Below are positions 1 through 64,000 of a DNA stretch of 64,000 bases, piece by piece; the first letter of the stretch is position 1, and every line of letters starts with the position of its first letter. This DNA comes from Schizochytrium sp. TIO01 (Eukaryota; Protista; Bigyra: Labyrinthulomycetes). The notes below the pieces were generated by a model. That model made no database searches. It was not told the DNA's origin and worked only from the letters and a program-made list of their open reading frames with translations. The stretch covers positions 62,001 to 126,000 of the forward strand of contig SMSO01000008.1 of NCBI GenBank assembly GCA_004764695.1, given 5' to 3'. The translations under genes were made by a program, and so were the position numbers.

Positions 1-1108
1 GCTGCTTGTTAGCAGACTCAATTACAAGAAGAATCGAGCCAATCAAGAAAGCCCAAGAGCCCCAGTAGGTAGAGAGGTAAGTTCCGTAGTATTGGCAGCA
101 AATCTCACGTCCCTTCCAGTCATCGAGGAGACCAAAGAAACCGCAAAGCCAGAAACCACATCCTCCGAGGAAGTTAAAGAAGTTAACCCACCAGCCAATA
201 GCACCAAAGTTGGGTACATACCAGACGTACTGAGTCTCAAGCATCAGAACCCAACCAGCATAGATGAAACCACACGATCCAACCACCTGAAAACCCCAAA
301 TGAAGATATCAGCGACAATCCAGTTCTCAACAAGGATTCCGGCGGCGCCAGCCTTGGGAAGGTTCAGAGTCACAGAGCACGTAAACAGGCAGGCACCCAT
401 GAACTGAGCAGAGGCAGCAGCGGCTCCGGGGTTACTGAATTCAAGTGCGAACCATCTCCACTTAGAATCACGGTCCGAGTTTTGACCAGGGTTCTCAGCG
501 TCATATGAGACAAGGTGTGCAAGGTTGCTGTCACCCGTCTTGTTCTTGTTAAGGCCAAGTTTAGAGGCAATGCGGTAACCAAATTCAACAGTGCGGCGAG
601 GGTTAATGGCCTCGAGAACAGCAAAGTACGCACCAAACTGGAAAGAAAGACCACCAAAAAATCCACTGATAGCAGGGCCAAGCAACGATGCACGTTCATC
701 ATCAGGTGCAGGCGGCCACATAATGAGCCAACCTTGCACCACCCAGAGAATGGATCCCCAAGTAAACACATGGGCGACCCACCAAGAGATGTTGCCAGGC
801 TCAAATGTCAGCAAGTTGATGTTGATGGGGTGGATTTCGTCAGAGTTGCGGTCCTCCACAACGGGGTAGCGGTTCTTGCGGTGGTTACGGGTGTGCCAAA
901 TGATCTCACCATCAAACTCGCCGGGATAGAAGACCACTTCGTTGGGAGTGGTCTGTTCCATGCTTGTAATCTTGCCATTGAGTCCGTTCAGGTTAACACC
1001 CTTGAGGGACTCTGGACGGTGCTCTTCATCGGAGAGAGGAATACGAACGCCAGCAGAGCTGCCTTGGCGCCAGACGACTTCGCCTTCAACATCAACTTGA
1101 CGGCCCAT
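1..1108 (-). CDS. Host multi-pass integral membrane protein of a family seen in fungi; 3'-partial, runs off the window
   Basis: Manual translation from ATG at 1108 is open to base 1: MGRQVDVEG...WHTRNHRKNRY...ISWWVAHVFTWGSILWVV...LEAIN...MLETQYVWYVPNFGAIGWWVNFFNFLGGCGFWLCG...TYWGSWAFLIGS. These match recalled motifs of an uncharacterised fungal membrane protein family (WRSRDNRKGR, LETQ..WY.P, FWGSWAFLIGS). Not in the ORF track because the stop lies outside the window. Confidence 0.85.
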   Translation of the reverse strand, partial: MGRQVDVEGEVVWRQGSSAGVRIPLSDEEHRPESLKGVNLNGLNGKITSMEQTTPNEVVFYPGEFDGEIIWHTRNHRKNRYPVVEDRNSDEIHPININLLTFEPGNISWWVAHVFTWGSILWVVQGWLIMWPPAPDDERASLLGPAISGFFGGLSFQFGAYFAVLEAINPRRTVEFGYRIASKLGLNKNKTGDSNLAHLVSYDAENPGQNSDRDSKWRWFALEFSNPGAAAASAQFMGACLFTCSVTLNLPKAGAAGILVENWIVADIFIWGFQVVGSCGFIYAGWVLMLETQYVWYVPNFGAIGWWVNFFNFLGGCGFWLCGFFGLLDDWKGREICCQYYGTYLSTYWGSWAFLIGSILLVIESANKQ

Positions 1109-1451
1109 CTTGCTGACTGTCTTGTCTGTTTACCTTGTGCAAAGGCTAGCTTTCAAGTTCAAGCGGCTTACGACTTGGGGTTTTCTGTGTGACTTTGCCG
1201 GAATGAGAGAGTATGCAGTGCGAGCAGCACTTGGTTTCTCTTGTGGCTTTGTTGGTTTGGCTTTGCCTCGAGGGAGAGGCGTTTGGGGTTTGCTGATGTT
1301 GGAGCGTTGCCACTTGCCACGGGTTGGTGTTTTCCCCTTGCAACTTAATGAGCCTGCTACTATTGAGTTTCAAGGTCATTTATGGCACGAGAAGGGAGAC
1401 AGTGGTTATTACTCGTGCTTTGCACGCTCCGACACATACTTTTTCTAAAGA

Positions 1452-1545
1452 AAAAAGAGAGAAACAATAAAAGAGGACATAGAGAGCGATAGAGAGAGAG
1501 AGAGACAGACAGACATACAGAGAGACATAGAGAGACAGGGAGAAA
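1452..1545. repeat. GA-rich low-complexity tract upstream of the host gene
   Basis: (GA)n and gagacagac/gacatagag units seen directly. Confidence 0.8.
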
Positions 1546-2483
1546 ATTGGATTTCTAATTTACGCCTAGAAAGAGGATTTTAATTTTGTTTTTAGTTTAA
1601 ATATTATAAACAAAAAAGAAAACAAAATGAAAAAATGAAGGGAATAAAACACTATGATGGTGGAACCATGCTGCTAGGGCAGAAAAGGGGTGGTAGATTT
1701 AAAAAAGAAGGGGAAAAAAAGGGTTTTAAGAGCAGTTTCCGAGAGAGGGGGAGCAGAGGAGCAACACAACTTGAGTCGCATCAAGGAGAAGAAAGTTTGG
1801 GCAAAGGAAGCGTGTTGTTTTAGCTGGCCTTGAGTACGCTTCTGGCGCAGAAGAGTGCAGCATGACATTCCCCGTTCCTTATTTTCCAAATGCGAGTTGT
1901 AAATCATTTGTTAACAACTTTTCAAAACATTTTATTCATTTTAAAACAAAGTTTAGTCGAGAACTAACAAGAGGAAAACAAAAAAGAGAAATAAGAAAAC
2001 AATCACTGTCGTCAATTGATGCGACTAGCATTGCCTGAGAAAAACTAGCACCATTGCGCAAATGTGCAGACTTGGGCACCATTTGCATCCTTACTCTTTA
2101 CATCAGCCAAGAGAGTGACACCCCCCCCCCCCACCCCGCCTTGGCACAGGGACACCCTGAAGTCGAGCCTCAAGGCAATTTGCATTAAGTAGCATCAAGC
2201 CAGATAGACTTGTTTAATTACCAGTACAGGTTATGGACGCGCTGCTGCTTGAACTCGCTCCTCCGCACCCGGCGCCTCCTTTGAAGCCGTCGCACATAAC
2301 AACTAGCATTACATGGTATACTAGCAGGTTGCTAATGGTAGCAGAAAATGGAATGAGAAAATACTCAGCACACAGCACGTCATTTTATTTCTCCTTTTTT
2401 TGCAATCAAAAGTGGTTTCCTACTTTGTTCCATATTTGGTGATTATAGATTATGATGAACACAAAGAATATTTTTAGATTAAA

Positions 2484-2900
2484 TTATCTGCACTGGTAAG
2501 GCAGCAGTAATAGAAGCACCTGCATACGAATGCAAAGTGTTATATCCATCTCATGGCTGCAGAAATTGAACATTTCCTTCAGTTCGTGTGCGTTGGCTAT
2601 GCCACCAAAGGTAGCAGCCAGACGTGGATCTGACGAGCGAGCCAGTTGCATAATGTTCTTTATCTTTTGGGTCTCAAGTTGGTAGCATTCTTGGTTATCG
2701 AGGTGATCGGTAGCAGAGTAAGTATCTCCTGTCACTGCTAGTAAGAAGTTCATGTCAAGACCCTCCCACTTCTGCTCTATAAAAAGTATTGCCAACTCGG
2801 ACTCTGATTTTTGAAGAAGCCGAGAAAACAAGTTGATTGGAGGCAGTGCGTAGACAGGTGCAGGTCCAACCTAAAGCAAACTGGCCGTGCCATCTGACGT
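2484..2900 (-). pseudogene. Decayed coding remnant, possibly the methyltransferase-like domain of a DIRS-type retrotransposon
   Basis: Across one frameshift the minus strand reads FALGW...VYALPPINLFSRLLQK..E.AIL....W, resembling the DAF..W...YAFPP..LI.RVL.K..E....ILI.P.W motif of DIRS elements. Confidence 0.3.
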
Positions 2901-3971
2901 CAGGACCGTGTCTCACACTTGTCTTCCGTCCCAAAATTTAAAGGCTCTGAGAATGGGCTACTAGCATTTGCTTTCTTTCTTCTCTACTTCGCGGCATGCA
3001 ACATGCGGCATGCGCTTTTGCCCAATCCAAAGCACTTTGCTACCTGTGCTGTGCTACAACTTTGCAGCACCCTTGCCCTTTCCTTTAAAGGAAAAACAAT
3101 AGATGAGAGCGACTAAATAGGAAATCTGCAGATTTCCCAAAACTGCAGAAACCCCGGAACGACACCCTGTAATGTCACCCATCGATTACCCAAAATGTTG
3201 CACGTTGCAGCTCCTGTGAAAACTCTGAAGCCTGGGCGTGTTTGATTTCTGAAAAGTGTTTTCCTAATTGTTCAGATGTAGCTCAGAAGACAATATTGAA
3301 GGTTTTGCTGGGTTTGCTGGCGTGATGCCAACTGAGGAAACCCAGTTGGCCGGGGATGAAGGGATGACGACAGAGCTGCAAAATTTTGGTCTGCGATTCT
3401 TAGACCTCCTTTTCCATGTTGGTATAAATATGATGCTCAACACTTTATAAAAGTTTCTTGCCCCTTTTCTCATCATCAGTATTAGGATAAACCTAAGTCA
3501 CGGCGCATTCTTGAGATTGTGCTACATACCCAATTTGCCCGAAGAATTGACAGCGGAATTGCGACATGGCGGCAAGATGACATTTTATATAGCATAGGCA
3601 CCAACGTGTCTGTTGTGTTCTAAGATTGCTTATTGCTGCATTTTTTTTCCTTCTAGCATTTATAACCATCTCCTATTCATTTTTAGAAGAAAAAAATAAA
3701 ATAAAAAAACAGAGGAAATTATTTTCAAATTCTTAAGGCATCACAAAGTACTGTCACCAATCAAAGGCTATTCCTGTTATTCGTTTGATTTGGGTGAAAC
3801 TAAAGTCCGCAAATATAGCTAGCTATCATGAAAAGCATAGGCTAGCTTAGACTCTACAAAGGCATCTTGTGGTTCTTACTTATCAGCTATTTATTCCCAA
3901 TATGAAGAATAGCCTGAAGTTTTTTTAAAATTAAAATAGAGAAAGTGCTCATGATTTTTGTCCAGGGTGAA

Positions 3972-4118
3972 CCGCGAGCGAACAGCCGACGAGCAGGGAG
4001 GGACAGGCGAGCAGACGACGAGCAGCGAGGAAGCGAGCGAGCAGACGAGCAAGAAAGCAAGCGAGCAGAGAGCAAGAGAGCATGCGAGCAGACGAACGTG
4101 TGAACTGGCGAGCGATCT
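3972..4118 (+). repeat. GC-rich low-complexity tract of GCGAGC/ACGAGC units
   Basis: Repeated gcgagc/acgagc/gcagac words; shorter similar tracts at ~8469-8518 and ~14074-14165. Confidence 0.6.
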
Positions 4119-6941
4119 GAAGTGATTAAGCGTCTGGGCTAGTAGAGATTTGGTTTCTCAGCGGACGGGCTCGCGGGTGATTTCGTGGGCGGGCCCTCGT
4201 GGACGAACGACAACTTTATTTAATTAGAAAAAAAGAGTAGGTACTAATATCTAGTAATACACAATTGGAAGACAAAGAATTATAGAAAGCAAAAAAAAAA
4301 ATTCTTGTCAAAACAATATGATACTTAGACTAGGTAGATTGGTGCTACTTCTACAGTATATGATAAAACAATTGTAGGTTTAACAAAATATCAAACAAAG
4401 CTCGAGAGAGGGAAAAGGGTGAGAAATCTGGAGCAGAGCTTTGACGGCAAGCCAAGCAAGTTTGCCTTGAAGTGTCTATGGATCGGCTATGATAATTGTA
4501 GCAGACGATGCCTACCCGGAGTGCGAATGGACGCAACTACTTTTGTTCTTTTGTTAAAGACTGTTTATTGCTCCTCCCTGAAACTCAAGCAATTGGCGCG
4601 CTGTGCTACTTTCGAATCACGTTCATCACTTTGAATTGAAATGGAAAAGGTCCTCCACTGGCTGACTGCTCTGCTACCATAGGCACCATAGGTAGATAGG
4701 TAATTTGTCATAGTACACACCAACTTTTCAAGTACTAAAAACCACTAATTAGTGCTACTAGGGAAACCATTCAAACTCATTTTCTGATTTGGTTTCAGAT
4801 CTGTTCGCGCTGCTAACAGCTTTGTGGCAATGAGGGTAACGCGGTAGTACCTTCAAGCCTCCAAGCCGCAAGCACGTTCACGCTGAAGCAAACAATTTCA
4901 GTAAACTCCTCTCCCTATATTGTGATGCAAATACAACCTGTAGGCCACCTTGCTTATACGCTCTCTGTTTCGTTTATTATTATTATTATTATTATTATAC
5001 ACTACATCCATGATTGTATGAACAGAACAGCATTGTCAGCACGCTTTAAGAGACTAAAAAGGAAAGTTGAAAGGTAGAGAACAAAGTCATCCAGGAGCAG
5101 GAGTGCTACCAACCAGCAGAATATGTCCGAGAAACCAGGAGCTCTGCCTATGCTGCCGTTCACACGTGCGTAGCAGATCTCCAGCAGTCACGCGCGTGCA
5201 AAAGTATTATTAGTTAGTTTTTGAAAACAATTTCTTTTAAAATGCTAAATTTCAATTTAATGATATCAACACTAGGAATAGGGATAATTAAAAAAGTAAT
5301 TTACAAAATAAAAATAAAATAAAATAAACAGATAAACCAGACATTTAAGTTGATAGAAGTTGAGTGTACGCGCCTCATATTTGAAAGTAGAATGAATACT
5401 AGTAAAAATTGAGTTGTGGAGAGTGCGCATTTCTCTATACTCAGCCCCAATTTATTGTATGCACAGAACTTCGTAGTTACAGCATAACTTTAGTGCTACT
5501 CATCGTTGCATTAACAATGTGCTACTCCAGTATTAGGTAGATATCAAAAGCAGGCACCCACCATCTCGAAGAACCTGTGTCACAAGACCCATCCCTCTCC
5601 ATTCATTCTTTTCCTTTTTTCTTCTTCTTCTTTGTACAATCCCATTTTATTTTTAACTTTTAATTAAATTAATTTAAAAGTAAAACAAGCTTTCTTTCTT
5701 TTCAACTTTGGTATAAATGTGTGGGACTGTAGATTAATTATGTTCCCACCTAAAACCTTCATTTAATTTAGCAAGACCACCTACAAAGTCTGTACAATTC
5801 CCTCCAAGGGACACAATTTTGAGGCAAACATATAGAGTCAGACCTTGATGCTTCCCAAGGTAGCGGTAGCCCTGTTATCATTCGTTCGTCCAAAATGCGA
5901 AAACTAAGAAAAAAAAATGGCATTTTTTGGGGGGGGAGGGCGTTATTCGAAGATGCTATTGACACTACGATAACACAAAATAGGCGGGTAACCTGTAGCA
6001 CATCAATCTTATACATTCTTGAAAAAATCATGCGTAAGGAAGAAGGAGAGAAAGGAGGACCATTTAGACAAACAATAGTTCTGTCTTGGTGAATGAATCT
6101 TAAAAAGTATTGTCTTGATTGAATTTCACATTCAGGATCTAGAAAAGTTTACGCTCTATTTTGTTGTCGTCAAAAAGCGAATAGACTCTGATCTCTTCTG
6201 AGTATGTATAACTTATATATCTGTATTGTCATAGCTTAACTATACAGTTGGTTTGAAGAGAATATCAATACGCTTCATTTTAATAGTGGAAGAGAAGAAT
6301 GCATTTCGTGCTACATTTCTAATATGAACAAAAACACAACGTCGTTATTGTAATACTGCTTTATTTACTCCACTAGTACCTAGTACTTTCCTGCGTAAAT
6401 ATCGCAACAAAGTGGAGGCTTTTGCCTGCACGTGCTAGATAAAAAGAAGGAAACAAGCTATATAAACACTTTAAATGTCATATTATATATGTAAAAAAAT
6501 AGTTACGCGACCTGGCACATCAAAAAATCAAAATTGATAAGAAGTGTACTAGTTGACTCGATAATGGCTCTTCGCCTTGCATGAGTAACTACGTACTCTC
6601 CTGCTGGCACTTATGGCATTTACTCTCAATATCTCTTGACCCATTAGTTGAAAAAGATAACTCCTAAAAAGACTTTCAAGCCGTTCAGCTAGAATCAACC
6701 TACTTTTGCAATCCACATGTGACTGCTACAAATCATCGTCCCATGGTTGTATGATCGTATTTTTAAAAGGTTTCGAGTGCATACCTACCCTCTTTCTTCC
6801 TTGACTTACCATCTCCCTGGTGTCTTCCGGCAACACCTACATTCTCGTCCGGGCTCCTCCCAGAATCATTTTCCTCGGATGATCTCCTCATCCACAAAAT
6901 GACTTCCTAATAGTCAGTCTTTTAAACGTGCCACACTAGTT

Positions 6942-7049
6942 ATTTGCTTTGCTTTGTTTTGTTGTTTTGTTTTGTTTTGTTTTATTTTGTTTTATTTTGT
7001 TTTGTTTTGTTTTGTTTTATTTTGTTTTGTTTTGTTTTGTTTTGTTTTT
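6942..7049. repeat. (TTTTG)n microsatellite
   Basis: Seen directly; explains spurious ORFs 6949..7203 and 6954..7181. Confidence 0.95.
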
Positions 7050-7062
7050 CAAATTAAGCATG

Positions 7063-7166
7063 TTACTACTACTATTACTACTATTACTACTATCGCCACT
7101 AGTAGTAGTAATGGTAGTACTAATAGTAATATTAACTCTAATACTAATAGTAATACTAATACTAAC
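7063..7166. repeat. TAC/TAG/TAA trinucleotide-type low-complexity repeat, partly self-complementary
   Basis: tactactattactactat-cgccac-tagtagtagtaatggtagta followed by taatac units. Confidence 0.85.
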
Positions 7167-7534
7167 CGTGATAGGTACTAATAAATCTTTTACCAATACG
7201 TAGTCTTTACTAAGTTAAAGAATCGCCTTCTAGTGAGAGTGATAATAATACCTTTCTAAATACTATGTAGAATATGATGAGCACAACTAGGTTTGTACTA
7301 GAAATTAGTTGCACGCAAAGAGCAATGTTATTACCACGGTGACAATAAATTCAAATGAAAGTTCACAATAGCTGATGTGTACTTCAAATAAACTCGAAAC
7401 CTAGCAAGCAAAAGTAACGAAGCTCAACAGCACAACAGTTTAAAGGAATTATCGAAAAGAAAAAGCAACAAAACCCTCATTTAGTATCTAGATTAGGATT
7501 GTGCATGGCAAATATAATTGCATCAGGCAATCAA

Positions 7535-7569
<35 letters not shown>

Positions 7570-10500
7570 GGATTAGAGAAATAAATTCCAGCATTAAAAT
7601 TGAATTAATTCCATTTTATTTTTACGATTTGTTGGATGGAATGTGAAATGTACTCTTGTAGCACCCTGCGCCAGCTCGTCCTGGTACTAGTTACTTAGGT
7701 TGCTTTTTTGCAAATGTTAACTGTATTAATATGCTAAAACGAGATATAGAAGCTATATATCCCAGCGCATCGTTTCTCAGCCAATTTATTCATGAAACAT
7801 TGCTGACAATCTCAAGCAAGAAAAGTACTATAAATGTTCATATTATGATCTCCCGCAAATTTCATATTATGTACCAGCGAATGATGTTGCACTCATCAAA
7901 ATAGTAATCAATAGTTTTTCTACCCAGGTAGTAGCTCCCTTTTGTTGTTGCTGAAAAGCGTGCTTACAAATCAAGGATCTGATATATTTTGGGGGGATGT
8001 ATCTTGGAAATCATGTATGCCCAATTAAAACCCCGCCTACGGAGAAAATCAAGAAGTAAGTCTTGACACGTAGGGACAAAGACAAGTTAGCAAGAAAGTG
8101 AGGACTTGTCTTCCCTCTCAAGTATTGACTCGAAAATACAGCATTATGAAATTCAAGCATTTCACCAAGTACAGCTACTCCTTTCCTTCCTTAGTGTCCC
8201 CTCGATTTAGTCCATGCACGTGAGTAACATAATCGCCCGAAATATACTACTAATATTCTTCTAATAACTGACCTGGCTTCTCGCTGTTTTTATTCTGGTA
8301 GTGTTCCTGCCTACACCAACTACTTTCAAGATGATGTTAGTACACCTCTCTCTGGAATCAGCCTCCTTGCCGGTCCGCGCTAATCAAGACCTAGTACTGT
8401 ACCTACACTTACAGTTGCATGCTGGCCACACTCTGCTACCAGAGGGTGATAACTAAGGAGATCTTTTCCGAGCGGTGCGAGCGGTGCGAGCGGGACACGG
8501 ACGGATACGAGCAAGCCGAATATGCAAACAATTGTTGAGGTTGCGACAATGGTGTGGACATAAATACAGCCCAAGCCTACAAGGAGCCTTTTCTGCTCGC
8601 GAGGCTGGCAATTAGCCGCGGAGCTGATCTCTAAATGTGCTACTAATATCGCTCTTAGCGCCTGCAGTAGAATTACTAGTGACGCCCATCCAGCATTAAG
8701 TTCAGTAAACGAAAAGCCACGAGCAGGTGTAGATCTTTTTCCTTTTTCTTTCTTAAACTTTATTCCCTTTTGTTTCCTTCTCTTTTTTACCATTCCAGAA
8801 AACATCTAACTTGTAGCAGCTTCCACGGCAACTTGGAAGAAGAATAACTCTAATAGGATTAGTCAGATACCTTTTAACAAACTAAATTGCCAGGGAGACT
8901 CACTAAGTGTGCGAAACAACTACCAAGATTTTAAAACTTTCTTCCTGTTTACGGGACTGCCATTTTTATCCCTACAAGTTCTATGTAGAGTGTAGAAAGC
9001 AATCTTTTTAGGAAGGAGTAAAAGCGCTCGCGACTAACGCAGCAGCACAACTATCACCAGGGATTTTACTAGTGTTGCTTTCACTTCCCTTACTGTCGCT
9101 ACTGATCATTTTCTTAAACTTTTATGTCCGAGAAAATCGTGCTCTTCACTTGGCTAGCTAGAATTGCGAGACATTGAAGTTCTTACCAACACATAACCGG
9201 TGTTTGGTATAAGTGCTACGCTATAGTAATCAGAAAGTAGAAAACCTACTTTTTTTTATAGTTCTATTTACCATGGTACTAGTACCAGTACCCACTTTTT
9301 TGTCTGATGATAATTTTTCTAAAATATATAATTAAACTTTAAAAAATTGATTTTATAAATAAAAATCGAAGTTCTTCCATGTATGATTTGTCTACTTTAC
9401 GGCATAGTAGGTAGGTAGGTAGGTACGCTACCCTATCCTACCTAATGCTGACTATTAGGTACTAGTAGCAGAATTTACTAATAACGTCAACAGTAGTACC
9501 AGGTAGAGCAGTTAGTAGCAGCTTCTATAAAGCTGGGCGCACGCAGAACCCAGCCCAGCTCTATTAATCCGATTCCATCTCCTTTATTCCCTTGGCCTAG
9601 TACGACTCTTGAGACCCCATCCAAGCTGGTGACTTGCGGTTGTTGAGACATTCAAACTGCACAGAATATTCCGTACGTTGCAACCTCTTAGGTAGTTCTA
9701 CTTCTCTTTGCTCTTGACGACCTACCGTGCTATTAGGAGGACACTAGACAAGTGCTGCAAACATGCATTTTTCTTTTTACATGAGTCTTTGCCAACTTGG
9801 ACGCATAGTTAATTTGAAAATACCTTGTGATTTATATAGTTTACACATACTACCAATCATAACATTTTGGATCTGCGGTGCTACAGCCGCAAATAAAGGG
9901 GCAAAGCCGCAAAGAAGAATATGTGTATTGTACAAATTTTAGGAATTTGAACAAGACGAGTGGAGAGTATATCATTTCCAAGTAACAAATTCCCCCAAAA
10001 CCTTCTTTGTTCAAGTCCTGACTTCCGGGCTTCAAACATCATCAAGCACTACTTCTCCGGGTGATATTGCCCTGGATCGCTGTCACCCCTTTGCATTAGC
10101 TATAAAAATGGTGAAATGATCCCTTGTTTTGTGCACGAGTTGCCGAAACCATCATGTGTAAAAGGTACCGTTCGTTATGCATGTAATTACCCACATGATA
10201 CTAAAATTTTACAGCCAAAGCTGCTTTGCTTCAATCACAAGAGAAGTGCTAGTTACTAATACTTACTCTGAGTCGTTTCATTTTAACACAGCAAAGAAAT
10301 TGTTCTTACACCATCTACCTAGGGAGCGATAAGAAGTAGGAGCATTAAAACCTTACGACTCCATTCCTTGAGAGTTTGGAATTGGGAGTTGTAGGTAGGA
10401 GTTGGGAATAGTACGCTGATTTCCGGAAGATTTACATACTGTGGTCTCTACTATGAAAGGTTGAGGGGCGTTCTTCTGCTCTAGTAAAAGCACCATCCCA

Positions 10501-13500
10501 AGTGGCTATGGCTAGTTAGAGTATTTATATACGGTATCTAAGATTACTCACGGTCTAAATAGTACTTCTTAACTTGGTTCATTAAATATCAATCCAGCTG
10601 TTTGTCTTAACCACTTTTTCGATAGTGAAAGTGCCCTTAATTTCACTTCCTTTTCTGATCAGCTTATCTTTGTCGATCCTGACAAAAATTTCCAGGACCC
10701 CGCTTCGTTTTCCCTTTTACTCTCATTTCGCAGTCCATTAGTTTTACTCTTGCTCATATTGGCTTGGTTATAGTAGGGGGCTACACAAGTGACAGACAGC
10801 AATAGGAGTAGGAATAAATTTCTTCACTCAAACACCTACATATTCAGAAACTCTGCTCTAAAAATTGCTAGGACCAAGCATTGGTCAAATCGTGCGCCGT
10901 GTTTTGTCCTTTCTGTTGCACGTGCGAAGTCAGCTTTATATCTCAACTGAATTACTAACTCTCTAGCCTCTTCTCTGCAATTCGTCCCTTGCCGCCTTTT
11001 AATCCTGCCCTTTTTCTTACACATTGCACGTTTGCTAATTTCAGTATGAAAGTCATTTAGGATTTCAATTCTACCAAGGTGATTTTTTTGTTCTTCGACG
11101 TATCTATCTACCTACCTCTGTAGGATGTATGGGCAGTTTTTTCTTTTCTTTTTTTTCTTTTTTCCAAATTATTGAAATTGTTAGTGGTATTTATTTACAA
11201 AGGAATAGTTGCACCCTGGCCCTATATACGAATAATAATACATTTAACTTCAGGATTGTCCATATATTTGCTTTGCTTTACCTCACCCTCGTTGAATACT
11301 TCTTGCTCAATAGTCTCGATATTTCGTCCAGTCTAAGTTTACATTTCTTTGTGAAGGAGACTCTCACTCTACGAGCTGATTTCAAGGCTACTACTTACCG
11401 ATAATCAATTCCACTTGCAACTTTACATAGCACTAAAATAAATGCTCACTATAGATCGCCCGATGAATTAAGCCACATTCATGGCGGTCCCAGCACATTC
11501 AATTAGACGTGGTCGTAGAACTATGCAGCTAATTGAGTCCATGTACCATAATCAAACTAATTACCTCTACTAGGCGATCGATATCGTTCAAGCTTCTATC
11601 CGCCAGAATACTAATAGATAATCTCTCATGATCTTACGAACTACTCCTAAAACAAAACTCCTAGCTGGAAGACTAACAGGTAATTCACGACAGCCAACTT
11701 AGGCTTTCTGATTCGCAACAACACCGATCCTCAAAACGCCAACAATTCTAGTGGCCACTGGCCGCGGACCATCCGTCTGGGTGCTCTTTCAAGATGTTGT
11801 GTGTCTAGTTGACACTTTCTCAAGACGCTTACTACTAGATAGCTTACCTACCTACATACTACTTATAGTCAATTTTTATTTATTTTTTTATTTTTTTTAA
11901 TAATCTACCGAAAATGCAGGCAAAAAGAGTAGAAAGGTAGATGGAAAGAGCCCAATGCTTCTGCATAGTCAGAGGCTACTCCTTTTAGTCAATCCTTTTT
12001 CCTTGGATAAAAACAAAAGCCAAAGTATATCACTTAGTACATCTTAAACAGTGCCCAGGATCCTCTTGGTCAATAGGAATAGCCCTAAGTGAGAGTGGTA
12101 TTTTAATGTCAATATATATACATTTATTTATTTGTTAATTGCTTTTCAAGGAATATATATATCAAGATGTGGACGCTAATCAATACCAGGTAACACAACA
12201 CTAAAGCAGCCCATAATTTCAAATGTAGACCAAGAGCAGAAGAACTCGAATTGTTTATTTTTATCCACAGCGTAACCCATTTTACTTTTCTATAAGTTTC
12301 GGGACGTTCCTATAAAATTTCGACAAACGAGTTTTTCAAAACATCTCAGGAAGAAAGAAAGCATTACCGGGGCTTCAATCTACATGGTCTCTTTTTAAGC
12401 TAGCTGCATTTATAAAGTTGACCTGTCAAATTTTATAATCGAAATTGTACGTATGTGTTGTACCATCAATACCATTGATTTATATCCACACTCTCACTAG
12501 TTAGAGTTGATAAGTCCAAATCTTTCAGCTTGGGTAAGACCCCAAGCCAAGACAATCGTTCAATACTGTTAAATCTCATAATGTATGTACAAGAAAAGAC
12601 TTAAAAGCCGCCGTTGTTATTATATTATTTGATAACTCTACTTTTCTTTTTATTGAATACACAGTTGTTTAACCCAGATGTAATTCAAGATTCACGTGCG
12701 AAGAATAACATCGGTCCAGCAACGAGCTGGTTAAAAATGGAGAAAAATGGAGAAATACACACAAACGTTTGGGATAAGAAGATTCTGCTGTATAAAATAC
12801 ACTAAAGGCTTTTGCTTTCATACCGTCTCAGCCTGGTATATTATTGCGTTAAGTCTTCAAGCATGACCTAGACCTTGATTGAATAAGAACAATAAACAAT
12901 CGCACTCAAGTTCCAAAACACCATAGCATCTGGCTGCTCTCTCTTTTGAAATAAACAGCCCTGTCTCCTCAACTTTGAATGTTTTGATTATTCGTTTCAC
13001 TACTAGGTTACCTCTTCAAGCAACTGTTACTCATAGAAGTGGTGAACAGTAATTTTACAAAGAGTAGATAGCACTCTCGCTAGTCAGAAGTAATAATTTA
13101 AAATCTTTCAGCTTGCAAAGCTCAGAACATTACGAGTAGGAGGCAGCATCAGTATCCACTAAGCGGGTGCCATGGAAGGGGAAATTATACCTAAAAAGAT
13201 AACTTTTAAATTATAAAAAATAATAACTCACTCTCGCAGAGTGATGCCTAATTAGCTCTTTCCCTTCCTTATTGTTATTTAAAATATAATGATATGAAAG
13301 ACTTTCAGGTAGTGCTATAGACGATGATATTATAGACAACCTTCTTCTTTCCTCACAAACACTCTCTGCTCTGTATTTATTTCTCTCTTCCAAATTCCTC
13401 AAGTTCTTTGTTTGTTTCTTCTTTTAAGTGCTAAGCCTATTACCCTCTTAGTGGGTACCTAGTGATCCCTAAAGAACCTCTTACACAACCAATCGTACTG

Positions 13501-14825
13501 GTCACTATCAAAGGAAAACACTCCATGGGACGGTGTGTGAAGTGATGTAGCATTTATTCCTCACTTATTCATTTTGAGCCCTGGGTCCTCTTGCCCCTTT
13601 AAGAGGAGATGCTTACGACTGTTTCCTGAGAAAACCCCAATCATAGAAGAAAATTTGATCAAGGAGAGAATAATAATACTAACTACTCTACGTCCCAAAA
13701 CTTCAATCTTAGACTCCACCACCCCATAAGGCCAAAGACCTGCGCAACTCTTTTTAATTTTAATTTGGAGTAGGAAAAATAATAGAAAATATGTATAATA
13801 ATAATCGTTCATAGTACTGACTCTTCCCCTCATGGTATTTATTGATTGATTATTTTAGTTTGAGCTTTTACCCAAGCTATTGAATTTTAACTTAGTGAAA
13901 ATGCAGTTGCGCTGAGTGATTGATCTTGGTTTGAACTTTCTTTCTTTTTTAATAATTTAATGCCTAGTGAGAGAGAGGGTGGTGGACTTGAGATAGTTAT
14001 TATCCAAGAAAAGAATCGAAGTTGCCTGTTCATGAAAGTTGTCCATTGTAGTTACCTAGGAGCTAAATTTATTGAGCGAGCGATTGGCTGAGAAAACTAA
14101 AAGAAGAATCCCTTGCACGGTGCGAGCAGCCAAGGCAAGCACATACGAGCGAGGGTGAGCCCGAGACCCTGTCTCATACGTCGCTTGGTCTAATACTTTC
14201 TTTACCACGGCGCATTAGTATTAGTGCATAATATAGGCCTAATTTGACTTGACTTCTCATCCTAGTTAATGAGTAGCTACAGCACACTATACGCTATGAT
14301 TGATATGATTTGACTTTCCCCCCAAGTTAAAGGATTGAGAGTAGCTTCAGTCTGCCAAAGGGCTCGTAATACTGAGAAACGGATCCCTGAAAGGAACGTC
14401 CAATCCTGGAATTCAAATCATGGAATGATTTACGGATTGATTGTCTCGATGAAAGCTCTAAGATTCTTTTTTTGAGGTGATGTAATAACCTTGCTATTTT
14501 TCTTTTGAGAGTGTCCAATTCGATGTAACCTAGGGACCTTGTCCCTGTACACTATAAGATTTTGCTTTTGCTTGTACTTGATTCTTTCCTCCAGTGCTTT
14601 CTTTCTACTTTAGTTCTGAGGCCAGATGCTCTCACTGTTATGAGTTCTAGCAATTCCTATACTTGGTCAAAAACTCAAAGCATTCTTCATATGTTTATGA
14701 CCCAATGAGGATTGTATATCCTGGTAAAATAATACTGGAGGAGTTAGAAAATTAGAGCTCAAGACTTCACTGCAAGGCTAATACTACAAACCAGAGTCCC
14801 ACCTATCGTCTCTTTTTCAAGATAT

Positions 14826-14867
14826 TTGTTTGTTTGTTTGTTTGTTTGTTTGTTTGTTTGTTTGTTT
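14826..14867. repeat. (TTTG)n microsatellite
   Basis: Seen directly. Confidence 0.95.
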
Positions 14868-15911
14868 ATATCTAATATTAATACTTTGCAATTAACTTTT
14901 CATTCTAAAATGTGCGTCGTTATTTTGGTAACTTTGAAGTATTCCTGTATTTTGGAGTGACAAACAAGAGGACTGATTCGACTCTTGAGAGTGCCTACAA
15001 TTCCTTTCTCTGATCTCAGGATATCACGACACAGAAGTAAAACTTCCATTCCCAACGACTCATCTATGCACTTCCTTTCATGTTGGGAGGGGGGAAATGG
15101 AGTATTCATTATGATTGAAAAAAAAAACTGAAGTCTAGCCTTGAGCATTAAATAGAACAAGACCAAAACTATCTGATAGGGCATGACGAATTGTTAGGCG
15201 CCTGTTAGCACACCCAAAGAAGGAGGAATCTATTTCCCCTTCAGATTCTAATTAAGGCTCAGGTTCAACAAAGGGCACTGGTTGGCTTTAATGCTGGTAA
15301 TGAACTTATTGCATGGTAAGTATGCTCGCAGAAACACAACTCTTATAACTTGCCAGAGAAAAACCTATTTTATGTACGATCGTCAGCACGGACTCTTAAT
15401 TATTGCTAAGCAGAGAATTATTTTGCATTCTTGACAAAGTTTAATATATTCATGCACTTCTGCCTGAATTTCCACTATTAAAAAGAGTCAGAAAAATCTA
15501 CCTCCTCCAGAGATTTGGTACATAAATGAATTTCTCCCGCTTGAATGATTTGTAAATCGCATATCATGTAGGGCTTCCTTTAAGCTCTTGTTGTATGTGA
15601 TGAAGGTGTCTTCTGTAAAAAATATCTTCGTCATCCTTGTTCATTGCTTGAATTTTTCTCACAGTGATCCGAGACCCAAACAAGGCGAGAATTGCATCGA
15701 TGAAGTATACGGTCATGTATTGGCGCTAAAGAGCCGAATAGCCGTCCATTTCTAGTACATTGCATTGGCTCAGCCCCTGTGTACTGAAAACCTATCCCTG
15801 GTCAGCCAAACATTGACTAGAAAGATGAATGCAAGACACCTGGAATACATGATGAGACTAAGAACGCATTGTATACTTAGGCCAATTGCTGAAAGATTAT
15901 TCTGGGCAGCT

Positions 15912-16300
15912 TGAGGTTGACTGTAGAGATGAAATCAAGGGTCTTGATGAAGGCTTTAAGAAGGTTGACTCAAGAGTTAGCGAGCTGCTGTCCTGGAGAA
16001 TGAATTTCAGGACCGATGTATTCATGTAGTAATTAAGGAGGATAGGACATTCTTGAAAGGTGTTAGAGATAATCGATGGGTTAGATTAATTCAACCTCTA
16101 CAACCATCGATTCATGTTACACCATGCTTGGACGTGGGAAATGTGTATTCACACTTCTGGTTCTTGACTCCGGCAGTCACATGAATCTGACGACCTACTC
16201 TTGCTCTATTATAAGCCCTATGTCTACAAGGGTTTCATAAAGGGACGCCAAGAACTCTAGCAATGTCTTGTCCACTAGTCCCTTCGATTGGAGACCTCAG
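15912..16300 (+). repeat. Diverged direct copy of 16640-17010
   Basis: Shared blocks in the same order: gaggttgact..agatgaa; gtgttaga.ataat.ga; ttctggttcttgact; agaactc.agcaatgtctt.tc; ccttcgatt.gaga.ct.agc. Confidence 0.75.
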
Positions 16301-16477
16301 CTCTAATAGAGGTAGTGTGGAGGTAGTTCTATCCTGACCTTGAAGATAAACATAAACACCGGCGTGGTCTGACATATTCTGATTCGGAGACTAATGCAAA
16401 CTCAACCTGTTTTACACAGAACTTAAATGGTTAGGTTAATATTGAAGTATTGAAGTAATATACGGTTTTGCCTAAGC

Positions 16478-17066
16478 TCACCTCACCTCACCTAGCTCTC
16501 CTATCCGACACCTCCTGTGTATTGGACTGACGTAATACATTCATCCCTGCCTGTATCCAGACCCGAAACCCCAATAACATGATACAGGCATAATGAATGT
16601 ATCATGTCGGACTGCTGAAGGATGAATCTGATCAGCTAGAGGTTGACTATGAAGATGAAGGCAAAAGACTAGATAAGGGCTTTACAGATACTTTAGAAGC
16701 CATGACATTCTGGGGATTATGAGTTAGAGATCTTCTGTCCTTGGACAGACTGATTTTTGTTATAGTTAGGAGACTCAAACATACTTGAACTGTGTTAGAC
16801 ATAATTGACGAGGTTAGGTTTACTTGTCTCTTTAACAATTAATTGAAGTTCCACCATTGGTTCTAGGAAAAGTGCATCCACATTTCTGGTTCTTGACTTC
16901 TTAGTCTGGTTGTTTAGTTCTATTCTATTGTAAAATGTTCATGGGTTCATGCCTAGAACTCCAGCAATGTCTTATCATCAACTGCTTCCTTCGATTAGAG
17001 ATCTGAGCACGGATTAAAGAGTGTCGGACAGGAGCTGGGTTAGGTGATGTGACGTGACGTGACGTG
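16478..17066. mobile_element. Putative non-autonomous TIR (MITE-like) element with an internal hairpin
   Basis: Left end cctcacctagctctcctatccgacac is mirrored by gtgtcggacaggagctgggttaggtg (17021-17046). Hairpin arms at 16529-16557 and 16581-16608. The left end recurs directly at 17291-17379. Confidence 0.5.
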
Positions 17067-20000
17067 CGGTAATACCCTATCTATTTCCTCAATAGTACCC
17101 TAAGATAATACACTGTAACTCCTGAGTTCCCTTGGGCTCACCTTTTGTATCTGATAAACAAAGTCTGATCGTGTATCACTCCTAATTAATAGTTTAGATC
17201 ACAATATTATACCAAGGTACTGCAAAGGGATACAGATGCATCTTTACGACAGGACTTTGCAAGGTTAAAAGGCGTACCTATTTGACACCACCTAACCTAA
17301 CCTAACCAAACTCTCCTGTCCGACACATTGTATCGGACTGACATGATACATTCATCCCTGCCTGTATCCAGACCCGAAATACCAAAACGACCAAAAGCAC
17401 TTGAATCTATCAAGTACATTCAACAAGACAACCCTAGTCATAATACTAACTAACTACTATCATCTAAGACATTTCCCCCAATACCTCTAAGTAATCATAA
17501 CCAGTCTCATTACAAGGGTTCTGGTTATATCATGGCCCAGGACCCTCCGATTGGTAATCTTAGCATTGTGTAAACAAGTAACCCGTTGTTTTTAACGGTT
17601 CGGCTAGTAGGAACTTCTTTTTTAGACTTTTCAATGTCACCCAAGAACTCGTCAACGTTTTTATATCCTTCATATTTGAAGTTTGCCCCAAATATGCTAT
17701 TTGTTTTAACTTAAAAAACAAAAAAACAAAAAAGCAAAAAAACTATATTCATAATACTTGGGAAAGAAGTCTGAAGTCTCCAGCAACAAAAGAAAAAATC
17801 CAGCTAGCGTGAGGGATCCATAGATGCTCGACTTGCCGCTCTTGTGAGCAATGAGACACCCATGCAAAATAAGTTCACAGTAAACGTCTTCCTCGTTTAG
17901 CAATGAAGATTGCTCAAGAAAAAGAATTATAAGCTTTCTTTGCTGTTTGATCTTCGTGTTGTCCTGCCGCTTCGATTATGGCGATAATTGAAACTTCGAA
18001 CCATCCTTTTCTGTTTAAATTCAATTTGTATCTGACTTTATAGACTATCATTACTCTCTAAAATGTAAGTTTTGTTAGTCTGTAGGACACAGTGGCGCTC
18101 CAAACATGCGTGTTTGTCCAAGGATACGACGCGACCGGATTTGATTTTATGTCTTACTGTATTCAATTAAACAAACAAACAAACAAATAGAGTATTTTTT
18201 CACGCTCAAGTTTTTGGAGGAGATTAAAAAGTGTCTCAAAAACGATGGTTGAATCTCCTCACACACACTCAATTCTCTTGCGATCAGCTTCTCTAGTGTG
18301 ACTTTTTCTTTGGAGGGGGGGGACTATGCGTGTAGGTCTTCTGACAACGAAGTCTAGTAGAGTTTGCTTATATGTTGGTGTGGATTATTCTGGCAACGTT
18401 CAACAACAATCACTGATCACACTCTAGACGGGACCAAGTTGGTCTTGAGGTGACCGTTTCAAGTAGAATTAAAAGCTGACGGTCATTCTGTACTATGCTT
18501 CGCAAGCTCGAAAGTCGTCACAAAGGAGGTCCTCGAGAGCCGCAGTAGTCTCACTTTCCCCCGTTTGCTCTGTACCCTTGACGACAGACAATCCAAATTG
18601 CGCAAGAAAGATCAACAACAACAATAATAATAATGACAATAATTAACTTTTTCAGGGCTCTAAATGCTCGCAAAATGAGTTTGCCGCCAGCGCGTCTTTA
18701 GCGAGAGTCCCACGATCAAAACGAACTATGTATCTCTCTTGAGCACTCGATGAATCGCTTCTCAAGGTATATGGTCACATTCATTTAGGTTTTCGTTTCT
18801 CACTATGACTCTAAAATCAGCAAACAACCTCTGTTTACTTTTCTCGACATGTGAACATGGGTGGACTGCGTGTAATAACAGTAGAAACATAACCTTTCAC
18901 TATTTTTAGAGACGAGCTCGAGTCACACTTTGATCAAATAAACTGCTACACGCCAGCAAACCTTTCTTCATTGCCTTTGGTCATTCTTGAGTGAACCTAA
19001 ACAGCTGCATAGAACTTACTGAATAGGAAAATAGAGAAGAATTAGGACATGTTTTGTAAGTCTAGAAAAAGCATCTTTATGACCAAAGCATTGGCAACCA
19101 TTGTTATGTATATGCAACATCACAAGGTCAAGATCGCACCGACATGAAAACGCGCCCGGGAATGAAGGAAGCACAGGAAACTCTTAGAGGTTATTCTTTA
19201 TGTTTCTAATCGAAAGATCTTGTTCAAAAGAGGCTGTCAGAGTCTTTGTTACGCTAACGTATTAGAGATTGTATATGATTAAAACCTTGACTATCAGATA
19301 CAAAGGTGCGAGGTTAAGGGGATTCAAGAGTTGAAAGTGCCTTAAAGAACCAAGTGAACATGTAAGGGCAAAACCTGAGTTGGTGGTTGGGAAAACAAGT
19401 TACCCTAGCCCCCTTCTAATATAAAGAAATTCTGCCTTAGTCTCTGAACTAGATCACGAATCAGTATACCAAAAAAAAAAAAAAAAAAGGTATTGCGTTA
19501 GGGTCAACAGATCGCTGACTTTACTGTGATATATCATAAAAAGGCGTGAATAATGCTCCCTCGTCAAACTCAGTCCCCTATATTGATTATCTTCCAAAAT
19601 TCTTTGATTGATGGGGTATCATTGTCCTGGCCCCCTAGGTTATTTCCACAAGTTGCTCAATATAGATCCTCCTCCTTTATCTGCGCTTGATTCTCAATCA
19701 ACCAGGGTTCACGACAGGATAATCGAATTAGCAAAGTCCATTCATGTCCTTGTCCTCTAGGATATTCTATACAAATTACCTTGTAAATTTATTCACGCTA
19801 CATTTCGTTTTTTTTTTAACAAACAGGAGAAAGACATTATTACAATTCTTTTACTTTTTTATGAGAAGAAAACTTTAAAGAAAACCTTTTTTAGCGAAAC
19901 TCCATCTTGGCAAAAAGGTTTTCTCTTATCGTGGACTCTATTGTCTCAATAAGAGAGTAACACACCTCAAATAAAAAAGGGAAACGCTTCACAAGCTCCA

Positions 20001-21426
20001 CAAGCTCCACAAGGTCCACAAGCACAGTACACCTAAATCACTCAATTCATCCCTATTACCCTAAACAGTCACATGAACTTAGTTTACTCCAAGAGCTGCG
20101 ACTACCATTCCCCACGCACGCATTATCTCTGTTTACTTCTGGACAAAACTCCCCTCAAGGGCTCCTTCATACCTGTACCTGATCCTTCAATCAACCACGA
20201 CTCGCAACATTCCTGGAATTTTAATTTGGGGAGTCGGCACTTGTTCAAGCAGGAGCTATTGTAAATATTGGTTTACAAAAAGGACGAAACTCATGATCAT
20301 TAATCTATATCTAGAACAACCTTGACCTTATACATGCGTTATTTCACAGCATTCTTTTCGAAACTCTTTCCGTTGACTTCAAAATAAAATCGAGCAGATT
20401 ATTTTTTACAGCAACTCAAAGCGAAATGAAGCCTATGCAGACCCGTGTTGTGACGAATATTGAGCTAAATCAACCTATTCATCCCCTAGCTTTTAAATAA
20501 AAGTATGTTTACTGGCTTACTCCAAACAGGGCTCTCACTTAGCATTTTGGGATGAAATTTATATAGAAACCAGGACTACAAATATGGGTGAGTGGCCATA
20601 CTTCACACATTTTAACTATACTTTATACAGTTAAGGTCGCACCCAGTCTTTTCACTGAGATAACAGTTTTCACTCAACGCCAGGTCTTTACAAAATTAGC
20701 AAGGGGAATGAATGCATGGGCTAGCTTTCGCAGCACGAAAAGTGAGTCTCTTGTGGTGTTGGTTGTGGAAGATTATCAAAAAGCGTATCGTATGACCATT
20801 CGTTGATGTCTATTACAATCTCCCTCCTTTATATGGATTCTCTCCCGAACGAACACCCATAGTGTATCTCAAATATTAGCAGCCTCAGTGTTACTTATCT
20901 TTCATTGAAATTCAATTCTACAACGCCTCAAATTTGTCTTTCAGACCTGCATTCAATCAGTAACCTCCCAACTTTGGCCATAATCAAACCTGTATTGATA
21001 TTTTCATCACCCTTACTCTTAACAATTCTTGTTCATGAATTTTCTTCCTCTGGACGATTCGTACGTCGGTTGTGTCGAAAACGAAGCAGGATTAGTCAGT
21101 GAAACGGAAAGAGACGATGCGTGTAATCGCACCTCTTTGAGAAAACTAAGCTCAGCTAAGTAAATCAAGAAAATTATACGCAGGCAAAGAAGTTAGCGCC
21201 TGACCTCGCGGTAGTATCGCTGATGATTTTAGGTATCATACGAATTGGTCTTATTGATATGAGGCCAATAGCAGAGCACTTCTATGTACAGATCTGCGAT
21301 TCTCTTAGTGGTGCACTAACATGAAGTCTTTTTCTTTTAACTTGGAGAGATTTTCTTCTTTCAAGAAACTAGTCAAGAGGGATTTCTTAAACTCGAAAGG
21401 CGCGAAAAAAATTCCCAAAGTTTTTT

Positions 21427-22473
21427 TTAGTATGAGAGGGAAAGCCAGATACGATCATCAGGCAATTTTAAATATTGCAATAGCCTAATAATATAATCCA
21501 GATCAGTGACGGCTGCATCCGGCTCATTGTCTTCTACTAAAGAAGGCAGTGTATGCGCAGTAAAGGCCCTGCTTGCCGTGGTCGAGTCGGGCAGGTCTGC
21601 TTCATAGACGTACTTATGCTGGTCAGTGTCGAGGTAATAGTCCTTATTAAGGATAGCTTTGGTCGTAGGGTCCGACTTGACCTGGACATAAGTCAGCGCA
21701 GGGCTGTCCTTATTCTGCGGGATGCACGAAATATTCCCCTTCTTTGGATCGTAGGTATTGAGCCACACGTAATTCGAAGTGTTGTCCACTGTGCGGTAGA
21801 CATTAATGTATGTTCGCAGCGGCACATTTGAGGGCCCATTATCCACTGTGGTGTACATGACCATTTCCTGGTAAGCTACATTACCCAGCAGCGGCTCTCT
21901 TGCGAGTTCTCCGAGCTGTGCACACCGAGAAACCGCAACGGCGTTGCGAAAGCCTGTGAAGAGGCAAGTACTGCCTCGCTGGCTGTGCCTCTTGAAGTTA
22001 ATGCTCCTTCGGCGACTGCGAATGCGTACCTTGCCATTGGCCACGGGAGGAATTCCACCAATGAATCGCCAATCTACGCATGTTCGAAAACCTCCAGGTA
22101 GTTCTCCACGCCGAATGATCGTCTCAGGCCTCCAGGCAGCAGCATCCTGGTTGAAAGCGGCCAGCGTGAGTAAGTCCTTGCCGTCTGTAAGCGGGTAGTG
22201 GTAGTGTGTTCCATGCAAGTTGAGATTGTCCCAGTTCAACTGCGCCTTCGCTGCTTCCGGTCTACGATCAGGGGAGTAGCCCAGGCGATACTTTATAGCA
22301 TTACTGGTAGCCTTAGGGTCTGAAGGAATGGTAAAGTAGCCCGTGGTGGCGGAACAGAACATGGGCATGCTCCAGGTGCCATTAATAAGCGATTTCTCGC
22401 CGCCTAGGACATGTTTTACTTTGCTAAGTCGGTCCACTGCATTCTTCAGCGTTGTCGCAGTATCACACGTCAT
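21427..22473 (-). pseudogene. Probably truncated paralog of the N-terminal domain of 22798..26337
   Basis: Shares CxTTGYF, KYRLGYxPDRR, WRPETIxRRGELPGG, CVDWRFIGGIPP, REPLLGNxAYQ, RTYINVYRT. Similarity stops at ~21505, and the last ~25 codons lie in AT-rich DNA. Confidence 0.75.
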
Positions 22474-22797
22474 CTTGCCGTGTGCTTTTTTGTACTTGTT
22501 TTTGTTGGTTTATTACTATTCTTTTCTTATTCTTTCTCACACCAGAGATAAAAAAGATAGTTTACGAAGGAGATTTCGTTTTTTGCACCTTTACAGTTTT
22601 GTATATTTTTGTTTGTCTTTGTTTTTGTTTTTACAATTCTACCTTTCACCCCTTTTCTTATAAAGGGTTCGTTCTTATCTATGGATGGTATATTATTTTA
22701 TTTTGCAAGTGTAAGTTTTCTTCTTTTTGTTTTACTTTGTTTTGATTGTTTTGAAATCGCTAGTCTAAACCCCAACCCTCCCAAAAAACAGCAAAAA

Positions 22798-25700
22798 CTA
22801 ATGAACTCCTGTGTACTGCTTTGCAGCTGCGTCAGCCACAACGTGAACATCGCCAAGGATCAAGGTAGTGGATAGTGCAATGCCGATGATTCCCAGGCAA
22901 CCAATGAGGGTACCAATAAGGATGCGAGCAAGCAAGAGGTGGCGCGGATCTTGGAGCTTCTTGGGAACCACCTTGATAAGCACCACAATAAGAGGCACGA
23001 CAAGGAAGATCGTCACAATGAGAGGAACGAAGCTAAGTGCATTCAATCTCTCTGTATAGCTGCGGTTATCAGTTCCGCTATCATCAATTGAGGTCGAGGT
23101 GTCTCCCGTTTCAGGGATGGATGCAGTCGGCGTGGTGAAGTCCGTGCGCACTAGAACCTCCAGATCGTCGTTGTCTGTAGGGTAATACTCAGGGCAAACA
23201 TCAAGCAGAGCACAGAGCCCCGACTCATCGAGCTGCGCAAAGTTACAGAGGGTGTTCTCCAGGCAAGCATTTGCGCAGGCCTGCATTGTTTTCGCTCCTG
23301 AAACCACAGCGATGCTGTTTGTGTAACCCCTGTTCTCACAGAAGTGGCCAATGACTGCATTGAAACCTTTATAATCGCTTGCAGAAACGTTAGGCGCCGC
23401 GCCACGAGGAACGGGGCGCACGGTAATGAGATCGCAGGGCCCGCGCTGCGTCGGAGAGTAGGTCCCTGTGCAAACGCGGCACTCTTCTGTCTGTGCATTC
23501 CACGTTGCGTGCGAGCAATCGCCTGTGCACTTCTTCGCGCAATTGATAAGACTGTTTTGCTTGCTTGTAGTACCTCCCGAGGTGCACCCTGGCCCATTGA
23601 CGAGTCTGTAGCCAGAAGGAACCTTGATAAGGTTGCTGAAATCATTGATTCCCTTCATGGCTTTGGTCATGCAGACATCCTGGTAGTCCCCGTAGTACTT
23701 CTCGATGAGCTGCATGCTCGTAGACTGGGTTGCAATGGTGCTCTTACGTTGCAGCAAGGTGCTACCTGTATCGTCATTCTCTATATCGCAACTTGCATAG
23801 AAGTAGCCCTCAGTATCCTTGATATTCACGAAGTTGCACTCACCCGTGCACTTGCTCACTGCATCCACTTGATTGGTGACGGCCTCTTTCTTCAGAAGCT
23901 TGCCTGAGGCAGACCCACAGGTAGTATAACTGTAACTCACAAAGTCTGCTTCAGGATCTGCATTTGTTCTGGTCAAGGCGCGCGCGGCTGTATAGTTCGG
24001 CAGTAGTGGGGGCACCACAGAGGAGTCAATCGGATCACAAGGAGACCCCGCATTGCAGTGCTGGTCCTTTCCATTGCCTACGAATCCCGCTGTTTTACCT
24101 GAAGGATCGTAGTCCACCGTCTCAATGAGCCTATACTTGCTAGCACCACGCACTTCGTTTGTGTCTCCCATGAATTCGCCGCCATCTCGGGTAGCGTGAT
24201 CACCTGGAAGCTGGCAAGTACCATCATAAAAGTACTTTACTGCCATTCCACCGCCTCCCTTGCCGGTCTTGATGTTGTGATTCCAGCCCCCGAAGTCTCT
24301 TTCGAAGTTGTGCAGGCCGTGCCAGGCATGCAGCCACGGGATGCGGTACAGGAAGAAGCCTCTGTAAGTGTCTCCCGTTTGAAAGTGGCTGTTAGCAAGC
24401 ATAAAGAAGGACTGGTCTGGTGCTGTGGGGTGAAACATGTACCCCACAAGTGCGGGAGTGTGCTCAGAGGTGTAACCTGTGGCGTAGCTCTCCGCAAAGA
24501 CCGCTTTATGGAAGTCCTGCAGTACGTTACGCACAGCTAGGTCAGTTTTGCTTCCCGAACCGTCCATCAGGTACTCTGGGTAAAGGATTTTATTGGCCTC
24601 GTCTGCTTGAATGCCCAGCGTTTCCGCCATGGCTTCCCACAGCGAGGAAGATCCTCCAATCAGCTTGCTTCGCTTGATCATCATGGGACCTAAATTGTCC
24701 AGCATCAGCATGACAAACAGCATTGGGCTTGCGTAAGCCAGATCTCCCAAGGTGAAAACTGGCTGGTTGTGGTCCAGGTACATCCAGAACTGGTTCTGGC
24801 CCACAGTGCGGTCGATCACATCCACTCCAATAGCGTCAATGTTCATCGAGACTCCATTAAAGAAAGGTCTGTTCTTGGAAATGATCTTGCTGCCGAAGTA
24901 AGACTGCAATTCAGACAGTTTGTTCGTTTCGAAACTCGCTTGAAAGGGAAACCAGCTCTCTCCGTCGAAGCATTTCAGGTAGAGCAATGGGACACTCGTA
25001 TCCGTTCCGCAAAGGGTCTCGTCCTGCAGTTTGTAGCCGAGGATTTTCGCGTAGTCTGCATTGCCAGAGTCACGGAAACAAGATTCACCTCCGCAAATCA
25101 CCGTCTGTGAAGGTGCATTCTTGGTGGGAATGTACCTAGAGTCTACGTAAGGTTTCAAGTAAGGATCCACTTCGTACTCGCTGATGTAATAAGCAAGTGC
25201 AATGCCCCACTTGTTATTAGGTTCGCTCCAGTCAGGTGTAGTAGTAGTACTAGTCGTGGTCGAAGTAGAAGCGCTGCGGCCTACCTGCGTTTCTACGCCT
25301 GTTTTCAGTGAGAAGGCTCTTCCCGCAAGCGTGGACTTCATGAGCGGGTAGTCCCGATCGTCCATAAGCGCTGAGTCTTCGCTCGTGTAAGCAGACTCAT
25401 CAATGGCCGGCTCTAAGTCTGAAATCAGTGTGGGCCTTACATGAGCCACAAAGGCGCGATTCACCGAAGAAGAATCTGGTGCGTCCGATTGATAAACGTA
25501 GTTATGATCATCACTGGATAAAGCGTAGTCCTTATTCAAAACCTCTTTGGTTGTAGGGTCCGTCTTGACCTCGTAGAAGCTAACATTCGCCGTCTTGTTC
25601 TGTTTCACCGCCTGGCAAGTCTTAGTCTTTACATAATTGACGGTCCAAATGTAGTTGTCTCGATTATCCAGCGTGCGGTAGACATTGATGTAAGTTCGCG

Positions 25701-26337
25701 TTGGCACGCCTTTGATTGCATTCTTGAAATGCTGGTACATCACGGGTGCCTGATAAGCAATATTACCTAGCAAAGGTTCGCGAGAGAGCTCTCCGAGCTC
25801 TGCGCAGCGTGCAAGCGAGATAGAATTGCGCTCTCCCGTATACTCGCAGGTGCTTCCACACTGCGTGGCTGGTTTGTAATTGGTGAAGCGGCGTCTAGAC
25901 CGAATCAGCACCCTTCCATTGGCGCAAGGTGGAATTCCTCCAATGAATCTCCAGTCCACGCACTCTCTCATTCCTCCAGGCAGCTCGCCGCGCCGCAGAA
26001 TTGTCTCGGGTCTCCATGCTTCTATATCTTGTTTAAAGGCGGCCTGGGACAGAAGGTCTCGCATTTCGCCGAATGGAAAATGCAAATCAGGGTGATTGAA
26101 ATTGAGCCGCGTCCAATCCAGTTGGTTCGCAGAATTATCCTTGCGGCGATCCGGGGCGTAGCCTAATCGGTACTTCAGGATATCTGCAGTTCCTTTAAAA
26201 TAACCCGTGGTGGTGGCGCAGTACATCTTGAAGCCATACTTGCCTATAAGCATGTCTGCCAGAACATTATCTAGCGTCCAGTGCTGGGTCTTTTTCATGG
26301 CTGCGAGAGCATCTGCGATGCTCTTATCATCACACAT
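22798..26337 (-). CDS. Large Cys-rich membrane-anchored protein with PAN/apple-like repeats (putative virion surface or adhesion protein)
   Basis: 1179 aa. Three C-terminal Cys modules (CTGECNFV, CAKKCTGDCSHATW, CANACLENTLCNFA...C) fit PAN/apple spacing, followed by two hydrophobic helices. Confidence 0.75.
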   Translation of the reverse strand: MCDDKSIADALAAMKKTQHWTLDNVLADMLIGKYGFKMYCATTTGYFKGTADILKYRLGYAPDRRKDNSANQLDWTRLNFNHPDLHFPFGEMRDLLSQAAFKQDIEAWRPETILRRGELPGGMRECVDWRFIGGIPPCANGRVLIRSRRRFTNYKPATQCGSTCEYTGERNSISLARCAELGELSREPLLGNIAYQAPVMYQHFKNAIKGVPTRTYINVYRTLDNRDNYIWTVNYVKTKTCQAVKQNKTANVSFYEVKTDPTTKEVLNKDYALSSDDHNYVYQSDAPDSSSVNRAFVAHVRPTLISDLEPAIDESAYTSEDSALMDDRDYPLMKSTLAGRAFSLKTGVETQVGRSASTSTTTSTTTTPDWSEPNNKWGIALAYYISEYEVDPYLKPYVDSRYIPTKNAPSQTVICGGESCFRDSGNADYAKILGYKLQDETLCGTDTSVPLLYLKCFDGESWFPFQASFETNKLSELQSYFGSKIISKNRPFFNGVSMNIDAIGVDVIDRTVGQNQFWMYLDHNQPVFTLGDLAYASPMLFVMLMLDNLGPMMIKRSKLIGGSSSLWEAMAETLGIQADEANKILYPEYLMDGSGSKTDLAVRNVLQDFHKAVFAESYATGYTSEHTPALVGYMFHPTAPDQSFFMLANSHFQTGDTYRGFFLYRIPWLHAWHGLHNFERDFGGWNHNIKTGKGGGGMAVKYFYDGTCQLPGDHATRDGGEFMGDTNEVRGASKYRLIETVDYDPSGKTAGFVGNGKDQHCNAGSPCDPIDSSVVPPLLPNYTAARALTRTNADPEADFVSYSYTTCGSASGKLLKKEAVTNQVDAVSKCTGECNFVNIKDTEGYFYASCDIENDDTGSTLLQRKSTIATQSTSMQLIEKYYGDYQDVCMTKAMKGINDFSNLIKVPSGYRLVNGPGCTSGGTTSKQNSLINCAKKCTGDCSHATWNAQTEECRVCTGTYSPTQRGPCDLITVRPVPRGAAPNVSASDYKGFNAVIGHFCENRGYTNSIAVVSGAKTMQACANACLENTLCNFAQLDESGLCALLDVCPEYYPTDNDDLEVLVRTDFTTPTASIPETGDTSTSIDDSGTDNRSYTERLNALSFVPLIVTIFLVVPLIVVLIKVVPKKLQDPRHLLLARILIGTLIGCLGIIGIALSTTLILGDVHVVADAAAKQYTGVH

Positions 26338-26598
26338 TCTGCCTTTTGCGAGGATATACGATTAACGAGGAAGCAATTGAGGATGTGTAAAAATTCCCAC
26401 ACAAAAAAGGATGCCCTCCTGTGTTCGCTAAACGTTGCAAATTTTTTAGCTCAACTTAACAAGAGAAAGAAAAATTCTAGCAAATTATTTCTCGTTTAGC
26501 AGTCGGGAAACAAAAAATTGAATAAATAAATACAAGCACATACGAAAAAGCAAAAGCTAAAAGCAAAAAAAATCTAAAAGGGCAAGTGTGCTGCACCT

Positions 26599-27129
26599 AT
26601 GCAGGATATCGCTATTGATCGACTCCTTTCGCCGGTGACTCAGTTGCCTCGCCACCTGAGTTTTCTTCATGCATTTCTCATCATTTTGGGAGTGGCATTA
26701 ATTCTGATGGGTGCAATCAGACTCGCTACAAACACCAAGCCATGCGGAGGAGAGGCGGCCCGTGCTTATATTCAGAGAAGTCTTGAGAATTCCCGCGCAT
26801 CGGGCTCTTCTGCGCCCCGCATTGCCTCAGGCGTGACTTACACTGAGCGCGTGGCCACCGCTCGAGCCGCTGCAGACGCCGCAATCACCCCTCGCACAGT
26901 GGATGCTTCTTCAATGGCTCCTCAGTCTCTATCCTTTAACCCTACAGGAGCCGTGATTCTCGCAGATGCAGTCGCACCAGCTGTAGCCGCAGAGAGGTCC
27001 CGTAATCCTGATGAACGCACTTGTAAGGTAAACAAGTCTCTCAATGCTTTGTTTCTTGCTCTGGGTATATGTACAGTGCTAGCCGCAAGCATTGCAGGGC
27101 GTTACCTTTTCCCTAGGGATTACAACTGA
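26599..27129 (+). CDS. Hypothetical membrane protein with N- and C-terminal TM helices
   Basis: 176 aa; hydrophobic FLIILGVALILMGAI and LFLALGICTVLAASIAG, each flanked on the inner side by a Cys. Confidence 0.75.
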   Translation: MQDIAIDRLLSPVTQLPRHLSFLHAFLIILGVALILMGAIRLATNTKPCGGEAARAYIQRSLENSRASGSSAPRIASGVTYTERVATARAAADAAITPRTVDASSMAPQSLSFNPTGAVILADAVAPAVAAERSRNPDERTCKVNKSLNALFLALGICTVLAASIAGRYLFPRDYN

Positions 27130-27385
27130 TCATAGTATTGTTGGTGTTGTTGTTGTTATTGATGGATAAGAAAAGGGGAAATAAATGTACAGCAAGAAGA
27201 AGGAAAAAAATAAAAACCAAAAGGTCAAAACAAAAACAAAAACACATAAATGAAAATATAAATTGCGTTTATTACTTTTAGAATAAACAACACACGCAAC
27301 AGTAAAAGGGATACATACATACAGTTTTTTTCGCAACTGTGCTGCATCCTTCAAAAGTAGTAATTTACAAAAACTTCAATCCAGC

Positions 27386-28441
27386 ATGGCTGTAGGCGAA
27401 GGCTTCTTCGTAAGCGGATTCATATTTTTGGTCGCTGGAATTTCCTTATGCGGGGCTAGTGCCTCTGCAGGTTTCACAAAAACTGTCATTAATACTGCGG
27501 GAAGCAATGGTAGTTCCACTGCGACGACTGTAGCAGCAACACAGTCGGGCGGAAGTGATACGAATACTACTGTAACTTCGAGCGGCACCAATAGCACAGT
27601 CTCTGCAACGGCAACAGCAACAGCAACAGCAACGGCAACAGCAAGCTCCTCTGCTCCGAGCACCGCTGCTCCTACCGCAGCTGCTTCGCCTGATTGTGTT
27701 GCACAGTCAAGCTCAGTTTCCATTTGTACAACTGCATGGTATCGATTGATTGACAAGACTTACTACGATAATGGTAAGACTAACTACTATCTCGGTACCG
27801 ACTCCCTCCTTAATAACAATTATTATCCCGTGGGAACATTTCCTGCTGACCCTGATAATCCTCGAGATGATATGCAATGGAGCTTCAAGAAAAACTCATT
27901 GAATAGCACCAACATCTTTACAATTATGAACAAAGCCAATGCAGCGATGATATATGTAACGGAAGCCTACGAATCTGTAGAAGCGATGACCACTGCATCA
28001 ACTCCCATCGAGCTCAAACTGGTGAAAGCTGGACCAGGAAACGGCAGTTCAATCATAGGCACGTTTGAGCTCTATAACACTAACACAAATTACCTCATTT
28101 ACCGGACCCCTGCTGCCAACGATGGTCTAGTTTCGTGCTACAACGGCAACACTCCCAAGTACTCATCGGTGAATTCACAGTACTACATCGAGCACATTTC
28201 AGGTCCTTCGAGAGCATCTGGTACTGGAACATCTGGAACAACGAAAGAGATCAACGCGCATGCAATCACCCTTCTCATCGTAGGTCTGCTGTTCCTGATT
28301 TCGGGTGTGAGTCTCTTTGGCGTGGGAATTAAGCACAGGCGCGCGGCGAAGCGGGAGCGCACAGGCGGGTTACTTGCCCCTCAGGAGGGGCCGGAGCAGA
28401 TCGCACAGGTGCCAACACCCGTTGGCGAGGAGGAGAATTGA
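27386..28441 (+). CDS. Double-anchored membrane protein with S/T-rich stalk and beta-rich (possibly beta-trefoil) domain; paralog of 55484..56575
   Basis: N-terminal TM, TATATAT stalk, SPDC.....S.CTTA.YRL.D.TY, YIEHISG..RA, then C-terminal TM and basic tail. Confidence 0.85.
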   Translation: MAVGEGFFVSGFIFLVAGISLCGASASAGFTKTVINTAGSNGSSTATTVAATQSGGSDTNTTVTSSGTNSTVSATATATATATATASSSAPSTAAPTAAASPDCVAQSSSVSICTTAWYRLIDKTYYDNGKTNYYLGTDSLLNNNYYPVGTFPADPDNPRDDMQWSFKKNSLNSTNIFTIMNKANAAMIYVTEAYESVEAMTTASTPIELKLVKAGPGNGSSIIGTFELYNTNTNYLIYRTPAANDGLVSCYNGNTPKYSSVNSQYYIEHISGPSRASGTGTSGTTKEINAHAITLLIVGLLFLISGVSLFGVGIKHRRAAKRERTGGLLAPQEGPEQIAQVPTPVGEEEN

Positions 28442-28750
28442 TTGATTGACAATCCAGCATCCAAGGAAGGAGGATGGCCAGCCCCGCTGCCACTTCGACT
28501 TACGAGTCTCTGCACCAGAGGTTGCTCGAAATCGGGATGAGGCGCTCTTTGCCACCCTCTGCCGCGACACCTGGGACGCGCGAAAGCAGCGCACGGAAGC
28601 GAAAGCGGGCACCCAGCCCGGCCGGAACCATCGTCTCACAGACAGTCAGTAGAGCTATTTCTTCTTCTTCTTCTTCTTGTTCTTCTTGTTCCTCTTCCTC
28701 TCTTTCAACGAGAAGAACGGGAGAGTGGAACAGGTTCAACGAGAGAAAGG

Positions 28751-28882
28751 GAACATTCAGAACGTGAAGAACTCCTTTCAGGGCCCGAGAATTCAGAAGA
28801 TGAACTTTCGGAACATGAGGAACTCCATTCCGGACCTGAGAATTCAGAAGATGAACATTCAGAACATTCAGAACATTCGGAA
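28751..28882 (+). repeat. Coding tandem repeat (51-bp unit twice, plus 9-bp gaacattca units)
   Basis: gagaattcagaagatgaac occurs twice; gaacattca units follow. Confidence 0.85.
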
Positions 28883-30023
28883 TCCCTTTCTAGAGAGAAT
28901 AGAGGAGACCTAACGACCGGGCAGGTAGGCAATTCGGTAGATAGTCCTATAACACAGAGGGGCGTGGAAAAAAATCAACGAAGCCGGAGGCGTCGTAGAG
29001 TGGTAGATTTAAATGCAGTATTGGCAAAAGCCATTGCGCTGCCGGCAGAAGCAGATCGTGCGTGCGCAGAGGCACAGCCGCCGCTGGTGAGGCGCTTGCA
29101 CGTCGAGGTTCTTAGTGTGATCTGGAGATGCCCTGATTTATGGGATCCTCTCTACGGGCTTCCCCTCCTGCGCGCTTTTGCAAAGTATGAAGGTTTCACA
29201 GAGGAAGAAGTAGCCATGCTGTGCGATGAGGAGCTGAAGGCGGCGCTGGCGTGCTACGGAGACGGCGCCACGTTTCATTGTTCGTATTCCGAGCTCGAAA
29301 AGTTTCTTCCTAAGGACCGCCACTCTCCTGAAGAGTACAGGGATTGCACTGACGCGAGGGTGTGCAAGGCGTGGATGCAAGAAGTCGATCCCGAATTGGA
29401 CAATTTTGGCGCTTATCGCATTTACGCCTTTGGATACTTTTGGGAGGTGGACAGGCAGAAGAAGTTCGAGTGGCTGCGACGCCACTTCGATCCTACTCGT
29501 GCTGCATCAGGCGGTAGACGGACGAATTCGTTCGCCAGTGGATTTTGCGCTGATTTCCGCGAGACCTTTGTTAAAGTGGAGGAAACCGACCTGTGCCCAC
29601 TCTGCCCCGGCGCCATCCTCTCGACTCTTTTCCGCCTCAGGCTCCTTCCGTTCGAGCTGCCCCTAGGGATTATCAAATCTAAACGGAACCCAATGATAGC
29701 TTTCAAGGAGAGATTTACTCCTGATGAGTCGCACGACTTGATTGAGTTGCACGGCGTCGATTTTGTGCTCGATCGCTACGCTCAAGTTCTTGGCAATATA
29801 GCAAATTTCGATGAGAATTTGAACAACCTCGACCTTCAACTGCTAGGAGTCTACGCTATGATAAAAGAAAGTATTGAGCCGCACGCTTACACCCAGGACG
29901 AAAAGAGGGGGCTGCTCACTGCCCGGCTCTCTCAGCCAGACTATTTTAACTCGATTGGTTCGCCCTTCCATGGTGTGTTCTATCATGCGTTTCTAGCTGC
30001 TCTGAAGGGCTGGCTGTTTAATA

Positions 30024-30079
30024 AAACAAACAAACAAACAAACAAACAAACAAACAAACAAACAAACAAACAAACAAAC
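30024..30079. repeat. (AAAC)n microsatellite
   Basis: Seen directly. Confidence 0.95.
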
Positions 30080-30185
30080 CACACAACAAAATGAAAGGTA
30101 AATTGAAAAAAAGGATCTACACAGAACAGACAAAAACACACATTGCTCGCGCTGTTATGATTCTTTTTTAAAGATTCTAGTTAGA

Positions 30186-31076
30186 TCAAATGAATTCGAC
30201 TTTAACTCCTGGCGCTCTTGCTACTGCTGTTGCTTCTTCTTCTTCTTCTTCTTGTTGCTCGTTTGCGGTGCTGCTGGGATCTGGCAGTCCCTCCGGTAGG
30301 GTTCCAGTGCCGAGATCCGTCACTGTGTGGATACCTCTAGCACGCAGCCATTGCGCGGCTCTTTTCGCATCGCCCTGGAAGGCGCTTAGTACTTTGTAAG
30401 TTTTACTGCGACGATCGTGGGTCTGCATAAGAGTCTTGTGTTGCGAAGTAAAGGCACTGTAATAACCTTCTTTGCCCTTTGCGCTGGTGGCACTGGCGCT
30501 GCTACGCGTCTTGTTCTTTGCGATGCGAGTTTCTGTAATCACAGAGGAATCGTGCGTTTGCCACTCACACATCGGAGGGACTCCTTCCACAAGTCTTTCA
30601 GTCCAATGCCTCTGCGCCTCTGTAAGTTTCAAGTGAAAGGGACCAGATCGAGAGAACTGTGCGAGACGCAATAACTTTTTGATAATTTTTGCTCCTTCTT
30701 CTCCATTAAAGGAAGACGGTAAACCAAAGAGATCAGACCAGCACGTGCGCTGTGCTTGAAGAGGTGCGGCTTGAGGACTGCGACTAACTCTATTTCTCCT
30801 TGCAGAAGAAGACGGTCGTCTTTTTTGCTGTTGTTGCTTTTGTCTGCGCCGCACGGACCGAGGGGTCTGCAAAGAGTTTTCCTTGTCTGGTGCTTTCTCA
30901 AAGACTTCCGCATAAGAGTTACTGCGGCGTCTTGGTTCTTCCTCCTCCTGCTTCCATTGATTCTTCTTCTCGATGGGTATTCGGAACTCTTCTTCTTCTT
31001 CTTCTTCTTCTTCTTCGCTCCATACAGTCCATTTAGTTCCTTTAGGCGTTTCAACCGAGTGGTGGTCCACCCCCAA
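30186..31076 (-). CDS. Hypothetical low-complexity protein; true start unclear
   Basis: 296-aa open frame with poly-E tracts; called from a TTG that overlaps the upstream ORF at a G5 run. Confidence 0.55.
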   Translation of the reverse strand: MGVDHHSVETPKGTKWTVWSEEEEEEEEEEFRIPIEKKNQWKQEEEEPRRRSNSYAEVFEKAPDKENSLQTPRSVRRRQKQQQQKRRPSSSARRNRVSRSPQAAPLQAQRTCWSDLFGLPSSFNGEEGAKIIKKLLRLAQFSRSGPFHLKLTEAQRHWTERLVEGVPPMCEWQTHDSSVITETRIAKNKTRSSASATSAKGKEGYYSAFTSQHKTLMQTHDRRSKTYKVLSAFQGDAKRAAQWLRARGIHTVTDLGTGTLPEGLPDPSSTANEQQEEEEEEATAVARAPGVKVEFI

Positions 31077-31522
31077 GCAAGACGCCAGTTGTTACAAGTG
31101 CTATTCCTGCGCCCTCTCCTCCCTTGCTGCCTACCTGATTGTTGGCGGCTCTTGAAATAGAGGCGGCCCTGCCTGGAGAAAGGGCATTTGGGTCATCCAG
31201 GATCCTTTCTAAGCCAGTCACTCCTTCACCTTCTGCTACCAGATCTATGTAACTCTGCACAGTCGTGTCGTTCGAGGTATCCTGCAATGCATTGTAAATA
31301 AAAGTAGCGTTCTGGATTGCAAGGGGTCTTGTGGAGTTAGCAATGAGCGTCTGGAGCTTGGTGATTGTGTAAATATAATCGGTCTGATCAGCCCAGAAGA
31401 TTGGTTGGTCATCTCCGTAATCAGTATTAGCAGGCCAAGGCCACGCTGTTGTTGAAGTTGCCGCCGCCCCGGTTGTTGTTTGTGTTGCTTCAGCAGTTGT
31501 AGCCGCTGTAGTGCTGGACATT
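31051..31522 (-). CDS. Hypothetical T-rich protein; C-terminal hydrophobic segment possibly cut by a frameshift
   Basis: MSSTTAATT... start after an A-rich leader; ends GIALVTTGVLLG at a G homopolymer. Confidence 0.65.
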
Positions 31523-31640
31523 ATAATGTTCCTTCTTTTTTTCTTGTTCTCTCTAGAAAGGATACGAAAAAAAGTTACCAAGAGATCAATCAATATATAC
31601 TATCTCCCCTTTAAAGTTAAGGTTCCTGGAAAGGAAGACA

Positions 31641-33647
31641 TTGATTACTGCAGTCAGCCGCATAAACCCACAAAAGGAAAAAACTAACCAAATTGTAATG
31701 ATGATTAGCCCCGAGCAGAAATTAAGGTTGGGTATTGTGATTTTGGTCATTGGTATCTTGGTGGTTCTCTCGCTGACTTCTTCCGGTGCCTCAATGATTT
31801 CTCGTGCTAATTCTTACCTCGATGCGAACGACATTGGTTACCAGACAGAAAATGATGACAATCCTGATGCAGAAAATGATGATGATGGGGATACAAGTAC
31901 CTCCACGACTTCTGCGGAAGGTGGTGATACTGGAAGCACAACGGCTTCTTCCAGTGGGACCGGTTCTTCGGAGACAACCTATGATCCTAATCTAAGGGCG
32001 CGCCCCACGACAGAAAATGTGGTGCGCCCGACGGATGATAACATTTGGGGAGGTATGAAATTAGATAGCATGCCACAGGATAAAGACATTTCCGGGGGTC
32101 CTACAGTGAACGGCGCTCTTACTGCAAATGTGGGAGAGTTCATGGGTGTGCGCAGCAAGGGAGCAGAACCCTTTTTTCCTGATTGGGAGTTTGGATGGTA
32201 CCTAAACGAAGGCCAAGTTTCCATTGATCGCGCAAACGCCAAGACCTTTCGTATCAATATCTTCTGTGCCAGTTATAATGACGACAAGTTCCCTATCCCC
32301 ACTGACGAATTCAAAGCGGCTTATTTGAACTTCTGGAAAGTCGCAGGTGCTGGTTTTATCACCCCTGAATGGGGCAAGCTAGATGTTTTTGATTTTGATT
32401 CCAGCCACCCTGCTGATCACCACGATTCTGCTTCGAAGATCATCAGTGCGGTAGCGAAAAAGTATCCTGACTGGTGGCCGCAGGTCAAGGCAAAGACGCT
32501 TCCCGAGGAGGCCTGCTTGATCATGATGGGCTACCGTAAGTACGGCTCTGGAGGGCAGTACCTTGGCGTTTATTCAAGAGTGAAGGGACCTATCGATTCC
32601 ACTTCTCTGCACGAGCTGGGCCACCGCTCAGGCGGTCACTCTTACATGCTTGGATGGGACACCAAGAAGAAGATCTATACAATGCCTGGTACTCTTTCGA
32701 ATGACGGCATGTGCATGATGAGCTACACGACGCGCTACATGGACCTCTACGCTCCTCCTTGGTATCACCGCAACGGCTGGTTCAGAGCAGAGCCTGGGTC
32801 TTATCGTTACATTCAGAACGGCGCGACGTACAAGATGAATATGTTTCACCAGTGGAAGGCCGATGGGCGCGTGCACTGCTTGGTGGCTCTAAGCCCGTTC
32901 ACTGGGGAGTATGTGTTTTACAAGATTAGTATGATTGGCTGGTCCAAGCCAGGCATTGAGACAACTTTATGGCTGACTGGCCGGACCAAGAATGGCAAAA
33001 CTCGCATTCCAACTGCGGATATTCCTGACATTGAGACGAATAATCTTATGAAAGGTTCTAACAACGATGGTTTCATTCGCTGGGTGGCCTACCCGGCCGC
33101 TTGGGTCTCGACGGGTGGCAATGATATGGAGCTCCGTGCCTGCCGCGACCCAATTACAGGCGGAGGAGAGGACTGGATAGATCCTAACACTGGCCTGCGC
33201 TTTGTGGTGAGCAATGTCGTGAAGGACTGGGAGAATTACCAGTGCGACGTGACAGTAACCTACGATGCTTCTTACTTGAAGCGTACCCTGCCTCCTCAGA
33301 TTACCAAGATCGCGACTGGAGTTTACAAGCACCAGAAGGGCAGTGATTTGTATGACGACAGCAAGGGTTCTGTAACGGATAACAGTTCCACTTTGCTCAT
33401 TGTTACCTTCAAAAATCCCAATCCAGGCAGCACGCGCCCATTCATTTGCAATGCCAAGAGCTGCTTTACACAAGGAGGAATGGGCTTAGGAGGGCCAAAC
33501 AACCAGAAATGCATCTTGCTTGGAGGGACTTCACAGGATTTCTACTTCCAGGCAAAGAAAGGAACCTTGGCAGGCAAAGAAGACGTTGCTGTTATTTGTC
33601 TAGGTGAGACCTATACTCGCAAAATCAAGTTCACACACCACAAGTAA
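31641..33647 (+). CDS. Membrane-anchored zinc metallopeptidase, metzincin/M11 (gametolysin)-like
   Basis: N-terminal TM, acidic S/T linker, LHELGHRSGGHS zinc motif, DGMCMMSY Met-turn, YAPPWYHRNGW. Likely start is the ATG at 31698. Confidence 0.7.
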   Translation: MITAVSRINPQKEKTNQIVMMISPEQKLRLGIVILVIGILVVLSLTSSGASMISRANSYLDANDIGYQTENDDNPDAENDDDGDTSTSTTSAEGGDTGSTTASSSGTGSSETTYDPNLRARPTTENVVRPTDDNIWGGMKLDSMPQDKDISGGPTVNGALTANVGEFMGVRSKGAEPFFPDWEFGWYLNEGQVSIDRANAKTFRINIFCASYNDDKFPIPTDEFKAAYLNFWKVAGAGFITPEWGKLDVFDFDSSHPADHHDSASKIISAVAKKYPDWWPQVKAKTLPEEACLIMMGYRKYGSGGQYLGVYSRVKGPIDSTSLHELGHRSGGHSYMLGWDTKKKIYTMPGTLSNDGMCMMSYTTRYMDLYAPPWYHRNGWFRAEPGSYRYIQNGATYKMNMFHQWKADGRVHCLVALSPFTGEYVFYKISMIGWSKPGIETTLWLTGRTKNGKTRIPTADIPDIETNNLMKGSNNDGFIRWVAYPAAWVSTGGNDMELRACRDPITGGGEDWIDPNTGLRFVVSNVVKDWENYQCDVTVTYDASYLKRTLPPQITKIATGVYKHQKGSDLYDDSKGSVTDNSSTLLIVTFKNPNPGSTRPFICNAKSCFTQGGMGLGGPNNQKCILLGGTSQDFYFQAKKGTLAGKEDVAVICLGETYTRKIKFTHHK

Positions 33648-33778
33648 TCAAAGTGAGTCAAAGAAAAAGAAAAAGAAAAAGGGAAACATGATTTAGACAT
33701 AAGCAATAAACACCAAAAAACCATTCATTCATTCATTCATTCTCCTTAACCACTGGATGGCCCTCTTGAACTGATTAT

Positions 33779-35119
33779 TTATCCTCTTCTGCTTCGCGCA
33801 TCTTTCCAGTGGGATTCTGTTTCGGTTGCTTTCCATTGGAGGTTCTCGTAGAACAGGTCTTGATCCTTCACAAACACGAAGGTGAAGAAATCGGTGAAAC
33901 CATCAACCCTTTTCTCGATTTTGGTACCCTCTTTCATGTAAAAGGCAACCGTTTCGCAATCAATGGGTTCAAACCCAGTGATTTTGACCCAAGTTCTCAC
34001 TCGACTTTCCCCAGTACGGTCAGTAGCAGTAACGTTCTCATTGGGACTGTAGTCGTGCGCAGGCTCGATCATGATCTGAGGAAACCTATCTTTGCCATAC
34101 CCGTACTGGTTACGTCGACCGTCGAACATGCGATGCATCGCCGCCGACAAGGCTAAGCGATTATTGTCGTCGTCCTGGACGCCCGCAGCATCCACAGCCG
34201 TCTTGTGAACTAGGTGTGCACAATCCGCCACCCCCTTTCGAAGAAAGAATGGGGCCTCAATCGACTGGAACATGGCTAAGTCCGAATCAGGTTCCACAGT
34301 GGTGTACACTGTGCTATCGCTGTCACCACAACGCGCAGAGCCTGGCTCATCATCCGAACGATAGTCCGTGTTGTAAATGTTCTGGGTATTGTCGACATAA
34401 ACGATTTCAGGGGAAGAGAGATCAATGTTGTCATTATTGTATCCGAGATTATTCGACAAGATCTCGTTGCAAAACATAGCAGCATCTCGAGAGCTAGAGA
34501 AGATAATCTCGAAGGTCAAGTCCATGGGTGGGTTGTCTCCTTCGTAACGAATAGCTCTTCTATGCGTTGGAACGTCCGTATCTTCGATTACCTCCGCAGA
34601 CCCAGCGTTGTTGGCTGCCGTCAAGTACACGAAGCGACGCAAGCCTTTGGCATTCTTACTATCTTTGAGGGTACCACAAACCTTGAAACGCCTGTTTTCA
34701 ATCTTTCTCGACCTTACCTCGGCCAGGACACCCCGCTGCGCCCCCCTTTCACTTACACTGCTACCTTTTTCGTAGCGCAGTGCGTCCATGTTCCGACTAA
34801 GCCTATCGCGCTCCCGTTCAAGGGAATCGTAATACGCCGTTGCCGACCCATATTTTTTCTTTAGGAAAGCACTGAGGTCGTCGAAGGAAGCCCCGTCCGT
34901 TTCTTCCAAACGCTCTATCTTGGCCTCTACGTCAGCGATACGTGCCTCGATGCTCTCGATCTTTTCTTCAAGCCGATGTACATCTTGATCCAATGCCTCT
35001 AGTTTAGCCAACTCGAGGGCTTCGTCCCCTTCCTCAACTGTTGACAATCGTTTGCGGTCATCGCCGCCCCCGCCACCGCCGCGGGTTTGGTTTCCTTTAC
35101 GACGGATGAAGGAAGCCAT
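33779..35119 (-). CDS. Crinkler-like HNH nuclease effector with coiled-coil header
   Basis: ATG at 35119 (MASFIRRKG). C-terminus FQSIE...DCAHLV...DDNNRLALSAAMHRMFDG...TFVFVKD...F...LQWK matches recalled oomycete CRN C-terminal HNH motifs (YQRIE, ESCHLV, NNRLALSR.MH..YDG, TFVHVxD...WKH). Confidence 0.8.
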   Translation of the reverse strand: MASFIRRKGNQTRGGGGGGDDRKRLSTVEEGDEALELAKLEALDQDVHRLEEKIESIEARIADVEAKIERLEETDGASFDDLSAFLKKKYGSATAYYDSLERERDRLSRNMDALRYEKGSSVSERGAQRGVLAEVRSRKIENRRFKVCGTLKDSKNAKGLRRFVYLTAANNAGSAEVIEDTDVPTHRRAIRYEGDNPPMDLTFEIIFSSSRDAAMFCNEILSNNLGYNNDNIDLSSPEIVYVDNTQNIYNTDYRSDDEPGSARCGDSDSTVYTTVEPDSDLAMFQSIEAPFFLRKGVADCAHLVHKTAVDAAGVQDDDNNRLALSAAMHRMFDGRRNQYGYGKDRFPQIMIEPAHDYSPNENVTATDRTGESRVRTWVKITGFEPIDCETVAFYMKEGTKIEKRVDGFTDFFTFVFVKDQDLFYENLQWKATETESHWKDARSRRG

Positions 35120-35453
35120 TTTCTTTCGCTCGGATGGACTGTTGCTCTGCTGCACCTGCTGCACTTGCTTCAAGTCACGCCGGCCTGGTGATACGGAACT
35201 GCCTGAGTCGGGTGCACGGCAGCGGTTCTACATTCATTAGGTTAGATTAGGTGAAGGGTAGAGCTTAGGTAAAACAGACTAAATTTTTAAACTGAGTGCA
35301 GCCCTGGCGTAGAAATAGCGGCGGCACAAGACGCACGGTACTGCACAGGGGCACAGCTGGTTCTGCCCGCCCGGTCCCTCGCCCTTGCATCCGCCCGTCG
35401 GTTGTCTCTCCATCTCTGTGTTACGAAGAGAAGAGAGGAAAAGAGAGGGGAAG

Positions 35454-36755
35454 ATGGAGGATCAATCATTCACAGCCCAGAATCACGCAGTCGGTCCTAG
35501 CTTTTCTCCGCAGTCGCTCTCACCTCAACAAAGAAGAAGTGGCAGCAGCAGCAGCAGCAGTCGCGCAGACTCGGCGGCGGTGGTCCCACTCTGGGAGCTA
35601 AGGCAGAGATATCACGACGATGACAGGGAGATACTCAAAGAGTTGTTAGAGAAGTTCAATCGAAAAACCACCCCCAAAGGAACCTCGCCTTCAAAGAAAA
35701 CACCCTGGGAGCGCGTGGAATATTTCGTCATCCTGTTAGGCGACCCGCGCTTCATTGATCTTTTTAAACGCCTTAAGCGGGAGGAGTTGAAGAACTCAAG
35801 GGGAGGCCGTAATCGGTGCTATGATAGCTTTTCAAAGTTGTTGAACCGAAGCAGCTTTTCTAAATCGCAGAAAGCTCGCAGCGAGCAGCGCGCTTCAGCG
35901 CTTTCGTACAAACCGAAGCCCTTTACCAAGGAAGAAGAGAGTGCTCTGTTGTCGATTATGCGAGAAGAGGTGCCGCGTAATGCAGAGCGGTATTATATAC
36001 AAAGAAGCCAAGATCGCTGTATTGCTTGGACAGAGGTTTCAAAGCGCTTCGATGAGATCACAGGCAGCTGCGATCGGCCCGAGAGTTCACTCCAAACCAA
36101 GTGGAATACTGCACTGCGATGGAAATTTAGCGAAGACCTGAAATTGGGGGAGCTTGTACGCAAGCACACCAAAGCAAGCGAAGGCCAGGCCTACAGAAAT
36201 TACATAATTCTTTCTGAAGTGGATTGGGGCAAAGTTCTTAGAGATTTTAAGGATGATTCATTGAATCCTACAATTGTCAAAAGGCGCGCTGTTCGCCTTG
36301 GTTTGGTGCGTAAGAAGGAGGCAAGTAAAAGTCTGGGCAGGCCCCGCGTGCGACCGAAGCCTGTTGCGATTTATTCTGATCGCCTGAGTGCCTCGGGATT
36401 GAGCGACATTCGCCTGAAGAATCGTTATTCGAAGGTGGAGTACGCAAGGATCTTTGAGGGCAATGCATACAGTTTCATTTTCGACTTGCATTCCCGTCAG
36501 GATTCGACGAACCCTTGTTACGACATGCTAGCGCCTGTGTTCAAGCTTTTCAAGACTGAATTAGAGCCTAAGAGGGAACCGATAGATCCGCAAGACACTG
36601 CATTTCTTGTCACTCTTCATTTAAGTGAATGGAAGGCTGTAAAAGTTTGCCTGGAGAACTATGTTTTCAAAGCGGAGCGCTATAGAAAGCTCTTTAAACG
36701 ATGCCTCATTAATTGGCTCTTTCCTGGTTCAAGGCCGCCTTTGCAAACGGCTTAA
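35454..36755 (+). CDS. Myb/SANT-like DNA-binding protein
   Basis: PFTKEEESALL...AWTEVSKRF...RPESSLQTKWN fits Myb/SANT spacing, with a possible second degenerate repeat (VDWGKV). First ATG at 35454. Confidence 0.7.
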   Translation: MEDQSFTAQNHAVGPSFSPQSLSPQQRRSGSSSSSSRADSAAVVPLWELRQRYHDDDREILKELLEKFNRKTTPKGTSPSKKTPWERVEYFVILLGDPRFIDLFKRLKREELKNSRGGRNRCYDSFSKLLNRSSFSKSQKARSEQRASALSYKPKPFTKEEESALLSIMREEVPRNAERYYIQRSQDRCIAWTEVSKRFDEITGSCDRPESSLQTKWNTALRWKFSEDLKLGELVRKHTKASEGQAYRNYIILSEVDWGKVLRDFKDDSLNPTIVKRRAVRLGLVRKKEASKSLGRPRVRPKPVAIYSDRLSASGLSDIRLKNRYSKVEYARIFEGNAYSFIFDLHSRQDSTNPCYDMLAPVFKLFKTELEPKREPIDPQDTAFLVTLHLSEWKAVKVCLENYVFKAERYRKLFKRCLINWLFPGSRPPLQTA

Positions 36756-36876
36756 TTGTATAATTGATTGATAGTTTTTTTTGTTTTTCTTGCTGTTCTT
36801 TATTTACGTTGAAAACAAATGAACTTTATATACAAACAAAGGGTTTTTTAATAGACCCCTTTCATTCTGAACGAAA

Positions 36877-36936
36877 GAAAGAAAGAACTAAGAGAATGTG
36901 AATGAAAGAAAGAACTAAAAGAATGTGAATGAAAGA
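36877..36936. repeat. 27-bp tandem repeat, about 2.2 copies
   Basis: gaaagaaagaactaaRagaatgtgaat twice. Confidence 0.85.
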
Positions 36937-37457
36937 TCTTAAGAGGTCTATTATTTTTTTGCAACCGCCGTTTTGGGATTCTCGCACGAAGCGAACGCGA
37001 CAAAGCAAAACCGCAATCAACCAAGGAAAGATCTGGAGCAGCACTTCGGTTCGCAAGCGCGCGCAAGAGCAGGGTAAGAGGAACGTCTTCGGTGCAGCAG
37101 CAGCAGTGAGCGTTAAGCATGACTGGGTTGGACTCAACTAAGCGCGGCGGCCAAGCCAGTGCGGAGTACGAGGAAGCGAAGGAGGAGGAGGAGGAGGAAG
37201 AGGCCATGTCTCATCACTCGTTCACTTCAACAGACGAAGAAGACTCTGCAAATCTCCACCATTGACGTCTTATCAGTGATCAGGATCAGACCAGAGGGAA
37301 ACAAGAACTGGGAATGGTGGAGAGAGGGGGATTCAAGGAAAGGGACAATTCTCGTTTCGAAAAAGAAAGTGCCCTCGAAAACAATAAAGTCGAGAGAAAG
37401 AAAATTTGCGGTCGGCCATCTTAGATGTCACGTCTGAAAAGATTTACTTTTGTCATT

Positions 37458-37665
37458 TTCATTTCTTTCGAGGTAAAAGATTTTGATCTCTCTTCCTTTA
37501 AAAGTTTTGAGGTGTGCAAATGAAAAGGTCACTTTCTGATTTTTGTAAAAGCTGAAAGGGGAAAGTTCATTTCTTTCAAGGTAAAAAATTACCCTTAAAA
37601 GATTTTTGAGGTACGCAAAACGGAAAGATCGCTTTCAGGTTCTGGTAAAGCTGAAAGGGGGAAAG
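37458..37665. repeat. Diverged ~108-bp tandem duplication in non-coding DNA
   Basis: ttcatttctttcRaggtaaaa...ttttgaggt..gcaaa...gtaaa(a)gctgaaagggg(g)aaag begins at 37458 and at 37566. Confidence 0.85.
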
Positions 37666-37893
37666 GACAATCACGCTTGCTCAACCAAAACGAGTGTTCC
37701 TCTCAAATTGAAGCACGCGTAATTGACATGTTTGGATTTCTATCGATCGAGCGCGTTGCGTTTTATTCCTGAGATCTGTCGGTCTGGCTAGATCTAGGAT
37801 GTGTAATCCCCTGGTTGAGTGAAAGTGGGTGTTTCGTTGCAGGCAAATCCGGAATTCTGTCAGCACGTGCAGAGTTTAAGAAGATAAACAAGG

Positions 37894-38457
37894 ATGGCTC
37901 TGCGCCCCGAGAAGCCGTCGAATCTCGTACGGAGACCTTCAACGAGGTCTATTGTTGGTGTTTTTGAGAGAGTGTTGACTGTTTCTCGGAATTTGCAAGA
38001 GAAAACTGGTGAATTGGCTTCGAAATTGAAGGTTCTTGAGGCCCGTGTGCACGAAATTCGACCTTCCATTAATCCTTCCTTGGCCCTGGCCATTGATGCT
38101 GCAGTGAGAGGAGACGAAAAAACACAGAAGATTGTACGAGAGAGTGAATCCAAAGTTCCTCTGTGTCAGAAAAGGGCGGTCGCGGCGTACACAGCCGCAA
38201 GCCACTCTCTCTTTCGTGTCCTTGCAGACACTGCAGCACTGGAGGAAACAAAGACAGAGTGTGCACTCTTAGTCTCTCAGGCACTCTCCCTTTTCCAAGT
38301 TGTTGAAGGTAAGCAAAACCCGAACACGATTGATAGGCTGGCCATTAGTGAAATCGTTAAGAGTGTGAAAGGGCTTGAAACGAGGCAAGAAGAAGAAGAA
38401 GAAGAAGAAGAAGAAGAAGAAAAGGAGAAAGCAATGCCCTTTCCTCGTCTATCATGA
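37894..38457 (+). CDS. Hypothetical helical/coiled-coil protein
   Basis: 187-aa ATG ORF ending in (GAA)n poly-E. Confidence 0.7.
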   Translation: MALRPEKPSNLVRRPSTRSIVGVFERVLTVSRNLQEKTGELASKLKVLEARVHEIRPSINPSLALAIDAAVRGDEKTQKIVRESESKVPLCQKRAVAAYTAASHSLFRVLADTAALEETKTECALLVSQALSLFQVVEGKQNPNTIDRLAISEIVKSVKGLETRQEEEEEEEEEEEKEKAMPFPRLS

Positions 38458-38475
38458 AAGAAAGCCAAGCACGGC

Positions 38476-40539
38476 TTGTCTGCGCCCCTTCACGCGAAAG
38501 GGAAGTCCAACGGAAATCGAGGTGTTAGAAACCCGGGAGGCGGAGACGGAATGGCGAGCAACCGACTTAGCACGAACAGTCGCTCATCGCAGCGAACTGA
38601 CAACGCGGGGGACAGTGGTGCGCGTTTCGATATTGTCCGCTTTGAGAGACGTCTAGAGGTGCAACAGGCTAGACTTCAAGAACTCGGAAAAGAATTGAAA
38701 GAGCTGGAAGACACTGGCGAGATTCCTGATGACGTTCTTCTGATCATTGAGGATGTTGTTCAAGAACAAATGGAGTTCGAGGACGCAATAAAAGAGGTGG
38801 CAATTTATGATTTAAAGGGTCGTTTGAAACGTAACGCTTTAAGAGCTCTGCGCATAGCATCTGATATGAAGGAAGCCCGAGTTAAAATCGAGAAAACCGA
38901 GGGAAAGATTGAGGAATTTGAGTCTGGAGGCGGTGAAGAAGGAGACAGCAATTGGCACTTCTCCGGATCAGTTTGGGAAGCCCTTAAGTTCGCTTTACCT
39001 ATAGTCCCTCAGCATGTTTTGCCAACTGTATCGAGCACCGCCGTTATTAGCGACAACTACATTTTTGCCCCTGCAAGCGTCATCAAAGTTGACATCGGAA
39101 GATTCATGAAGCACTGTATCGATGAAGGATTTGTGAGCAAGCTTCAGGAAGAAGCAACGAGTCTAAATGTTGATAGTCTACTCTGTCATTCAATGCAGTC
39201 TCTTTTCCTTAGGTCCGAGAGTTCCATTGGGCTTTGTTTTTCACAAGTTTTCCAAGCAGTCACCAGTGTTTTGCCCGTCGAAGAAGGAGAAGAAGGAACT
39301 GGAAGTGTCCAGCTCGGCTATACGTCGGACTACCCGGTAAAGGATGGACGCAAGGCTTTAAAGCCAGACTTTGTTGTTGGGACTATCATACAAGATCAAG
39401 CGCATCGGTTCGATGTTTCACTTGTTGGCGAGTTGAAGGGTCTTGGTTCTTCGGGCGATGAATTTTTTCACCGCTGGTGTAGTGCGGATGCAAACCATGA
39501 TCAATGCGATGGTTCCGAGAGACACCACCCTGTGTCTCCAATTAGACAGTTGTATAACTATATGGTCCAGTCCGGCAAGTTTGTTGGCGTTTACTCCAAC
39601 TATATGTTCACTGCAGCTTTCTTCCGAGATTGCGAAGGTAACCTTGCTACAACGCCGATGCTCTCAGGAAGACACTGTATGACACAATATGGACTAAGTA
39701 TACCACAGTTCCTTGCCTTAGTTACTATGATTGCTTTGAAGGGAGAAGTGCCACAATTTTTAGATGATAGAGGAAACGGCATCTTGGTGTCGTGCACAGG
39801 CTCAGAAGGTTGCACGATGGAGGGTCGTTCTGTTCCTCACACCGACCTTCCCGGGAAATGTAAATGGGATCAAGACCAGCTACAAACGCAGAATCGAGGT
39901 GGGGGAGGTGGACTTAGAGGAGGTGTAAGGCGGGCGCGGCGGAACAACCTCCTTTACAAAGAGCATGACACTCCCATCACCTGGGATGATCTCTACGAGT
40001 GCAAGCACATTTCTGACTGCTACACAGGTAGCGCAGTTGAGTGTGAGATCATGGGCGAGCGAGCAGTGGTTAAATACGACGATTTCGGCGATCACGAAGA
40101 TGCTGATTGGCGTCTCAACCAGATCGATTTTGAAGCTGAAGTCTACGCAAACCTGTCTGACTTGCAGGGGGATTGTATTCCCAAATACCTGGGCCATGGC
40201 TCCATTACTGATACTGATGGATTGCCGTATGGTTTTGCTACCTCTTATGCAGGTGAGCCACTCTCGTATGAATCTCTTGATTCTCTCACTGAAGAGTTCA
40301 AGACAAGCGTCAAGGATGCCCTAGACAAGATACACGCGCGTGGTGTTTTGCATGGCGACCTGAGACTTCCGAACATCCTGAAGTCGAAGGACGATCCTGA
40401 GAAGGCAATTTTTATCGACTTCAGTCATTCAGGGATATACGACGACCTTGATGGTCGGTTCTTTCAAGTCCGCGCAAGGCTTGAGAAGGAGAACCTCGTC
40501 AAGCTCTTGAAAGGCGAAAAAATCAAACAAGTTTTTTGA
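38476..40539 (+). CDS. Crinkler-like effector: coiled-coil header + PD-(D/E)XK (REase) domain + protein kinase
   Basis: REase motifs KPDFVV, GELK, QLYNYM, GVYSNY. Kinase motifs AVVK, EAEVY, LQGDCIP, IHARGVLHGDLRLPNIL, FIDFS. Likely start is the ATG at 38551. Confidence 0.8.
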   Translation: MSAPLHAKGKSNGNRGVRNPGGGDGMASNRLSTNSRSSQRTDNAGDSGARFDIVRFERRLEVQQARLQELGKELKELEDTGEIPDDVLLIIEDVVQEQMEFEDAIKEVAIYDLKGRLKRNALRALRIASDMKEARVKIEKTEGKIEEFESGGGEEGDSNWHFSGSVWEALKFALPIVPQHVLPTVSSTAVISDNYIFAPASVIKVDIGRFMKHCIDEGFVSKLQEEATSLNVDSLLCHSMQSLFLRSESSIGLCFSQVFQAVTSVLPVEEGEEGTGSVQLGYTSDYPVKDGRKALKPDFVVGTIIQDQAHRFDVSLVGELKGLGSSGDEFFHRWCSADANHDQCDGSERHHPVSPIRQLYNYMVQSGKFVGVYSNYMFTAAFFRDCEGNLATTPMLSGRHCMTQYGLSIPQFLALVTMIALKGEVPQFLDDRGNGILVSCTGSEGCTMEGRSVPHTDLPGKCKWDQDQLQTQNRGGGGGLRGGVRRARRNNLLYKEHDTPITWDDLYECKHISDCYTGSAVECEIMGERAVVKYDDFGDHEDADWRLNQIDFEAEVYANLSDLQGDCIPKYLGHGSITDTDGLPYGFATSYAGEPLSYESLDSLTEEFKTSVKDALDKIHARGVLHGDLRLPNILKSKDDPEKAIFIDFSHSGIYDDLDGRFFQVRARLEKENLVKLLKGEKIKQVF

Positions 40540-40642
40540 ACACTCACAAGTTAATAACCCCTAACTCATGAAAAGAAGAAGAAGAAGAAATAATCAATGT
40601 TTGTTTTGTTTCCAATCCATTTTATAATAAAATGCTACTTAG

Positions 40643-40758
40643 TTAGGTTAAGGAGAGGATCTCTCGCAAGTGATTTTCCACTGCAGAACTTGTGTACTCA
40701 CTGAACCGCTGCTTGTCTTTGGATTGATGGCAAGTTTCGAACAATGCCAACGGATCCA

Positions 40759-40789
<31 letters not shown>

Positions 40790-41119
40790 TGTTACTTTAG
40801 TCGCTTCGGCGTAGTCTTGGGAGGGTCCAAGCAATGGAATTGGGCCCGGGACAAAGGAGTTAAGTAGCCACGAAAAGAGCACACGAGCGGTCCTTCCATT
40901 GCCAAATGCAAAGGGTTTGAGAAACAGGAACCTTGCTGTGAATTCTGTCGCAACGTGCAAAGCATCTTGCAATGCGGCGGCTTCTACATCTTTTACATCT
41001 TGCTTTCCTGTGATCGAGAAAGGCGTGGTTTGGTATTTTATAATGAGATTCCTCAGTGCACGATCAAGAAGCCCAGGGGTTGGATGAACAAGAGGAACTC
41101 GGGCTGGATAATTTGGCAA
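40643..41119 (-). pseudogene. Fic/Doc-domain protein with altered catalytic motif and no adjacent ATG
   Basis: FLFLKPFAFGNGRTARVL versus canonical HPFx(D/E)GNGRxxR (His to Lys, acidic residue lost). The 5' end lies in a repeat whose ATG-bearing copy is at 42461. Confidence 0.7.
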
Positions 41120-41232
41120 GGTAATTATTTATTCTTTCTGTTCTTCCATAATTTCTTCTTTGTTAAGTAACCTAGCTAAGTCGCATCGCAAATGAAATGA
41201 GTGGTGAGAAGGGCCGGGAGGATCTTAGGAGA

Positions 41233-41691
41233 TCACTTAAGTGGTCTTGTTTCAATGATCACCCTTCCCTGAGAGAAAGGCGAGTTGCTGCCTGTGTACA
41301 GCATCTTGCGAATGGTCTTTTCATCGAGAAGACTCGGGTAAGCCGCAATCGTAACCTGCACATCATCGGAATATTCAATCATTTTCAGATCCCCAATGAG
41401 TTCTCGTAAAAAGCTCTCGTCATTCAGTCTTATATAGATCTTTTTGAGTTCAGGGAGTTCGTAGACCTCCCGGAAAAATTCTTTGATACCCGCATCATAC
41501 CAAAGTTCACCTGAGTAAAGGTTGTTCCTGCAGATCAGCATTTCTTTACATTCCCTCATTCTCATCACGTTCCGCTGAAAAAGTTCTTCGGGATAATCAC
41601 CGTACTTGTCGAGCTCAAACCCTTCGTCGCCAATTTGGAATGAAAAGAGTGGGAAGCCCAAGTTTCCGCCTTGAAGAACATGGTAAACCAT
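41233..41691 (-). CDS. Hypothetical protein, tandem paralog 1
   Basis: 152 aa, highly similar to 41893..42348; ATG preceded by (AAAC)n. Confidence 0.85.
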   Translation of the reverse strand: MVYHVLQGGNLGFPLFSFQIGDEGFELDKYGDYPEELFQRNVMRMRECKEMLICRNNLYSGELWYDAGIKEFFREVYELPELKKIYIRLNDESFLRELIGDLKMIEYSDDVQVTIAAYPSLLDEKTIRKMLYTGSNSPFSQGRVIIETRPLK

Positions 41692-41892
41692 CGTGTTTGT
41701 TTGTTTGTTTGTTTGTTTGTTTTCCTAGTTTTTCTACAAACTCCTTCTCCTTTTCTTCTAAGGGTAGATAATTTGGCAAGGTGATTATTCTTTCTAAAAA
41801 CTTTTTTTCTTACTTCTTTTCTTTGTTATGGAACCTAGCTAAGTTGCATTGAAATGAATGAATGAGTGACGAGGGAGATCTTAGGAGATCAC

Positions 41893-42348
41893 TTAAGCGG
41901 TCTTGTTTTCAATGATTACTCTTTCCTGGGAGAAAGGCGAGTCGTTGCCTCTATACAGCATCTTGCGAATGGTCTTTTCATCGAGAAGACCAGGGTAAGC
42001 TGCAATTGTGACCTGCAAATCATCGGAATATTCAATCATTTTCAGATCCTCAATGAGTTCTTGTACAAAACTCTCGTCATCCAGGCCTATCCAGATCTTT
42101 TTGACTCTAGGGAGTTCGTAGACCCCCTCGAAAAATTCTTTGATACCCGCATCATACGAAAGTTCACCTGAGTAAAGGTGGTTCCTACAGATCAGCATTT
42201 CTTCGCATTCCATCATCCTCCCCACGTTCTGCCGGAAAAGTCCTTCGGGGTAACCACCGTACTTGTTGAGCTTGAACCCTTCGTCACCAATTTGGAATGA
42301 AAAGATCGGATGGCTGAAGGTTCCGCCTTGAAGAACATGATAAACCAT
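41893..42348 (-). CDS. Hypothetical protein, tandem paralog 2
   Basis: 151 aa; both flanks are also duplicated. Confidence 0.85.
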   Translation of the reverse strand: MVYHVLQGGTFSHPIFSFQIGDEGFKLNKYGGYPEGLFRQNVGRMMECEEMLICRNHLYSGELSYDAGIKEFFEGVYELPRVKKIWIGLDDESFVQELIEDLKMIEYSDDLQVTIAAYPGLLDEKTIRKMLYRGNDSPFSQERVIIENKTA

Positions 42349-42652
42349 CGCGTTTGTTTGTTTGTTTGTTTGTTTGTTTGTTTGTTTGTTTGTTTGTTTT
42401 CCTTTTTTTCTGTAAACTTTCTCTTTCCTTCTCAGGGTAGATAATTTGGCGAGGTGATCATTCTTTCCGCCTTCCTTTTACCTATTCCATTTTCCCAAGG
42501 TTCTTCAATTTACCTATTGTTTCTCTTTTTATTGTTACAGAGGAGGAAGAAAAACAAATAAAAATAATATCAATTCTCCCTGGGTAAACAACGCAAAGAA
42601 AGGGGGGGGGGGCAAAAGGAATTTATAGAGAAAGAAGAAAAACCAACAAAAC

Positions 42653-43315
42653 ATGCTAAAGAGTTGGATAAAACAAAATAATACTCGTAAAGAGGGCAAT
42701 AACAATAAAAGAAGCTTCACTCTGCCCCTCTCAAGCAGCAAACCTGGTGAAGAGGAATACATCCCTCTCGCTCTGGCTAACGCGGGCGGCGGAGACTGCC
42801 TCTTCTTCGCGTACGGCTCGGCGCTGCGGCAGGCCTTCCCAGGGCGCGACAGAGAGCACTTCGAGCCTGCTGCACTGCGGCGCGCGGTGGCCAGTCAGCT
42901 CGAGGAGGAACACTTCGATTTCTACAGGAATGTCGCATCCGCGGATCCTGACTCCTCCTCCTGGGCCCGCGACCTGAAGGACCTCGAGGACATGAAGGCG
43001 CGCGTGCTGCGCCGCTCGTACTGGGGCGACCAGCTGTCTCTGCTGCTCCTGGAGAAGTACTTCGGCGTGCGCAGCGTCGTGATCCGCTTCGATCGGGGCG
43101 AACCTCCTCATGTGGCGCCTTACTCAGGCCTTGGCATGCCTGAGCTGCCTCCTCATGGCTTCGTTGTGCTCTCGCTGCGAGGCCAGCATTATGAAGTAAT
43201 AGTCGGCGAGCAAGGGCAGGCCTGGCACGAATCGAGAACGAGTGCTAAAGACCTGGCCTCTCTCGTACTTCGCAGAGGTTGGATGAACCATCGATTCGAT
43301 ACACAGTCACCTTAG
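42653..43315 (+). CDS. OTU-like cysteine protease (deubiquitinase)
   Basis: GGGDCLFFA catalytic Cys, LRRAVA, YWGDQL, QHYE catalytic His. Confidence 0.9.
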   Translation: MLKSWIKQNNTRKEGNNNKRSFTLPLSSSKPGEEEYIPLALANAGGGDCLFFAYGSALRQAFPGRDREHFEPAALRRAVASQLEEEHFDFYRNVASADPDSSSWARDLKDLEDMKARVLRRSYWGDQLSLLLLEKYFGVRSVVIRFDRGEPPHVAPYSGLGMPELPPHGFVVLSLRGQHYEVIVGEQGQAWHESRTSAKDLASLVLRRGWMNHRFDTQSP

Positions 43316-43366
43316 TAATTCCAAGCAAAAGCAAAAGCAAAGTCAAGCAAAAGCAAAGCAATTTAG

Positions 43367-43567
43367 TTAGTTGAATCGATAGACAAACACGATAGCACCA
43401 AAGGCGACCAAAGCTAAAATCAGCAAACCTCCGGCAATCAAAGATTCGGTCACTTTAGAACTCTTACTCGCTACCGGATTTGTCACTTCTCCGTAGACTG
43501 TAGGATCACTCGTGGTGGTTGTACTGCTTGCTGCTGCTGCTGCTGCTGTTGTTGTTGAGGATTCCAT
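43367..43567 (-). CDS. Small membrane protein with T/S-rich N-terminus
   Basis: 66 aa; C-terminal TM LIAGGLLILALVAFGAIVFVY. Confidence 0.65.
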   Translation of the reverse strand: MESSTTTAAAAAASSTTTTSDPTVYGEVTNPVASKSSKVTESLIAGGLLILALVAFGAIVFVYRFN

Positions 43568-43762
43568 CTTTTCTTTACTTTCCTTTTTTTCGGTTTCTTC
43601 TTCTTCTTCTAACTACAAAAGCTAACTGCAAGGGAGAGGAGGTAGTATCCTTTTCTTTTCTATCTCTCTACCTGTATAGACATTTCTTTTTTTCTTGCCA
43701 CAGGGCGACTATTAAAAAAAGCAGAAAGAAGAGAAAAAAAGGTAAAACCAACAAACAAAGAA

Positions 43763-44677
43763 ATGAAGGAAGGCGAAAAGGGAACTTTGCAATTGTTTGC
43801 TTCGCTGCTGCTAGGTCTGGCTGCATCCGTAGGCACGCTCGGTTTTGCTTACTGGCTCATGAGAATGTTCTACCTGCCCGAGGGCGACCAGAATGCAAAT
43901 GTCTTAGATATCGAAGGAAGCCGCGCAGCGATTCCTGCGGATACCGAGGTGCCCATCACCGTCGTGAATTTCCTGCATGACGATTCAGAAGGCGCGCCTT
44001 TCACGAGAAATAGAGCGAGGCAGGAAAGACTCGCTTTGCAATTGGGCGCCTCCCGCGTGGAGCATTATAACATGCAGAGACTGCAAACCTCGCTAGGTGA
44101 GGAAGACGGCCAGAGAGTCGCAGAGTTTATCCAGGACAACCCTCGCGGAGCTGGCTACTGGACCTGGAAACCCATCATCATTGCTGACACTTTGGCTACC
44201 TTGAAAGAAGGCGAGGTGCTCATTTACATGGACTGTGGCTCTTTCGCGCGCAAGCCTCTAAGGGGACTCGCGGATCGCACAGCGGGCTCCTCAACGGGAA
44301 TTGTTGTGATGACCTCTGTTTATCCAGTGGCAAGCACAGTGCGCGCAGATGTGGGAGAGCATGTGAGCGGCCGCAGCGACTTTTGCAAGGTCTGGGCAGA
44401 CCGGCCATCCATCCAGGCAACAATTGTGGTTATCCGAAAGACCCCGGCGAGCGAGGAAATTATCAAGCAGTGGGCCAAACTCGCGGTGAATGATCCGTGG
44501 CTCTTCACGGATAACTTCAAGCCCTGCGGCGCCGGCTTTCTGGAACACAGGCACGACCAGGCAGTTCTGCAGTCGCTTCTGCTGGCTAGAGACGATTCGG
44601 GGAGTTATATGGTACATCCTTCTGAGTTATTGCGAGCTAATGGCTATCATCATCATTATCCGGGGCGAGCCCTCTAA
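43763..44677 (+). CDS. Membrane-anchored glycosyltransferase (GT-A-like)
   Basis: N-terminal TM; RGAGYWTWKP, LIYMDCG, FLEHRHDQAVL motifs. Confidence 0.8.
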   Translation: MKEGEKGTLQLFASLLLGLAASVGTLGFAYWLMRMFYLPEGDQNANVLDIEGSRAAIPADTEVPITVVNFLHDDSEGAPFTRNRARQERLALQLGASRVEHYNMQRLQTSLGEEDGQRVAEFIQDNPRGAGYWTWKPIIIADTLATLKEGEVLIYMDCGSFARKPLRGLADRTAGSSTGIVVMTSVYPVASTVRADVGEHVSGRSDFCKVWADRPSIQATIVVIRKTPASEEIIKQWAKLAVNDPWLFTDNFKPCGAGFLEHRHDQAVLQSLLLARDDSGSYMVHPSELLRANGYHHHYPGRAL

Positions 44678-47600
44678 ATTCATCTATGCGTGTGGAAAAC
44701 ACGTGGATCAGATTGCTCTTCTGGGCATCAATGTAGCCCTGCATGACCTTGGACTGCCGCTGTACGTAAGAAAAGCCGTCCTGTCCACCGGCTGTATGGG
44801 TGACCGGCTCAAACAGGGTGGGAATGGCTAGGTCCCACATATTTTTTCTCTCTTCGACCTTTTTCTTAATCGAGCCCTTGTACGTGTTTGCAAAGAAACG
44901 GTTCTTGGATTTTTGCTCTTCGCACAGTCCGCGCAGGTCGGAGAGCACTTCCTGGATTTCCTGCTGGCCTCCGTGGAGATTTAGAAATGGGGTGCACTTG
45001 GCGTCTTCGGCAATCCACTGGTTTACAATCTCCGAGGCTTTGTGGTAGATGGAAAGGCGGCCCTTCTCGAGACGCTCGGCCCGCTCGCGCTCCACCAAAG
45101 AGCCCATGAGCAGCTTCGCAATCGTGCGAGAAGGCACATCAAAGGTGGCGACCTTGCAGCCCGGATGCTGCGTGCATACCCCTGCTTGCTGCTTGCTGAG
45201 CGGCACACCCAGGACCTCCCGCAGCACGCGCCGAGTTACAGCAAGCTTCCAGGGATTTTCGGGATCGGCCTTGACCACTTCCTTGAAGACCAAATCGAAT
45301 TCCTCGCACAATCTATGCAAGTGAAACACAGCTACGTCGCTTCTTTCTTTAGGACAGCTGTGCACTTCGACCTTGTCCAAATTAATCGCCTTGCTGATTA
45401 CATGATGATGCGGCAGCGGCACAGCAGGAATGGCAGCAGCACCAACAGCACCAGCGGCATTGCCACCTTCGTCCAATTCTAATGCCGCCATTGCTATCTG
45501 TTCTTCTTCTTCTTCTTCTTCCTCCTGCGACGGCTGCTGAGTAAACAATTCCTCCTGCTGGGTAAAGAAATCGTCATCATAATTCTCCTGCTGCTCTTGC
45601 TGCTCTTGCTGCTGCGGGGGCTGCGGGGGCTCTTGCTGCTGTAGTATGGGATCCTCCTCAGTACCGGCGGCTTCTTCGTCTTGCTCGATTTCTCTAAAGG
45701 CCTCTGGGGGGCTGCCGAGCACCTCCAGGTAATCGATGAGCACGCGGCGCTTCTTCTTGACTTGGTCGTAGTTCTCGTGCCAGATCTGCACACCCTCGAG
45801 CTCCTGGCCTCGCTGAAGATACTCTACAGGGTTCGTAGGAATCGAGGCCTCATTAGCTTTGAGCTGCAGGTCTTCCTTGGTGGAAAGCAACAAATTGGCG
45901 AGCATTTGAATCTTCCGCATACCTCCTAGCTGTTCCGTGTGCCTTAGCAGCTCCTCGGCCGCGTCAGGGTCATTCAAGCCCTTGTAGAAGTAGCGCGCCA
46001 ACTCGAGAGAAGTCTTGTAGCCCCGAGAAATAATAGTGTCGTCCTCTGGATGCTCCCTGACGTGCTCCAGATAACCAGCCACTTCCGAGCTGCGGGAATG
46101 TTCGGTGATGTTCATGTAGCGCCCAAAACGGAACTGGGTAGACACCTCGCGGTCATAGGAAGAATCGGTGTCGGTCTGCACGAACATGCGCGCCTGCCGA
46201 GGGTCAATATAGTTGCTGAGGATTTGCATGAGGAAAGTGCGAAGGTAATCCGCATTTGACAGTCTCTTCTGGTAACGCACTCGCTCCAAGACAAAGGAAG
46301 TCATTGAGCCCGCGTAATTCCTTGTGGTCTTGGCGCCCCGCGGGAGAGGCGGAGGCGCCTCACACTCGGGAATCCCAAAGCCCCCTGAATTGATCTCGAC
46401 CATTTCAACAGAGCCCAAACCGTCGGTCTCGTGAACAGTGATGTTCGTGTGCAAGTAAATGGACACGCGCCCACTGCGGGGAGCGCGCACACGCGCTAGC
46501 AGCTGCATGACGTTGCGCGGCGTCACCTCCTGGCTCCCAATAAACACCATGGTCTCCTCAAAGTGATTCGCACTGTAATCGAGCCCTGCTCCCAGCACTG
46601 AATTCACAATCAAGACGCGGTAGTTCTCCCAGGATTTTGTATCCACCATAGACTCCTTCGTCTTCTCCGTGTCGTCTCCTGTGATGGCCTTGACGGCATA
46701 AACATCACTGACGTCCTGGAAGCCCAGCCGAACGTGCACAAACTCGACGAACCAGGCCTCAAGGGCGCGGCATTGGTGCTTGCCAGGGCACACAATGAAG
46801 AGGTTCTTACCTTCCCTGAGGACCGTTTCAGCGCGCTGGAACCACTGGCACATGTAAGGCATGAGGCAGTACACACGCATGTAGGGAGAGAGCCGGTTAA
46901 TGTGCACGCGAAAGTAGTTCTGCTGCCGCGGAGGCCGCAGGCTCTCAATCCACTGCGCGGCTGTGTCGTCCATGTCTGCGTCAGAGAAAATCACCACTTT
47001 GGCCTTGCGGATCAGCTCAATCATGATATAAAGCGTCACTTCTCTGTGCTCGCTGAGCGTTTCACTCACGACGTGGCTCATCAGAGAGGTAAATTCGTCC
47101 AGGACCACCACGTCGTACTCCAGCCTGCCAATCATCGCGCGCTCGACAGTTCCGTCCTCCAGCACGACCGCCTCCGGAGTGAAGATATGGCGCAGCGAGT
47201 CAAGTTGAATCGAGAGGCGGGGCTCCGTCAGGGCCGCGCGGTCGATGCGGCCATCCTTGCGGTAGTTCACCAGGCCCAGGCGGCTAGCCAGCGCAGCGGC
47301 CAGCATGCGGCGAAAGCTGATGGACAAGACAGAGGCCTCTTCGGGAAGCTCCTCGATGACCTTGGCGATTAACTCCGTCTTGCCTGTGCCCATGGAGCTC
47401 CAGAGGACCAGTGTGGAGGGCCCCAGCAGCGGGCTGGTCGGCTCACCACCCCTGCGTTGCGGGCCGAAGATCTGCGAGAGGTCGGCAATGTCGTGAAAGC
47501 GCCGCTCCTCCAGGGGCTCCAGTCTGTAAATGTGGTGGTAAGGCGCAAACTTGCGCAGCGCGCCGATGCCCATGGCCACCTTAGACACCGGCATCTGAGC

Positions 47601-49640
47601 AGGCCTCACGACAGTTTCGTTTTCCAGCCTTTCAACCTGCTGGGCCAGCATGCTGCTCCTCGCGGGGTCTGTGTCTGGCACCAAAAAGCTGTTGTTCTTC
47701 GAGGCGTGGAAGGTGAAGGAGCGCTTGCTGCCGCACTTGAAGCAGTAGAGCTCGAGGTCCATGGATGCAGTGAGGGTCAGTTTGTGCATGTTCGTGTTAT
47801 TCTCACTCTGGCAGAACAAACAGAAACGAAAGCCGGTTTCTACGCAGTAGAAACGCACGATGGCGCACATGCCCACGCCTCCCTCGAGCCCGTGGAAAGC
47901 AACATTCGGCGCGTAGTCCACTTTACCGTCGGCCTTGACCGCTTCCAGGATCCCCTTGAGGCTCCGGAGAAGATAGTTGCGCAGGTACCTAGCTTTGTTC
48001 AGACGAACAAAGTTGCCTGCGACCACGCGGGCCAGCATGAGGTTCTCCAGGTTCCCCACACCCTGCATATTGTCCTCGTCAACTCCGGTGTGCTCGTTTC
48101 GCAACTGGAAGAGGGCCTGCCAGATGTGCGCCTTCTGCGGGTCGCCGCGGCCCCCGTTCGACTCCCAGACCAATGCGTTCATATTTTTAATGATTCGTCT
48201 GGCCGGCGGGCAGTAGCCGATCTCGTTTACATTATTGCAGCATTTGCGAATGTACTCAAACCCGGTTTTCTTCGCTTCGTCGGGCACCTTGATCACGCGC
48301 GGGTTTGAACAGAGCTGCGGGTAAAAATGCACTACGCTGTGGTGCCAGGGGCGTTGCAAGTCACCCGACCGGACGGGCTTGAGAAAGCGGAGGTAATCCT
48401 TGGCCTTGGCGCCCTGCAGCTTCTGCCGCACCACTTGGAAGCCATCATCAGCCTTGGCGCACCCTGGAAGACGGAACTCGCGTTTACCTTTCGAGTAAAT
48501 CACAACGTCCATCAGGCAGCCCAGCTTGAAGATACTCCAAGGATTAGAAGCAGAAGCAGCAGAAGAAGAAGCAGAAGTAGCAGTAGCAGAAGCAGGATTA
48601 TTGATCCTCTTGTACTTGCGGAAGTGGAAGCACCGCCGGAAGGTCTCAAGGTGGCCGTGGCAGATCCCTGAAGTCTCAGCGGGAACGGCGATTTCTCTGG
48701 TCACGATCTTGAGCATCATAGCAGTAATCACCGCGGCGGCCTGTCGCAGGACCTCGCGGTTGGGGAAGCCCGCCTCGCACCCCACAATGGCGTGAAAGGA
48801 GATCTTGGGCTCCTTCGCATAGTACTGGGGCCGGTTGCTCTCCAGGATGAGGAAATCGTCTGCGGCCAGCTGCAGAGGGGCTCCGTCTCGATCAGTCATC
48901 GTCTCGTTCATGATCATCACGGCAAGGCGGCAGAGCGTGGTGACAGAAATGCGAATATCCTCGTAGCTAAGTGGCAGGTCATCCCTCAGAGAGCGCACGC
49001 GCATGTCCTCTGAATCAACGTCTACGTCAATATCAAAGTGCATCTTGCACGCTTCGTAAGACTGGATGATCTCATTGTAGTTCCGCAGAAAGGGCGGCGT
49101 GCTGGCTACAACCAGGCAAAGGTCGCGCGGGCCCAGCAGCGGCATGAAGCGGTGCGCAACGTGGTTCCCTATAAATCCGTTCACCGCAAGGAAAAGCACG
49201 TGCGTGTCTCTGCGCGCGTCATACTCTTCTTCGCCGTAAGCGGAGTGCAGCTTGTAGTACCGCCGGAGCTCCGCAAGTTTGGTCTTGACCCTGGAAATAA
49301 GCGTGGCGTCTGTATCTGCGAGACCTCTGTCGCTGTCTTCCACCGGGAAACGCGCCAAAATCATCGACAGGTCCCCCTGCTCGCTCATCTTGCCGGGCAG
49401 GGACCGCAGGCGCGCGTCGTTCATCGAGTCGAAGGAACTCACAAGCTCGCGAAGGGCGTACACAGAAGCATTCTGGCGCCGCTTGAGCTTAGGAAGGGGC
49501 CACGAAACCAGCGTGCTATCGCAAGCCCTTTCCATATCGCTAAAACCAAAGGCCTGGTCAATGGAAATGCTCTTGATCGCATCATTGATCCGAAGAGCGC
49601 GGTCAATGCGCCTTTGCTCACGCTCAGCCTCAGTGATCAT
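44637..49640 (-). CDS. AEP (PrimPol/UL52-like) primase + Zn finger + UL9/origin-binding-protein-like SF2 helicase fusion
   Basis: AEP motifs KMHFDID, KISFH, MDVVIYSKGKREFRLPGCAK. Zn finger CLFC...H...CFKC. Helicase motifs SMGTGKT, SFRRML, QLDSL, LDEF, SDAD, GAGLD, QLLARVR. Start given as GTG/TTG-class by the track is uncertain. Confidence 0.92.
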   Translation of the reverse strand: MITEAEREQRRIDRALRINDAIKSISIDQAFGFSDMERACDSTLVSWPLPKLKRRQNASVYALRELVSSFDSMNDARLRSLPGKMSEQGDLSMILARFPVEDSDRGLADTDATLISRVKTKLAELRRYYKLHSAYGEEEYDARRDTHVLFLAVNGFIGNHVAHRFMPLLGPRDLCLVVASTPPFLRNYNEIIQSYEACKMHFDIDVDVDSEDMRVRSLRDDLPLSYEDIRISVTTLCRLAVMIMNETMTDRDGAPLQLAADDFLILESNRPQYYAKEPKISFHAIVGCEAGFPNREVLRQAAAVITAMMLKIVTREIAVPAETSGICHGHLETFRRCFHFRKYKRINNPASATATSASSSAASASNPWSIFKLGCLMDVVIYSKGKREFRLPGCAKADDGFQVVRQKLQGAKAKDYLRFLKPVRSGDLQRPWHHSVVHFYPQLCSNPRVIKVPDEAKKTGFEYIRKCCNNVNEIGYCPPARRIIKNMNALVWESNGGRGDPQKAHIWQALFQLRNEHTGVDEDNMQGVGNLENLMLARVVAGNFVRLNKARYLRNYLLRSLKGILEAVKADGKVDYAPNVAFHGLEGGVGMCAIVRFYCVETGFRFCLFCQSENNTNMHKLTLTASMDLELYCFKCGSKRSFTFHASKNNSFLVPDTDPARSSMLAQQVERLENETVVRPAQMPVSKVAMGIGALRKFAPYHHIYRLEPLEERRFHDIADLSQIFGPQRRGGEPTSPLLGPSTLVLWSSMGTGKTELIAKVIEELPEEASVLSISFRRMLAAALASRLGLVNYRKDGRIDRAALTEPRLSIQLDSLRHIFTPEAVVLEDGTVERAMIGRLEYDVVVLDEFTSLMSHVVSETLSEHREVTLYIMIELIRKAKVVIFSDADMDDTAAQWIESLRPPRQQNYFRVHINRLSPYMRVYCLMPYMCQWFQRAETVLREGKNLFIVCPGKHQCRALEAWFVEFVHVRLGFQDVSDVYAVKAITGDDTEKTKESMVDTKSWENYRVLIVNSVLGAGLDYSANHFEETMVFIGSQEVTPRNVMQLLARVRAPRSGRVSIYLHTNITVHETDGLGSVEMVEINSGGFGIPECEAPPPLPRGAKTTRNYAGSMTSFVLERVRYQKRLSNADYLRTFLMQILSNYIDPRQARMFVQTDTDSSYDREVSTQFRFGRYMNITEHSRSSEVAGYLEHVREHPEDDTIISRGYKTSLELARYFYKGLNDPDAAEELLRHTEQLGGMRKIQMLANLLLSTKEDLQLKANEASIPTNPVEYLQRGQELEGVQIWHENYDQVKKKRRVLIDYLEVLGSPPEAFREIEQDEEAAGTEEDPILQQQEPPQPPQQQEQQEQQENYDDDFFTQQEELFTQQPSQEEEEEEEEQIAMAALELDEGGNAAGAVGAAAIPAVPLPHHHVISKAINLDKVEVHSCPKERSDVAVFHLHRLCEEFDLVFKEVVKADPENPWKLAVTRRVLREVLGVPLSKQQAGVCTQHPGCKVATFDVPSRTIAKLLMGSLVERERAERLEKGRLSIYHKASEIVNQWIAEDAKCTPFLNLHGGQQEIQEVLSDLRGLCEEQKSKNRFFANTYKGSIKKKVEERKNMWDLAIPTLFEPVTHTAGGQDGFSYVQRQSKVMQGYIDAQKSNLIHVFSTRIDEFRGLAPDNDDDSH

Positions 49641-50334
49641 CAGGAGGGGAGTTTTTTTTTCTTCTTGTTGTTTGTTTTTTTCTTCAATAAAATTTAGTCT
49701 TCCTCTTATAATGTATTACCTTGTTTGAACGACTCAAGCTTTTTTGATCATCCAACTCAATCTTGATTTTAGTCTTGCTTCTTGTTTTTTTAAATTTCGC
49801 AATGGCTTCTTGCGTGTAAATCCAAAGGCAAAATCTAACCACGAATCGACCTTTGTTGAAATATGCCTATATAGGAGGGCTCCTCTCTAACCGTCTAACC
49901 TGACGAGGTCTTCCAACAACTGGAATTATTGTACTTCCATTTGTACCAATTTTTGTAAGTTTGAAATTGCGGTTTGTTAAGGGAAATTGTAGTTTATGAT
50001 AGTTGTACCATAGTCCTAGGTAAGATTCCTTTAAATATACACCACCCCGCAAAACTTTGTACTTCCATTTGCTCCAAGGGTCTGGAGCTTTTGGTAGACC
50101 AGATCGACCAAACAGTTTGCCATAGTTTTTGCGCGGCCAGGAACAGAGCTCTTCATGAAGAGCGATTCAGAAAAACGAGAAGGAAATCGGATAACTCCAG
50201 ACTTTTTGATCTTTTGGGCTTCTCCAGATCCCAAACCAGAAATCCAGAGCTCTTTAGCATCACATTTTCCTTTCAAGATACTTTCACGAGTTCTCGCATC
50301 CAGACATAAGAAAGAAATAGTACGTATAGAAACA

Positions 50335-51270
50335 ATGAGCGGAGATAAGCAAGAAGTTCAAGACATTGAGCAAGTGCAGCAGGTTTACTCCAAGTATGGA
50401 AACCTCTCTCCTGCCATGAGGCGCCTAGTGCTCAACGATCCCATGGTGAAGAACGCTTCGCCACACCTGCTGGATATCTGGCACTACACCAATCGCTTCA
50501 TCGGAGCGGCAGGTTTCGTCTACCACGCAGCCCAAGTAGCACGCATGTGCGGACTGGCCTATACTACTAAGTTTGATCGCGCAGTATTCCGCAGTCGCTA
50601 CCTTGAAGTTTACGGTGAGAAGGAGGTAGACTGGGATTATGTCAAGAAATCGGAGATTTTTAAACCCCCCATCGGTGAAAAATCCAGACTCGGTAACTTT
50701 GAAAACTCCATAGTACTAACAGTGCCTGGGTCCACCACCGGAGAGACTGTGACAATTTCCCCGGGTACCAATTTGACCAAGTTTCCTATGCTAACCGAGA
50801 AGTTCGCTCGCCGCCTGATCCTTTCTTCAAATGGACAAATTGGGCGCCTCTATCGCGAGTTTATGATCGTCTTCTGGTCTGCCATTGCTATGATCAGAGA
50901 AGAGCCCATGACTGTAGCAAAGGTCATCCAAGATGCAGATGAAGAAATTGAGGAAATCATTCAGGATACCGTGCTCGAGCCCATTCCGGTGAACAAACAC
51001 AATGAAATTCGCGATAAAATCGCAGATAGATACAATGGAAAAATTGAAAGTGTTAACGATGCAGGCATTGTAGACGTAGAAACGAAAGACGAAGTCATCG
51101 AAGTGAAGCCCGTGGAAGATTGGTCTCATGGGATTGGGCAGGTATTTGGTTACGGAGAAGCAACAGGAAAGAGAAAGCGTTTGGTGCTTTTCGGTGAGAA
51201 AGAGCCCAATCCCATTTGTAAAAAGGTGTGCGACAAATTGGGAATCTCCCTTGAAATTCTTAAAGAGTAA
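50335..51270 (+). CDS. Putative DNA-binding N-terminal domain + C-terminal PD-(D/E)XK nuclease-like domain
   Basis: ATG 50335 aligns with the paralog start at 51472. C-terminus GIVDVETKDEVIEVK...WSHGIGQVFGY resembles the domain found behind KilA-N in giant viruses. Confidence 0.8.
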   Translation: MSGDKQEVQDIEQVQQVYSKYGNLSPAMRRLVLNDPMVKNASPHLLDIWHYTNRFIGAAGFVYHAAQVARMCGLAYTTKFDRAVFRSRYLEVYGEKEVDWDYVKKSEIFKPPIGEKSRLGNFENSIVLTVPGSTTGETVTISPGTNLTKFPMLTEKFARRLILSSNGQIGRLYREFMIVFWSAIAMIREEPMTVAKVIQDADEEIEEIIQDTVLEPIPVNKHNEIRDKIADRYNGKIESVNDAGIVDVETKDEVIEVKPVEDWSHGIGQVFGYGEATGKRKRLVLFGEKEPNPICKKVCDKLGISLEILKE

Positions 51271-51471
51271 AATCAATTAAAAAGAAATTTAAAAGAAAAG
51301 AAGAATAAATCCATCTGAGTTTTTTCTCCTCCTGATCTCAAGTCAGAAAATCAGGAATCCTTTGCCATTTTTTTCTTTTAAAGCATCTTTAAAAAGTTTT
51401 TTTGTCTTTTGAGAAAACAAAGAAAACGAGAAGAAGAAAGAAAACAATACGTACGTACTTAGCTAAGAACA

Positions 51472-52622
51472 ATGAGCGGAGTTCAAGACATTGAGCAAGT
51501 GCAGCAGGTGTATACAAAGTATGCAAACCTCACTGAGGCCATGCAGCGCTTAGTACTCAATGACCCCACGGTGAAGAACGCTTCGGCGCGCCTGCTGGAC
51601 ATCTGGCACTACACCAATCGCTTCATCGGAGCGACAGGCTTTGTCTACCACGCAGCCCAAGTAGCACGCATGTGCGGACTGGCATACAATGTTAATCATG
51701 ATCGCGTTCACTTCAAAGAGAGGTACCTCGAAGTTTATGGCGTGAAAGAGGTAGATTGGAAGTTTGTCAAGAAGTCGGAGGTTTTTTCGGACCCTTTCGG
51801 TGAAAACTCTAAAATGCCAATGCTGGTACTATTGAAAACTCTATAGTATTACCAGTGCCCGGGTCGACCACCGGCGAAACTGTGACAATTTCTCCGGGAG
51901 GGAATGCGGCGAAGTTCCCCATGCTTACTGAGAAGTTCGCTCGCCGCTTGATTTTGCGTTGCGGTCAGAAAGGCTTAGATAAGGACTATGCTGAGTTCCT
52001 CCTTGCCATGAATGATATTGTGGTGAAGGTTGCTACTGGTCAGTACGTGCAATCCGAAGAAGAGCAGGATCAGCAGCCTCGGGGTACCAAGCGACCTGCT
52101 ACCTGGCAGGAGGAACTGGAGTACCAGGAGCGTATGGAGGAGCTCAAATTAAAGAAAGCTCGTCGAGATGCCGAAGAAGCCCAGTTGAGGCAGATTCAGG
52201 CGGAGAATTTCTTCAAAATGATGGCTGCCTATGGAGGTGACGAGTCTGACCGCGACAAGATCCACCGCATGGATTACCAACGCAATATCGTTTTCTCCAT
52301 TGGTGATTCCTTGCTTCAGGATATCAGGGGAGGTCACTCACAAATGCAGAGTGGCCAGCCTGTGCACACCATTATGGACGCCGAGCCTGCACAAAGAGAA
52401 ATTACCATTTCCGAAGTTGCTTTGCGATTGCTGGGACGCCCTGCACGCGACAAGGAACTTCCCAAGTTTGGAATGGCTGTGAGCAAACTCTATTTTGCTA
52501 AGTACGGCACCAAGCCTCCCAAGCGCAACCAGTTCGTGGATGGTGCACCTCGCCAAGACAATTCTTATACTACTAAGGACCTTGACCTTCTTGAGCAAGG
52601 CATCCATCAGTGTATCCAATAA
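51472..52622 (+). pseudogene. Frameshifted paralog of 50335..51270 with a different, antirepressor-like C-terminal domain
   Basis: Same N-domain. Adding one base at ~51811-51814 (tctaaaatgcc) restores ENSIVLPVPGSTTGETVTISPG. C-terminus TISEV...FG..VSKLY...YG..PPK...NSYT.KD.DL. Confidence 0.8.
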
Positions 52623-52624
52623 AA

Positions 52625-52638
52625 CTCTACTAGTAGAG
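52625..52638. terminator. Perfect 14-bp palindrome just after a stop codon
   Basis: CTCTACTAGTAGAG. A 3'-end-formation role is inferred by analogy to the mimivirus hairpin rule. Confidence 0.3.
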
Positions 52639-52903
52639 AAATCGATGGAAAATTTCTAAACACTCAAATCAAACGAAAATGTAGTACCTCTAGATCTTCC
52701 TGCACACAAAATTGAATTGGAGGAGAGTGATCAGTCATCCATGCGTCATCAAAATCCTCTTTCCACCTTCGGTTTTTCGTAGGTACCCTTTTATTTAGTT
52801 CCTCATTCCTCCCAAAAGCAGACGGTCACCGCTGACTAAGAAAGCTTAAAATCTCTTTTATAGATACGAAGGTGAGAGTGTGAAAGAAGAGGAGGGAGAG
52901 AAA

Positions 52904-54337
52904 ATGGGAAAGGGCAAACGCCGCCAAAGCCGCAAACGCGGTGACGACAGTGCGACGACGAACGAGGGCGCGACGGGAGCCAAAGCGTCAGGCAGTCGCA
53001 GGGGTGTGCCGTTCCGGAGGGTCGGTATTGGGCGTTTAGATCCCGTCCCTGAGAATAACGCGATGGAGAATCAAGGCGCTTTGGACGATGCCGAGAGCAG
53101 GCGCCGCACAGCCCAACGAGTATATGATGATACGATCAATGAGCTCGAACGAATAAAGGAGAAGATCAAGCAACTCGAAGAGGCGGTCGATGAGGGCAAC
53201 GAACAGGAGCTTTTTGACCAACTGCCTGAATTTTATAAACGCCGTTTTGGAAATGTTGATGGTTACTACGACTATTTACTTGAGGAACTAGCGAATCTCA
53301 GACGTGAAAGAGAAGTTCAAGGCGAAGTATTGAAGACGGCTACTCAGGAGGTCCAAGACCTTAGGGCAGCACTCAGACTGATCACACACGGTGATAAGCG
53401 CTATTTTGAGGTCACTGGTTGGATCGACGGATCAAAGTATAGTACTGGCGTTCGTCAGAGCGTCTACTATGCCGCAGCTGATACAGGTGGAATGTACCTC
53501 ACCTCGGTCGATGAAGAGCCTCACGATGCTCATCGAAATGCTATATACTATAATGGAGAAGACCTCAATTTTCAGCTTTTCTTTTGTGACGAAAAGGCGG
53601 CCAGAGAATTTACAGTCTTGATTTCCAACGGCCGGAGTCAGCGAGTGAACACGAAGATATCTAATTCGGAAAGTATATCCAACGAAGACCTCCGTAACAT
53701 TCTTTACGACGATTATGATACTACGGATGAACCAGACTCGCCTGGCATCTCCCACGCATCTTCAATCTCTAGCAAGACTTTGGCCGACTTGTCGAGTAAC
53801 CTGGCCAAATTTCAATCCATTGAACGTTCTGATTTAGTGGCGCGTGGTAAAGCACAAATCTGTCACCTTGTGGATAAGAGTCACGTTGGAAGCATCGAAG
53901 GTTTCTCTGATGATGACAACAATAAGCTATGCTTAACCCCGACTCTTCACGCGAAGTTCGATGGGAATCGGAACAGGCACGGGTATTCATCCCCCCCTGA
54001 CATACTGATCGAGCACGTTGTTGCGCCGCGAGAGGGCCTCATTGTTACCGCTCCGGGGTTAATTGAAAACCCTGGATTCACCGATGACCAACTACAGGAA
54101 CGCGCTTTGGTCTGGCTCAAAGTGAACTTTCCTTACAAAGAAGACTTCATTCTTTTTGGGAATCTACTCAAATTTGGTAGCATCGTTGATCCTGAGGAGG
54201 ACCTAGAGTTGCGGTGTTGGGTTGTCTATACTTTTGTCCACGTTCTTGATAAAGATCAGTTTATAAAGAATATTGATTGGAAAGCAGAACGCACGAAGCA
54301 AGTATGGGAGGAACTGAGTTTTAATCAAAGCAATTAA
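52904..54337 (+). CDS. Crinkler-like HNH nuclease effector with coiled-coil header; paralog of 33779..35119
   Basis: FQSIE...KAQICHLVDK...DDNNKLCLTPTLHAKFDG...YTFVHVLD...WKAE; header FDQLPEFYKRRFG..DGYYDYL; ATG at 52904. Confidence 0.8.
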   Translation: MGKGKRRQSRKRGDDSATTNEGATGAKASGSRRGVPFRRVGIGRLDPVPENNAMENQGALDDAESRRRTAQRVYDDTINELERIKEKIKQLEEAVDEGNEQELFDQLPEFYKRRFGNVDGYYDYLLEELANLRREREVQGEVLKTATQEVQDLRAALRLITHGDKRYFEVTGWIDGSKYSTGVRQSVYYAAADTGGMYLTSVDEEPHDAHRNAIYYNGEDLNFQLFFCDEKAAREFTVLISNGRSQRVNTKISNSESISNEDLRNILYDDYDTTDEPDSPGISHASSISSKTLADLSSNLAKFQSIERSDLVARGKAQICHLVDKSHVGSIEGFSDDDNNKLCLTPTLHAKFDGNRNRHGYSSPPDILIEHVVAPREGLIVTAPGLIENPGFTDDQLQERALVWLKVNFPYKEDFILFGNLLKFGSIVDPEEDLELRCWVVYTFVHVLDKDQFIKNIDWKAERTKQVWEELSFNQSN

Positions 54338-54749
54338 CCGTCTGAACTTAAAAAAATAAAAACAAATTACCACTAAGGCGGAATGTCTCCGGGTCGTCTA
54401 TATTCTCAGCCAGTTTTGCAGACAGTCCGCTTCGCCAAGTCAATTCTTATACTACTAAGGACCTTGACCTTCTTGAGCAAGGCATTCATCAGTGTATGTA
54501 GATAAAGAAGAAAAACAAAATCCTATTTTTCCCTTACGTTCTTTTTATGATTTATCCCTTTTCCGCTATTGAAAACACCGTACTAGGATCAATTAAGCAA
54601 AATAACTCCTCAACTACACCGTAAATTTTTTTATCGACCCAAATTTACACGTTGCTCAATTCATAGCAACTCTGTGGTGGTGTCTAGATTGTGAGTTTTG
54701 GAAGAAATACACCTTGTTTTTAGCTTGCCACCCAGCCCTATAGTTTTCC

Positions 54750-55208
54750 CTATTGCTGCCAGCTCTCTAGCTGCCACAGGTAGTCACTTTTCATAGAAGT
54801 AGGGATTGTAGATGAGCGCGAATAAAGTTGAATTTTTTTCGTACTTTGGTCTACGCCGACATAAGCACCGGTCTGGCAGAGAGAGTGCGCGCAGTCACCG
54901 TCTGCAAGCCACAGATAAGCTTTCAAGGTATCCTGGTACTCGAAGCGAAACTGGTCCAAAGCGCCGCCCGTCGCGCTTTGTTCAGGCAAAAAACTAAGCT
55001 GTTCTGAAGTAGTATCAACAAATCCTGTCACACCGAGATTAGTTGCTGATCGAATTGCCACAGCTCGCTTTGCGCCCTGCCTTCCTGGAATGTCTTCAAA
55101 TACGAATCGACCTGTCGTCGAGCCGTCGATCACAAGTGTCTCTGAAGATCCATTGAGACCGGCCCTTGCGTCCAGAGCGACTGAGCGGAGTCTCGCAAAT
55201 GATTTCAT
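54750..55208 (-). CDS. Beta-rich hypothetical protein (possibly beta-trefoil/fascin-like)
   Basis: 152 aa of short strands (RFVFE, VAIRS, QFRFE, YLWQL); may join the TM-bearing ORF 55096..55377. Confidence 0.65.
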   Translation of the reverse strand: MKSFARLRSVALDARAGLNGSSETLVIDGSTTGRFVFEDIPGRQGAKRAVAIRSATNLGVTGFVDTTSEQLSFLPEQSATGGALDQFRFEYQDTLKAYLWLADGDCAHSLCQTGAYVGVDQSTKKIQLYSRSSTIPTSMKSDYLWQLESWQQ

Positions 55209-55377
55209 TGTTTACTTTGCAAGGCCCTGAGTGGTTGCGAGTCGCAGCTGCTTGAAACACGAGTTCCTTTTCTTTGAGGAAAATGACCAGCGCACAAACG
55301 AATGTAAGCATGGAGACTCCCAGAGTCAGTACCTCTGCATGGGGCACCGTTCGCAAGGAGAAGAGGTCACTCTTCAT
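55096..55377 (-). CDS. Short TM-containing ORF, possibly the N-terminus of 54750..55208
   Basis: ATG after an A-rich leader; TM VLTLGVSMLTFVCALVIFL; overlaps the next ORF by 113 bp. Confidence 0.45.
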   Translation of the reverse strand: MKSDLFSLRTVPHAEVLTLGVSMLTFVCALVIFLKEKELVFQAAATRNHSGPCKVNNEIICETPLSRSGRKGRSQWIFRDTCDRRLDDRSIRI

Positions 55378-55483
55378 TTTTCTTCTTCTTCGTCGTTTTT
55401 GTGTTAATTAATTCTCCCTTTGTTTGTTTTACAGTTTCTGTTATTACACTAATTATATTAAAAACAAAACTTTGTGTATTTAT

Positions 55484-56575
55484 TTATTCAACAGAGGATG
55501 GTTCTTGTGAATCGATTGTTGGGTCGGCCTGGACAGCAGCAGCGATCTCGCGTGCTTTGTGTTGTTTTCGAGCTTTCCTGAGTAGAATTATTGCAGAGAT
55601 TAAGAGCAAGGGGCAGAGACAGAGGCATAGGATTGACGCTACTTTCTTTGAATTTACTGTCGGACTGCCTGCACTTGTCCCTCCGAAGTCGTAAGCCCTG
55701 AGAGACCCTGAGATATGCTCAATGTACCAAATGTTATTGGCTACTGTTGTTGTACCAATATAAAGATCGTCACTCTTTTCAGTGCTTCGGAAAATTTGCA
55801 TTCCATTGCTTTGCTGATACATACTGAAGCCGCCAAGCGTGGTGATTCCTGAAGAACTAGGCGCGCCAGGGTAATTTACACCAGAAGAATACACAAACCT
55901 AATATTTCCAGCAGATTGGGGGGAACTGAAAATGTATGCACCCGTCCTTGGCTGTTTGTAAATCGATCCGACATTGAAAGTAGCCCCGCTAACCTTATTC
56001 ACCAACATAAAGACATCCTTATTCGAACTTGTATCAGTGGTACCCTCAAAATGCCAAAGCTCCTCGTCTTTCGGTGTTGTCAGGCTCCCTGACATGGTGG
56101 TGTATTTTGATCCGTCGTAAGCAAAATACATGTTTCTCCCACTGCCTGCGTAGGTAACATCTCTCAGTCTGTAATAAGCGGTAGTGCAGAAGGAGACCGA
56201 TGTGTTTGGCTGTTGAATACAATCAGGTGAAGGCGCAGCTGTGGGCTTCGGCGTCGTCGTAGTAGTTGAAGTACTAGAAGTTACAGTGGATTGGGTGTTC
56301 CCTGATTGCGTGGTTGGCGATACGGTGTTTCCTGATTGAGTGGCCGGTGCAGTAGTAGACGAAGAAGAGTCAGAAGGCGCGGAAGAGGCGGAATCAACAG
56401 AGGATGTGGTTGCTGTTGCTGTCGCTGTCGCTGTTGCTGTTGGTGAGTCGCTCACAGTACCACCAGTACTACTACTTCCATTTGACTGCTTCAATGAGAG
56501 ACCTCCATATACACCGAAGGAAACACTGAGAATCAAACAAAGTATACCAGCGGAAGATAAAACTTTTACGCCCAT
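55484..56575 (-). CDS. Double-anchored membrane protein; paralog of 27386..28441
   Basis: Same architecture and motifs (TATATAT, PSPDC, CTTAYYRLRD.TY, WYIEHISG.LRA). Confidence 0.85.
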   Translation of the reverse strand: MGVKVLSSAGILCLILSVSFGVYGGLSLKQSNGSSSTGGTVSDSPTATATATATATTSSVDSASSAPSDSSSSTTAPATQSGNTVSPTTQSGNTQSTVTSSTSTTTTTPKPTAAPSPDCIQQPNTSVSFCTTAYYRLRDVTYAGSGRNMYFAYDGSKYTTMSGSLTTPKDEELWHFEGTTDTSSNKDVFMLVNKVSGATFNVGSIYKQPRTGAYIFSSPQSAGNIRFVYSSGVNYPGAPSSSGITTLGGFSMYQQSNGMQIFRSTEKSDDLYIGTTTVANNIWYIEHISGSLRAYDFGGTSAGSPTVNSKKVASILCLCLCPLLLISAIILLRKARKQHKAREIAAAVQADPTIDSQEPSSVE

Positions 56576-56745
56576 ATTCTTAAATGGATTTGATTTTTTT
56601 TAATTTTACCTTTTCAATTAAATCCCAAAATAATTTGATATGAAGAGAAGAAAAGGGAGGTATTTATATTTTATACTTAAAGTTTTAAAAGGAAACTGAG
56701 AAATAAAAGAGAGAAAAAGGGGTTCTGCTTGTTCTTGTTCTTCTA

Positions 56746-57672
56746 GTGATGTCTCGACTGCTCTTTGCTCGCCCTCTCTCACTGGAGTGGTTGCACAAGC
56801 AGTCTGCTCGCGAGGCGAAGGGGTACAAGCGAGAGGATGCCGAGAAACTTGCTCTTATTTACCTCTCGAAGAGTGACGACTCTGCCTTTGTGTACAGCCT
56901 TGACGAAGTTTGGAAACTTGCGGGTTACAGTAGAAAGGACATTGCTAAACGAGCTATCTTCGGTTCGAAGTTACAGAGTTGTACAGGGGAAGGGCTTAAA
57001 AGGGGCGAAGAAGTAAAAATTTTTAAATACTATCACGAGCACGAAAATAAGAAAGGAATAACAAAAACCAAAACAGAAGTAAAAAACGAAGAAACGAAGA
57101 ATGCCCCACCACCACCAAGGAAGCGCGTGCGCAGGCAGCACGGCGGTCACAATCGCGAGGATATCCGTATGACTCGCTTCGGGCTTGTGAAGTTCCTTCT
57201 CTCTGGGCGGACTCCGGCCTCCACCGCACTTGCACTCTTCTTAGTGAAACTTGGTTGTGCCCACCTTCGAGCTTTGTCTGATCCGGAGGTAGTGCTACCT
57301 AGCAGTTACTACGAGGAACATGCAGATGCCCATGCAGAATTATTGAGTGACTTAGCTACGTGTCAAGCGGCGACAGGAGCGAAGACTTTGCACGACCAGA
57401 CTGCGGATAGACTTGCGCTAGAGCATGGAGGTAGGCGCGAGGTTGTACTCTCTAGTGGCTCGCGTCCGGATGTCGTGACGGATGCTTATGTCATTGAAGT
57501 GAAGCCTTCGCGGGAGTGGATGCATGGCCTCGGACAGGCCCAGGCTTACGCAGAGGAGACTGGCTTGGAGCCTTACCTCTTCCTGATTGGCCAGCCTAGC
57601 GAGCTAGCGAAAACTGTCTGCAGATCGAAGGGCGTAAAGCTGGGATTCTGTTTGCCTTCGCGGCCTTTTTAA
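56746..57672 (+). CDS. MSV199/antirepressor-like DNA-binding domain + PD-(D/E)XK nuclease-like domain
   Basis: LDEVWKLAGYSRKDIAKR and HGGHNREDIRMT..; C-terminus RPDVVTDAYVIEVK...WMHGLGQAQAY is homologous to the C-terminus of 50335..51270. Confidence 0.8.
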   Translation: MMSRLLFARPLSLEWLHKQSAREAKGYKREDAEKLALIYLSKSDDSAFVYSLDEVWKLAGYSRKDIAKRAIFGSKLQSCTGEGLKRGEEVKIFKYYHEHENKKGITKTKTEVKNEETKNAPPPPRKRVRRQHGGHNREDIRMTRFGLVKFLLSGRTPASTALALFLVKLGCAHLRALSDPEVVLPSSYYEEHADAHAELLSDLATCQAATGAKTLHDQTADRLALEHGGRREVVLSSGSRPDVVTDAYVIEVKPSREWMHGLGQAQAYAEETGLEPYLFLIGQPSELAKTVCRSKGVKLGFCLPSRPF

Positions 57673-58664
57673 CAGAAAGCACTGTCATTCTCGTCGAGTT
57701 GGAGCCCGCAAATGCGTCTCCCTCCATTGCTAAACTCTTCGCAAGAATAAAGACCTTCTCTCTCCGCGACTTCGAGCATGAAATCCTGGATAGACTTGAA
57801 GACAGGCCCGTGCGCATCCACTCCAGCTTTGCGGTAATTGGCGTCCCCTGAGTGTGCGATCTCATGCACGAGAACCCGCATGGTGGAGTTCACGGGATCA
57901 AAATCGTTCGCGTTTTTGCGCAAACAGAGCTCAAACAGCATTCCTTTGCCACTGTTGGCACCCACAGTGGTCCCACCTGGTTGAAAAAGTTCTACAAGGA
58001 GCAGAGGCCGATTGAGGTGCTTCTTGAGGATCCTCTTCATATTTTCTGTGACCTCTCTGCCGTCCACGCTGTTCAAAGGTTTGCCTTCCTTTACAAGGTC
58101 GTCGATGCGTGCAATCAAAATCATGGCGCGCCTCTGGAGCTCTGCGAGATGGTTAGCAGCTTGCTCGTCTCCAGGGACCCCTGCAGCTACGAAATAACCT
58201 TGGTCGTCTAGATCTGCGGTCTTCTTCAGCAATCTCGCTTTGCCGCTCTTGGCCTCGCCCATATTTTTTCTCACGAGAGACACAGCTTTGGTCCCTCCAG
58301 CTTCAACCACATTTTTCCCTATACTCACTTCTTCTCCTTCTTTGACCTGATCTCTCGTAAGGTTCTGTGGTTCTGCACTGACAGAAATTATTGAGGTGGG
58401 CGAGGCTAGATCAGAGTAATTGTCCGTCCAAGTTCTGTAAGCAACTACAATAGCAAGTAGCACAAGCATTGCGAAAATGATTGTGGCTCCGAAACGGTAT
58501 CCGCTGTCTCCTCCGTCGCCAGGCCCGAGGTGTTGCGACGTCATTCTTCTTCTTCTCTTTGGTTTTCTTTTTTTTCGAGGTGGTGGTGATGAATGCAACC
58601 CCCTTTCAAATTTGATGATTTGATATAATAATAATAATAATATAACAATGAAGAAAAGAACCAA
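57669..58664 (-). CDS. WLM-like zinc metallopeptidase of the giant-virus type, membrane-anchored
   Basis: AANHLAEL, NSGKG...LCLR, NSTMRVLVHEIAH, HGPVF, ICGL. Likely start is the ATG at ~58544 (MTSQH). Confidence 0.85.
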   Translation of the reverse strand: MVLFFIVILLLLLYQIIKFERGLHSSPPPRKKRKPKRRRRMTSQHLGPGDGGDSGYRFGATIIFAMLVLLAIVVAYRTWTDNYSDLASPTSIISVSAEPQNLTRDQVKEGEEVSIGKNVVEAGGTKAVSLVRKNMGEAKSGKARLLKKTADLDDQGYFVAAGVPGDEQAANHLAELQRRAMILIARIDDLVKEGKPLNSVDGREVTENMKRILKKHLNRPLLLVELFQPGGTTVGANSGKGMLFELCLRKNANDFDPVNSTMRVLVHEIAHSGDANYRKAGVDAHGPVFKSIQDFMLEVAEREGLYSCEEFSNGGRRICGLQLDENDSAFC

Positions 58665-58718
58665 AAAAACTGTATTTTAGTATTCGATTTAAAATAAATA
58701 AATCAAGCAACCACAGCA

Positions 58719-59933
58719 ATGAACGCCCAGCGCGCTAATGTAGAGGTTGGTCAGATGGATTTGAATCCCTTCAATCCCAACGAAGCTCGCCAAATGGGGC
58801 TCGTCTCCACACAGTTCGGTGTTTTTTCCACCCTGTGCCTGGCAGCCTCGGCTCTGGTGATCTATTCTATTGTCCATGCGGCGAGGTTTCAAACACAAGG
58901 AGGTCTGGAACCAACCACTTCTCTTATTTCTAGCTCTTCGGGTCCCTCAGATGAAACCTCTAGTAGTACACTAGCTGCTTCGGAGACCACCACACCCACT
59001 CTAAGTGAGGGCAGGGAGCGAGCAGGTCTCATTTTACTTGCCACGGGGGCTTCTGCAATGTCGATTGTGCTCATTGTCATATCATTTTTTGCATTTGAAG
59101 CGCGCTCCGGCGTCGGCTCATCTCTGCACGTGCTGGCCTCCTTCTACGTAGCTTTTGCGTTGCTGTTCATGATTGGTACAATAGTCTACTCTCGTCAGCT
59201 CGTCGAGACTGGCTACCCAAGTGGAGTGATGGGAAAGTTTTATGCCTTTGCAAGTGCCGTAATGCTTGTTCTAATTGTCGCGACAGGCGCCTTCATGCGA
59301 AAGAGAATCGAGGAGTCTGCTTTGTGGCTGGCTGTTGTTGCTTTTGTGATAGGCGCCACGGCCTTTGGTATTGAATGGCCTTGGTGGAGTGCCTTTATTG
59401 TAGGTCTTTTTGCGGGTCTATCTGCTGCGCTTTGGGTTGGTCTTTCACCCGTGTTAAGTCTTACTGTGGGTTGCGCTTCGGCCGCTACGAGTTTGCTTGT
59501 AAAATTGCTCGATGACGAGCATAAAGGAACCAATCGTGGCAGCATGATTGGCCTCATTGCTGGCTTCTTTGGTGTCTGCGCAATGCTTCTAGCAGGGATA
59601 GCCATTGTAGCGCGCCGCAGGCAAGATCCATTCGGCTTTTTTCAGACTACACAGGACCAGTTTACGACGCCGCCAGACTTTGAGTACCACAGCAAGTCAA
59701 ATGAAGTTCCTATCATTGAGAGGGGATTTGAAAATTACTTCGATGCTTTAGACAGAACTCACCGCCAGCTCCGCCAGCAGCACAAGGCGAGAGAGAAAGC
59801 AGAGGAAAAGGATGAAGGTCACGCCGACCACCACAGCGACGCCGGCGCAGAGCAAGCAGCGGGAGAAGAAGGGGACAATCACCACGATCGTTTCTGGCAC
59901 ACTGACGATCAAGCAGGTACACACGTTGTTTAA
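58719..59933 (+). CDS. Polytopic membrane protein
   Basis: 404 aa with about 8 hydrophobic segments and a charged His-rich tail. Confidence 0.8.
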   Translation: MNAQRANVEVGQMDLNPFNPNEARQMGLVSTQFGVFSTLCLAASALVIYSIVHAARFQTQGGLEPTTSLISSSSGPSDETSSSTLAASETTTPTLSEGRERAGLILLATGASAMSIVLIVISFFAFEARSGVGSSLHVLASFYVAFALLFMIGTIVYSRQLVETGYPSGVMGKFYAFASAVMLVLIVATGAFMRKRIEESALWLAVVAFVIGATAFGIEWPWWSAFIVGLFAGLSAALWVGLSPVLSLTVGCASAATSLLVKLLDDEHKGTNRGSMIGLIAGFFGVCAMLLAGIAIVARRRQDPFGFFQTTQDQFTTPPDFEYHSKSNEVPIIERGFENYFDALDRTHRQLRQQHKAREKAEEKDEGHADHHSDAGAEQAAGEEGDNHHDRFWHTDDQAGTHVV

Positions 59934-60124
59934 ATAAAAGAGATTACCTTCTGTGAGGGAGGGAGTGAGTGAACAGAAAAAATAATATTTTTTTCTGGGC
60001 TTTAGAGAAAATAGGAAATTTTAATAGAGAAAACCAAAAGACCTTGTTGTTCTATTAGAAATCAACGTAGTAAAGTATATTTAAAAAAGAAAAGAACGAA
60101 AACAAAAAAAAACAATCATCAAAA

Positions 60125-60841
60125 ATGGATCAGGTCATGGATGGTTTGAATGACTTTGATCAGGTTTACCCTAGCATTGCAAGGGAAAAGAAGCTCCGCG
60201 AGCGCAAAGAGCTCTTGGAGCAGCTACTCGAAGCCTTGGACCGGCAGACAGTTGAAAATCTCCGTGTTTCCGCAACTGGTGAAATTGTGAGGACAAAAGA
60301 AGAGACCGAGCATTTGAATCAACAACAAAAAGCTCCAACTTCGTCACCTCGACCAAAAGGAGCGAGGCTCGTGAATATGGACGACCTGCCTAAAGAAGGA
60401 GAGCTAAACGAATTACTCTTCGGGCGACCAGGTAAAAACATTGATTCCCCTGAGAATATTCCCACAGAGAAGCCGGCAATTGAATTCCAAACAGCTCGCC
60501 GAGTTGCAGATGGAAAGGCTTTTCACCGGCTCTACATGAACAGATTCCCGTGGGAGTTTCTGATCATCATTGGAATGCTTTCCTTCGCGTGCTTCTTTCT
60601 CTATCTTCGCATGCGCAGACTCTCTTCGGCTGTGCTGCAAAAGCGGCGCAGTTTGCGTAGAAAGAAATCCTCGGTGCGTCAGGAATCGCAGTTGGATTCC
60701 ATTGATCTGAGAGAAATGATCCGGGGTGAAATTAGAGCCGCTCTAGCTGTCCAAACGGCAAAACATGAGCCAGGAGCAGCGGTGACTACTACTACCAGAG
60801 ACGCAATGCCCTTATTGCCGCCTATCCGCGTATCTTCTTAA
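60125..60841 (+). CDS. Hypothetical single-TM protein
   Basis: 238 aa; N-terminal coiled coil; TM FLIIIGMLSFACFFLYL followed by a basic patch. Confidence 0.75.
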   Translation: MDQVMDGLNDFDQVYPSIAREKKLRERKELLEQLLEALDRQTVENLRVSATGEIVRTKEETEHLNQQQKAPTSSPRPKGARLVNMDDLPKEGELNELLFGRPGKNIDSPENIPTEKPAIEFQTARRVADGKAFHRLYMNRFPWEFLIIIGMLSFACFFLYLRMRRLSSAVLQKRRSLRRKKSSVRQESQLDSIDLREMIRGEIRAALAVQTAKHEPGAAVTTTTRDAMPLLPPIRVSS

Positions 60842-63563
60842 TTTTCTTGGGCCGTGTGATGCCTCGGATATCTCGGATTTCTAGATCATTTCCTCGGCGC
60901 TTCCGCAAGCGCGGAACAACTTGTCTCCTCTGCTTTAACTTGTTTTGGTGCTCCGCGCGACGTTTTTCGTCGGCCTGTTTCACTTGCCTCTCTTTGCGAT
61001 CAGCGGTTCGGTCTTCAACGGGTTCTCTTGCGAGCTCGTGTAGCAGGGGCTGCTCTTTCTCTTTTTGAGGTTTTTTGGGTTGCTGCTGTTGCCTTATTAT
61101 TGGTTCGACCGGAGCACGTGGCTTAGTGTGAACAGGTTGTGGCTGTTGTTGCCTCTGCCCTGGTGTATCACTTCGATGTATGTTTTGGTAACTTCGTACT
61201 TGCTGACTGATTCTCGCAATCTCTTCGTTGGTCATAGGCTTTGGTGCTAGACTCTGCTGCTGCTGTTGGTTGTGATAATGCTGCCGAGGTAACTGTGACT
61301 GTTGGTGATAAAATTGCTGTGGTTGTTTGCGGGGATACTGCTGCTGCTGCTGCTGGTTGTGGTAATGCTGCCGGGTCTGAGGCGGTTGCTGTGGCGGCTG
61401 TCGGTGATAAGGGGGTAGAGCATGAGGTTGCTGCTGTTGCTGCTGCTGCTACCGCCCTGAAGATCCCGTGTAATTCATTCTTCGCAACCCATTCGACGTA
61501 TCATCTTGCTTTATCGCTCTATTTCGAATTTGCAGAAACCGCCTTGTCGCTTCCTCTTTCGATAGGCTCGTTTCTGCTTGTCTGGAATATTGAGATCCGT
61601 TTCTTCGCTGTGGGGAAGGGGTTCTCTTTTTGCTTCTATTTGGATCTCTCTGTTCCGCCCTGCCCACTCGAGAATGCTCATTTCCGCTAACCTCGTTCTG
61701 GCGAGACTTTGATGATAAAGTTGAAGCACCTGCAATACCTAAAGAAGCAAGCAAACCTCGGGATGCGGTAGCACCTGTTGCTGCTCCTTCTTGGAAATTC
61801 TGGTGTTTCCTGTTACCTGAATAGCCGTTGTCGCCCTGTTCGCGCTCGCCTACTTCACGAATGTTTTCCTGCCCCCTTCTTAATGCAGCTTGTTTCTTCT
61901 GCTCCTTGGCGTAATGCTTAGCTCCCTGGTCGACCTTCTTTTGAAACTCAGCGAGGAAGTTGCGAGTCGAAGTACCGGCTTTGTCTACGGGCCCCCCTTG
62001 TCCCATGACAGAAGAAATTCCTTGGCCAACTGTACTCAGAATATCCGCTGCCTGGCGACTTCCTTGTTTTGCGTAGCCAGATAGCTTATCAACGCCTCGA
62101 GCAAGATCGCTTGCAGAGACAACATAATGCTTGCCGCGTGTATCCCTAAACCGGAAGTACCCGGATTGGTCGTTCTTGTGTACTACCGCCTCCTTGCCAA
62201 AGTCAATTCCGGAGCCAGGGAAACTGAATTGACTGCGATCCTTAAAGGATTTTACATCGACGAACTCTACCGGACTTCCGTCCCATTTCGCACCTGATGG
62301 GGAGAGTAAACTATTGAAACCATTCAACGCTCTCGATCCTTGGGTATACATCTCACCAGCTAAACCATTTGATATAGCTTTGGTCCCCTTTGATACCTTT
62401 TTCACCACTCCAAGAGCAAGCCCACCCCCGATAATGTTACCAAGTGCATCTACATTCGTATTCCACTGAGAGGTTCCGTTTCCAAAGAAGGGATTGTTGA
62501 GATTGTTCTCTAACTTCAGCACACCAGTGTTCAGTTCATGTCTCGCGGGATATATGTAAGGCATCATATCATACTGATGAGGTTGTTGTTGCTGTATGAG
62601 TTTATCCAAGCCTTTCATGCTGTCTGGGTAAGCGGATCCTTTGATACTTGGAAGCTCAGGACCGTTGACAGGATAAACCGATGGTCCTCCAGTAACAGAA
62701 TCCGGAAGCTTGATTCTAGGCAACTTGGGATCTTGCAAAAGGTGGCGCTGTATTCTCAGTTGGCCCACAGTTGGTGCAGGAGGCCGCTCAGGGCCATTTC
62801 GCGCATAAACAGAGGGAGCAGGCGGTGTTTGCATTGGAGGCCTAAATCTATTTCGTTCTGGGTGCTGCAAGCGCTCCCTTTGTTCCCTTAATTGATCTGC
62901 TGTGGGTAAAGGGGGTCTTTCAGGACCGAACACTCTCTGATTCTGCGCTTGCGGCACCCCTAACAAACTCTGCTGTTGCTCTTGTACCCGTTGCGACTGT
63001 GGTCGGTCCAGGGCCTCTGGGCGGTTAGGTATTTCCCTTTGTGTATTACCACGATTTCTATTGTTTCTGTAATTGTGAATGAGCCCTGCGAGGGATGCAT
63101 AGAGATACTTTAGAAGGTTTCCAAAGTGTGAGACGCCGTTGCGAAAGACCCCAAAGAACACAAAGAAAATGAATGTTAGACCGAAGACCAGAAGCTGTAA
63201 GCCCGCAATTCTGTTATTCTGAATGATGAGCACCAAGCCTGCAAGACAGGCCAGGACGCACATAAGCAAACCAATTAAGTAAACCACAGCGATATAGTCC
63301 TGGACCCTCCTGATTTTACTGTACCACATTCTCACTTCCAGAAACGCCCAGGTTACAGCGCTACAAGCAATCAAGCTGATGAGAAAAATCTCGATGCACC
63401 GCCTTAGAACGTTCGCACTTGTGCTATTCTGCTGCCTTTGCTCTGCATTGCCCGCCCTTTCGTAGAAAGCAAAGACGAAAATCAGTGCCACAGTAACAAG
63501 AAGCAGGGCAAACGAGCGAGTGCGCAATTCATTGGTCCTCCTTACGAGGAAACTCTGATCCAT
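60822..63563 (-). pseudogene. Large membrane protein (4 N-terminal TMs, P/Q-rich tail) interrupted near 61400-61500
   Basis: ORF 61449..63563 stops at a TAG heading a CAG run. A Q-rich frame (PYHRQPPQQ...QQQQSLAPKP) then runs in frame into ORF 60822..61235. Confidence 0.6.
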
Positions 63564-63653
63564 CCTTTACTTGTTTATTTTCTTTTATATTCTTCTCTTT
63601 GTTTTGTTGTCGTCGCGTCGTTGCCGTTTGTTGACCCCTTTTATCTTACACGT

Positions 63654-64000
63654 CTATAAAAAATTACTTTTTTCGTGTTGCGGATCTATCTGGTGGTGAT
63701 GATATTGTTTCGCTTTCAGAAGTCGGGCCCAAAATACAATAATGAGAACCACTTTCAGTAAGGCCATGAAGATTCCCCACACAATGACGAAACCTACTAT
63801 CCTGACGCCCAGGATCCTCGATTTGGAAAAGATACAACAGATTACACCCGTCGCAAAAAGCAAGAGAGTGGCTAAACATAAGTAGCGCTGAGAGATGCTA
63901 AGATTTACTTGCTGCTCAGGGATATACTCCAAACCAGTGTAAACTCGGAACCAGAACACACCAGCAGAGAGCCAGGAAAAGACAAGTCCGTAAATGAGAA
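63654..64000 (-). CDS. Hydrophobic membrane protein, 5'-partial
   Basis: Frame stays open to the window edge (LIYGLVFSWLSAGVFWFR...); several TM segments. Confidence 0.65.
   Translation of the reverse strand, partial: LIYGLVFSWLSAGVFWFRVYTGLEYIPEQQVNLSISQRYLCLATLLLFATGVICCIFSKSRILGVRIVGFVIVWGIFMALLKVVLIIVFWARLLKAKQYHHHQIDPQHEKSNFL

What the first reader, a model, noticed from the sequence alone, without database searches (positions are those of the whole stretch)
21400..64000. Integrated giant-virus-like genome segment in a protist chromosome
Seen: a sharp change in coding density and composition at ~21.5 kb, followed by more than 42 kb of intronless genes. Known: the gene families are typical of large dsDNA viruses, and endogenous mirusvirus-like elements are reported in thraustochytrids. 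Inference: this is such an element, but its lineage cannot be fixed here because no capsid, polB or packaging gene was recognised.
Basis: partly seen in the sequence, partly recalled or inferred. Interest (0 to 1): 0.7.

Follow-up and report, generated by a model that had tools for sequence, protein, structure and literature searches.

The report
Giant-virus insert on one chromosome copy
More than 42 kb of tightly packed virus-type genes start at one exact point in the chromosome of what is likely an oil-producing marine protist, and three independent sequencing studies hold both this filled site and a likely empty version of it, so this is likely a giant virus of the mimivirus/poxvirus phylum, not the mirusvirus first suspected, sitting in one chromosome copy.

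Summary
In detail: ORFs of 100 aa or more cover 6% of 1-21400 and 81% of the rest; GC rises from 39.8% to 48.7%. The junction is real and lies at 21502/21503. Contigs from 3 of 4 laid runs fork there into the element and a second path at about 1:1 depth, and the fourth run bridges it. The second path's 51-nt length fits an empty allele with an 8-9 bp direct repeat (inference). The element is not AurliV-1 or AurliV-2. It encodes an intact-motif AEP/UL9-like primase-helicase, a WLM protease and an OTU-like protease; the same trio occurs in an IMG/VR contig with a double-jelly-roll capsid and in skiaviruses/'Ariadnavirales'. Its primase-helicase, however, is rejected from the SmDNAV clade (AU p=0.0026). 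It shares a near-identical gene pair with the mirusvirus AurliV-1. No capsid, ATPase, polymerase or integrase lies in the window, so lineage and intactness stay open. Verdict: a hemizygous nucleocytovirus-type endogenous element of an unplaced lineage, not found in the papers searched.

The parts
2..1129 (-). Host membrane-protein gene (open at the window edge), not part of the element
   Evidence: 376-codon open frame; no family hit better than E 0.16
1130..21493 (.). Host non-coding flank, about 20 kb, no rDNA
   Evidence: Uniform k-mer make-up up to the junction; no Rfam hit; no pseudogene of element genes by tblastn
21494..21502 (+). TAATCCAGA, inferred 8-9 bp direct repeat (target-site duplication or crossover core), predicted to recur at the far end
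   Evidence: Fork after 21502 with a 51-nt side contig in X3, X5 and X13; 51 nt arises from a 9-bp repeat in 24 of 40 and from an 8-bp repeat in 8 of 40 random simulations, and in 0 of 40 for 0, 2 or 6 bp
21503..64000 (.). Integrated viral element (runs off the window; at least 42.5 kb)
   Evidence: 82% coding, median gap 225 bp; element contigs at 0.51-0.75 of flank depth
21427..22473 (-). ORFan that crosses the junction; paralog of the N-terminal domain of 22798-26337; its last 22 codons come from host DNA
   Evidence: 51% identity over aa 3-318, similarity ends at 21520; no homolog found
22798..26337 (-). 1179-aa likely surface protein: shared ORFan domain, PAN-like cysteine modules, C-terminal membrane helices
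   Evidence: PAN_1 E 0.0076, below cut-off; sequence
27386..28441 (+). Ser/Thr-rich membrane protein, paralog of 55484-56575
   Evidence: tblastn 28-29% identity, E 1e-11 and 1e-14
31698..33647 (+). Membrane-anchored likely zinc peptidase (HELGH motif; family call recalled)
   Evidence: Sequence; no Pfam hit
33779..35119 (-). Coiled coil plus HNH-like nuclease (Crinkler-type layout recalled); paralog of 52904-54337
   Evidence: 31% identity over 405 aa; HNH_2 only E 0.14 on the paralog
38551..40539 (+). Coiled coil plus kinase-like protein
   Evidence: APH E 3e-4; Bud32/LanKC kinase hits below cut-off
40646..41128 (-). Fic-domain frame without a start codon (likely broken)
   Evidence: Pfam Fic 25.3 bits, cut-off 24; stop-to-stop frame
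41233..42348 (-). Tandem pair of 151/152-aa ORFans
   Evidence: 77% aa and 83% nt identity
42653..43315 (+). OTU-like cysteine protease
   Evidence: Pfam OTU E 0.023 over the whole profile; homolog in G001, E 4.3e-12, with GGGDCLF and HYxV kept
43763..44677 (+). Likely membrane-anchored glycosyltransferase (motif reading recalled, not confirmed)
   Evidence: Sequence; no library hit
44637..49640 (-). 1667-aa AEP primase fused to a UL9-like SF2 helicase
   Evidence: Herpes_ori_bp E 6.6e-20; D203, S281, H283, D378, R390, GTGKT and DE motifs conserved; near-full-length fold matches to mimivirid and marseillevirus origin-binding proteins
50155..51270 (+). SmDNAV BDC16459-family protein with a NucS-like nuclease C-terminus; counterpart of AurliV-1 ORF 604
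   Evidence: 147 of 163 C-terminal residues identical, counted by eye; family description
51472..52622 (+). Frame-split BDC16459/KilA-like gene; counterpart of AurliV-1 ORF 753
   Evidence: Two frames meet near 51810-51830; AurliV-1 row
52904..54337 (+). Coiled coil plus HNH-like nuclease between two copies of a 66-bp repeat
   Evidence: 52550-52615 vs 54432-54497, 97% identical
56749..57672 (+). DNA-binding-type N-terminus plus the same NucS-like nuclease domain as 50155-51270
   Evidence: 40% identity over 86 aa to 50155-51270; REase-fold E 0.005; matches the BCU09076 layout described (inference)
57669..58544 (-). Membrane-anchored WLM metalloprotease; transcribed
   Evidence: Pfam WLM above cut-off; 99% identical to transcriptome protein P0007; 37% over its full length to the G001 homolog, E 6.9e-48
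58719..63563 (.). Cluster of ORFan membrane and low-complexity proteins (404, 238, 137 and 704 aa)
   Evidence: no family hit above cut-off

Best explanation
This is a chromosomal insertion of virus-type genes beginning at 21503, likely a giant virus of the phylum Nucleocytoviricota (skiavirus-like gene kit, unplaced lineage), likely present on one of two chromosome copies in a thraustochytrid host and predicted to be bounded by an 8-9 bp direct repeat. Shown: the gene-dense block, the exact junction, a second path at the junction at about 1:1 depth in three studies, the primase-helicase/WLM/OTU trio, and one gene in a transcriptome. Inferred mechanism: a circular, nucleus-dependent viral genome that persisted in the host, as skiaviruses do, recombined once with the chromosome at the shared 9-mer TAATCCAGA, by a site-specific recombinase outside the window or by microhomology repair (about 0.55; a DDE integrase about 0.3). 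That would duplicate the 9-mer, open the circle at the end of ORF 21427-22473 and leave that gene reading 22 codons into host DNA. The insert has since been inherited with the chromosome, is partly transcribed, shows early decay, and has swapped a nuclease/KilA-like gene pair with the co-resident mirusvirus AurliV-1.
For: Junction: the fork lies after 21502 in 3 of 4 laid runs (X3, X5, X13; different studies and organism codes). Side-path share is 0.48, 0.49 and 0.45; element/flank depth is 0.63, 0.75 and 0.51. X15 has one 2449-nt contig across the junction. Element contigs run unbranched for 8579, 1341 and 4894 nt from the junction; in simulation an excised circle would cut them at 51 nt and a terminal-repeat layout would give two long contigs. 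The side path's 21 nt occur nowhere in the window. 14 of 24 listed runs, from 6 studies, hold 65-92% of the words of 17000-26000, which needs both sides (one may be the source). Lineage: WLM, Herpes_ori_bp and OTU are named core genes of skiaviruses/'Ariadnavirales'. G001, cited by Latimer et al. for skiavirus gene hits, shares exactly these three genes with the window and encodes an NCLDV capsid, YqaJ and PCNA. The window WLM scores 158 bits against G001 and 20-28 bits against two other viral contigs. The top named structural hits of the primase-helicase model are NCLDV proteins. No terminal repeat or non-coding end: the element starts inside an ORF.
Against: No capsid, A32 ATPase, VLTF3, polymerase or integrase in 42.5 kb. 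The primase-helicase is a long branch outside the SmDNAV clade and does not group with G001 either, so the trio may be a mosaic. Collier et al. report no NCLDV-like capsid in A. limacinum (the sentence may refer only to CE1 and LE-Chr15). The far end and the repeat copy were not seen; the 9-bp figure rests on one contig length. Depths are whole-contig means. X5's flank is one unbranched 3995-nt contig, so its two supposed alleles are identical there, which an old heterozygous insertion would not necessarily predict. Host ploidy was not established (one search found nothing). Only 3 of the 30 window proteins compared have a convincing homolog in G001.
Confidence: 0.68

Rival explanations
1. Capsid-less mobile element or truncated relic: the insert is real but encodes no virion; it is a plasmid- or transposon-like replicon (primase-helicase plus cargo) or a remnant of a larger virus.
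For: No morphogenesis hallmark in 42.5 kb; no NCLDV capsid reported for A. limacinum; a broken Fic frame, a split KilA-like gene, and an 8-nt duplication in two runs; 8-9 bp duplications are typical of some DDE transposons (recalled).
Against: WLM, OTU and many membrane proteins are virion-type genes; in G001 the capsid gene lies within 5 kb of WLM and OTU but 19 kb from the primase-helicase, so gene order is loose; 82% coding density and intact catalytic motifs argue against long decay.
Confidence: 0.15
2. It is an endogenous mirusvirus (Soporavirales-like) that picked up nucleocytovirus genes.
For: Two genes are close counterparts of adjacent AurliV-1 ORFs 604 and 753; AurliV-1 also has a Fic protein; thraustochytrids carry integrated mirusviruses.
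Against: Neither AurliV table lists an origin-binding helicase, WLM or OTU; 4 of 6 motif searches found nothing, and the other two hit a Fic protein and an unrelated protein; the neighbours of ORFs 604/753 are absent here and the pair's order is swapped; that family is also in SmDNAV; GC and flanks differ from AurliV-2.
Confidence: 0.1
3. The left 'gene desert' is a two-copy repeat (long terminal repeat of the element or a segmental duplication), so the fork marks two loci, not filled and empty alleles.
For: It predicts the same 2:1:1 depths; Punuivirus has 10.8 and 14.8 kb terminal inverted repeats; X5 shows no heterozygous site in 4 kb of flank.
Against: Simulation gives two long contigs, not a 51-nt one; flank composition matches the DNA beside the host gene, not the element's spacers.
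Confidence: 0.05
4. Assembly chimera joining a co-cultured episomal virus to a host contig.
For: All long-read skiavirus genomes described are circular episomes.
Against: The same junction appears in short-read contigs of four studies, one of which bridges it with more than 900 nt on each side; no circle join is seen.
Confidence: 0.02

Closest known systems
Skiaviruses / 'Ariadnavirales' (SmDNAV and relatives; Latimer et al. 10.64898/2026.07.28.741200; Yutin et al. 10.64898/2026.08.29.747986)
   Same: Thraustochytrid host; AEP-UL9 primase-helicase with intact motifs, WLM, OTU, BDC16459-family and NucS-like nuclease genes, likely glycosyltransferase; no RNA or DNA polymerase seen; gene exchange with mirusviruses.
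   Different: Chromosomal rather than episomal or lytic (the word 'integrat' does not occur in Latimer's main text; Yutin's abstract says 'integrated or co-sequenced'); primase-helicase rejected from the SmDNAV clade; capsid not seen.
IMGVR_UViG_3300020185_000043 (G001, 67 kb nucleocytovirus contig)
   Same: Best IMG/VR match for the primase-helicase, WLM and OTU; carries an NCLDV capsid gene.
   Different: Only 27-37% identical, no synteny, no other shared gene; the helicases do not group together.
AurliV-1 and AurliV-2 (A. limacinum mirusviruses; PMC12606086, 10.1101/2023.06.15.545109)
   Same: Same kind of host; AurliV-2 is chromosomal; AurliV-1 shares the ORF 604/753 pair at about 90% identity in the stretch counted.
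   Different: HK97-capsid viruses with a stand-alone primase; AurliV-2 has 41.6% GC and lies between rDNA sets; neither lists UL9-like helicase, WLM or OTU.
Ectocarpus phaeovirus EVEs (PMC13236599)
   Same: Hemizygous nucleocytovirus insert with a duplicated core, explained by crossover of a circular genome.
   Different: 2-bp CC core, conserved non-coding ends and a tyrosine recombinase beside the end; here 8-9 bp, the edge lies in a coding sequence and no recombinase was found in the window.
Punuivirus of Chlamydomonas (10.1101/2024.09.03.611062)
   Same: Giant endogenous virus with a short direct repeat at a precise site.
   Different: 6-bp duplication and 10-15 kb terminal inverted repeats; neither fits here.

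Membership tests
Giant endogenous viral element | Contiguous with host chromosomal DNA | tested here: met
   Junction adjacency in X3, X5, X13 and a bridging contig in X15
Giant endogenous viral element | Gene-dense block of viral-type and orphan genes unlike the host flank | tested here: met
   81-82% coding vs 6%; 2 of 30 proteins above a Pfam cut-off, both viral-type
Nucleocytoviricota | Double-jelly-roll capsid, A32 ATPase, VLTF3 | tested here: inconclusive
   None in the 42.5 kb seen; the element runs off the window and no genome is held
Nucleocytoviricota | AEP primase fused to a helicase (here the UL9-like SF2 type of mimivirus R8 / ASFV F1055L) | tested here: met
   the type also occurs in malacoherpesviruses and some phages, so it is not exclusive
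Skiavirales / Ariadnavirales | Core genes WLM, Herpes_ori_bp and OTU | tested here: met
   (OTU below Pfam cut-off); core lists
Skiavirales / Ariadnavirales | Primase-helicase inside the SmDNAV clade | tested here: not met
   Outside the 100/100 clade of BDC16681, CAK9034970 and P0068; AU p=0.0026; long branch and only three reference rows
Skiavirales / Ariadnavirales | Placement in the MCP-A32-VLTF3 tree | not testable with these tools
   Marker genes are not in the window
Skiavirales / Ariadnavirales | No RNA polymerase, topoisomerase II or (mostly) PolB | tested here: inconclusive
   None in 42.5 kb; the rest is unseen
Mirusviricota | HK97 capsid, triplex, portal, terminase | tested here: inconclusive
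   None recognised; no mirusvirus-specific profiles were available
AurliV-1 / AurliV-2 | Gene content, GC and rDNA-flanked site of the described elements | tested here: not met
Mriyaviricetes | 35-45 kb genome that includes capsid, ATPase and HUH endonuclease | tested here: not met
   42.5 kb pass without any of these recognised; definition

The most novel reading that the evidence does not exclude
A full-length, still inducible provirus of an undescribed family- or order-level nucleocytovirus lineage lies on one chromosome copy in many Aurantiochytrium-like laboratory strains. It integrated by a route not yet reported for giant viruses (8-9 bp core at the end of a gene, no terminal repeats), and a diverged primase-helicase fragment (P0098, 80% identical) hints at a second copy or relative in the same host. 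The model mirusvirus host would then carry viruses of both realms that trade genes.
Probability: 0.25. Interest if true: 0.82.

Novelty: new variant of a known kind. Interest (0 to 1): 0.62.

Why it matters
Aurantiochytrium is the laboratory model for mirusviruses and an industrial DHA producer, and the papers read describe two viral elements in A. limacinum, both mirusviruses. A third, nucleocytovirus-type element fixed at one allele would be the first base-exact integration site found here for a skiavirus-like virus. It gives a ready test of how giant viruses without a known integrase enter chromosomes: filled and empty alleles sit in the same cells, so excision and loss can be followed by PCR. 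The gene pair shared with AurliV-1 is a concrete, recent case of the cross-realm exchange that Latimer et al. propose. Virion and proteomic work in this host may also have assigned particles or peptides without knowing of this element.

Tried and rejected
No own genome is held, so the far end could not be read. Rfam at both thresholds found no rDNA or 5S. 0 of 10 window proteins are in the protein collection by exact look-up. Single-protein scans of IMG/VR and of JGI metagenomes gave no confirmed relative; the side-path 21-mer is absent from JGI metagenomes. Among the first 43 IMG/VR loci no window protein other than the primase-helicase had a tblastn hit. The single-sequence fold of the primase region failed (pLDDT 33.7) and was not used. 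ESM Atlas gave only scores of 0.82 or less (RHS/TcdB-like names, judged chance) for the junction ORFan and no hit for 29216-30094; the longer-protein search for the ORFan found none. A PDB sequence search with the OTU protein alone gave unrelated weak hits; the two-row profile gave weak hits (E 0.13-0.39), four of five to viral L-protein fragments. The Medvedeva supplements hold none of the five Pfam terms tried and one file was unreadable, so how often mirusviruses carry UL9-like, WLM or OTU genes stays untested. 56749-57672 has no match in G001 (four other handles not held). No holder is on record as RNA; X15 is only guessed to be RNA, so its contig is used for contiguity, not as proof of transcription. 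Four look-ups of earlier findings returned nothing. My first guess, plain skiavirus membership, was lowered. An early note that the AurliV-1 pair is a simple cassette was corrected: the order is swapped.
Full report
Observation. ORFs of at least 100 aa cover 5.8% of 1-21400 and 81.0% of 21401-64000, GC is 39.8% against 48.7%, and the best trinucleotide change-point is 21500. The left part holds one host-type membrane-protein gene at 2-1129 and about 20 kb of non-coding DNA with no Rfam match at either threshold. Its k-mer make-up is uniform up to the junction and differs from the spacers between the element's genes.

Host. No genome is held for the window. The host is inferred to be Aurantiochytrium or a close thraustochytrid, for three reasons. 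Two genes are close counterparts of AurliV-1 genes (below). The 14 runs that hold most of the junction region have 63-97 million letters of contigs, 13 of them 63-69 million, near the ~62 Mb reported for A. limacinum. The WLM protein is 99% identical to P0007, a transcriptome protein named MMETSP0960 by its source; its printed taxon id 87120 resolves to a fungus, while A. limacinum is 87102, so I read it as a digit swap (inference; that these libraries are A. limacinum is also recalled).

The junction. Of 24 runs listed, 14 from 6 studies hold 65-92% of the words of 17000-26000, which needs both sides of the boundary; one may be the window's source. Four runs from four studies were laid on 19520-22460. 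In X3, X5 and X13 the flank contig ends at 21502, and two contigs start with its last 30 bases: the element (depth 124.8, 11.6, 51.2; lengths 8579, 1341, 4894 nt) and a 51-nt contig with the same 21 new bases in all three (depth 117.4, 11.0, 41.3). Flank depth is 197.4, 15.5 and 99.7. These three overlap the flank by 30 bases only, below the tool's bridging rule; X15 has one 2449-nt contig that does bridge the site and shows no fork. The 21 bases are not in the window. In a toy graph on random sequence (k=31, recalled for Logan and matching the 30-base overlaps), a filled plus an empty allele gives a 51-nt side contig in 24 of 40 draws for a 9-bp direct repeat, 8 of 40 for 8 bp, 6 of 40 for 10 bp, and 0 of 40 for 0, 2 or 6 bp. 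An excised circle would cut the element contig to 51 nt, and a terminal-repeat layout gives two long contigs. I therefore infer an insertion of more than 42.5 kb on one allele, bounded by about 9 bp (21494-21502, TAATCCAGA), with no abundant circle. Limits: contig depths are means, rare circles would be dropped, ploidy is not established, and X5's flank shows no heterozygous site over 3995 nt.

The edge lies in a gene. ORF 21427-22473 is 51% identical to the N-terminal domain of its 1179-aa neighbour up to 21520, and its last 22 codons come from the flank. There is no non-coding terminal repeat. This fits a single crossover of a circular genome at a 9-bp core better than a transposase acting on terminal repeats. 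Known giant-virus insertions differ: a 2-bp CC core with a tyrosine recombinase in Ectocarpus, a 6-bp duplication with 10.8 and 14.8 kb inverted repeats in Punuivirus, and subtelomeric rDNA recombination for AurliV-2. No integrase was recognised in the window, so the enzyme is unknown.

Gene content. Of 30 proteins scanned, 2 pass a Pfam cut-off: Herpes_ori_bp and WLM; a start-less Fic frame passes too. The 1667-aa protein keeps AEP motifs and SF2 motifs in a 50-row alignment. Its model (mean pLDDT 67.6) matches mimivirid and marseillevirus origin-binding proteins over about 1000 columns, at TM-scores near 0.3, and HSV-1 UL9 over the helicase. 42653-43315 is an OTU-like protease. Latimer et al. 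list WLM and Herpes_ori_bp among 17 skiavirus core genes; Yutin et al. add OTU, the AEP-UL9 fusion, the BDC16459 family and NucS-like paralogs. The best IMG/VR locus for the helicase, G001, is a contig that Latimer et al. cite for skiavirus hits. It shares exactly the helicase (E 2e-29), WLM (E 8e-49) and OTU (E 4e-13) with the 30 window proteins and encodes an NCLDV capsid, YqaJ and a weak PCNA match.

Against simple membership. The best of 1.84 billion representatives are only 31-34% identical over the helicase domain, apart from two short fragments at 80-85%. In a 40-row tree (chosen from 156 rows to cover the nearest clades and an outgroup) the window protein is the longest branch, outside the SmDNAV/CAK9034970/P0068 clade and outside the 26-row clade that holds it; the AU test rejects joining them (p=0.0026). 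With G001 added (32 rows) the two do not group. Long-branch error is possible and only three skiavirus-clade rows were available. So it works like a skiavirus but should not be filed as one.

Not the known mirusviruses. AurliV-2 has 41.6% GC and rDNA on both sides. The AurliV-1 and -2 tables have no 'origin', 'WLM', 'Wss1' or 'OTU' entry and carry a stand-alone primase (cells are cut at 400 characters). AurliV-1 ORFs 604 and 753 are adjacent and match 50155-51270 and 51472-52622 (147 of 163 C-terminal residues identical for the first, counted by eye), but in swapped order and with other neighbours; both have SmDNAV BDC16459 as top hit. This is best read as recent gene exchange; its direction is unknown.

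State of the element. The element differs from the window by only 1-2 substitutions or one 8-nt duplication in 958 bp across four runs, so the insertion is shared and fairly young. Signs of decay are a frame split near 51820 (possibly a sequencing error; not checked), the start-less Fic frame and the 8-nt duplication at 21539 in X13 and X15. P0007 shows that at least WLM is transcribed. Collier et al. found no NCLDV-like capsid (scope unclear), and the one passage seen of Gallot-Lavallee and Blanc lists a single marker for the A. limacinum transcriptome, so a capsid-less or silent element remains possible.

Novelty. Giant endogenous viruses are known, including hemizygous ones. Eight library searches showed no report of an integrated nucleocytovirus-type element in Aurantiochytrium. 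Yutin's abstract mentions SmDNAV homologs 'integrated or co-sequenced' in labyrinthulomycetes, and preprint supplements could not be seen, so the locus may be tabulated there; the Current Biology version of Collier et al. was not read. What I saw of each paper: Collier preprint parts 1-3 of 4 plus passages; Chung et al. parts 1-2 of 9, passages, two supplement parts and term searches; Latimer parts 1-4 of 6 plus passages; Yutin 2026 parts 1-3 of 4; passages only of the mriyavirus preprint, PMC12768974 (plus a supplement term search), PMC13236599, the Punuivirus preprint, PMC10827195, PMC5294986 and PMC12911909.

Verdict. A real, precisely bounded, likely hemizygous nucleocytovirus-type insertion of an unplaced lineage: a new variant of a known kind, interest 0.62.

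Noticed in passing
window 52550-52615 and 54432-54497: A 66-bp copy (97% identical) of the 3' end of the KilA-like gene lies on the far side of the HNH-like gene 52904-54337, as if that gene had moved in as a unit with a long duplication.
   Followed up: partly
window 21532-21539: Runs X13 and X15 carry an 8-nt duplication that shifts the frame near the end of the junction ORF; it could be a transposon footprint or slippage.
   Followed up: no
window 15880-17390: A diverged tandem duplication of about 730-810 bp (73-84% identical pieces) with a (CCTAA)3 run at 17291-17305, the reverse of the A. limacinum telomere unit; perhaps a decayed subtelomeric repeat.
   Followed up: partly
P0098 and P0050: Two 50-53 aa fragments are 80-85% identical to the N-terminus of the primase-helicase, one from a transcriptome record and one from a JGI contig, hinting at a second copy or close relative of this element.
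   Followed up: no
window 20792-20920 (X13): A two-allele bubble in the flank with 6 substitutions and a 4-nt deletion in 125 nt, each at about half depth, the best hint here that the host is diploid.
   Followed up: partly
window 30024-30079, 41694-41722, 42352-42399, 14825-14867: (AAAC)n/(GTTT)n microsatellites occur in both flank and element; in the element they sit just upstream of start codons or in an ORF's 3' end.
   Followed up: no
window 60822-61500: A Gln-rich minus-strand ORF continues upstream in another frame (61171-61500); a frameshift or a small intron was not tested.
   Followed up: no
L048:4971-6803 (G001): The A32-like ATPase gene of G001 appears split by an inserted opposite-strand ORF with zinc-finger/HNH-like features.
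   Followed up: no
AurliV-2 ORF 16: The unannotated 805-aa ORF near the start of AurliV-2 has motifs that look like a tyrosine recombinase (recalled pattern, not tested), a candidate integrase for that element.
   Followed up: no

What the first reader, a model, noticed from the sequence alone, without database searches (positions are those of the whole stretch)
33779..54337. Three Crinkler-type toxin genes with coiled-coil headers in a virus-like element
Seen: 33779..35119 and 52904..54337 share an HNH module and a header (FD.L..F.K..(Y/F)G....YYD.L..E...L.R). Gene 38476..40539 has a coiled-coil header plus REase plus kinase. All start with basic or low-complexity tails, with no signal peptide and no LFLAK motif. 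Known: header+HNH and header+REase+kinase are typical Crinkler/RHS effector architectures of oomycetes and fungi. Inference: a viral polymorphic-toxin set for host DNA attack, superinfection exclusion or addiction, or selfish genes colonising the virus.
Basis: partly seen in the sequence, partly recalled or inferred. Interest (0 to 1): 0.8.

Follow-up and report, generated by a model that had tools for sequence, protein, structure and literature searches.

The report
Crinkler-type nucleases riding a protist virus
Three unbroken genes for predicted DNA-cutting proteins of the Crinkler-toxin type sit in what is likely a giant-virus segment in a marine protist's DNA; they likely travel as multi-copy selfish cargo, and one resembles fungal 'spore killer' poison-antidote genes, which might help explain how such viruses persist.

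Summary
The three genes are real and unbroken. A (33779..35119) and C (52904..54337) are old paralogs (31% identical). Each has a helical-hairpin header, an acylphosphatase-like domain and an HNH-type module with the conserved H/N/H/D residues. The same module is fused to true Crinkler headers in 4 of 150 profile hits and occurs in Feldmannia species virus. B (first ATG 38551) has a different coiled-coil header, PD/ExK/QxxxY nuclease motifs and an intact kinase. Its language-model look-alikes are fungal kinase clusters, including SPOK2_N-bearing (0.96) and Crinkler-kinase (0.94) clusters; it lacks the Spok cysteine cluster. Neighbouring genes (UL9-like helicase, WLM, OTU) point to a skiavirus/ariadnavirus segment joined to gene-poor, host-like DNA. 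Related sequencing runs hold several divergent copies of A, B and C, and C lies between 73-nt direct repeats. Best reading: intracellular CR-type nucleases that move as multi-copy selfish cargo between host and persistent virus. They are neither a secreted effector set nor one modular polymorphic-toxin locus. Boldest open reading: B is a Spok-like single-gene poison-antidote that helps the virus persist (p about 0.2). No activity or expression was shown for these copies.

The parts
33779..35119 (-). Gene A, 446 aa: basic tail, helical-hairpin header, acylphosphatase-like domain, CR-type HNH module (H302, N320, H329, D333)
34709..35032 (-). A header (residues 30-137), long helical hairpin containing the FD.L..F.K motif shared with C and a small clade of marine relatives
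   Evidence: AF2 model, pLDDT about 77-93 over residues 31-130; header HMM hits P0008, P0038, P0014, P0013
34355..34702 (-). A residues 140-255, acylphosphatase/ferredoxin-like fold of unknown role
   Evidence: VIA-align to 1urr Z 9.4, rmsd 3.3, 94 of 97 residues aligned; weak Foldseek acylphosphatase hits
33785..34282 (-). A predicted HNH-type nuclease module and C-terminal beta domain
   Evidence: Pfam HNH_2 in 20 of 150 aligned family members, best 6.4e-6; H 138/150, N 144/150, H 133/150, D 135/150 conserved
38551..40539 (+). Gene B, 662 aa: coiled coil, unknown domain, PD-(D/E)xK nuclease motifs, eukaryote-like kinase (Spok/CR REase+kinase layout)
39343..39645 (+). B predicted restriction-endonuclease-fold domain (PD272-273, E294-x-K296, Q333xxxY337); limits approximate
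   Evidence: motif scan; no profile or structural match obtained
39988..40500 (+). B kinase domain with K508, H601-G-D603-L-x-x-x-N and DFS623; limits approximate
52904..54337 (+). Gene C, 477 aa: paralog of A with the same header and HNH module (H321, N340, H349, D353)
   Evidence: (HNH_2 E 0.053)
52543..52615 (+). Left copy of a 73-nt direct repeat flanking C; it is the 3' end of ORF 51921..52622
   Evidence: 93% identical to 54425-54497, spacing 1882; weaker likeness extends to about 100 nt
54425..54497 (+). Right, non-coding copy of the direct repeat flanking C
44637..49640 (-). UL9-like origin-binding helicase, 1667 aa, with a probable N-terminal AEP primase (by eye); skiavirus core gene
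   Evidence: Pfam PF02399 E 6.6e-20; core-gene lists
57669..58544 (-). WLM metalloprotease; skiavirus core gene
   Evidence: Pfam PF08325 E 8.2e-8
42653..43315 (+). OTU-like protease, as reported for ariadnaviruses
   Evidence: Pfam PF02338 E 0.023, below cut-off
35454..36755 (+). 433-aa ORF divergent from A, Myb/SANT-like by eye only; link to A untested
   Evidence: sequence; no matching Pfam hit
37894..38457 (+). 187-aa ORF ending 93 nt upstream of B on the same strand; no family; link to B untested
21427..64000 (.). Gene-dense virus-like segment that runs off the window; gene-poor host-like DNA lies to its left
   Evidence: 78% coding against 5% in 1..21400, counted on 28 chosen ORFs; GC rises from about 0.39 to about 0.48

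Best explanation
A, B and C are unbroken CR (Crinkler-RHS)-type genes predicted to encode non-secreted DNA nucleases, which likely spread as multi-copy selfish cargo between a thraustochytrid-like host genome and a likely skiavirus. Shown: open frames; conserved catalytic-type residues; A/C homology to the C-terminal module of true Crinklers; several divergent copies in related runs; direct repeats around C. Inferred: the basic tails take the proteins to the nucleus, on which this virus type depends; A and C cut or nick DNA, and break repair or recombination copies the cassettes; B's kinase restrains its own nuclease as in Spok, so B can be carried without killing its bearer. The virus would be a vehicle that gains little or incidental benefit.
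For: Profile of the A/C/L002 core: 372 hits at E<=1e-3 among 1.84 billion proteins. Of 150 aligned, 4 carry Pfam Crinkler (best 6.7e-22) and 20 carry HNH_2. The headers vary (ubiquitin-like, several coiled coils, none), so the module is shuffled across eukaryotes. Named hits are chytrids, Tribonema and Feldmannia species virus; Gorgonomyces has 6 members in one cluster. In the tree (150 of 175 proteins) A's nearest relatives are marine metagenome and MMETSP transcript proteins rather than C, so relatives are transcribed (P0002, 71% identical). One relative lies beside a tyrosine-recombinase-like gene in another context (L002; PF00589 E 5e-4, below cut-off). Related runs show up to 7 contigs with a variant at one place in A, 3 in B and 3 in C, against 1 per run at helicase positions 48643-48777. 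C lies between 73-nt direct repeats. Latimer et al. report multi-copy genes exchanged among skiavirus, mirusvirus and nucleus. B's layout follows Spok, whose nuclease kills and whose kinase protects.
Against: No whole genome was available, so it is not shown that the extra copies are chromosomal rather than in other viral copies. Multi-copy cover is not specific to the three genes: the 50155-52622 paralogs reach 12 contigs at one place and the 649-aa neighbour reaches 3, and joints show rearranged copies of the viral segment itself. No transposase or terminal repeat explains the movement of A or B. B has no alignment-based homolog and lacks the Spok cysteine cluster, which Spok3 needs for resistance. 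Nothing in the window is shown to restrain A or C. Open frames and kept catalytic residues fit selection for a viral function equally well.
Confidence: 0.5

Rival explanations
1. Addiction module: B works like a Spok single-gene poison-antidote for the virus. Daughter cells that lose the viral genome inherit nuclease without fresh kinase protection and die, which keeps the non-lytic infection going.
For: Same order of parts as SPOK3 (coiled coil, unknown domain, PD-(D/E)xK with QxxxY, ELK-type kinase). Atlas look-alikes include clusters with 98% SPOK2_N at 0.96. Spok genes limit loss of dispensable chromosomes in Fusarium (model). How skiaviruses persist is stated to be unclear.
Against: The cysteine cluster is absent. 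The best Atlas hits are generic fungal kinase clusters, and the SPOK2_N clusters rank 9th and 10th of 30. If copies lie in host chromosomes they would protect in trans and cancel addiction. The copy seen here appears integrated, where loss is rare. A one-base deletion at B codon 373 is listed in three runs, meaning unclear.
Confidence: 0.2
2. Domesticated viral weapons: the nucleases break down host chromatin during the rare lytic cycle, or cut the DNA of co-infecting mirusviruses or skiaviruses (exclusion).
For: Nuclear disappearance is described for SmDNAV and nucleases are listed among its likely host-interaction genes. Mirusvirus and skiavirus particles were never seen in one cell section, 0 of 983. 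An unrelated integrating giant virus, Feldmannia species virus, also has two structural relatives.
Against: CR-type genes are not among the core genes named in the passages read. The viral instances lie far apart in the tree (A to FsV distance 4.8), which fits independent pick-ups. Extra divergent copies outnumber those of the helicase.
Confidence: 0.15
3. Host genes or host-defence nucleases that landed in an already integrated, decaying virus and are neutral there.
For: The segment adjoins host-like DNA. One neighbour looks split (51472 + 51921 against 50155). CRNs read as host-derived were found in the giant-virus contig of Phytophthora parasitica. CR proteins are proposed to target invasive DNA.
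Against: All three frames are intact and intronless, at viral gene spacing. Near-identical sequence of 33000-41000 occurs in 20 of 24 listed runs from 9 studies. In two runs a contig joins the 649-aa viral neighbour to the end of A (joint 33641-33778).
Confidence: 0.15

Closest known systems
CR (Crinkler-RHS-type) proteins with an HNH module (Zhang et al. 2016, seen only through Amaro et al. 2017, PMC5289972); AeCRN13/BdCRN13 are the tested HNH-type examples
   Same: Header + C-terminal toxin layout; whole 300-aa C-terminal module homologous to that of Pfam-Crinkler-headed proteins; conserved H/N/H/D
   Different: No ubiquitin-like LxLFLAK header; a clade-specific helical hairpin instead; found in a virus-like segment of a probably free-living protist; equivalence to the CRN13 subfamily was not tested
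CR REase+kinase proteins (for example PiCRN8) and fungal orphan REase-kinase clusters
   Same: PD-(D/E)xK motifs followed by a kinase; Atlas similarity 0.94 to a cluster with 91% Crinkler domain and 0.99 to fungal kinase clusters
   Different: Coiled-coil header, no Crinkler domain; no alignment-level homolog recovered
Spok spore-killer proteins of Podospora and Fusarium (PMC6660238, PMC9972908, bioRxiv 10.64898/2026.10.04.756499)
   Same: Coiled coil, unknown domain, PD-(D/E)xK + QxxxY nuclease, ELK-like kinase in one chain; carried on a large mobile element
   Different: No C-x3-C-x13-C-x5-H-x7-H cluster; not fungal; on a virus rather than a Starship; killing and resistance untested
Feldmannia species virus proteins B5LWM7 and B5LWG2
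   Same: Structural matches to A (E 1.7e-16 and 1.3e-14); B5LWM7 is also a profile hit (P0074, E 4e-17); giant virus of a stramenopile
   Different: Different N-terminus; distant branch in the tree; annotated as uncharacterised
Skiavirales / Ariadnavirales (bioRxiv 10.64898/2026.07.28.741200; 10.64898/2026.08.29.747986)
   Same: UL9-like helicase, WLM protease and OTU protease; multi-copy genes shared with the host
   Different: The long-read genomes described there map as circles and the lytic SmDNAV isolates as linear; this segment adjoins host-like DNA; capsid, A32 and VLTF3 genes are not in the window

Membership tests
CR (Crinkler-RHS-type) protein, genes A and C | C-terminal toxin module homologous to that of bona fide CRNs | tested here: met
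   4 of 150 aligned hits carry Pfam Crinkler (P0096, P0145, P0155, P0157; profile E 2.6e-15 to 5.1e-12)
CR (Crinkler-RHS-type) protein, genes A and C | HNH-type catalytic residues | tested here: met
   H302/N320/H329/D333 conserved in 133-144 of 150 rows and present in A and C; HNH_2 in 20 of 150 members. A itself has no HNH_2 hit and C only E 0.053; no solved HNH structure was matched
CR (Crinkler-RHS-type) protein, genes A and C | N-terminal header domain, swappable within the family | tested here: met
   helical hairpin 30-137; other members carry ubiquitin-like or other coiled-coil headers
CR (Crinkler-RHS-type) protein | header belongs to one of the alpha-helical header families defined by Zhang et al. 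2016 | not testable with these tools
   paper not held
Canonical CRN effector (oomycete/chytrid) | ubiquitin-like header with LxLFLAK and HVLVxxP (Pfam PF20147) | tested here: not met
   no PF20147 hit in A, B or C; motif scan
Canonical CRN effector (oomycete/chytrid) | translocation into a host cell and cell-death activity | not testable with these tools
   needs bench work; no hydrophobic leader
CR REase+kinase, gene B | PD-(D/E)xK nuclease followed by kinase | tested here: inconclusive
   kinase shown; nuclease by motifs only and Atlas look-alikes; no profile or fold match
Spok | N-terminal coiled coil | tested here: met
   E/K/Q/L-rich helix by sequence, weak coiled-coil family hits
Spok | PD-(D/E)xK motif with QxxxY | tested here: met
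   against the description; motif level only
Spok | cysteine cluster C-x3-C-x13-C-x5-H-x7-H | tested here: not met
   strict pattern absent; only C415-x5-C421-x15-C437 lies between the domains. B is therefore not filed as a Spok
Spok | ELK-like kinase with catalytic Asp | tested here: met
   HGDLRLPN; APH, Kdo and Bud32-type hits
Spok | SPOK2_N domain (PF27653) | tested here: inconclusive
   Atlas clusters bearing it score 0.96 and 0.95; no Pfam hit for residues 134-450 at E 10, and it is not known whether the local Pfam copy holds this model
Spok | killing and resistance in one protein | not testable with these tools
   needs an expression assay
Skiavirales/Ariadnavirales | Herpes_ori_bp helicase and WLM core genes | tested here: met
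   against the core list; no Herpes_ori, origin-of-replication or WLM annotation turned up in the AurliV mirusvirus tables
Skiavirales/Ariadnavirales | MCP, A32 and VLTF3 that branch in the clade | not testable with these tools
   not detected in the window; no genome held
Skiavirales/Ariadnavirales | absence of RNA polymerase and, mostly, PolB | tested here: inconclusive
   none in 42 kb, about a fifth of such a genome

The most novel reading that the evidence does not exclude
A nucleus-dependent giant virus of marine protists carries a Spok-like single-gene poison-antidote (gene B), with CR-HNH nucleases beside it, and uses post-segregational killing to stay in its host without lysis: a eukaryotic giant-virus addiction system built from the same nuclease-kinase chassis as fungal meiotic drivers and Crinkler effectors.
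Probability: 0.2. Interest if true: 0.88.

Novelty: new variant of a known kind. Interest (0 to 1): 0.58.

Why it matters
It places CR-type nucleases, known as pathogen effectors and fungal drivers, inside a recently described order of persistent giant viruses. That suggests such viruses ferry the family between protist genomes, and a second, distant case exists in a brown-algal virus. How skiaviruses persist in culture for decades is an open question, and gene B gives a cheap test: the Spok assay in yeast or E. coli. If the selfish-cargo reading holds, it is a modest extension of known host-virus gene exchange. The segment may also be a chromosomally integrated skiavirus, which the main skiavirus preprint does not describe.

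Tried and rejected
No whole genome is held, so copy number, synteny and capsid genes could not be checked. Word-index search with B found nothing among 7995 scored candidates. Pattern scans of viral contigs found no relative for the helicase, A1, B, A2 or WLM. The one hit for C (L001) was rejected: no HMM match. L003 was rejected as a 28-residue chance match. The prokaryote genome scan and the phage tblastn were empty; these scans need near-exact words, so the blanks show little. A scan with the wide alignment had no usable pattern. The single-sequence fold of B failed (pLDDT 31) and was not searched. VIA and Foldseek searches of A against the PDB were filled by coiled coils and gave no HNH structure, and the A3 profile hit no PDB sequence; both are inconclusive. 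The Atlas hits for A scored 0.89 (HNH_2 clusters), which is a lead only. No RNA holder was listed for 33000-41000, so expression of these copies is unknown. Summed depths are higher over A, B and C than over the helicase or WLM, but depth is not copy number and was not used as such. Run X13 covers C but not 56924-59000; a gap proves nothing. No empty-site joint across C was seen among the 15 of 27 joints shown. Codon use of A, B and C correlates poorly with the core genes (0.24, -0.02, 0.25), but so does that of many other accessory ORFs, so it does not discriminate. Synonymous counts on the few listed variants (A 5 of 16, helicase 9 of 19) are too few and pre-selected to interpret. No Rfam match, so no rDNA flank. 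PADLOC and NCBIfam gave only kinase and coiled-coil hits. Six short motifs of A, B and C found no homolog in the AurliV tables (one unrelated hit). Earlier scan findings: none. Rejected: secreted effector (no leader, no ubiquitin-like header); one header shared by all three genes; recent in-place duplication of A to C (31% identity, tree distance 2.4); mirusvirus identity (less likely).
Full report
Observation. Genes A (33779..35119, minus, 446 aa), B (first ATG 38551 to 40539, 662 aa) and C (52904..54337, 477 aa) are unbroken, intronless ORFs. B's coiled coil is not that header: the motif region scores at shuffle level against B and a header HMM gives E 0.44. All three begin with basic, non-hydrophobic tails and have no Crinkler N-terminal domain.

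Context. From about 21.4 kb rightwards the window is 78% coding, against 5% to the left (28 chosen ORFs). The dense part holds a UL9-like helicase (PF02399, 6.6e-20), a WLM protease (8e-8) and a weak OTU hit. Herpes_ori_bp and WLM are named among the 17 core genes of Skiavirales, and the UL9-like primase-helicase and OTU are described for the same viruses under the name Ariadnavirales. Term searches of the Aurantiochytrium mirusvirus tables showed no such annotation. I infer a skiavirus segment in a thraustochytrid-like host. The capsid, A32 and VLTF3 genes were not detected in the window and no genome is held, so both virus and host assignments are inferred. Near-identical sequence for 33000-41000 is in 20 of 24 listed runs from 9 studies.

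A and C. AlphaFold2 on a 10-row alignment (mean pLDDT 76, pTM 0.48) gives a disordered tail, a helical hairpin (30-137) and two alpha/beta parts. Residues 140-255 match acylphosphatase (Z 9.4, rmsd 3.3, 94 aligned). The best viral structures are two Feldmannia species virus proteins (E 1.7e-16 and 1.3e-14). A profile of the header-less cores of A, C and one metagenomic relative found 372 proteins at E<=1e-3. I aligned A, C and 148 of the 150 listed hits (P0002 and P0007 left out). Four rows carry Pfam Crinkler and 20 carry HNH_2, and two of the four show textbook CRN N-termini. H302, N320, H329 and D333 of A are kept in 138, 144, 133 and 135 of 150 rows and in C. Of 20 hits looked up, those with organism names are chytrids (Batrachochytrium, Gorgonomyces, Boothiomyces, Nowakowskiella), Tribonema and Feldmannia species virus; the rest are unnamed. 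Against a firm HNH call: A has no HNH_2 hit of its own, C only E 0.053, and no solved HNH structure was matched. A FastTree tree (150 of 175 proteins with at least 230 aa of core, 281 columns, midpoint root) puts A and C in an 18-member clade (support 0.96) of marine metagenome and MMETSP proteins. The Crinkler-headed proteins and the Feldmannia protein lie far away. Several members of this clade share the A/C header. The query was built from A and C and only the top hits were sampled, so the tree gives no donor or direction.

B. The kinase is supported by Pfam APH 1.8e-5 and PDB 9x4g 1.4e-5. The nuclease rests on motifs: PD272-273, E294-x-K296 and Q333xxxY337. Sequence searches found no homolog and the fold failed. 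The ESM Atlas, queried with residues 134-662, returned eukaryotic, mostly fungal, kinase clusters at 0.99, SPOK2_N-bearing clusters at 0.96 and 0.95 (ranks 9 and 10) and a Crinkler+kinase cluster at 0.94; these are leads without alignments. SPOK3 has the same order of parts; its nuclease kills and its kinase and cysteine cluster protect. Kinase-dead Spok1 kills E. coli and yeast through DNA damage, and a spok gene limits loss of a dispensable chromosome. B lacks the cysteine cluster, so it may work like a Spok but is not filed as one.

Mobility and copies. In contigs of related runs, single places in A show a variant in up to 7 contigs, in B up to 3 and in C up to 3, against one contig per run at helicase positions 48643-48777 (only the best-supported rows are shown). 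This is not specific: the 50155-52622 paralogs reach 12, and joints point to rearranged copies of the viral segment. Whether the extra copies are chromosomal or viral cannot be told. C lies between 73-nt direct repeats, the left one being the end of the upstream ORF; no empty site was seen. A 46%-identical relative of A lies near a tyrosine-recombinase-like gene in another contig, and a 71%-identical one is a complete MMETSP transcript.

Mechanism. Most likely (0.5): intracellular nucleases that spread as multi-copy selfish cargo, with the persistent virus as one vehicle. Nuclear entry, DNA cutting, copying by break repair and self-restraint of B by its kinase are all inferred. Rivals: B as a viral addiction module (0.2); viral weapons against host chromatin or co-infecting viruses (0.15); neutral host insertions into a decaying integrant (0.15).

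What is known. CR architectures and their presence in free-living eukaryotes are established (Amaro 2017, PMC5289972: passages and section 11). The primary paper, Zhang 2016, is not held, so I cannot say whether it already lists viral or labyrinthulomycete CR proteins or this header. CRNs inside a giant-virus contig of Phytophthora parasitica were reported as host-derived (PMC8204020, passages), and a selfish CRN-like gene is described in fish (PMC12957317, abstract and passages). Searches for mirusvirus + Crinkler and Feldmannia species virus + Crinkler gave 0 papers; thraustochytrid + Crinkler gave 2 listings and Spok/virus/toxin-antidote/protist gave 10, none apparently on this topic by title and abstract start. 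The Latimer preprint (parts 1-4 of 6 read) has no occurrence of 'toxin' or 'addiction', but reports a multi-copy 'SPS1' kinase shared by skiavirus, mirusviruses and nucleus, which may or may not be B's family. The Yutin preprint (parts 1-3 of 4) mentions a conserved HNH of phage origin and a divergent kinase; I could not compare them. The supplements of both preprints were not seen and may annotate these genes. Other papers seen: PMC6660238, PMC9972908, PMC12693581 and PMC6131194 (passages); bioRxiv 10.64898/2026.10.04.756499 (part 1 of 8); PMC12606086 (passages and supplement term searches); PMC12768974 (term search, no hits). The Myb-like, MSV199/KilA-like, AEP and metalloprotease labels are by eye or recall and come from no call.

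Verdict. A new variant of a known kind: real CR-type nuclease genes with a new-looking header in a probable skiavirus, plus a Spok-like look-alike that makes a testable proposal for viral persistence. Interest 0.58.

Noticed in passing
window 21427..64000 against 1..21400: A probable skiavirus segment directly adjoins gene-poor host-like DNA, which suggests an integrated copy. The Latimer preprint has no occurrence of 'integrat'; the Yutin abstract says 'either integrated or co-sequenced'. Misassembly is not excluded.
   Followed up: partly
window 43002 and 49050; 48141 and 52072: Contigs in three of four runs join these places, which suggests other, deleted or rearranged copies of the viral segment in related genomes.
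   Followed up: no
window 50155..52622 and 56749..57672: A family of ORFs with MSV199/KilA-like N-termini and REase-like ends (labels by eye and recall; Tox-REase-9 E 0.005 for 56749). 51472 + 51921 look like a split paralog of 50155 (79% DNA identity). Highly multi-copy in related runs (up to 12 contigs).
   Followed up: partly
window 39667 (B codon 373): A one-base deletion is listed in runs X1, X4 and X8, between B's nuclease motifs and its kinase. Whether it is compensated nearby could not be seen, as 143 rows were not shown.
   Followed up: no
window 35042-35056 (A) and 38563-38574 (B): A's clade keeps an N-terminal KRLSTV(E/D)E motif and B begins with NRLST. This may be a phosphorylation site or chance.
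   Followed up: no
window 41233..41691 and 41893..42348; 21427..22473 and 22798..26337; 27386..28441 and 55484..56575: Paralog pairs: a tandem pair 83% identical in DNA, a pair at the left edge of the element, and two Ser/Thr-rich membrane-anchored proteins.
   Followed up: no
window 31698..33647: 649-aa ORF with an N-terminal hydrophobic helix and an HELGH zinc-metalloprotease-like motif, by eye; no Pfam hit.
   Followed up: no
L002 1..8126: The A homolog lies near a tyrosine-recombinase-like ORF (PF00589 E 5e-4) and a GT61 glycosyltransferase (E 1e-16), possibly another mobile or viral element.
   Followed up: partly
window 16047..17385: Dispersed repeats of about 100-120 nt with CCTAA-like runs in the host-like flank; short TTAGG-like runs also lie upstream of A (about 35235) and downstream of B (about 40640).
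   Followed up: no
window 2..1108 (-): Intronless host-like membrane-protein ORF that runs off the window; no Pfam hit.
   Followed up: no

Follow-up and report, generated by a model that had tools for sequence, protein, structure and literature searches.

Organization of the locus

The window, by which we mean the whole stretch of 64,000 nucleotides analyzed here, contains two related genes, A and B, followed by a gene for a predicted HNH nuclease that lies between two copies of the 3′ end of gene B (Table 1). The two copies enclose one long ORF, in agreement with the first-pass annotation, which had described a single-gene cassette. The ORF has a further possible start codon, GTG, at 52880; among five transcript-derived relatives, four start at the ATG corresponding to 53063.

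Table 1. Features of the cassette, its neighbors, and the second HNH gene in the window
Feature	Coordinates	Strand	Description
Gene A	50155-51270	+	Tandem paralog of the N-terminal half of gene B, fused to a predicted C-terminal nuclease-like domain
Gene B (target)	51472-52622	+	Accessory gene; frameshift near 51810-51825 in the window
Left repeat copy	52550-52615	+	In frame; provides the bulk of the final 24 codons of gene B
Leader of HNH gene	52623-52903	+	Non-coding; both ends bridged by contig X15 rec 11
HNH gene	52904-54337	+	477 aa, or 424 aa if translation starts at the ATG at 53063
Trailer	54338-54431	+	94 nt; last ~25 nt weakly like the sequence upstream of the left copy
Right repeat copy (orphan)	54432-54497	+	Runs into an in-frame stop; an A/T-rich spacer comes next
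Second HNH paralog (control locus)	33779-35173	-	31% identity to the cassette HNH protein

Gene A and the region at 51480-51952 share 79% DNA identity. The C-terminal 86 residues of its product are 40% identical to the product of an ORF at 56746-57672, and the domain common to both is predicted, by analogy, to be PD-(D/E)xK/NucS-like, the NucS-like label following the available part of a study of ariadnaviruses (10.64898/2026.08.29.747986).

The C-terminal domain encoded by gene B contains the conserved motif GAPRQVNSYTT.DL, which is shared with a full-length relative of 415 aa (P0006; 39% identity), and a search for longer homologues yielded none among 1,277 candidates. In the Atlas comparison, the gene B product was placed with unnamed bacterial clusters and, weakly, with the KilAC antirepressor domain, both at the level of a lead. 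Gene B is apparently a dispensable accessory gene with several paralogs rather than an essential conserved gene. The frameshift in gene B lies upstream of the repeat, and the gene end that is preserved in the window therefore belongs to an already broken gene.

The HNH protein and its relatives

Based on its sequence, the product of the cassette gene is predicted to be an HNH (His-Me finger) nuclease consisting of a coiled coil, a ferredoxin-like domain, and an HNH-type nuclease module. Taken alone, the protein remains under the Pfam cut-off (PF13391, HNH_2, E 0.082). Using a profile built from three sequences, we found 285 eukaryotic and viral relatives at E values up to 0.001, and 101 of the 150 listed matches were aligned with the two window proteins and P0001 (alignment A5, 104 rows). 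Nucleases of this group have a ββα motif with a catalytic His, a structural Asn, and a His/Asp pair that binds metal. The motif residues H321, N340, H349, and D353 are all intact in the cassette protein; across the 104 aligned sequences, they are conserved 100, 103, 96, and 101 times, respectively. Five of these sequences match HNH_2 and two have a Crinkler header in Pfam; the profile recovers the header-bearing proteins P0062 (E 2e-13) and P0075 (E 8e-13). The Pfam scan of the ORF gave no match to the Crinkler header (PF20147), and the N-terminus is modeled as long helices. Accordingly, the assignment to a Crinkler-related HNH family made in the first-pass annotation applies to the family, which includes Crinkler-headed members, and the protein itself lacks the header; "Crinkler-type HNH" is a fair family label, and the protein is no Crinkler effector. 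In the Atlas comparison, eukaryotic HNH_2 clusters were found at 0.86-0.89, a lead only.

The structure model based on A5 is confident (pLDDT 89.0), while an earlier model based on three sequences was poor (pLDDT 47.5). The C-terminal half of the model gives a middling match to the restriction endonuclease VcaM4I, which we take to be an HNH enzyme (Z 7.3, rmsd 3.2, 110 aligned residues). Foldseek comparison to the PDB returned weak ferredoxin-like matches only, and PDB sequence searches gave nothing below E 0.1. The strong viral fold matches are to two uncharacterized proteins of Feldmannia species virus (E 8e-18 and 5e-16), and a further family member is present in the genome of a cellular eukaryote (P0034). 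Because the family is represented twice in this virus and also in a cellular genome, many of its members may simply be accessory nucleases of an ordinary kind. In a protein tree computed by a quick method from 39 rows chosen from the matches, both window paralogs fall into one weakly resolved group. Five transcript-derived relatives are 81-93% identical to the cassette protein, and close copies of the gene are thus expressed somewhere; no RNA run is on record as containing the stretch itself.

The duplicated gene end

The two 66-bp copies are identical at 64 of 66 positions, with mismatches at 52558/54440 and 52604/54486, and lie 1,882 bp apart from start to start. In BLASTN, the pair scores 111 bits; when the region from 21.4 to 64 kb was shuffled 20 times, no non-self match exceeded 41.0 bits. 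The left copy reads RQDNSY...HQCIQ-stop and the right copy RQVNSY...HQCM-stop. These results bear out the first-pass annotation with regard to the duplication and its position, the left copy as the end of the upstream gene, and the right copy as an orphan. The position of the repeat closely matches that of the conserved C-terminal motif of gene B, and the repeat reaches almost to the stop codon; its start falls in this motif, which is the best conserved one between gene B and P0006 and is likewise conserved in the paralog ends seen in run X10. In a self-BLAST comparison of the window, this was the single gene-end duplication found, and it encloses a nuclease gene.

The right copy is likely the displaced native end of gene B. 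In all three variants seen, it runs into an in-frame stop, i.e., C-M-stop in the window, C-I-stop in a loose end of run X10, and C-I-stop in contigs without the 4 nt at 54498 (runs X1, X3, X6, X10, X4, and X15). In every contig of the four public runs compared, the base at 52558 is T, which is the base of the right copy. The mismatch at 52558/54440 is therefore apparently private to the window, and the left and right copies are even closer in other strains. Upstream of the two copies, a weak similarity extends over ~25 nt (15 of 25 columns). This similarity is marginal, the same level being reached in 18 of 400 random segments and, after shuffling, in 10 of 400 cases (p about 0.03-0.05), and could be the trace of an older, longer duplicate. 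Just 3′ of the right copy (54498-54550), indels cluster, and similar events occur throughout the region; they could be scars of re-cutting, and we do not count them as evidence.

The first-pass annotation had left the duplication to be confirmed in reads, and we found both junctions again in public runs that are independent of the assembly. The junction from the target into the left copy is covered by contigs X6 rec 26 and X15 rec 9, the path from the left copy through the leader to the HNH ORF is bridged by X15 rec 11, the path from the HNH ORF through the trailer into the right copy by X10 rec 7, and the path from the end of the HNH ORF across the entire right copy into the spacer by X15 rec 14. 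We also considered whether the cassette is a spliceosomal intron and rejected this idea; on inspection by eye, no intron was evident and no GT/AG pair inside the repeats kept the frame.

Genomic and viral context

The first 21,400 nt of the window are gene-poor with a GC content of mostly about 34-43%, the initial 2 kb having 47%. Beyond 21.4 kb, long uninterrupted ORFs are densely packed, and the GC content is 42-58%. In a Pfam scan of 30 window ORFs, we detected a Herpes_ori_bp helicase (E 6.6e-20) and a WLM protease (E 1e-7) as well as weak matches to an OTU protease (E 0.023), a kinase, and a Fic domain; the markers for capsid (MCP), A32, and VLTF3 were not detected in the window. The available text of the description of the Skiavirales (10.64898/2026.07.28.741200) gives 17 core genes, with WLM and Herpes_ori_bp among them, and the part of the ariadnavirus study available to us (10.64898/2026.08.29.747986) describes OTU together with antirepressor-like and NucS-like paralogs in these viruses. 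Because the gene set (helicase, WLM, OTU, antirepressor-like, and NucS-like) matches these viruses, we infer that the region is a skiavirus/ariadnavirus-like element in a thraustochytrid-like host. A mirusvirus origin was set aside, the genes fitting the skiavirus lists better; the accessible text on mirusvirus persistence (PMC12606086) contains no passage on HNH.

The viral-like region is present in multiple copies and adjoins host-like DNA. All or part of the stretch is contained in 20 of 24 listed public runs from 11 studies, and in each of the seven runs examined there are several variants, the closest more than 99% alike and the most distant less than 90%. We found no relative with flanking DNA in viral contigs (queries: the HNH protein, the repeat pattern, the target, a degenerate motif, and P0159), in IMG/VR scans with the helicase and WLM, in metagenome scans with the HNH protein and the motif, or in prokaryote genomes with the HNH protein. 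The sole HNH match in viral contigs (L001) is spurious, lying on the opposite strand at the start of another gene that is presumably RNase III-like.

Comparison with known systems

The architecture is already known from mitochondria. Judged by layout, the closest precedent is the mobile endonuclease ORF of fungal mitochondria (mORF) and not an integrase-type element. mORFs have the same arrangement of a gene core, an in-frame C-terminal copy with a stop, a free-standing endonuclease ORF, and a second C-terminal copy, and, like the HNH cassette, they have neither an intron nor an integrase. In the available parts of two reports (PMC3630166, PMC4019555), mORFs with duplicated C-termini are described for atp6 of Allomyces macrogynus, for atp6, atp9, cox2, and nad3 of Glomus sp., and for atp6 and cox2 of Phlebia radiata; they are reported to insert near the gene end and bring a replacement C-terminus, the native one being left downstream. 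One case is a 66-bp duplication in cox2 (PMC4019555), and an mORF endonuclease is reported to have been shown biochemically to drive mobility (PMC3630166). Four differences stand out. First, the nuclease in the window is a Crinkler-related HNH protein, whereas mORFs encode LAGLIDADG or GIY-YIG enzymes. Second, the cassette is located in a virus-like element with an accessory gene as its target, whereas mORFs are in mtDNA. Third, the repeat copies are 97-98% identical, whereas those of Glomus are reported to be 64-81% identical, i.e., 19-36% different (PMC3630166). Fourth, no empty allele of the HNH cassette was found in the seven runs examined, and cleavage by its product is putative.

Integrative elements can also regenerate a gene end, by way of attP. 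However, in the 30 window ORFs, no recombinase or transposase family was detected with Pfam, consistent with the earlier remark that neither an integrase nor a transposase is evident; such an enzyme might be encoded elsewhere, beyond the window. With CR-HNH, or Crinkler-type HNH, proteins (His-Me finger group 38, as given in the available text of PMC5714182; review, PMC5289972), the protein shares an HNH_2-like motif; by contrast, a coiled coil replaces the header, the context is virus-like, and an effector role or secretion finds no support in the data for this locus. The Skiavirales/Ariadnavirales (SmDNAV-like viruses of thraustochytrids) have in common with the region Herpes_ori_bp, WLM, a weakly matching OTU, and antirepressor-like and nuclease paralogs, as far as the accessible descriptions show. 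The element in the window differs from them in being multi-copy and adjoining host-like DNA and in the lack of detectable MCP, A32, and VLTF3; the available text describes skiaviruses as circular episomes and makes no mention of integration (10.64898/2026.07.28.741200). Finally, free-standing SegB-type homing endonucleases of phages (PMC13096335) and spliceosomal homing introns of mirusviruses (PMC12768974) similarly tie a nuclease gene of a large DNA virus to a neighboring target or a local duplication; however, in the parts of these reports at hand, the nucleases are of other families, and the targets are tRNA loci or core virion genes.

Origin of the cassette

We give an even chance to the reading that the cassette results from an old nuclease-driven insertion and is now inherited with a larger viral element. 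According to this model, a free-standing HNH nuclease gene would long ago have entered the last codons of the viral accessory gene B, the break probably having been made by the HNH nuclease itself. Repair would have left the gene end in two copies, and the C-terminus of the neighbor would have stayed whole. We infer that the two 66-bp copies have stayed alike through recombination among the several copies of the viral element in the genome; the cassette is now apparently inherited with this element and does not move alone. The model starts from what is observed directly, namely, the duplication, the intact motif, the transcription of close relatives, and the presence of the same cassette in divergent copies and strains. 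An insertion made by the nuclease fits the start of the repeat in the conserved motif and the fact that the sole gene-end duplication encloses a nuclease gene. The age of the insertion follows from filled copies that are only 83-88% identical to the window (gaps counted) and extend from the HNH end or trailer across the right copy into the spacer (X3 rec 19, X15 rec 14, and X4 rec 22). Based on these sequences, the cassette would either predate the divergence of the copies or have re-entered the same site.

Ongoing homing does not fit the near-identical copies. In the window, 64 of 66 positions agree, and one of the two mismatches is absent in four runs; the carried end has thus not diverged in a way that would give immunity. 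Since the copies are nearly identical, any short target site within the repeat plus one flank would be rebuilt at one of the two junctions, leaving self-immunity unexplained. Further points against the insertion model are the lack of an empty allele in the runs examined, the accessory and here frameshifted target, the absence of a repeat at the second HNH paralog, the possibly ordinary nature of much of the nuclease family, and the abundance of tandem duplications and patchwork recombination in the region. Of the earlier proposal of a self-mobilizing element that spares its target, the sparing of the target is likely, as is the reading of the right copy as the displaced native end, while self-mobilization of the cassette today is not supported.

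A serious alternative, which we consider somewhat less probable than an old nuclease-driven insertion, is that an ordinary viral accessory nuclease gene came to lie between gene B and a truncated second B by tandem duplication or ectopic recombination and that short-patch gene conversion among element copies keeps the 66 bp alike. Three lines of evidence argue that short-patch recombination is common in the region: other tandem duplicates in the same 43 kb are 83%, 79%, and 67% identical; mosaic structure is seen among the transcript-derived relatives (P0004); and a 67-bp stretch coding for part of the HNH coiled coil (53322-53388) also occurs in a different gene in runs X4, X6, and X15, as seen from loose contig ends on both sides, indicating that such patches arise without gene-end targeting. 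The ~25 nt of weak similarity upstream of the right copy also look like the remains of a decayed longer block; however, this similarity is marginal. Moreover, the first-pass annotation had pointed to the flanks of other HNH paralogs, and the one paralog with readable flanks (Table 1) turned out to lack a repeat in its flanks; no match within 3.2 kb was longer than 20 nt, at 80% identity. On the other hand, only 94 nt separate the HNH stop codon from the right copy, the repeat matches the conserved C-terminal motif nearly to the stop, and the accessible mitochondrial reports tie the same layout to endonucleases (PMC3630166, PMC4019555). Because of this 94-nt distance, it is also unlikely that the right copy is, in simple form, the remnant of a third full tandem paralog.

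The most far-reaching proposition, namely, that a Crinkler-type HNH protein acts as a site-specific selfish element that cuts the conserved end of an antirepressor-like gene and spreads a 1.9-kb cassette among endogenous skiavirus-like copies, with the gene end being regenerated, appears doubtful to us. Even less probable is an element that is active as a 1,882-bp circle, formed via the repeats and re-entering empty alleles by a single crossover or by nuclease-driven homing. Near-identical repeats would permit the crossover, and relatives are transcribed. However, no recombinase was detected, and none of eight joints, nor any of the 15 shown of 39 in further runs, skips the cassette or closes a circle; likewise, no loose end shown (24 of 58 and 24 of 188) puts the HNH cassette at another site. 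No empty allele was found in 7 of the 20 runs that contain the stretch, in contigs that mostly cannot span the repeat. Contigs X6 rec 26 and X15 rec 9 both end at 52579, after covering 30 nt of the shared core, and an empty allele with the same core could therefore not have been bridged.

Two weak hints in favor of the circular element come from run X10. First, in two contigs the repeat is joined, at 54428, to upstream sequence that resembles the target; one contig departs at 54465 into another C-terminus, and a further contig continues to 54497 and then enters a spacer resembling the right flank. The latter was considered as an empty allele and rejected because it fits better as an HNH-side contig (joint 54355 to 54457, side 41). 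Second, the summed contig depth in X10 is 177 at the target end and 151-177 on the right flank, as against 103 at the HNH 3′ end. However, the values for target end, HNH, and right flank are 598, 538, and 311 in X6, which has no excess at the right flank, and 12, 326, and 82 in X15; contig depth is not copy number, and the ratios are inconsistent between runs. Last, a multi-copy region favors misassembly, but an assembly artefact is hardly credible because contigs of independent public runs cover all junctions and single contigs cross the whole right copy.

Implications

Nuclease domains of Crinklers are thought to descend from mobile elements (available text of PMC5289972). In the literature as accessible (including 10.1101/2023.06.15.545109, PMC12220804, and PMC12957317), we found no Crinkler-type HNH protein with a defined target site or a duplicated gene end. 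The cassette differs from the mitochondrial cases in its nuclease family, in having an accessory gene as its target, and in its apparently endogenous setting with several copies. With this locus, the idea of a mobile origin becomes directly testable, since it offers a candidate enzyme and, as a candidate target, 66 bp of sequence in what is probably a culturable protist. If the selfish-element reading is true, the cassette would be a working example of the mobile role proposed as the origin of Crinkler nucleases; if the repeat is a passive relic, it would be an ordinary scar of recombination, left in a viral region that is being shuffled. The apparently integrated, multi-copy, skiavirus-like setting may outweigh the cassette in importance.

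A virus-like region adjoins host-like DNA

The gene set at 21400-64000 is skiavirus/ariadnavirus-like, resembling that of the SmDNAV-like viruses of thraustochytrids, and directly adjoins 21 kb of host-like, gene-poor DNA; from the window sequence, we place a putative host/virus-like junction near 21.4 kb. All or part of the window stretch is contained in 20 sequencing runs from 11 studies, and variants were compared in seven, all of which hold several divergent variants of the virus-like region. In the available part of the skiavirus preprint (10.64898/2026.07.28.741200), the viruses are described as episomes, and the string "integrat" has no occurrence. We suggest that the region may represent either a multi-copy endogenous virus not described before or a giant mobile element without a capsid.

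Duplicated genes and shuffled domains

Gene A (50155-51270) shares its N-terminal domain with gene B (51472-52622), the target gene, and its C-terminal nuclease-like domain with the ORF at 56746-57672; this is domain shuffling among three genes. The layout of the kinase-like gene at 38476-40539, with weak kinase-like matches and a restriction-endonuclease-like (REase) part predicted by eye, resembles the REase-kinase arrangement of Crinkler C-termini; its flanks, examined for repeats, contain no long one.

Duplicated and composite features of the window
Position	Feature	Remarks
15887-17385	Decayed non-coding repeats, ~730-810 bp apart	73-84% identical; host-like part
21427-26337	Gene pair	67%
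27386-28441 + 55484-56575	Two Ser/Thr-rich membrane proteins	Alike, by eye
38476-40539	Coiled coil, predicted REase-like part, kinase-like domain	Kinase-like matches weak; REase part by eye only
41107-42467	Tandem gene pair	83%

Variation around the HNH gene

Immediately 3' of the right copy, the orphan repeat of the gene B 3' end, different copies of the region vary at 54498-54550, with a number of distinct indels and also a 44-nt replacement; these are possibly repair scars, but their density is not clearly above that elsewhere. The HNH coiled coil ends in a 67-bp patch (53322-53388), of which we found no second copy in the window. The patch also occurs in a different gene in three public runs (X4, X6, and X15), in whose contigs both of its flanks are unrelated.
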